Positions 1-64,000 of a DNA stretch of 64,000 nucleotides are shown here, in pieces. The stretch lies in assembly GCA_048213135.1 (NCBI GenBank), contig PS015217.1, positions 84,802-148,801 of the forward strand, written 5' to 3'. This DNA is from Reclinomonas americana ATCC 50394 (lineage: Eukaryota). The notes beneath the pieces were generated by a model that was not told the DNA's origin, made no database searches, and worked only from the letters and a program-made list of their open reading frames with translations. The position numbers and the translations under genes are program-made. The stretch's first letter is position 1. Every line of letters starts with the position of its first letter.

Positions 1-289
1 GGGAGGAGAAGGATCTGGAAGGAGGAAGTCTCTCTCTCTCTTTCTCTCTCTCTCTCACTCCGTCGCTCCAGGTCTCTCTCCCCCTCATTGTCTCAGACGT
101 CGTCTATTGTTTCATCCTTCCGTTTTCCACCTTCTGCCTTCCCCGTTCTCTCTTTCCCTCCCTCTCTCTCCCTCACTCTCTCCCTATCCCTCTTTATCTT
201 CTTGACTCTCTTCCCTTTCTGCTGTGAATAATTTCAGTCGATTGCCTCTCCTGCATCCCTTTCCCTCAACCCCACTTCCCCTCTCCCAG

Positions 290-3200
290 AGGAGTGCGAT
301 GAGCTCGACGCCAATGACGTGTGGGCCATTGTGACGTCGTACTTTGCCGGCAAGGGTCTCGTGCGCCAGCAGCTCGAGTCGTTCAATCAATTCGTGCGTT
401 TCGACATGGGCAAGCTGGTCAGCGAGGTGCAATTGCGCATCTCGATGACCGACCGGCCCGCCGACGCGGCACCCGACGACGAGAGCGAGGAGCCTGTGCG
501 GTCACACATTATGTTTGGCAAGCAGATCAAGGTCGCCTGGCCGTCGGTCCGCGAGGCCGACGGCACGCCGGGCACCGGTCATTTGCACCCGAACGAGGCG
601 CGCCTGCGCAACCTCACGTACGCCACTCGTGTGGAAATCGACATTGAGTTGGTGCAGGAGCTGGCCAGTGGGGCCAGCAAGCGGGAGACACAGCCGGCGT
701 CGCTCGGGCAGGTGAGAATGGAGGAGAGATGGGGAAGGGGAGGGAGAAGGAGAGGGGAGAAGGAGAGGGGAGGGGGGAAGGAGAAGTGGATGAAGAAGGG
801 AAGAGTTTAGGAGTGTGGTGTGTTATAAAGACGTGTTCTTTGTTACGATTGCTCGCTTCTGCTCTCGCTCTCGCTCAGTGTGTCGCTCTCGCTCTTGTCG
901 TTTTCTCGCTCTTGTCGCTCTCGCTCTGTATCGCTCTCTCGCTCTGTATCGCTCTCTCGCTCTGTATCGCTCTCTCGCTCTGTATCGCTCTCTCGCTCTG
1001 TATCGCTCTCTCGCTCTGTATCGCTCTCTCGCTCTGTATCGCTCTCNNNNNNNNNNNNNNNNNNNNGCTGTCACGCTCTCGCTCTGTGTCGTTCTCGCTG
1101 TCACGCTCTCGCTGTCACGCTCTCGCTCTGTGTCGTTCTCGCTCTGTGTCGTTCTCGCTCTGTGTCGTTCTCGCTCCGTATCGTTCTCGCTCTGTATCGT
1201 TCTCGCTCTGTGTCGCTCTCGCTCTGTGTCGCTCTCGCTCTGTGTCGCTCTCTCTCTCTCTCTCTCTCCCCATCTCTCCCTTCCTTCTCTCTCTCTCCCT
1301 TTCCCTTCAGTACCCTTCATTCCCCTTCCCTCACCCCCTTCCCCTCCCCCGCAGGTCCCTGTGATGGTCCACTCGGACTACTGCGTACTGAAGAGCTACG
1401 ACGAGCGGAGACTTGCCCGCGTGGGCGAGTGTGTGTTCGACCCCGGTGGTTATTTCATCGTCTCGGGCTCCGAAAAGGTGCTGATCGCGCAGGAGAACAT
1501 GGCGGCGAACCACGTGTACGTGTTTGCCTCCAAGTCCAATCCCAAGTACGCCTACACGTGCGAGCTGCGAAGCACCAAGGAGCTGGGTCGCATGGCTGGT
1601 ATGCCGCACTTTGTGCGCCTCGTGTCCAGCAAGCGATCAGTTGCGCCGACGATTGTCGTTACCCTTTCCCTCCTCTCCACACCCCTCTCATCATCCCTTC
1701 CTCCGTCTTGCAGAAAACCTCGGCCGGTCAGGAAATCACGGCGCAGGTGCCCTACATTCGTGTGGAGGACCTGCCGGTGGTCATCTTGTTCCGCGCCCTC
1801 GGCAACACGTCCGACAAGAGCATTCTCGAGCGCATTCTGTACGAGTTCAACGACTCTGAAATGATGGACATGCTGCAGCCGTCGCTGGATCGTGCCCTGG
1901 CCATTCAGACCACGGACGTGGCGCAGGATTACCTCGCCAAGCGTGCCGAGTTCGACTTCAAGACCAAGGCGGAGCGTATTGCGCACGTCAAGAACATCTT
2001 GCAGACCAAGCTCCTCCAGCATGTCGGCACGGAGCCGCATTTGGAGAACAAGAAGTCGTTCTTTATCGGCTACATGGTGCATCGACTGCTGCAGGGCGCC
2101 CTGCAGCGTCGCCAGCTCGACGATCGCGATCACTTGGCGAACAAGCGGCTCAACTTGGCCGGCCCTCTCATGGGTCAGCTGTTTTACCAGCTGCTGACGG
2201 TGTGTCTTCAATGCCAAGTTTTTTTCCCGCACGTAATCATTGCGCTGACCTTCTGTTCTGTCCACAGCGCGTGCAAAAGGACCTGACGATCAAGCTGCAG
2301 AAGCAGGTGGACAAGGGCCAGCCGTTGATGCCTGGCACCGCTTGCAACGACACCATCATCTCCAAGGGTCTCAAGTACTCGCTGGCCACGGGCAACTGGG
2401 GCGGTCAGGTGCGTTGTTTTTGCGTCTCTTTTTCTTGATTGAACTGCCACCCGTTGTTGTTGCTGACTCCTTCGTCTACTTGCAGGCTGGCTCCGCCGAG
2501 GTGAAGACCGGAGTGTCCCAGCTGCTGAATCGTCTCACCTTTGCCGCGTCCCTGTCGCACTTGCGTCGACTGACGACCAGTATGGACAAGTCCAGCAAGG
2601 CCGCCAAGCCGCGCCAGCTGCACAACACGCAGTGGGGAGTTGCGTGCGGCGAGGACAAGAAGTTCCATTCATATGCGTGCAGTGTGCTGAGGGTTTTGCT
2701 CGTTGTGTGCCAGATGGTGTGCCCTGCCGAAACACCCGAAGGCTCCTCTGTCGGTCTGGTGAAGAACATGGCACTCATGTCCACCATCAGGTGCGGTGGC
2801 GATTCACACCAATCTTGTGTGCGTTTGTGTGTGCTCACTTTTGTCCTCTCTTTTGATTCGTCGCAGTGTGAGCATTGAGGGCGCCACGGTGAAGAGCATT
2901 CTGTCGCAACTCGGTCTGCAAGAGTTCCAGGAAATCCGACCGTCCATGGTGGCCCGGACGGAGAAGGTGTTTGTCAATGGCGAGTGGGTCGGTGTCTTCC
3001 ACGACGCCAAGAGGTTTGTCCATGAGCATCTTTTCCCCAAGGATGCCGGAGGTTTCTCATGCGCGCGACAGTTTGGCGGACTCGCTGAGGCGAGTACGAC
3101 GAGGCATGCACCAGTCGGAGGGTCGGCAACACGACTACTCGCAAATCTCCATCTCGCACGACGTGCGTGAGAAGGAGCTGCGCATCTGGACGGATCAGGG

Positions 3201-5638
3201 TCGCATTCTGCGTCCGCTGCTGGTCGTGGACGACCAGACTCGCGAGCTGGTGGTCAAGCACTACCACGTGTACCCGATGCTCAAGAGCGATCAGCAGCAG
3301 GAGGGCGTGGACAATTGGAAGTGGTTGGTCAATCACTCGATGGTGGAGTACCTGGATGCCGAGGAGGAGGAGACGTGCATGATTGCCATGTTCCCGTCGG
3401 GTGAGCAAGGGGGGGAAAGAGGGGGAGGGGGGGGGGAGGGAAAGGGGAAAGGGGGAGGCAGGGGGGGAGAGGGAGGGAGAGGAGAGAGGAAAAGGGGGAG
3501 GGAGGATAGAAACTTGCATGTGTGCGCGTGTGTGTGTTTACTTGATAGTCCTTCTCTCTCTCTCTCTCGTTCTTTGCGCCTGACCGTTGTCTCCGCAGAC
3601 GTCAAAGAGGATCGCGACACGTTCAAGAAGGGCCTGCCCGCGGAGCAAGTGCAGTGCAAGAACTTTACGCATTGCGAAATCCACCCGTCCATGATTCTCG
3701 GCGTCGGTTGCACCATTATTCCGTTCCCCGATCACAACCAGAGTCCAAGAAACACGTACCAGGGCGCTATGGGTGAGTCGATCGCAGCGAGAATCCCCAA
3801 CTCGCAGTGCGACTCACTCTTCATCCCGCTGCACACACACACACACAGGCAAACAAGCTCTTGGCGTGTACGCCACCAATTACCACTTGCGCATGGACAC
3901 GACGGCACACGTGCTGTACTATCCGCAAAAACCACTGGTGCGTTCGCATGCGCTGCGCTACCTCAAGTTCCGCGATTTGCCGGCCGGCATGAATGCGGTG
4001 GTGGCCATTGCGACGTACACCGGGTACAACCAGGAAGATTCGCTCATTCTCAACCAAGGTGCCATTGATCGCGGTTTCTTCCGCACGGTCTACTACCGTG
4101 GCTACATGGAGCAGGAGAAGCGACGTGGCAGTGCGCAGGAGAGGATTTGCAAGCCGCACAATGAGAGGACCAAGGGCAAGCGCAAGTCGGCGACCTACGA
4201 GAAGCTGGATGTGGACGGTGTTATTAGGGTGAGTGGGGACAAGGGGGAAGGGACGGGGAGGGGAAAGGGAGAAGAGGAGAAGGGGGAAGGGGGAAAAGGA
4301 GAAGAAGAAGGGGGAAGAGCGAAGGGTGGAAATATGGAACAGAGGAGTGTCGGAATTGAAGAAGAAGTGGCCGAGTGGGAAAGAAACGAAAGACAAAGAG
4401 GGAAATTAAGAGGAGGGCTGGGGAAGAGTGGACCGTATATCTAGGACGGAAACGATGATGGTGGTACGAGAGAAGCTCTGGGTTGTGTGGTAACGTCGAG
4501 TTTGTTGTAGTTGTAGTTCTCTCTCTCTCTCTATGTGTATGCGTGTGTTAGTCACGTTGACATGTCAGTCTGTTGCATATTCTTTCGTGAGGCGTTGAAT
4601 GTGCGTTGGAGTACTGAGGTGGGGTGCTCTTTGTCTTGCTTCCTGCTTGTCGCTCCCTGCTCGTCGCTTCCTGCTCATCGCTTCCTGCTCGTCGCTCTCT
4701 GCTCGTCGCTCCCTGCTCATCGCTTCCTGCTCGTCGCTCTCTGCTTGTCGCTCTCTGCTTGTCGCTCTCTGCTTGTCGCTCTCTGCTTGTCGCTCTCTGC
4801 TTGTCGCTCTCTGCTTGTCGCTCCCTGCTTGTCGCTCCCTGCTTGTCGCTCCCTGCTTGTCGCTCCTGCTTGTCGCTCCCTGCTTGTCGCTCCTGCTTGT
4901 CGCTCCCGTGCGTTGTCGCTCCTGCTTGCTCTCCTGCTCGTCGCTCTGCTGTCGCTCTGTCATCTCGTTCTGCTCCGTCCTCCTGCCTCGGTCGCTCCTG
5001 CTTGTCGCTCCTGCTNNNNNNNNNNNNNNNNNNNNNNNNNNNNNNNNNNNNNNNNNNNNNNNNNNNNNNNNNNNNNNNNNNNNNNNNNNNNNNNNNNNNN
5101 NNNNNNNNNNNNNNNNNNNNNNNNNNNNNNNNNNNNNNNNNNNNNNNNNNNNNNNNNNNNNNNNNNNNNNNNNNNNNNNNNNNNNNNNNNNNNNNNNNNN
5201 NNNNNNNNNNNNNNNNNNNNNNNNNNNNNNNNNNNNNNNNNNNNNNNNNNNNNNNNNNNNNNNNNNNNNNNNNNNNNNNNNNNNNNNNNNNNNNNNNNNN
5301 NNNNNNNNNNNNNNNNNNNNNNNNNNNNNNNNNNNNNNNNNNNNNNNNNNNNNNNNNNNNNNNNNNNNNNNNNNNNNNNNNNNNNNNNNNNNNNNNNNNN
5401 NNNNNNNNNNNNNNNNNNNNNNNNNNNNNNNNNNNNNNNNNNNNNNNNNNNNNNNNNNNNNNNNNNNNNNNNNNNNNNNNNNNNNNNNNNNNNNNNNNNN
5501 NNNNNNNNNNNNNNNNNNNNNNNNNNNNNNNNNNNCTCTCTGCTTGTCGCTCCCTCGTATGTCTCTTCCTGCCCGTCGCTCTCCACTCCCTGCTCGTCGC
5601 TCCACTCTGTGCTCTCTATCACCTCCCTTCCTCTCATT

Positions 5639-5672
<34 letters not shown>

Positions 5673-6320
5673 TCACTCACCACCCTTCCCTTTGTTCCTC
5701 TCTTTCTCATTGTCCCGCCTCCCCTCCCCGCAGCCCGGCACCCGCGTCTCCGGCGACGACATTATCGTCGGCAAGACCGCGCCAATCTCACTGGCCGAGG
5801 AGGAGGCCGTGATTGCATCGGCGAGCAGCGCCATTGGCCGCGTGCAGCGCTACGACAGCCGCGATGTGTCGCTGCAGTTGAAGGAGACGGAGAATGGCGT
5901 GGTGGATCGCGTCATGATCTCGACCAGCGACACGGGCGACAAGATTGTGCGTGTGCGCATGCGCAACGTGCGCATTCCGGAGATTGGTGACAAGTTCTCG
6001 TCGCGTCACGGACAAAAGGGCACTTGTGGTATCACGTACCGTCCCGAGGTTTTGTTTTCTCACGCTTCCTGCGTCCATTTTTTTTTTGTACCGCGTGAAC
6101 TTATCATCATCCTTGGGCGCAGGACTTGCCATTCACTTGTGATGGCATTAATCCGGAGATTGTCGTGAATCCGCACGCCATTCCGTCGCGTATGACCATT
6201 GGTCAGCTGATTGAGTGCCTCATGGGCAAGCTCAGCTCTCTGCAAGGCACAGAGGGCGACGCCACTCCCTTCCAGAAGACGGTGGATGTGGTGGACATTA
6301 GCCGGAAGGTTCACATGGCC
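290..6320 (+). CDS. RPB2: RNA polymerase II second-largest subunit (5' end upstream, 3' end lost in N-gap)
   Basis: Exons 290-711, 1355-1639, 1714-2199, 2268-2408, 2486-2638, 2714-2790, 2867-3013, 3072-3400, 3599-3772, 3849-4228, 5734-6048, 6123-6320 splice in frame via GT-AG. Motifs: [121 protein letters not shown]. Confidence 0.97.
907..1250. repeat. Intronic 18-bp minisatellite (TCGCTCTGTATCGCTCTC and variants)
   Basis: Direct tandem copies in RPB2 intron 712-1354, interrupted by a 20-N gap. Confidence 0.9.
4643..5015. repeat. Intronic ~14-bp minisatellite (CTGCTTGTCGCTC[T/C])
   Basis: Tandem copies in RPB2 intron 4229-5733 running into an N-gap. Confidence 0.9.
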
Positions 6321-6864
6321 NNNNNNNNNNNNNNNNNNNNNNNNNNNNNNNNNNNNNNNNNNNNNNNNNNNNNNNNNNNNNNNNNNNNNNNNNNNNNNNN
6401 NNNNNNNNNNNNNNNNNNNNNNNNNNNNNNNNNNNNNNNNNNNNNNNNNNNNNNNNNNNNNNNNNNNNNNNNNNNNNNNNNNNNNNNNNNNNNNNNNNNN
6501 NNNNNNNNNNNNNNNNNNNNNNNNNNNNNNNNNNNNNNNNNNNNNNNNNNNNNNNNNNNNNNNNNNNNNNNNNNNNNNNNNNNNNNNNNNNNNNNNNNNN
6601 NNNNNNNNNNNNNNNNNNNNNNNNNNNNGGGAGAGAAGGGAGAGAAGGGAGAGAAGGGAGAGAAGGGAGAGAAGGGAGAGAAGGGAGAGAAAGGCATGGA
6701 GGGAACGAAGGGAACGGAGAGAAAGAAGGGAAAGAAGGGAAAGAAGTGAAAGAAGGGAAAGAAAGCAAGAAGGACAAGAAGTGAACGAAAGGAAGAGGGA
6801 AAAGATGGGGATGGAAAAGTGAGATGCAGGCAAAAAACGGAGGAGAGGTTGTATGGGGCGCAAC

Positions 6865-7686
6865 TTGCGATGGCGTTGTCGGCTGCGACGACGAGCTCGA
6901 CAAGTCACCATCCGAGTCGTACGACATGGAGCTGGAGGGACCAGCGGCAGCAGCTGACGCAGGAAGGGAATTTTAGCGGTGGAGAATTAGGGGAATGACA
7001 ACATCAGTCGGGCACAAACCGAGCGAGTATGATGATGGAGGAGGACGCGCGCTGGCCGACATGCCACCGGCATCTAACACACAAATGTAAGCGAAAAAAC
7101 AAACGACAACTTCGGTTTGCAGCAAGACACACTGTACCTCCGACACGATGCACACGGCGCATGACATCTTCGCGCTGGCGAGGAATCGACAGTCCTTCGG
7201 GAACATTCGGCGGGCGCGCCAGCAGCGTCGCGTAGGTGCCGTACAGGCGCGTGCACAGAGTGAGTGCAAATCGCGCATTGTTGGTGAACTGGGATGCAAC
7301 TGGTAAGCATCACGCGTCAAAGACAACAACTCAAAATGGACAGACGCGTACCGCATCAAAGGACGCATCGGGCGCCACTTGCTGGCCAAGACGGCTCTTG
7401 GCGGCGTCCAGCTTGCGCACCTCCATCAGATACTGCGTGCAGTCGTATGCGTTCAAGCGCTCTTGCTGGCCGAACGAGTGCACCAGGAAGCAGCTGTGAA
7501 GGGGAGGGCGAAAGGGGAGTGTGAGGAAAGGGGAAGGGGAAGGGGCGAGGGAGGAAGAGAGGGAGGGAGAAAGGGAGGGAGGTGAAGGTGAATGGGAGGG
7601 CAGAGGAAGGAAGGAGGGAGAGAAATATACGCAGAGAGAGAATGAGAGAGAGGGAGAAAGAGAAAGAGAAAGAGAGAGAAAGAAAG

Positions 7687-7722
<36 letters not shown>

Positions 7723-8855
7723 AGTAGAGAGTAGTANNNNNNNNNNNNNNNNNNNNNNNNNNNNNNNNNNNNNNNNNNNNNNNNNNNNNNNNNNNNNNNN
7801 NNNNNNNNNNNNNNNNNNNNNNNNNNNNNNNNNNNNNNNNNNNNNNNNNNNNNNNNNNNNNNNNNNNNNNNNNNNNNNNNNNNNNNNNNNNNNNNNNNNN
7901 NNNNNNNNNNNNNNNNNNNNNNNNNNNNNNNNNNNNNNNNNNNNNNNNNNNNNNNNNNNNNNNNNNNNNNAGAGAGAGATTGAGATGGAGATTGAGCTCG
8001 TAAGAATGAGAGCGCGAGTGGAGGGGGAACGAGGGAGAAGTGACGCGAGGGAAGAGAGAGGAAGAGAGCGAGAGATAAACACAGACACACCAAAGGGAAC
8101 GCACGGCAGATAACAGACGCAGTGACTGAGACACTGACACACCCGATAAGAGCAGAGACAGCCACAGAAGACAAGGAAGAGATCGACGCAAGCACAGCGA
8201 GAGGACGTGGAAGAGCAGGAGTGAGCGAAAAAGAGAATACGAGACATAAAACACAGCGTGCCAACATCTGCAAACGCACCCAGCCCACAGGAATCCATCG
8301 CCAAATGAGTGAATCGGCGTGGTAATGCTTCCGGGCTCGGCTTGGCGATCGGGAGCGTTGACGCAGAAGATCTGCAGCGCGATGAGCGGATGCCTCGACA
8401 AAGAGACAGAAGCACACGAGATGTTACGCAACAAACATCAAGAAACTCCACAGACGGTAAAACGCCTGCGGTGAATCAATGGCCACAATACGGTCGGGGG
8501 CGTTGATGCCGCCCCAGTGCGTTGCCACCTCTCGCACCGTCATCTGCAGGCGCTGCAGGGCGGCTTGGGCGGCGGACGAGTCGCCGCGGGGAAGGTACAG
8601 GTTCACTGCGGGTGAGAGAAGGGGGATGAGAGAGGGAGAGGAAGGGGGGTGAGAGAGGGAGAATGCAGGTAAGGGAAATACAGGACGGGGAGAAGAAGAG
8701 AGAAAGCGAAGGGAGAGGGCGGGAGAGAATATAGCACAGGAACAAGAGAAGAGAATAAAGGAGGCAGAAGGAGAGGAGGGGAGAAGAGAGAGGGAGTGGG
8801 GCAGGGGTGGGAATGGGAATGGGAGAGCAAGAGAGAGAGAGAGAGAGAGAGAGAG

Positions 8856-8922
<67 letters not shown>

Positions 8923-11900
8923 TAGACGTACGTACCGTACCGACCGTCGTTCGTTGTAGTAAGTAAGTAGTCGTACTACGTACGTACTTACTTCCTCCGT
9001 TCCCGTCCCGTACCTANNNNNNNNNNNNNNNNNNNNNNNNNNNNNNNNNNNNNNNNNNNNNNNNNNNNNNNNNNNNNNNNNNNNNNNNNNNNNNNNNNNN
9101 NNNNNNNNNNNNNNNNNNNNNNNNNNNNNNNNNNNNNNNNNNNNNNNNNNNNNNNNNNNNNNNNNNNNNNNNNNNNNNNNNNNNNNNNNNNNNNNNNNNN
9201 NNNNNNNNNNNNNNNNNNNNNNNNNNNNNNNNNNNNNNNNNNNNNNNNNNNNNNNNNNNNNNNNNNNNNNNNNNNNNNNNNNNNNNNNNNNNNNNNNNNN
9301 NNNNNNNNNNNNNNNNNNNNNNNNNNNNNNNNNNNNNNNNNNNNNNNNNNNNNNNNNNNNNNNNNNNNNNNNNNNNNNNNNNNNNNNNNNNNNNNNNNNN
9401 NNNNNNNNNNNNNNNNNNNAAAGAGAAGAAAGAAGGGAGAAGGGACAAAGAGAGGGAAGATGAAACGGAGATAAGGGTAAGAAGGAGAAAGGAACGAAGA
9501 ACGAAAGGGAAAGGGAGAGAGAGAGCGAAAAAAGAGAAAGTGAGAAAGAATGAAAGGAAAGAAAAACAAGAAACCTACGACTCTGGCGAACGACAAAGGA
9601 GGACACGCGAATGCAGCAAAGAGAGAAAGAGAGAGAGAGAGAGCGAGAGAGCGAGCGAGAGAAGGGATATTGAGAAAAATAGAAAACTTACTGAACGAGA
9701 CTGACAGTCAGATACGTTGCAGAAAGAGAGTCGCACCTGCCGCAGCAAAAGTGGCGACCGGCAACTTGACCGAAGCCGGCAGACCGCCCTTGAGCTCGGC
9801 AATAAACGGACCCATGCTGCTCGCCATCTGCAAGCGAGAAAAACAATGATTATCGATTCTCACTCTATCTCCCATTGACATGCAGGCGTACCGTCTGCGA
9901 CACGTAGTTTGTGGTGTCGTTGAGGACCAGCGCAAAGGTCGACGGCTTCATGATGCGAATCAGTGACACCATGTGCTCGTAGCCAAAGTACGTCGAGCGC
10001 TGCTGGATGATGCTGCTGAAGGCGTCCTTGAAGGCCTGTGCTCGAACAGTGTGAGTGTGAATGAACACCGCAGCCTTCTGTCTCCCTCTCTCCCTCTCTC
10101 ACCTTGGTGCCATACATGTACATGGACCGCAGGCGCTGCACACGAGAGCGCTTGTAGTCGGCGTTGGTCGAGGTGCGCACAAAGCGCTGCGTGTCGGTGT
10201 TGTAGGCGAAGCACGGGAAGATGTCTTGCACCAGCTCAAAGTACACCTGATCGAACAAGGCAAAGAGTCAACTTTCAAGCACGCATCGCACTCGTCAACT
10301 TCCTGCACTGGAACGCAACATGGCGGGAGATGCGCGTGTCAAACGCCACCAGCGACACGCCCTCATTGGCCTCGCTCATAATGTCCTCCCACGGATCCAT
10401 GGTCGGCAGCTCCTCTCGCAGCGCAGCGTGCGTCAGTCGCAGAGTGGTCAGCAGCGATTCAAATTCCTGTACAGACAAAGTGAGGGATACATCACACACA
10501 CACACACACACACACGACTGCAAAGCTGTGTGCAACGCACGTGGATCTGGCACAAATCGCGAGCCTCAAAGAGCGTAATGAGCTCGTCGAGGTTGTTGCG
10601 GATTTCGTAGTTGAGGCGCTGCGTGAGCAGGGCGTGCAGGTCGACGGTTCGGCCCAGCAGCTGCGCGTGTCGCTGGCACATGAGGATACCGTAGCGGCTG
10701 CGCGGCGGCAGGAGGCGCGTCGGGCGCATCTTGCCCTTCTTGATCTGCTCACGGGCGCGCAGGCGTGCTTCCTCGATGCCCAGCAGGCGGTAGTATTTGT
10801 CGAGTAGGATGCTGCGAGGAGAAGGGGATGCGAGGGGAAGGGATGATGGGATTTGCGAGAGAAGAATGAGATGCGAGGGAAGGGAGACCGATACGACACG
10901 CCCCGCACATCGAAGGCCAAGCCAGAACAAGCTCTTCCCAAAAATGCACACTCACCTCGCCGCATGAATCTTGGCATTGGTGAGCACCTGCTCCGTGAGA
11001 CGGAAAATGAACTGCTCAAACACCAGGTTGAACTCGGCCTCGATTTCGTCAAACAGGAAGCGACGCTTCAGCGAGTGGAGTGCGCGAGAGGCGGCATCGT
11101 TGTAGACGTCGAACAGATACAACATGGACTCCATGCCTGCAGCATCGCGGCGATCCAACACCGTGCGGCCGAGGACCCACGGCGGCGACATGTCAATGGG
11201 GAACTAGTGCACCGAGGGGTCAGACAGGCGCGGACTCTGGGGTCTCTATCTCGCTCTATTTCGTTCACCTGAATCACTTTGGCCACCTCCAAAAAGAACT
11301 CGCGGTACCACATCTCGGCCAGATCGCCAATCTCACGAACCGTGCCTGTCACGAGTGGGAAGGGAGTGAGAGAACGAACGTGTGAAGATGACGGCAGAGT
11401 CCTCTCCGTCGCAACTGTCAAACGCCAGCAGGTAGGGGAAGTAGCGGCTCTTGTCGTAGTACTCCGACATCTCCTCCACGAACTTGGACTTCCAGTCGTT
11501 GGACGAGAAAATGCCACTCTTGCGCTGGCCCGGATTGCGGTCGGTGAAGAGCGTGCTCAGCAGCGCGCGGATGAGGAACAGCTGCGAAAGTGGGCAATGG
11601 GGGGAATCGTGAGAAGATTGAGGAGAGGGGGGAAAGGGAGAGGGAGAGAGGGGGAAGGGGAAGGGAGGGAGNNNNNNNNNNNNNNNNNNNNNNNNNNNNN
11701 NNNNNNNNNNNNNNNNNNNNNNNNNNNNNNNNNNNNNNNNNNNNNNNNNNNNNNNNNNNNNNNNNNNNNNNNNNNNNNNNNNNNNNNNNNNNNNNNNNNN
11801 NNNNNNNNNNNNNNNNNNNNNNNNNNNNNNNNNNNNNNNNNNNNNNNNNNNNNNNNNNNNNNNNNNNNNNNNNNNNNNNNNNNNNNNNNNNNNNNNNNNN

Positions 11901-23169: not shown

Positions 23170-26100
23170 ATGCGCGATGTGAGCAGCCTCCTCGCCTCGC
23201 CTCTCTACGGCCTCGTGCAACAGCTGAACAATGCCTGTGACGATGGCGAGTACATTCGCCTGCTCGTGCACGAGATGCCGGCGGAGGTGGCGGCGCGAGT
23301 GGCGGCTGCTCCGTTTGTGCGCGCAAAGGCCACGCAGTGTGTGCGGCGTGTCGTGGCGGCGTGGCGTGCGGCGGAGATGAACAGGTCGATGTCGACGACG
23401 CCGGTGGAGGACAATGGCAAGTCGCAGCAGTGGTTGTTGCAGACGTTGCGTGGCGGAGACAACTCGCAAACTGATAAGTGATTGACGCCCGATGCACAGT
23501 GCGCATCCGTTCCCGCACCTGGCTGCTCTGATGGCCACCACCACTGATGCCAGCAGCAGCGGCAGCAGTAACGACGATAGGGAGCAGCGAGTGACGGCAC
23601 TGGTGGAGGAGTGCGCTGCAGAGGTGGGCGAGGATGTTCTGCTGCTCTCGGCGCATGTGCCGTCGCTGTTGGCGGTCACGCAGGCGTGGTTGGCGCTACC
23701 GGAGGAGGCTGCTGCTGTGGCGGTTGATGCAGCGCACGTGGCGCAGGAGCTGTCTGCGATCGGGCGTCATTTGCGACGAGCGGCTGTGGTGTGTATCGCG
23801 ATGATTGCATTGTTGGTGTGCCTCTTCGGCGATATAACAGTGACGATGCAGGTGCCGCCGGTGTTGTTCCCGCGGCCTCCGTCGCTGCGATTGCCTCCGT
23901 GTCCACCGCTCCCACTAGCCGCGAGTGTGGGGAGTACGTTTGGTGCGGCGATGAGAGTGTTACAGCGGTCGCGAGCGCAGCTGGGCGATCGGGAGGAAGC
24001 ACTGCGTCGTGCCTGGCGTCACTACCAGCAGCTGGAGAATGCCACCGATCCCGCCAGTGTCTTTGGTGGGTCGAGGACGCCGCGGTGAGTGAAGGGAAAG
24101 AAGAGGGAGAAGGGAGGGAGAGAGGGCAGGGAGACAAGGGATTCTTGTCGCTCCTTCCCTCAAAGTGTGTGCTTACCAAACCACAGCCTCGATCCCACCG
24201 CACTCGGGGCTTCCACAGCGCAAGTCGGTCGCCAACTGGCGTGGGAGCTCACGGAACAGCGACGCCGTGCTGTTGCCTGGCCGGGTGCGTCTTTACCATC
24301 ACTCAACTCGTTTCTTTCTTCCCCTCACTGTGCGCTGCAGTGTGGCGACAGTTGTTGACCGATTGCATGATGACACCGCGTGCGCTCCTGTTGGCGCGCT
24401 CATCACTCGCTCGATGGGTGGCAAGGCTGTTGGTTTCCTTGCAGCTCCCGCGTACGTGCCTTGCTGTCGTGTCCAGTGCGCGCGTACGGCCGTATGGAGC
24501 GCGATGCTTGGTGTGGCTGGTGCTTGCGTGGCTCTACTATTCTTCTCTCCGTCAGTCTTCGCCACCTGCTGCGCCCGCCGCGACTGCAGACATTACGCCA
24601 CTCGTGGACACCACGGTGGAGGCCGCCGTACGAGATTTGCTCGAATCCGCGGAAGACACCAGGAGGAGTCAGCCGAGTGGTGAGTGTGAATGCACGGTCA
24701 GGCTTCAACACGTTTCCACCGTAAGTGACCTTGTGTTGCAGCACACTTGGAGGCCCTGTGCGAATACATAGACCGTGAACTCGTCGCCGCGGCGTCTGGC
24801 AGCATGCAGTCGCAGCTGACGCACCATGCAGCCTCCGAGTTGCTTGTGCATCTCGTGAGCGATGTCACACGCGAACGTGAGGATGATGAAAGTGCGTCTC
24901 GTGGTTCTCTGGTTGATGCATATTTGCCTTCCTTCACCACCAACATCTTCAACTCATTGCAGACGTGGTCACCGTCGGCAACTTGCGGGAATTCTCTGAC
25001 GGCGCGCTACTGCTGGCGACCCTCTGCAGCTGCTTGCGACCCTTGGTCGACATGCAAGTACCGGAGGTTTTGCTTTCGGCTATGCACGCGGTACTGTTGA
25101 GTGTGGTGGCAGTGGGTGTCGACGACGGTTCTCTGCTGTGTCGCATTCGTGAAGTGCGCCTGCGACTTGTGGATACACTACATGTGCTCGCCTCATGGCT
25201 GCGTGAGAGCCACGGCAGCATGAACGGTTTGTGTTCCTCACCTCCGCCATGTACGGCAAGCGCTGTTGTGTTAACTGCGATCTCTCTCTTGCAGATGATA
25301 GCATAAATCAGTTGTTGGAGTGGACGGCGATGCGCGATTGCTGCGGTGTGCTGCCGTTTGGTGATCCGAGTGACAGGTCGGCATTGTGGTGCGTGCAGAG
25401 ATCGACAACCAAGATGATGATTGCGAGATGCGTGCTAACTGGCGCGCTCAGGTACCCGTCGCTGTATGATCCCACAATCGGCCGATTTCGCGCCTTTCTG
25501 CCGCTCACTCCGGTCGTGCATTCGCGCCACCTCGGTATGTGTGTAGTACGCGCGGGTGGGTCGATGGTGCGCATTTCTCATGCAATCTACTTGGTGACAA
25601 GAAGAGAGCGAAGCGGTGGACGACGTGTTGCTGGCAACATGCGATCGCGCCGTCCGCGATATTCTCCCGTGTGCCACCAAAATGGGACACGAGTTGCTGC
25701 GCGGCAACGGTGTGCTGCTGCAACCAGATACGTCGCCCATCAATGTGGCCTTTGTGAGGTGCGTTACTGCAGAAATGCGCGTTTTGGTGCCCACACTCGT
25801 TGACGTCACGCGCCCGCAGAACGGATCGCGCTGAGACTCACATGAGTGGAGGTGCGGGCGGGCGCGATCCGCACTCGACTGCCACACACGTCATGCAGTC
25901 ACTTTTTCGTGTGTTGGTGGCGCCTGTTGTGGACAAGTTTCGAGACGTGCTGGCAGTCGACGACACCGACTTGGTACGCATGTATGGTTGAGTGGCACGC
26001 GCGTGCCACACGCTCATGTGGCATCACCTTTCGTGTCCACAGCACTTTGCTCGACAAATGGCGCACGACGCGAAGCGTGTGTACTTGGGTCGTGTGTTGT

Positions 26101-28489
26101 GTGCCGAGGAGGATCAGCGAACTGCGCTGCTGACAGAGTTGACATCCTGCGTGCCGCTTGTGCAGTCGCACATTGCGAACGCACTCTGCGCTGGCGATGC
26201 TGCGGTTGAGCAGCTCAGCGACATTCTCTCGCAAGTGTGGTCACTGCTGGTGTACCCGCTGTTGGTTGACATGCGCGCCTCTCGACTGTGGCAAAAATCT
26301 GCATTGCCGTCAGGCGAATCGCCGTCCATGTTGGCACGCAGTTTGTGCGACACGACGCTTCTCGGTCGACTGCTTGAGCAGGTCGACTTGCAGCTGCCGT
26401 TGGTGCACGGCGTGCGATGCGTGGACGAGTCAGCGGCGAAGACCCAGTTCGCGGGGGGTGCCGTTCGTCGCGGTGAGTCCACCGAGTTACTATCCGTCAT
26501 CGGGTCCATACCCACTGGATTGCACAGGTGTTATTGAGGCAGGAGAAGAGTGGCAGGCAAGTCGGCAGGCTGAGCTGGGTGCGTTATGTGTGAGAAGAAC
26601 GGAGATCCGAGTTGCGTTGTTGAGCTGAATTACTTTCTCATTCTCACAACACAGTGATGCGCGAGGCCACGGTGGCGGCCTCGGCCAGCCTGCTGTTACA
26701 GTCGCCTCGCGAACAACAACCGAAAATGGATGTGCTGGCAGCCACGCTGGAGGAGCGACGGCGTTCACGATTCACCGAAGCCGATGCGGCATTCTTGCAG
26801 GTTTGCTGTTGCGGCACTTTTTGCCTCGACTTCCGTGATCTCACCGCGCTGTCGGTGCAGTTTCTGAGCGACACGAATCGCCCTGCCTCGGTATATGTGC
26901 TGGCGAGGAGTCAACAACCGGAGTTGTGGAATCGCACGGTGGAAGCATACCACCAGTGCCGCGGGCTAGCAGTCGACCACCTCATTGCATGGTTGGCAGA
27001 TAGCTGCGTGCGCGGACAAAGTACGGAGATGCAAGCACGGTCCTCCAAGCAGCAAACGCTGCTGGACGTGTTGCAGTGGTGGGCGTGTGAGGTCGATGTC
27101 ACCTTGTTGACAGCTGCTGCCGAACATCAGTCGCCGCCAGCGACTGTTGTGCTGCAGCACACTGTTACCGACCAGTCGATGATGGCCAGCAGTGGTGCAT
27201 CTGCGTCGAGAGGCAGCACATTTGGGGATGAAGTGGCACGATTTGTGGCGCTTCATGCAGCTGTGGGATCGGATTGGTGGACAGTGTTGCGCGATGCTGT
27301 CGATCGTCTCAATCATCGACTGTGGCGGTGGCGGGATCAGCAGCAGTTTATTGCGGTTTCGTTCACCTCCGTCTGCCACCACTAATGCTTGTGGTAGGAG
27401 TGTTGAATGCAGCCTGTGCAGGATGAGGAACAATTCTGCCACTGGCAGGCGGTGCCGGAAGGTGGTGATGAGGCATCATCGCTCGCTGAAACACAGTCGA
27501 CTGTGATTTCGTATCTGGTTGCCGCCGTGCAGCATCAGGCCACCTGGCTGTCGCTGCGCATGCTGCGCGATGGGCGATTTCTGCACGCAGTGGAGGATGA
27601 GGACGGTGATCGCAAACGTGCAGAAGGCAACAGGGATGGTGGCGACGCCTTGTGGCCGCCAGTGGTGTTTGGCGCTCAGCCTGCTGCGTCGCTGAGTGAG
27701 AGTGGTGGCGAGTGCACGGTATCGCGGGAGGTTTGTCTCTCTCTTAAGGGGGTGAATAGGGTTTGTCGTGCGTTGTTGCTCATCGCCGACTTGCGAACAA
27801 GTTGCACGACCTGGCTGACGCTTGCCGCTCGCGAGGTATTCCAGGTGTGTATGTTTGAGGAGGAGAAGGGGCTTTGGTTTTGCAAGATCAGATGATGCTG
27901 CTTGATCACTCAACATATACACAGTGGCCAGCGAAGGGAAACTGGCGCCGACACATGGACTGGTGCTCTGCAGTGTCGTGAGCCACTTTGTACCGTCGGT
28001 AAACGATGAACTGGCGTGGCGACGGCTGGAGGCAGTTCGTGGGCGCCGGAAATGCCCGCCGACGACATACCGATCGCCTTTGAACTGGCGTCACGACGTT
28101 CTCTGGCTGGAGAAGTTGATCAATCTGCCAATGACACCGCAGGTGAACGACTGGCTTTGTTTGCACTCTGTGTTGTCGACACTGAGAAAATTGTTGCAGC
28201 GGCGACAGCAGCTGTTGGACACATACATCACAAAGTCACTGTGGCCGCGGGCCACTTGGGCTGCCGTGTGTGCGTACGAGACCGCCGAGGGCATGTTTGC
28301 ACGTCAGCATGCAGTGAACGCAGGGTGGTGGAACCGGCATGCTGCGGCTGCGCGGTGAGTACATCTCCAATTGCTTCATGGTTGTGTGATCGCTCTCTGA
28401 TTCTCACACATTATCACAGCAATGTTATCTGGCAACTGGCATTGGAGAGCACTGACGCCACCACACAACCGGAGACCGCAGCCAGGTGA
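23170..28489 (+). CDS. Large multi-exon Leu/Ala-rich protein of unknown function
   Basis: Run of coding-like ORF blocks separated by short GT-AG introns (e.g. 23445-23499, 25974-26042, 26579-26654, 27356-27421, 28355-28419) from ATG 23170 to TGA 28489. No family motif recognised; not every junction was resolved. Confidence 0.65.
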
Positions 28490-28752
28490 TACTTTGCCTC
28501 TGACCAGCGCAGTGGCGCGGGAAGAAGGCCGCATTGGTGGCAGAAAGCAGCCCGCAATCGACTGATGTCTCGTCAAATTGATGACGAAGTCGTACCCTGG
28601 CCTGGAGACTGTGTAATTAAACAGTTTCAATGGCAGGCACCAGCACAAGCAGTAGTCTTCATTCATAATAGTAATTGAAACTTCACCGATCCATACACAA
28701 CAATGAGCATCTGCCAGTGATCGCCAACAAATCTTATGTGTATTTAGACGTC

Positions 28753-28758
28753 TTTATT
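28753..28758 (-). promoter_or_regulatory. Candidate AATAAA polyadenylation signal of the RasGEF gene
   Basis: TTTATT on + strand, about 20 nt downstream of the RasGEF TGA (28779-28781). Confidence 0.45.
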
Positions 28759-28778
28759 AAGATCTCAACCGGCGACTA

Positions 28779-35470
<6,692 letters not shown>

Positions 35471-36516
35471 GAGGGAAAGGGATATGAGGCGAAGGATGGA
35501 AGGGAGTAAAGAGAGGGAAGGGAGGGAGGGAGGAGGGAGAGAGGGAAGGATGCAAGAGCGAGACAAAATATCAAATAAACTCAACACTTTGTGCGTGACT
35601 GCGTGACAGAGACGGACAGACAGACAGAGAGATTGAGCAAGAGAAGGAAGAGCAGTGAGGAGGATCAAACGGCGAAAGATGGAAGGGAGTAAAGAGAGAG
35701 GAAGCAAGAGTGAGACGCGACAGGCAACAGACTTAATTCTGTGAGAGGGAGTGAGATTGAAAAGGGCGCATAAAAGAAAGGAAAGCGAGAGAGCGAATAG
35801 AAGAGAGGACGACCAAACTGCGAAAAAGATGGAGGGAGACGGATGCAAGGTGAGACGGTGTGCGTGCGTGAGAAAGGGATCGACAAAATATTGAACGTGA
35901 ACACAGGTGAAGGAGCAAATAGAGGAGAGGGCCACTGAAGACAAACCTCGACGATGGGGGGAAGCTGGTGACTGATGAGAATACGACTGGTTCTGGGCAT
36001 GTCGTGACGGCGATGCATCTTCCGAAGCTGCGATAACAACACAAAACGCGAGTGAGCGGACACGATGGGAGCGGAACAAAGGCGCACAAGATGCAAAGAG
36101 GTCGAATGAGCAGCGTGAATGAGAACAATATGGGACGGAACGAGCGAGAAGCACTGAGTGAACATGAGAGAGATGCAGACATAGGTCTTGGGAACACGAA
36201 ATTGAGGCGAGGGTGGGGAACGAGTGAAAGCGTGTGAGTGTGCGAATGAGAGAGTGGAACTGGGGGCAAGTGCAACACAATATGAGAGGCAGAGTGCGTT
36301 CTTTGGAGTGATTGCTTGAGGAAAGCTGAGAAGATATGGGCGAAGGTGTGAGCGTGCGATTGAGTGAAAGAGCGGGGCACTGAGGGCAACTGAACATGAG
36401 GGAGAGTCAGAGTGCGGTCTTTGGAGCTACTATCTGAAGAAAGCTGAGAGGAAATGGGAGTGCACGAGTGAAAGGGTGAGTGTGAGATGGAGTGAAGCAG
36501 CGAGAGGGCGCTGGAA

Positions 36517-36591
<75 letters not shown>

Positions 36592-37408
36592 NNNNNNNNN
36601 NNNNNNNNNNNNNNNNNNNNNNNNNNNNNNNNNNNNNNNNNNNNNNNNNNNNNNNNNNNNNNNNNNNNNNNNNNNNNNNNNNNNNNNNNNNNNNNNNNNN
36701 NNNNNNNNNNNNNNNNNNNNNNNNNNNNNNNNNNNNNNNNNNNNNNNNNNNNNNNNNNNNNNNNNNNNNNNNNNNNNNNNNNNNNNNNNNNNNNNNNNNN
36801 NNNNNNNNNNNNNNNNNNNNNNNNNNNNNNNNNNNNNNNNNNNNNNNNNNNNNNNNNNNNNNNNNNNNNNNNNNNNNNNNNNNNNNNNNNNNNNNNNNNN
36901 NNNNNNNNNNNNNNNNNNNNNNNNNNNNNNNNNNNNNNNNNNNNNNNNNNNNNNNNNNNNNNNNNNNNNNNNNNNNNNNNNNNNNNNNNNNNNNNNNNNN
37001 NNNNNNNNNNNNNNNNNNNNNNNNNNNNNNNNNNNNNNNNNNNNNNNNNNNNNNNNNNNNNNNNNNNNNNNNNNNNNNNNNNNNNNNNNNNNNNNNNNNN
37101 NNNNNNNNNNNNNNNNNNNNNNNNNNNNNNNNNNNNNNNNNNNNNNNNNNNNNNNNNNNNNNNNNNNNNNNNNNNNNNNNNNNNNNNNNNNNNNNNNNNN
37201 NNNNNNNNNNNNNNNNNNNNNNNNNNNNNNNNNNNNNNNNNNNNNNNNNNNNNNNNNNNNNNNNNNNNNNNNNNNNNNNNNNNNNNNNNNNNNNCGCCTC
37301 CAACTCCGCCACACGCTGATTCAGCTGCTGTGTGGGCACTCCGCCTCCCCCACCTCGACACACAGCACCCATTCGTGGCAATCAATCCGTGTCCTGCAAC
37401 CCTTTGTT

Positions 37409-38398
37409 TCACTCCTTGCTCTCCACCTCACGCACCAACACCCACGCCGCCACGGCCGCCAGCACATGTCGCACAGCGTGCCCGCTCACCACACCAAACG
37501 TGACGGCGTACACGGGCTTGTCGACCACGTCCGCCAGCTGGCACAGCGCAAAGAGTGCCAACGCCGTGAGCACCGCCGGTGTGCGCAGCAGCGGTGAGGC
37601 CACGTGACGCAGTTGCCCGTGTGCTCTCGGCCGCGCCATCCGAAAGTGCGCGTGTCGTTCGTATGCATCGTCGCTGCCGCCGCCGTCGTCGTCATCGCGC
37701 GAAGCCAGCCAGCTCTCGAAGCCGTCGTCGGGGAAGAGCCAGAGGGTGGCGAGGAGCACGGCCATGGAGCCGAATTGCGCCAGGCCGTACAGTCGCAAGT
37801 CGCCGCGACCTTGCAGCTCGCTGTGGCGCCAGTACCACGTGCAGAGTGCGGCCGTGAGTGGCAGCGCCCAGCACACGAGTCGGCTGGCCCGGAAGGAGAC
37901 GCGTTCCACGAGCGTCGCCGCCAGCACCGAGGCAATGGTGATGGCCATGCACACGCGATCCCAGAAGAGACGCGGGGTGTCGGGCGCCCAATGGTAGTAC
38001 GCCGAGCCGAGACCGACGGCGGCGGTGCCGGCAAAGAGCGAAAGGAGCGACCACAGCAGTGGGCCCTGGATGTGACCGTCGCTGGAGCGATCGCGCAGAA
38101 CCACGGCGATGCCCCACAGACCAACCAGCAGGAGCGGCAGGTTGGAGATCACGTTGAAAAAGTTGGGAATGCCCAGCAGTGTGCGCTGGTCGGCAAACGA
38201 GTGGTAGGTGTCCCACTGTGGGATGCGTGGTACAAAGAGCAGCACAAGCAGCACCAGCTGGGCGGCCATGGAGACCAGAAGCGCTTGGCGGGTGGACAGG
38301 GAGAGTCGGTGTGCGGTGGTGGTGGTGGATTTCATCGCCTTGCGCACTGCGCGCGGGACGAGGCGCGGGAGGCGGAGGAGTGGGGAGGGGAGGTGCAT
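37409..38398 (-). CDS. Alkaline (phyto)ceramidase-like multi-pass membrane protein (CREST-type His motifs); both ends uncertain
   Basis: Uninterrupted ORF with PQWDTYHSFADQRTLLGIPNFFNVISNLP, GSAYYHWAPD..RLFWDR, GDLRLYGLAQF, SGHAVRH and about 7 hydrophobic segments. A 3' splice site precedes the ATG; the 3' end may splice onward (see findings). Confidence 0.88.
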   Translation of the reverse strand: MHLPSPLLRLPRLVPRAVRKAMKSTTTTAHRLSLSTRQALLVSMAAQLVLLVLLFVPRIPQWDTYHSFADQRTLLGIPNFFNVISNLPLLLVGLWGIAVVLRDRSSDGHIQGPLLWSLLSLFAGTAAVGLGSAYYHWAPDTPRLFWDRVCMAITIASVLAATLVERVSFRASRLVCWALPLTAALCTWYWRHSELQGRGDLRLYGLAQFGSMAVLLATLWLFPDDGFESWLASRDDDDGGGSDDAYERHAHFRMARPRAHGQLRHVASPLLRTPAVLTALALFALCQLADVVDKPVYAVTFGVVSGHAVRHVLAAVAAWVLVREVESKE

Positions 38399-40043
38399 TG
38401 CTGCGTGGGGTGGGGAAAGAAAGAAGAGGGGGAGAATGCGGAGGAAAAGCAGAGGATTCAACTGGAGCGACGGGGGAATCGATATTTGTTGTCGTGGTCG
38501 GAGAAAAATGGAGACGTGGGAGATGTGGTCGTGATGCCAACAACTGCAGCCGTAGCTGCTGCATGACCACCATCTTGAGTATGTCTGCTCCAGAACCGGA
38601 AATGACGACGACAAACAACAACACTGTGTCTGTGGTCAACGTCGTCTTCAACACTCAGTCCTCTTGTTTCTGACTGTGCGGCCAGCGGTCAGTGTGGCTG
38701 TCGCAGTGTTGATATCATTGCTGCTGCAACAACAACAACAACTGCGCCTACCACCTGCTCAAGCCACCACCGATATGAGCCTCACCAACAACATGACAAG
38801 CTCTCTTCTGTGTCTACCACGCCACGCCACTGCTTTTGCTTTAAATTAATATTGCGTTCTAAGCAACAGCGCCCATGCTGAAACATTTTGCGCCACGAAA
38901 TCCTTTTGAGGCCATCACGCGTTTGATTGGCTTTGTCTCCTGAAAGGGAAGATGTCTGTTGGAGAATATTTATCTATGTGTTTATATNNNNNNNNNNNNN
39001 NNNNNNNNNNNNNNNNNNNNNNNNNNNNNNNNNNNNNNNNNNNNNNNNNNNNNNNNNNNNNNNNNNNNNNNNNNNNNNNNNNNNNNNNNNNNNNNNNNNN
39101 NNNNNNNNNNNNNNNNNNNNNNNNNNNNNNNNNNNNNNNNNNNNNNNNNNNNNNNNNNNNNNNNNNNNNNNNNNNNNNNNNNNNNNNNNNNNNNNNNNNN
39201 NNNNNNNNNNNNNNNNNNNNNNNNNNNNNNNNNNNNNNNNNNNNNNNNNNNNNNNNNNNNNNNNNNNNNNNNNNNNNNNNNNNNNNNNNNNNNNNNNNNN
39301 NNNNNNNNNNNNNNNNNNNNNNNNNNNNNNNNNNNNNNNNNNNNNNNNNNNNNNNNNNNNNNNNNNNNNNNNNNNNNNNNNNNNNNNNNNNNNNNNNNNN
39401 NNNNNNNNNNNNNNNNNNNNNNNNNNNNNNNNNNNNNNNNNNNNNNNNNNNNNNNNNNNNNNNNNNNNNNNNNNNNNNNNNNNNNNNNNNNNNNNNNNNN
39501 NNNNNNNNNNNNNNNNNNNNNNNNNNNNNNNNNNNNNNNNNNNNNNNNNNNNNNNNNNNNNNNNNNNNNNNNNNNNNNNNNNNNNNNNNNNNNNNNNNNN
39601 NNNNNNNNNNNNNNNNNNNNNNNNNNNNNNNNNNNNNNNNNNNNNNNNNNNNNNNNNNNNNNNNNNNNNNNNNNNNNNNNNNNNNNNNNNNNNNNNNNNN
39701 NNNNNNNNNNNCTTCTTTGCCTGCTTCACGGATCTGGACCCGACTTTGCTTTGTTTGCCTGGCTCTTTTCCCGAATTCGATGTGCCGCGTACGATCGCAG
39801 AAAACGCTATGCGTCTTTGCAAGTGCGTCAAATCCACTGGTCAACCACGCTTATGCGGTGAAGATCGCAGTTCTCGACTTGTTCGGAGCTGCGAGAGCGA
39901 ATTCGAACACACACACAAGGAACATGCTGCTGCCTCAAGATTGGTGTACGTGTTGATGTTTTGAAAAAGTGGGCATGGTCATCAAGAGCGCTGTTGCTCA
40001 TTGCAGAAGGATTGCCGACGTCGTTAGACAGCTGTCGATTATC

Positions 40044-41220
40044 TCTCCATCTGTCACTCCGTCCTGCAATCCATTGGATGATTGTTCCCGTGGTTTGCCG
40101 CCTTCGTGCGAGTGAACCACCTGGTGGCTTCCTCCAACCCCGATTCTCCCGCCCACCCTCCCTGTGGTTGGACAGTTCTGTGGTGCGGGGTGTGTCGTCG
40201 TTGTTTCGTGGTGGTGGCGGTTCGACTCGGCTTCGCCACTATTTACTTGGACCGTCGTGTTCTCTGGCGGACTTTACCGGTGGAGTCTCTTGCCAGGCAG
40301 ATGTCGGTGACTGTGGCGACTGTTTAGGTCTTTGTCGCACGCTGTTGGTCTGTCTCGGTGCTTGTGGTGCACGAGTCAGCAGCCTTGGGCGCGAGTGGTC
40401 CCTTCCGGAGGTACTTTTTCCCACTGGGTTTTGTCCTCCTCGTTCCTGTTGTGGAGCGCATCACTCGTCGCTGGCTGGGAGGTGAGGTTGGAAGGGTTTG
40501 TCCCGACCTCCACCACGGCGTGCTTTGTTGTTGTCACCTTGGACGGTCAGATGTTGGTGGCGCTGCGATCGCGAGCGACTTGTCTGTGGCACGGGTCTCG
40601 CGACTGCGGGGTGGACCAGTGTTGGCCACCGCACTTGGTGTTGTTTTGGGTTTTCTTGCTTCTTGAGGGCGGGATGTAGGGTTCCTCGAGCATGCATTGG
40701 TGATGCCTGGTTTGCCTTTCCTTTTGTTGTGTAGAGCATGCTGCCCCGAGCATGTGGATGGGCGTGTGTGCGTCACCTGGTGGTTGTTGTGGGTTATTTC
40801 CTGCCTGTATCTGGGTGTGGCAGGCGTGTTTTTGGTGTTTGGGCGGGTGCTGAGTGCCCGCCGAGGGTGTTTGTGGGTGCGAGAGCACGAGCGGGTTGTG
40901 GTGACCAGCGAGTTGTTTGGTGCACACACGCCCCGTGCTGGTCACCTGTTTCTAGTTTTATTGTGTTTCGCTTGCAGCGATTGGTTATTTTCCTGTGCTG
41001 CGCTGGCTCGTCGTTGCCAGTGCCGCGCACGTTCTTTCGATAGTTAATCGAGTAGAAGGGGGCACGTAAAATACAGTCAAACAAAGTCATTTATTACTGC
41101 TGTTGGCATGTTGCTGTCATTGGTTTGGTGCGGTGCTGTCGTCGAGTGAGGTTCGGCGGCATCATTGTTGGTATCTCGGCTGGCTAGTGGCAGCACTGTG
41201 AGAGGAGTGACAGATGGAGA
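40044..41220. mobile_element. Putative non-autonomous element or remnant bounded by inverted repeats
   Basis: TCTCCATCTGTCACTCC (40044-40060) and its exact reverse complement (41204-41220), with further degenerate inverted similarity outward. Interior is strand-skewed (G/T-rich on +) with no recognisable ORF. No target-site duplication found. Confidence 0.35.
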
Positions 41221-41559
41221 CTGTTCTGTATAACGACGGAGGCAGTCATCCAAATGCTAATAGTTTCTCGCAACCTGTTGGCGAGAAGCTTGGTTGGTGA
41301 ATGTTGTTGTTGTCGTATCCGATCGCTGCTTCGTGCGACGTCGATGTTTTCAACTTCGGTCATACTGCGCTGCGCTTGGCCGGGATTGCAGCATTCTCAC
41401 GATCAGCGTAGCTGCACTGAGTCTGCGGCTGCACGACTGCGACCTTCTGTGAGTCAAATACCGATCGACGGATCGTGTCCTACGACAAAACAAAAACCGA
41501 GTCCGAGTCGTCAGCGCGCAACAACGTAACTGCTTAAGTCTGCGTGTGTTGGTGAGCGG

Positions 41560-41604
<45 letters not shown>

Positions 41605-42142
41605 TCACACTCTTGTCTAAAATCACAGCACCCATCACCAGCTTGCATGGCTTGTGCGCAAGGCGCGCATGGCCGAGTGCCAACAGCCGAGCNNNNNNNN
41701 NNNNNNNNNNNNNNNNNNNNNNNNNNNNNNNNNNNNNNNNNNNNNNNNNNNNNNNNNNNNNNNNNNNNNNNNNNNNNNNNNNNNNNNNNNNNNNNNNNNN
41801 NNNNNNNNNNNNNNNNNNNNNNNNNNNNNNNNNNNNNNNNNNNNNNNNNNNNNNNNNNNNNNNNNNNNNNNNNNNNNNNNNNNNNNNNNNNNNNNNNNNN
41901 NNNNNNNNNNNNNNNNNNNNNNNNNNNNNNNNNNNNNNNNNNNNNNNNNNNNNNNNNNNNNNNNNNNNNNNNNNNNNNNNNNNNNNNNNNNNNNNNNNNN
42001 NNNNNNNNNNNNNNNNNNNNNNNNNNNNNNNNNNNNNNNNNNNNNNNNNNNNNNNNNNNNNNNNNNNNNNNNNNNNNNNNNNNNNNNNNNNNNNNNNNNC
42101 CCCCTTTCCCTTCCCCCTACTTCCCTCTCACCCCTCCCGCAG

Positions 42143-58238
<16,096 letters not shown>

Positions 58239-58698
58239 CCATCTCACTTGCACCTTGAGATAATACAGGAGGGCTCTCGAAATTTGATCGATCGCATTCG
58301 CGAGTGTGACTGCAACACTGATTTCGCAGCATGCCGTGGTCGTCTCAGTGCCTGGATGGTCACGCGGACGTGCGTCATTTTTCCAGGTTTATTGAAAGTG
58401 CACGCACAAGATTCACGCAAGTGACATGCTCTTCTGCATTTGTGCACTCCACTGCAATGGGTTTCCGAAGAGGTCAGCTTCACATTGATTTCCAGACGAA
58501 TTTGAAGTGGATTTTCAGCGCGCATGTGTTGTCTTTGGAGTGCTTCTGGTCCTCCACGCAACCGACACTCGTGGGCATTCTCTTCGCTGATATTGATCGC
58601 TGGGCCTCCACTGAGAAGCATGGGTCGAAGAAAAATTAGACTTGTGCAACCAATTTTCCAATTGGCCGATTGGTCATCCAACAAGTCCGACCCCCTGC

Positions 58699-59442
<744 letters not shown>

Positions 59443-59601
59443 GAGCGCCTCCTTTCTTTTCACGCCTTTCGCACTGAACACACACAAAGACACACACGCG
59501 TGCGCATTCATACGTGCCTCAGAGTCAAGCAGTGTGAGAGTGCGGGAAAATAGAGGCATCTCTTCTTTCATCGTCATTTTTTTCAGTCTTCGAGCCGCGA
59601 C

Positions 59602-62600
59602 ATGCCCAAGTGTGACTCTTCTGCCCATTCGCTCATGTGCCCTCGCCGCCGCCATCACTCGCGCGCGTCGCCGTGGGCTTGCGCAATGATATTGACTTTT
59701 GCTGTTGGCTTCCTCTCGCTGGCGCATGGCGCGAGTGCCACTGTTCCTCCAAGTTGCGTGTGCGACTGTGCGTGTGTGTACCTTGGTATGTGTCTCTCGA
59801 TGTGTGTGCGCGCGACCGTTTTTTTGCAATTGGCAGAAATGTGTGTGTTTTGGGGTCATGAGTGCGTTCGCGGGGGGTGGTGTCAAATCTAGACATGCAC
59901 ATTTGTGTGCGCCGGTGCGTGCATTTGTGAGTGCGGTGGTGCGCTGAATGCAGTGTCGATGAGAGCACGCGCGCGCATGTGAGAGAGAAATCGAAATTTA
60001 TCATCCATTTCTTCTCTCACGCACGCACATTTTCTCTCTGTCTCGCACGCACTCTCTGTCTCACTCTCCTCCACGCTCGCACTCTGAGCAGAAAGGGGAG
60101 AATGGTGCTTTTATGTCAAGTGCATTGCCTCACTCGCACTGTCTCACTCACACACTCGCTCTCCCTCTTTGTACACACGCAGTGTGCAGCAGCGGCAGCC
60201 AGCCAACCACGTACTGGGCAAGTGCGACGCTCGCTGTCGGTACCTGCACTGGCACATGGACGACCATTCTCAACTCCACAGCGGCTGCGCTGTGTGCCAC
60301 CAACTACTGGATCTGTTCCTACACAGATGCTGCGCCAAACGCACTTGGTTTGGTCGACTACACCCAGGCCATCGCGGTGGCTGGCTGCTTTGCGTACCGC
60401 GCGGCTGATGACGGTGGAACATGCAAGCAGCTCAACTTCTCCGACAGCAATGCCAATGAAGTCGCTGGCATTGGCGCCCAGTGCTCGTGAGTGCCGTTCC
60501 TCTGTCTCCTCACCCCCGCCTCTGTTCCTCCCTCTCTTGCCCCCGCCTCCGTCTCTCCTCTCTCTCTCCCCCGCTCCGTGTCTCCTCCCTCTCTCGCCCC
60601 CGCTCCGCGTCTCCTCTCTCGCCCCCGCTCCGCGTCTCCTCTCTCGCCCCCGCTCCGCGTCTCCTCTCTCGCCCCCGCTCCGCGTCTCCTCTCTCGCCCC
60701 CGCTCCGCGTCTCCTCTCTCGCCCCCGCTCCGCGTCCTCCTCCCTCCCCCGCGCCGTGTCTCCTCCTCTCTCGCCCCCGCTCCGCGTCTCCTCCCTCTCC
60801 CCCCCCCCCGCTCCGCATCTCCCCCCTCGTCCCCGCTTCGTCTCTCCTCTCGCCTTCAATGTCTCCTCCTCTCGCACCGCCCTCCATTCTGCCGTGCTTC
60901 GCACTCGTCCATCCCCCTCTCTGAAACCAGTGCCTTCCGCATTTCATGCCGTCTCATTTATTGTGCATGCAGAGCTCAAGGAGCCACGGCAACCAGTTGC
61001 TTCGGATCGGGCCTCGGTCGCATCGATTACGCCCAATCGAGCGCGAGCGGCGCCCGAAATACCGGTTTCTCGCCTGGTGGCGTTGTTTGCTGCGGACCGG
61101 CCACCAACAGCGCTCCTACGGACATCAGCTTGAGTTCTGCGACATATGTTGCTCCCTCGGTCGCGGGAGTTGTTGTGGGCACGTTGTCGACCACCGATCC
61201 AGACCCGATCGACACCAGCTTTACATACACCATCACGGGAGGCGCCAATGCAGCCAACTTTTCAATCTCGTGCGTCTGTGCCTGCCTGTGTAATCACTTA
61301 TTTCGGCTGCGTGTGCTATTTGCCACTAACTCCGTACGCTCCCTGATCCGTGCAGAGGCTCGACACTGTCCATCGTCACTGCGGGCCTCACGTCGACGTC
61401 GTTGTCTGGTGACGTTACGCTCCATGTGAGGCATCTTTATCATTGGGCGACTCATTGTTATTGCGCTGTCTAGTAACTGTGACGGCCAACGACGGCAAAG
61501 GAGGAACGTTTGCAAAAGCGTTCACCATACCCTCCATCAATAATGCGCCTACGGCGATCACGTACCTGGGTGCTCCGTGGTATCTGGGCCCAACGCCGAC
61601 TGCTGGGTATTTGGTCGGCGTCTTGTCGACGACAGATGTAGACTCGCAGCAGTCGTTCACATATGCCATTGTCGGCGGTGCGAACGCATCAAACCTATCC
61701 ATTGTCGGAAACAGTCTCTACATCAAGAATAATGGACAAAATGGCAATCTGGTGGTCAACATTCAAGTGACGGACAATGGCGTGCCTCCGCAGTCGTACA
61801 CTCAGTCATTTACGCTAACTCGTTGCGTTCATTCTTCGCCTTTTTCTGTTCACATGTATTTTGAGCCTCATCACCCACGTGTGCCTCAGCAAACACCGCT
61901 CCGTCCTCTCCGACATTGACGCCAACGACATATCCTCCTCCGCTAGCCTTGAACGGAGTGATCGGCACACTATCTGCAACGGATGTGAACTCTGGACAGA
62001 CTCTCTCGTACACGATTACGGGTGGCACCAACGCTGCGTCATTCAACATCAGTGGCACGAGTCTGCGATCGAATGTTGCTGGCCTCACTGGCAATGGCCT
62101 GCAAGTGATTGTGCAAGTGAGTGACGGAGTTGGTGGAACAGCAAGTGCGACATTTACCATCAACGAAGGTCAGTGTGCGATGAAGCTGTAGCTGTTATGG
62201 TTTACGATTTACCGTTTTCTGCAGTCAATGTTGCACCTTCTGCACCGACGCTGTCAAGCAACACGTACGCGGCGCCTCTCGCCATGAATGGCGTGATCGG
62301 CACGTTATCGTCGACGGATGGGAACACCGGGCAGACACTGACATACACGATTACCGGTGGCACGAACTCGGCGTCGTTCAACATCAGCGGCACGAGTCTG
62401 CGATCGAATGTGGCTGGCCTCACTGGCAATGGCCTGCAAGTGACTGTGCAAGTGAGCGACGGAACGTTGACAGCGAGCACCACGTTCACCATCAACGAAG
62501 GTGCTTTTTTGTTCATTGTCTCCTTCTTGGTCAGTTCTTTGCCTACGCGACGCTCAACGCGCCATGTCACTATGCAGTTAATATTGCGCCAACTGCGCCG

Positions 62601-64000
62601 ACGTTGTCGAGTAGCACCTACACGCCGCCGCTAGCCTTGAACGGAGTGATTGGCACGCTGTCGTCAACTGATCCGAACACTGGTCAGACACTGACATACA
62701 CAATTACGGGTGGCACGAACTCTGCGTCGTTCAACATCAGCGGCACGAGTCTGCGATCGAATGTGGCAGGTCTCACGGGCAACGGCCTGCAAGTAATTGT
62801 GCAAGTGAGTGACGGAGCAGGTGGGACGACAAGCACCACGTTCACCGTCAACGAAGGTCAGTGTGAATTTGCGGTGTCTGTCTGCACCGATGTCATTCCC
62901 CGGCGTTCGGTCACCTCAACCGTGCCATGTTTATGTGCAGTCAACGTTGCACCAACTGCGCCCGCTCTCTCGAGCAACACCTACACACCGCCGCTAGCCT
63001 TGAACGGAGTGATTGGCACGCTGTCGTCCACCGACCCCAACACTGGCCAGACACTGACATACACCATCACGGGCGGCACCAACTCGGCGTCGTTCAACAT
63101 CAGCGGCACGAGTCTGCGGTCGAATGTTGCTGGCCTCACTGGCAACAATTTGCAAGTGGTTGTGCGCGTGAGTGATGGAACTTTGACGGCGACGACAACC
63201 TTCACCATCAGCGAAGGTCGGTGTGAAGTGCGTGAATGGCTTTCTGTGAATGTGCTCACAGATCCTCTTATGTTTGTGTTCAGCCAACGTTGCGCCGACT
63301 GCACCAACTCTATCCAGCAGCACTTACACACCACCACTGGCGTCCAATGGAGTGATTGGCACGCTGTCGTCCACCGATCCAAACACTGGTCAGACACTGA
63401 CGTACACGATTACGGGTGGCACGAACTCTGCGTCGTTCAACATCAGCGGCACGAGTCTGCGGTCGAATGTTGCAGGTCTCACTGGCAATGGCCTGCAAGT
63501 GATTGTGCAAGTGAGTGACGGAGCAGGTGGGACGACAAGCACAACATTCACCATCAACGAAGGTCAGTGTGAGATGAAGCTGCAGCTGTGCTGGATTGCG
63601 ATTCACCGTCCTCTACAGCCAATGTTGTACCAACTGCGCCCGCGTTGTCGAGTAACACCTACACACCGCCGCTGGCGTCCAATGGAGTGATTGGCACGCT
63701 ATCGTCCACAGATCCGAACACTGGTCAGACACTGACGTACACAATTACGGGAGGCACGAACTCTGCGTCGTTCAACATCAGCGGCACGAGTCTGCGCTCG
63801 AATGTGGCTGGCCTCACTGGTAACAATCTACAAGTCATTGTACAAGTGAGCGACGGAGCAGGTGGTACAGCGAGCTCAACGTTTACAATCAGCGAAGGTC
63901 AGTGTGATATGAGGCTGTTGCTGCTGTGATGAATTGTGACTCACCGTCCTCTACAGCCAATGTCGTTCCGACTGCGCCCGCGTTGTCGAGTAGCACGTAC
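59602..64000 (+). CDS. Paralogous giant surface protein B: signal peptide, Cys-rich N-domain, at least 8 cadherin-like repeats (runs off window)
   Basis: Signal-peptide-like MILTFAVGFLSLAHGASA (ATG 59686; in-frame upstream ATGs at 59602 and 59635), intron 59753-60182, Cys-rich exons 60183-60486 and ~60973-61269 homologous to gene A, then repeat exons 61890-62168, 62225-62500, 62578-62856, 62941-63216, 63284-63562, 63619-63897, 63958 onward. Confidence 0.87.
60560..60795. repeat. Intronic 25-bp minisatellite (CTCTCGCCCCCGCTCCGCGTCTCCT)
   Basis: Head-to-tail copies without spacers in gene B intron 60487-60972. Confidence 0.9.

Follow-up and report, generated by a model that had tools for sequence, protein, structure and literature searches.

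In the window analysed here, an intron-rich 64-kb stretch of Reclinomonas americana ATCC 50394 DNA with 17 N gaps to which all counts refer, the 5′ splice sites (donors) fall into two mutually exclusive forms according to the last base of the exon. After an exon ending in G the donors are loosely defined (G-class), whereas a last exon base of A, C or T is nearly always followed by GTTGCG(T) at the intron start (T-class). An initial annotation had listed 29 donor hexamers as members or exceptions of a second class, GTTG(C/A)G, and direct lookup found 29/29 at the expected coordinate and strand: 24 GTTGCG, 3 GTTGAG, GTTTCG at 50387 and, as a partial exception, G/GTTTCG at 27356 (the stroke marks the cut). 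With 27356 set apart, the last exon base is A, C or T at 28/28 sites, as had been claimed.

The class motif is near-invariant, with T at +3 in 28/28 sites, G at +4 in 27/28, C at +5 in 25/28, G at +6 in 28/28 and T at +7 in 20/28, and no exon-side signal was found at the class sites. By comparison the G-class donors are loose, comprising GTGCGT and GTGAGT but also GTTTGT, GTCAGT and GTGAAC. Relative to the cut, the consensus intron positions sit one base deeper than in the main class (GTGCGT/GTGAGT); the displaced core is the local TGCGT, and the +7 T of the class parallels the +6 T found in 36/56 G-class sites. To this extent the earlier description of the motif as the main consensus with one T inserted holds. 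However, C and A are about equal at the corresponding position of the main class, and given the C at +5 in 25/28 class sites the class is thus more than ‘consensus plus T’.

The class accounts for 8/46 introns (17 %) in a high-confidence set placed by homology or paralogy, 5/23 (22 %) in RPB2 and CYFIP together and 23/150 (15 %) in a reinforced gene prediction. At 15–22 % the share is somewhat lower than the ‘roughly a quarter’ first estimated.

Placement of the donors

RPB2 and CYFIP introns were placed with our own spliced-alignment script against nine RPB2 and nine CYFIP homologues. Introns were also predicted with a motif-blind gene finder that uses GT, AG, coding potential and acceptor position −3 only, run in eight settings. 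Five GTTGCG donors are placed by 8–9 of 9 homologues, and excision of the homologue-placed GT...AG introns restores the conserved open reading frame:

1640–1713, + strand: RPB2 intron, tca/GTTGCGCC...TTGCAG, 74 nt, phase 0; exact in 8/9 homologues
2639–2713, + strand: RPB2 intron, gga/GTTGCGTG...TGCCAG, 75 nt, phase 0; 9/9 homologues
11346–11415, − strand: CYFIP intron, aca/GTTGCGAC...TGACAG, 70 nt, phase 1; 9/9 homologues, 8/8 motif-blind settings
10247–10319, − strand: CYFIP intron, cat/GTTGCGTT...GATCAG, 73 nt, phase 0; 9/9 homologues, 8/8 motif-blind settings
8372–8432, − strand: CYFIP intron, ttt/GTTGCGTA...CTGCAG, 61 nt, phase 0; 8/9 homologues
14993–16277, − strand: weaker CYFIP donor, atc/GTTGCGTT; donor in 4/9 homologues, 4/8 motif-blind settings
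13069–13253, − strand: weaker CYFIP intron, cga/GTTGCGTA...GCACAG, 185 nt; 2/9 homologues, 8/8 motif-blind settings
10467–10540, − strand: comparison CYFIP intron, cac/GTGCGTTG, non-G exon end, ordinary register; 8/9 homologues

Upstream of the RPB2 intron at 2639 the exon ends HNTQWG, and no alternative GT is available for that junction. The weaker CYFIP intron at 16277 crosses an N gap as modelled, the reading frame reaches a stop two codons past the donor at 13253, and the CYFIP donor at 6864 is placed by 0/9 homologues.

Paralogy provides a second placement. Two arrays are built of the same repeat unit, and one repeat-unit exon (the unit ending at 46686) was used as a tblastn query. Across both arrays, 23 of the 28 matches extend to the unit end, and 23/23 of these project exactly onto a GT. 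The 23 junctions, which are paralogues and hence non-independent, comprise 20 g/GT... and three a/GTT(G/T)CG donors:

44003–53079, + strand: repeat-unit exon array, units of ~92 residues, one per exon, with the intron at the same phase-1 position
44271–44334, + strand: repeat-unit intron, gaga/GTTGCGCC, 64 nt, phase 1; paralogue protein projection, 8/8 motif-blind settings
46686–46745, + strand: repeat-unit intron, gaga/GTTGCGTG, 60 nt, phase 1; end of the query unit, 8/8 motif-blind settings
50387–50471, + strand: repeat-unit intron with T at +4, gaga/GTTTCGTG, 85 nt, phase 1; paralogue projection
61946–63896, + strand: second array, built from the same unit, junctions all g/GTCAGT or g/GTGCTT

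Donor class tracks the last exon base in the first array. The nearest paralogues of all three T-class units (44271, 46686 and 50387) are G-type, and the class has therefore changed in place; donor class has switched repeatedly at one homologous intron position. Exonic H/GTTGCG sequences at 44866 and 51397 are seemingly unused.

In the motif-blind predictions GTTGCG is the commonest donor hexamer (13/147 introns); together with three GTTGAG donors, 16/16 follow a non-G base. H/GTTGCG makes up 36/4015 sense-strand GT sites against 13/147 predicted donors (binomial p 1e-9), and in the antisense control 0/118 donors are GTTGCG. Of the 29 listed donors, 22 turn up in one or more of the eight settings and 14 in at least four. 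Those never predicted are 1640, 27356, 32825, 34918, 43927, 59753 and 61822, and of these 1640 is confirmed by homology. Further predicted members are the following, the gene called PLAC8 being so termed by the initial annotation:

22145–22213, − strand: ‘PLAC8’ intron, gac/GTTGCGTT, 69 nt; gene finder only, 8/8 motif-blind settings
22267–22355, − strand: ‘PLAC8’ intron, gct/GTTGCGTT, 89 nt; 5/8 motif-blind settings
22580–22659, − strand: ‘PLAC8’ intron, atc/GTTGCGTT, 80 nt; 3/8 motif-blind settings
23445–23499, + strand: intron, gac/GTTGCGTG, 55 nt; 2/8 motif-blind settings, reinforced prediction
30741–30804, − strand: RasGEF gene intron, aga/GTTGCGTG, 64 nt; 8/8 motif-blind settings
30895–30984, − strand: RasGEF gene intron, aat/GTTGCGAG, 90 nt; 8/8 motif-blind settings
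34812–34918, − strand: candidate intron, aac/GTTGCGTC, acceptor uncertain (GAAG); reinforced prediction only, 0/8 motif-blind settings
43927–43991, + strand: candidate intron, tcc/GTTGCGTT, 65 nt; reinforced prediction only
56653–56714, + strand: candidate intron, cac/GTTGCGCG, 62 nt; 1/8 motif-blind settings, reinforced prediction
56745–56973, + strand: candidate intron, ctc/GTTGCGTC, 229 nt; 1/8 motif-blind settings, reinforced prediction

The exon after intron 30741–30804 bears the start of a Pfam RasGEF domain (PF00617 on 30471–30740). Support from homology, paralogy or the gene finder was not obtained for 27356, 32825, 59753 and 61822, and was weak for 20499 and 57888. Taken with the lookup, the homologue, paralogue and motif-blind placements uphold the second donor class that had been proposed and indicate, at the level of sequence, that the class sites are real junctions.

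Dependence on the last exon base and nature of the introns

The association of a non-G base at −1 with donor class, proposed in the initial annotation, was tested on the 46 high-confidence introns, 23 of which are the non-independent repeat-unit junctions. GTT(G/T)CG follows 8/9 non-G exon ends and 0/37 G ends (Fisher p 3.4e-8); exon-side and intron-side signals are anti-correlated, with 8 T-class and 1 other donor after non-G against 0 and 37 after G. Set against GTG(A/C)GN donors alone, the T-class stands at 8:1 after non-G and 0:18 after G (p 4e-6). Plain GTGCGT is found at 1/9 high-confidence non-G donors. After G, GTGMGN is used at 18/37 sites and the T form at 0/37. The register itself depends on the −1 base.

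The remainder of the intron is alike in both classes. Median length is 71.5 nt in the T-class and 68.5 nt in the G-class (p 0.55), and pyrimidine content near the 3′ end is 0.62 in both. Acceptor position −3 is C in 17/18 T-class and 52/56 G-class introns. Pairs of T-class intron bodies have a mean local alignment score of 7.9, pairs of G-class bodies one of 7.5 and mixed pairs one of 7.9; pairwise local alignment found no body sequence common to the T-class introns. The class members are to be regarded as ordinary GT-AG spliceosomal introns. A strict YTRAY branch match is limited to 9/18 T-class introns, against 23/56 in the G-class.

Recognition of the displaced core

The displaced TGCGT core fits a shifted or bulged register. 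In the explanation we prefer, at about even confidence, the same U2-type machinery would read this core in a register shifted by one nucleotide; base pairing with U1, the U6 ACAGA box or both would be shifted or one-U-bulged, and a site so displaced would no longer rely on the last G of the exon. The class would then represent the established division between exon-anchored and intron-anchored donors, taken to an extreme in this lineage. The RNA or protein that does the reading, and the register used, are inferences.

Compensation through U1 pairing, as suggested initially, does not follow from a simple duplex model that takes the textbook U1 5′ end, which may not be that of the host, and leaves out pseudouridine and proteins. 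The predicted U1 duplex averages −0.73 kcal/mol at 18 T-class sites, −2.04 kcal/mol at the same sites with the T removed and −7.0 kcal/mol at G-class sites. Since the T-class duplex is weaker than its T-less version, the extra T buys no U1 pairing in this model. By simple counting no register of H/GUUGCGU out-pairs H/GUGCGU in the canonical register, yet at non-G exon ends of the high-confidence set the T form is the more frequent by a factor of ~8. The textbook U1 would pair better with A at +5, where 25/28 class sites have C. As modelled, pairing to the textbook U1 5′ end leaves the preference for the extra T unexplained. No snRNA genes were found within the 64-kb window.

A dedicated reader is possible, although less probable than a displaced register read by the common machinery: with a variant U1 (or U6) snRNA complementary to GUUGCGU, or a protein factor, the major spliceosome would apply a second donor specificity to about a fifth of introns. 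The near-invariance of the motif over seven positions beside the looseness of G-class donors, the silent exon side, the very weak textbook U1 pairing at class sites and the complete flip between GTTGCG and GTGMGN with the −1 base all speak for such a reader. Against it, the two classes cannot be told apart by the 3′ halves of their introns, and they interconvert at one homologous position, a change that a single machinery for both would make easier. Across eukaryotes, moreover, U1 has a highly conserved 5′ end. The evolutionary version of this proposal, that the lineage evolved a second specificity in the major spliceosome (a variant U1/U6 segment or dedicated protein) reading GUUGCGU as a seven-base word in about a fifth of introns, with the last exon base deciding between two recognition modes, is more doubtful again.

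Other origins and known donor systems

Introner elements could conceivably give introns a fixed terminal sequence, and a mobile element end could give a rigid terminal motif without exon preference. The class could on these grounds be a relic of intron origin, an introner-like or other insertion having left a 5′ GTTGCG that needs no exon G. This is improbable: body similarity is no higher within the class than between classes, lengths equal those of other introns, and 3/23 junctions at one homologous position are T-class with G-type nearest paralogues. Bodies that share no sequence and a class that switches at a homologous position set these introns apart from introner elements, and an introner-type family was rejected on the body similarity scores (7.9 within the T-class, 7.9 between classes).

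That the class is an artefact of hand-made gene models or of chance placing of a common hexamer is very unlikely. GTTGCG is indeed not enriched window-wide (53 copies on both strands against 54 of GTTGCA), the motif-blind finder missed seven of the listed sites in every setting, and the false donors of the reinforced finder include at least one GTTGCG (44866) and three tga/GTGACG. However, nine homologues per gene and paralogue projection place the donors independently, and the binomial excess is accompanied by an empty antisense control. Least credible of all are unusual minor-spliceosome (U12-type) introns, which resemble the class in their rigid donor and missing exon consensus but were rejected because the donor is not RTATCCTT, RTATCCT occurs three times in the window and at 0 listed donors, a U12-like (TCCTTRAY-like) branch motif is present in 0/19 introns, and the 3′ ends resemble those of the major class.

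Pairing of human 5′ splice sites to U1 in shifted and bulged registers was reportedly described by Roca and Krainer in 2009, a study cited by Tan et al. (2016; PMC4856993). In the latter work, registers of the shifted and bulge +2/+3 kinds were validated in human cells, and a table gives 68 predicted human sites with bulge +2/+3 and 51 with bulge +3, in line with the earlier remark that human counterparts are rare. The human sites likewise hold the core one base deeper in the intron with cleavage still at GU. Unlike them, the class described here makes up 15–22 % of introns, occurs strictly after non-G exon ends and has a GC core that hardly varies; with a textbook U1 that may not be the host's, its noncanonical register gains no predicted stability over the T-less site.

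Donors are divided into AG//GUNNN and NN//GURAG classes in a review (PMC11732430), and two-class donors also figure in a 2022 paper (PMC9803359) and a LUC7 study (PMC11842720). There, as here, exon and intron signals are anti-correlated: G at −1 relaxes the demands on the intron side, and where the intron side is strong, −1 is free to vary. The intron-anchored class of this window differs in being GUUGCG(U), neither GURAG nor the local GUG(C/A)GU, and sites strong on both sides are in the ordinary register (18/37), the T form being absent from them (0/37).

For every exon here that cannot end in G, displacement of the register appears to be the routine solution and one under strong selection; it and the exon G exclude each other. 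In the usual account of donor recognition a near-invariant U1 5′ end reads one degenerate consensus, and shifted or bulged registers are regarded as rare curiosities of human genes. If the pattern is genome-wide, it would provide a natural system in which to ask which RNA (U1, U6 or U5) fixes the cut site, would test the tolerance of the active site for an extra nucleotide after GU, and would show coding constraints at the exon end shaping intron signals. In practice, about one intron in six of this genome would be misplaced by gene finders trained on one donor matrix only.

Genes and introns of the window

The window, eukaryotic DNA dense in introns, has a G+C content of ~55 % and 17 N gaps. 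The identity of RPB2 was confirmed through homologues; further genes were identified by Pfam run on single exons.

Genes identified by Pfam on single exons
CYFIP: PF05994, PF07159
RasGEF gene: PF00617, PF00618
Ceramidase-like gene
Mpo1-like gene

The long genes labelled ‘surface protein’ in the initial annotation consist of arrays of a ~92-residue unit; two such arrays lie on the + strand, at 44003–53079 and 61946–63896. Each exon holds a single unit, and the introns, in phase 1 and ~60–70 nt long, fall at the same position in every unit. The units are 58–88 % identical at the DNA level and have no Pfam match at E 0.01. Across the whole window, introns of up to 250 nt form a narrow length mode (median ~70 nt) and the acceptor is CAG in more than 90 % of introns. 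Intron density is very high, with at least 12 introns in ~3 kb of RPB2 coding sequence. Minisatellite-like repeats at 829–1300 and 4600–5000 (+ strand) flank N gaps within RPB2 introns, (CT)n and (GT)n microsatellites are found in many introns, and most of the 17 N gaps lie in such repeats. A trinucleotide repeat of ~360 bases in the RasGEF gene region (34124–34489) would translate to poly-Asn from one strand and to poly-Leu from the other.

The window has no Rfam match at gathering scores; at E up to 1 it yields sub-threshold miRNA- and snoRNA-like matches only, and no snRNA. Among these, ~150 bases at 21005–21163 (both strands) match several plant-type miRNA precursor models far below threshold (best 44.9 bits versus 80), and most likely represent a long palindromic or low-complexity hairpin in a large intron or spacer after 21322. 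A metagenome scan for relatives returned 19 loci, none close (best identity 55 %), and the intron positions in nine of these loci have nothing in common with the window's RPB2.

Placement of GTTGCG introns

The initial annotation proposed a second class of 5′ splice site, here termed T-class (GTTGCG, including GTTGAG and GTTTCG), that follows exons ending in A, C or T (H). All 29 listed hexamers are present at their coordinates and strands: 24 GTTGCG, 3 GTTGAG and 1 GTTTCG after A, C or T, and G/GTTTCG at 27356 (the slash marks the exon/intron cut). As a hexamer GTTGCG is not over-represented (53 copies versus 54 of GTTGCA, both strands of the window), thus the claim rests wholly on intron placement.

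Placement by homology employed a custom protein-to-genome spliced aligner in which introns may begin and end with any dinucleotide, the sole preference for GT-AG being that it is penalized less. Nine RPB2 and nine CYFIP homologues were aligned; a word search with exon 13254–13796 returned no CYFIP homologues, and these were obtained by a HMMER representative search with 14624–14998.

GTTGCG introns and the homologues that agree on them
1640–1713, RPB2, + strand: 8/9
2639–2713, RPB2, + strand: 9/9
11415–11346, CYFIP, − strand: 9/9
10319–10247, CYFIP, − strand: 9/9
8432–8372, CYFIP, − strand: 8/9
16277, CYFIP, − strand (weaker): 4/9 for the donor; the intron crosses an N gap
13253, CYFIP, − strand (weaker): 2/9
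6864, CYFIP, − strand (weaker): 0/9

The same alignments place a further 18 introns at six or more of nine votes, 17 after G and 1 after C (cac/GTGCGT at 10540). The donors after G are GTGCGT, GTGAGT, GTGAGA, GTACGT, GTACGC, GTGCGG, GTGTGT, GTTTGT (three times), GTTTTG, GTCTGT and GTGAAC. Two 39-nt ‘introns’ with 6/9 votes, 5809–5847 (c/GTGATT) and 10768–10730 (a/GCACGC...AAG), were dropped as probable alignment gaps, and the donor cgc/GTCTGT at 7345, picked by 3/3 homologues whose acceptors disagree, was left out.

Placement by paralogy started from the protein sequence of a single repeat-unit exon, and the exon ends were projected without splice information. The query has 28 + strand matches, 23 of them extending to the unit's final residue, and all 23 projected exon ends (plus the single split-codon base) directly precede GT. 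Twenty of these junctions follow g (GTGAGA, GTGCGT, GTGAGT, GTCAGT, GTGCAT, GTTTGA, GTATGT and others); the other three follow a, with GTTGCG at 44271 and 46686 and GTTTCG at 50387. H/GTTGCG also occurs inside repeat-unit exons on the + strand, at 44866 (aat/GTTGCGGG) and 51397 (ggc/GTTGCGCA), in both cases without T at +7 and apparently not used as a donor.

A motif-blind gene finder, i.e. one without any donor model, was built by dynamic programming on GT (or GC), AG, the acceptor −3 base and a coding model, frame-aware and of second or third order, for which long open frames served as training data; at a penalty of −6 it recovers 15–16 of 22 benchmark introns. Its commonest predicted donor hexamer (k=2, penalty −6) is GTTGCG, in 13 of 147 introns, with 3 GTTGAG in addition, and 16/16 follow a non-G exon end. 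The background frequency of H/GTTGCG is 36 in 4015 GT sites of the sense strand, versus these 13 of 147 donors (binomial p 1e-9), and an antisense run of the same finder gave 118 introns with no GTTGCG. The 54 introns common to all eight settings include 8 H/GTTGCG and 0 G/GTTGCG (Fisher p 3e-4). Many of the ‘other’ non-G donors of this finder are errors; three tga/GTGACG calls are false, the true exon extending to gaag/GTCAGT.

Self-training of the finder drifted (benchmark introns fell from 15 to 12 of 21) and was abandoned for a fixed model. A reinforced prediction, in which the finder is fed its own donor dictionary, raised H/GTTGCG from 13 to 19 and serves as a secondary count only, given at least one false GTTGCG donor (44866, inside an exon); the three tga/GTGACG errors also persisted.

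Commonest donors in the reinforced prediction (150 introns)
H/GTTGCG: 19
G/GTGCGT: 11
G/GTGAGT: 11
G/GTTTGT: 7

For this window, the GTTGCG class after non-G exon ends is thus borne out as an observation. Additional sense-strand H/GTTGCGT sites at 26611, 21767 and 22951, absent from the initial list, may be further donors of the class.

Coupling of donor form to the last exon base

The pooled set combines 23 homology-placed and 23 paralogy-placed introns. Its non-G exon ends carry 7 GTTGCG, 1 GTTTCG and 1 GTGCGT, and with the omitted rows (the two 39-nt calls and 7345) counted, the non-G donors that are not T-class would rise by up to two or three. The G exon ends carry no T-class donor (0/37), 18 GTG(A/C)GN and 19 others. 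Association of the T-class with non-G ends is significant overall (Fisher p 3.4e-8), in RPB2 and CYFIP alone (1.8e-4), and in the arrays alone (5.6e-4), whose junctions are paralogous and not independent.

A −1 G is known to free intron positions and strong intron positions to free −1, a see-saw linkage with AG//GUNNN and NN//GURAG classes, as described in a review (PMC11732430). The contrast here exceeds a see-saw: the ordinary consensus GTG(A/C)GN is common after G (18/37) and the T form is absent there, the ratio of T form to ordinary consensus being 8 : 1 after non-G and 0 : 18 after G (p 4e-6). Introns after exons ending in G (G-class) tolerate almost any +3 to +6, and their donors often have T or C at +3 (GTTTGT, GTTTTG, GTTTGA, GTCTGT and GTCAGT; 13653, 12629, 3014, 45660, 6049 and others).

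By exon DNA identity, the three nearest paralogues of each of the units at 44271, 46686 and 50387 are G-type; at this one homologous position, then, the donor has switched state more than once. Donor form and the final base of the exon are thus coupled, and the coupling has evolved repeatedly in place.

The displaced donor and its possible readers

Base counts at the 28 listed sites after non-G
−2: A 12/28, rest mixed
−1: A 12, C 9, T 7, G 0
+3: T 28
+4: G 27
+5: C 25, A 3
+6: G 28
+7: T 20

From these counts the donor word is GTTGCGT, i.e. GT followed by the core TGCGT, which in the main class begins at +2; the T-class word is the local core displaced by one base. In other respects these are ordinary-looking GT-AG introns. 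T-class and G-class are alike in median length (71.5 and 68.5 nt), 3′ pyrimidine content (0.62 in both) and C at acceptor −3 (17/18 and 52/56); strict YTRAY matches number 9/18 and 23/56. Similarity among T-class intron bodies does not exceed that between classes, and a U12-like branch motif was found in 0/19.

The TGCGT core may be read in a displaced register, either by a shift in which the +1 G replaces the −1 G opposite U1 C9, or by a one-U bulge at +2/+3, toward U1 or toward the U6 ACAGA box. Shifted and bulged registers are both reported as validated for rare human sites (PMC4856993). The initial annotation had proposed such pairing as compensation for the missing −1 G, or else a variant U1/U6 snRNA or protein factor for this class. 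Its displaced consensus and tie to non-G ends are supported; simple pairing with textbook U1 is not, as mean predicted duplex energy is −0.73 kcal/mol for T-class donors, −2.04 with the T removed and −7.0 for G-class, in a crude model that omits pseudouridine and proteins and whose textbook U1 5′ end may not be that of this organism. Textbook U1 would also favour A over C at +5, contrary to the T-class; together, these predictions would count against a simple U1 account. Alternatively, the T-class word could be recognized by a dedicated reader (a variant snRNA or a protein), consistent with seven near-invariant donor positions and a silent exon side.

Literature searches on GTTGCG/GUUGCG with intron, and on noncanonical registers in protists, returned no description of such a donor class; supplementary splice-site tables or a genome paper could still contain one. 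In comparison with AG//GUNNN and NN//GURAG, the intron-anchored class here is a displaced core, and whereas the human genome has dozens of shifted or bulged sites, T-class introns here are 15–22 % of introns and strictly excluded from G-ending exons. The displaced-core identity of the intron-anchored class, its abundance and its strict exclusion after G are what is new in this window.
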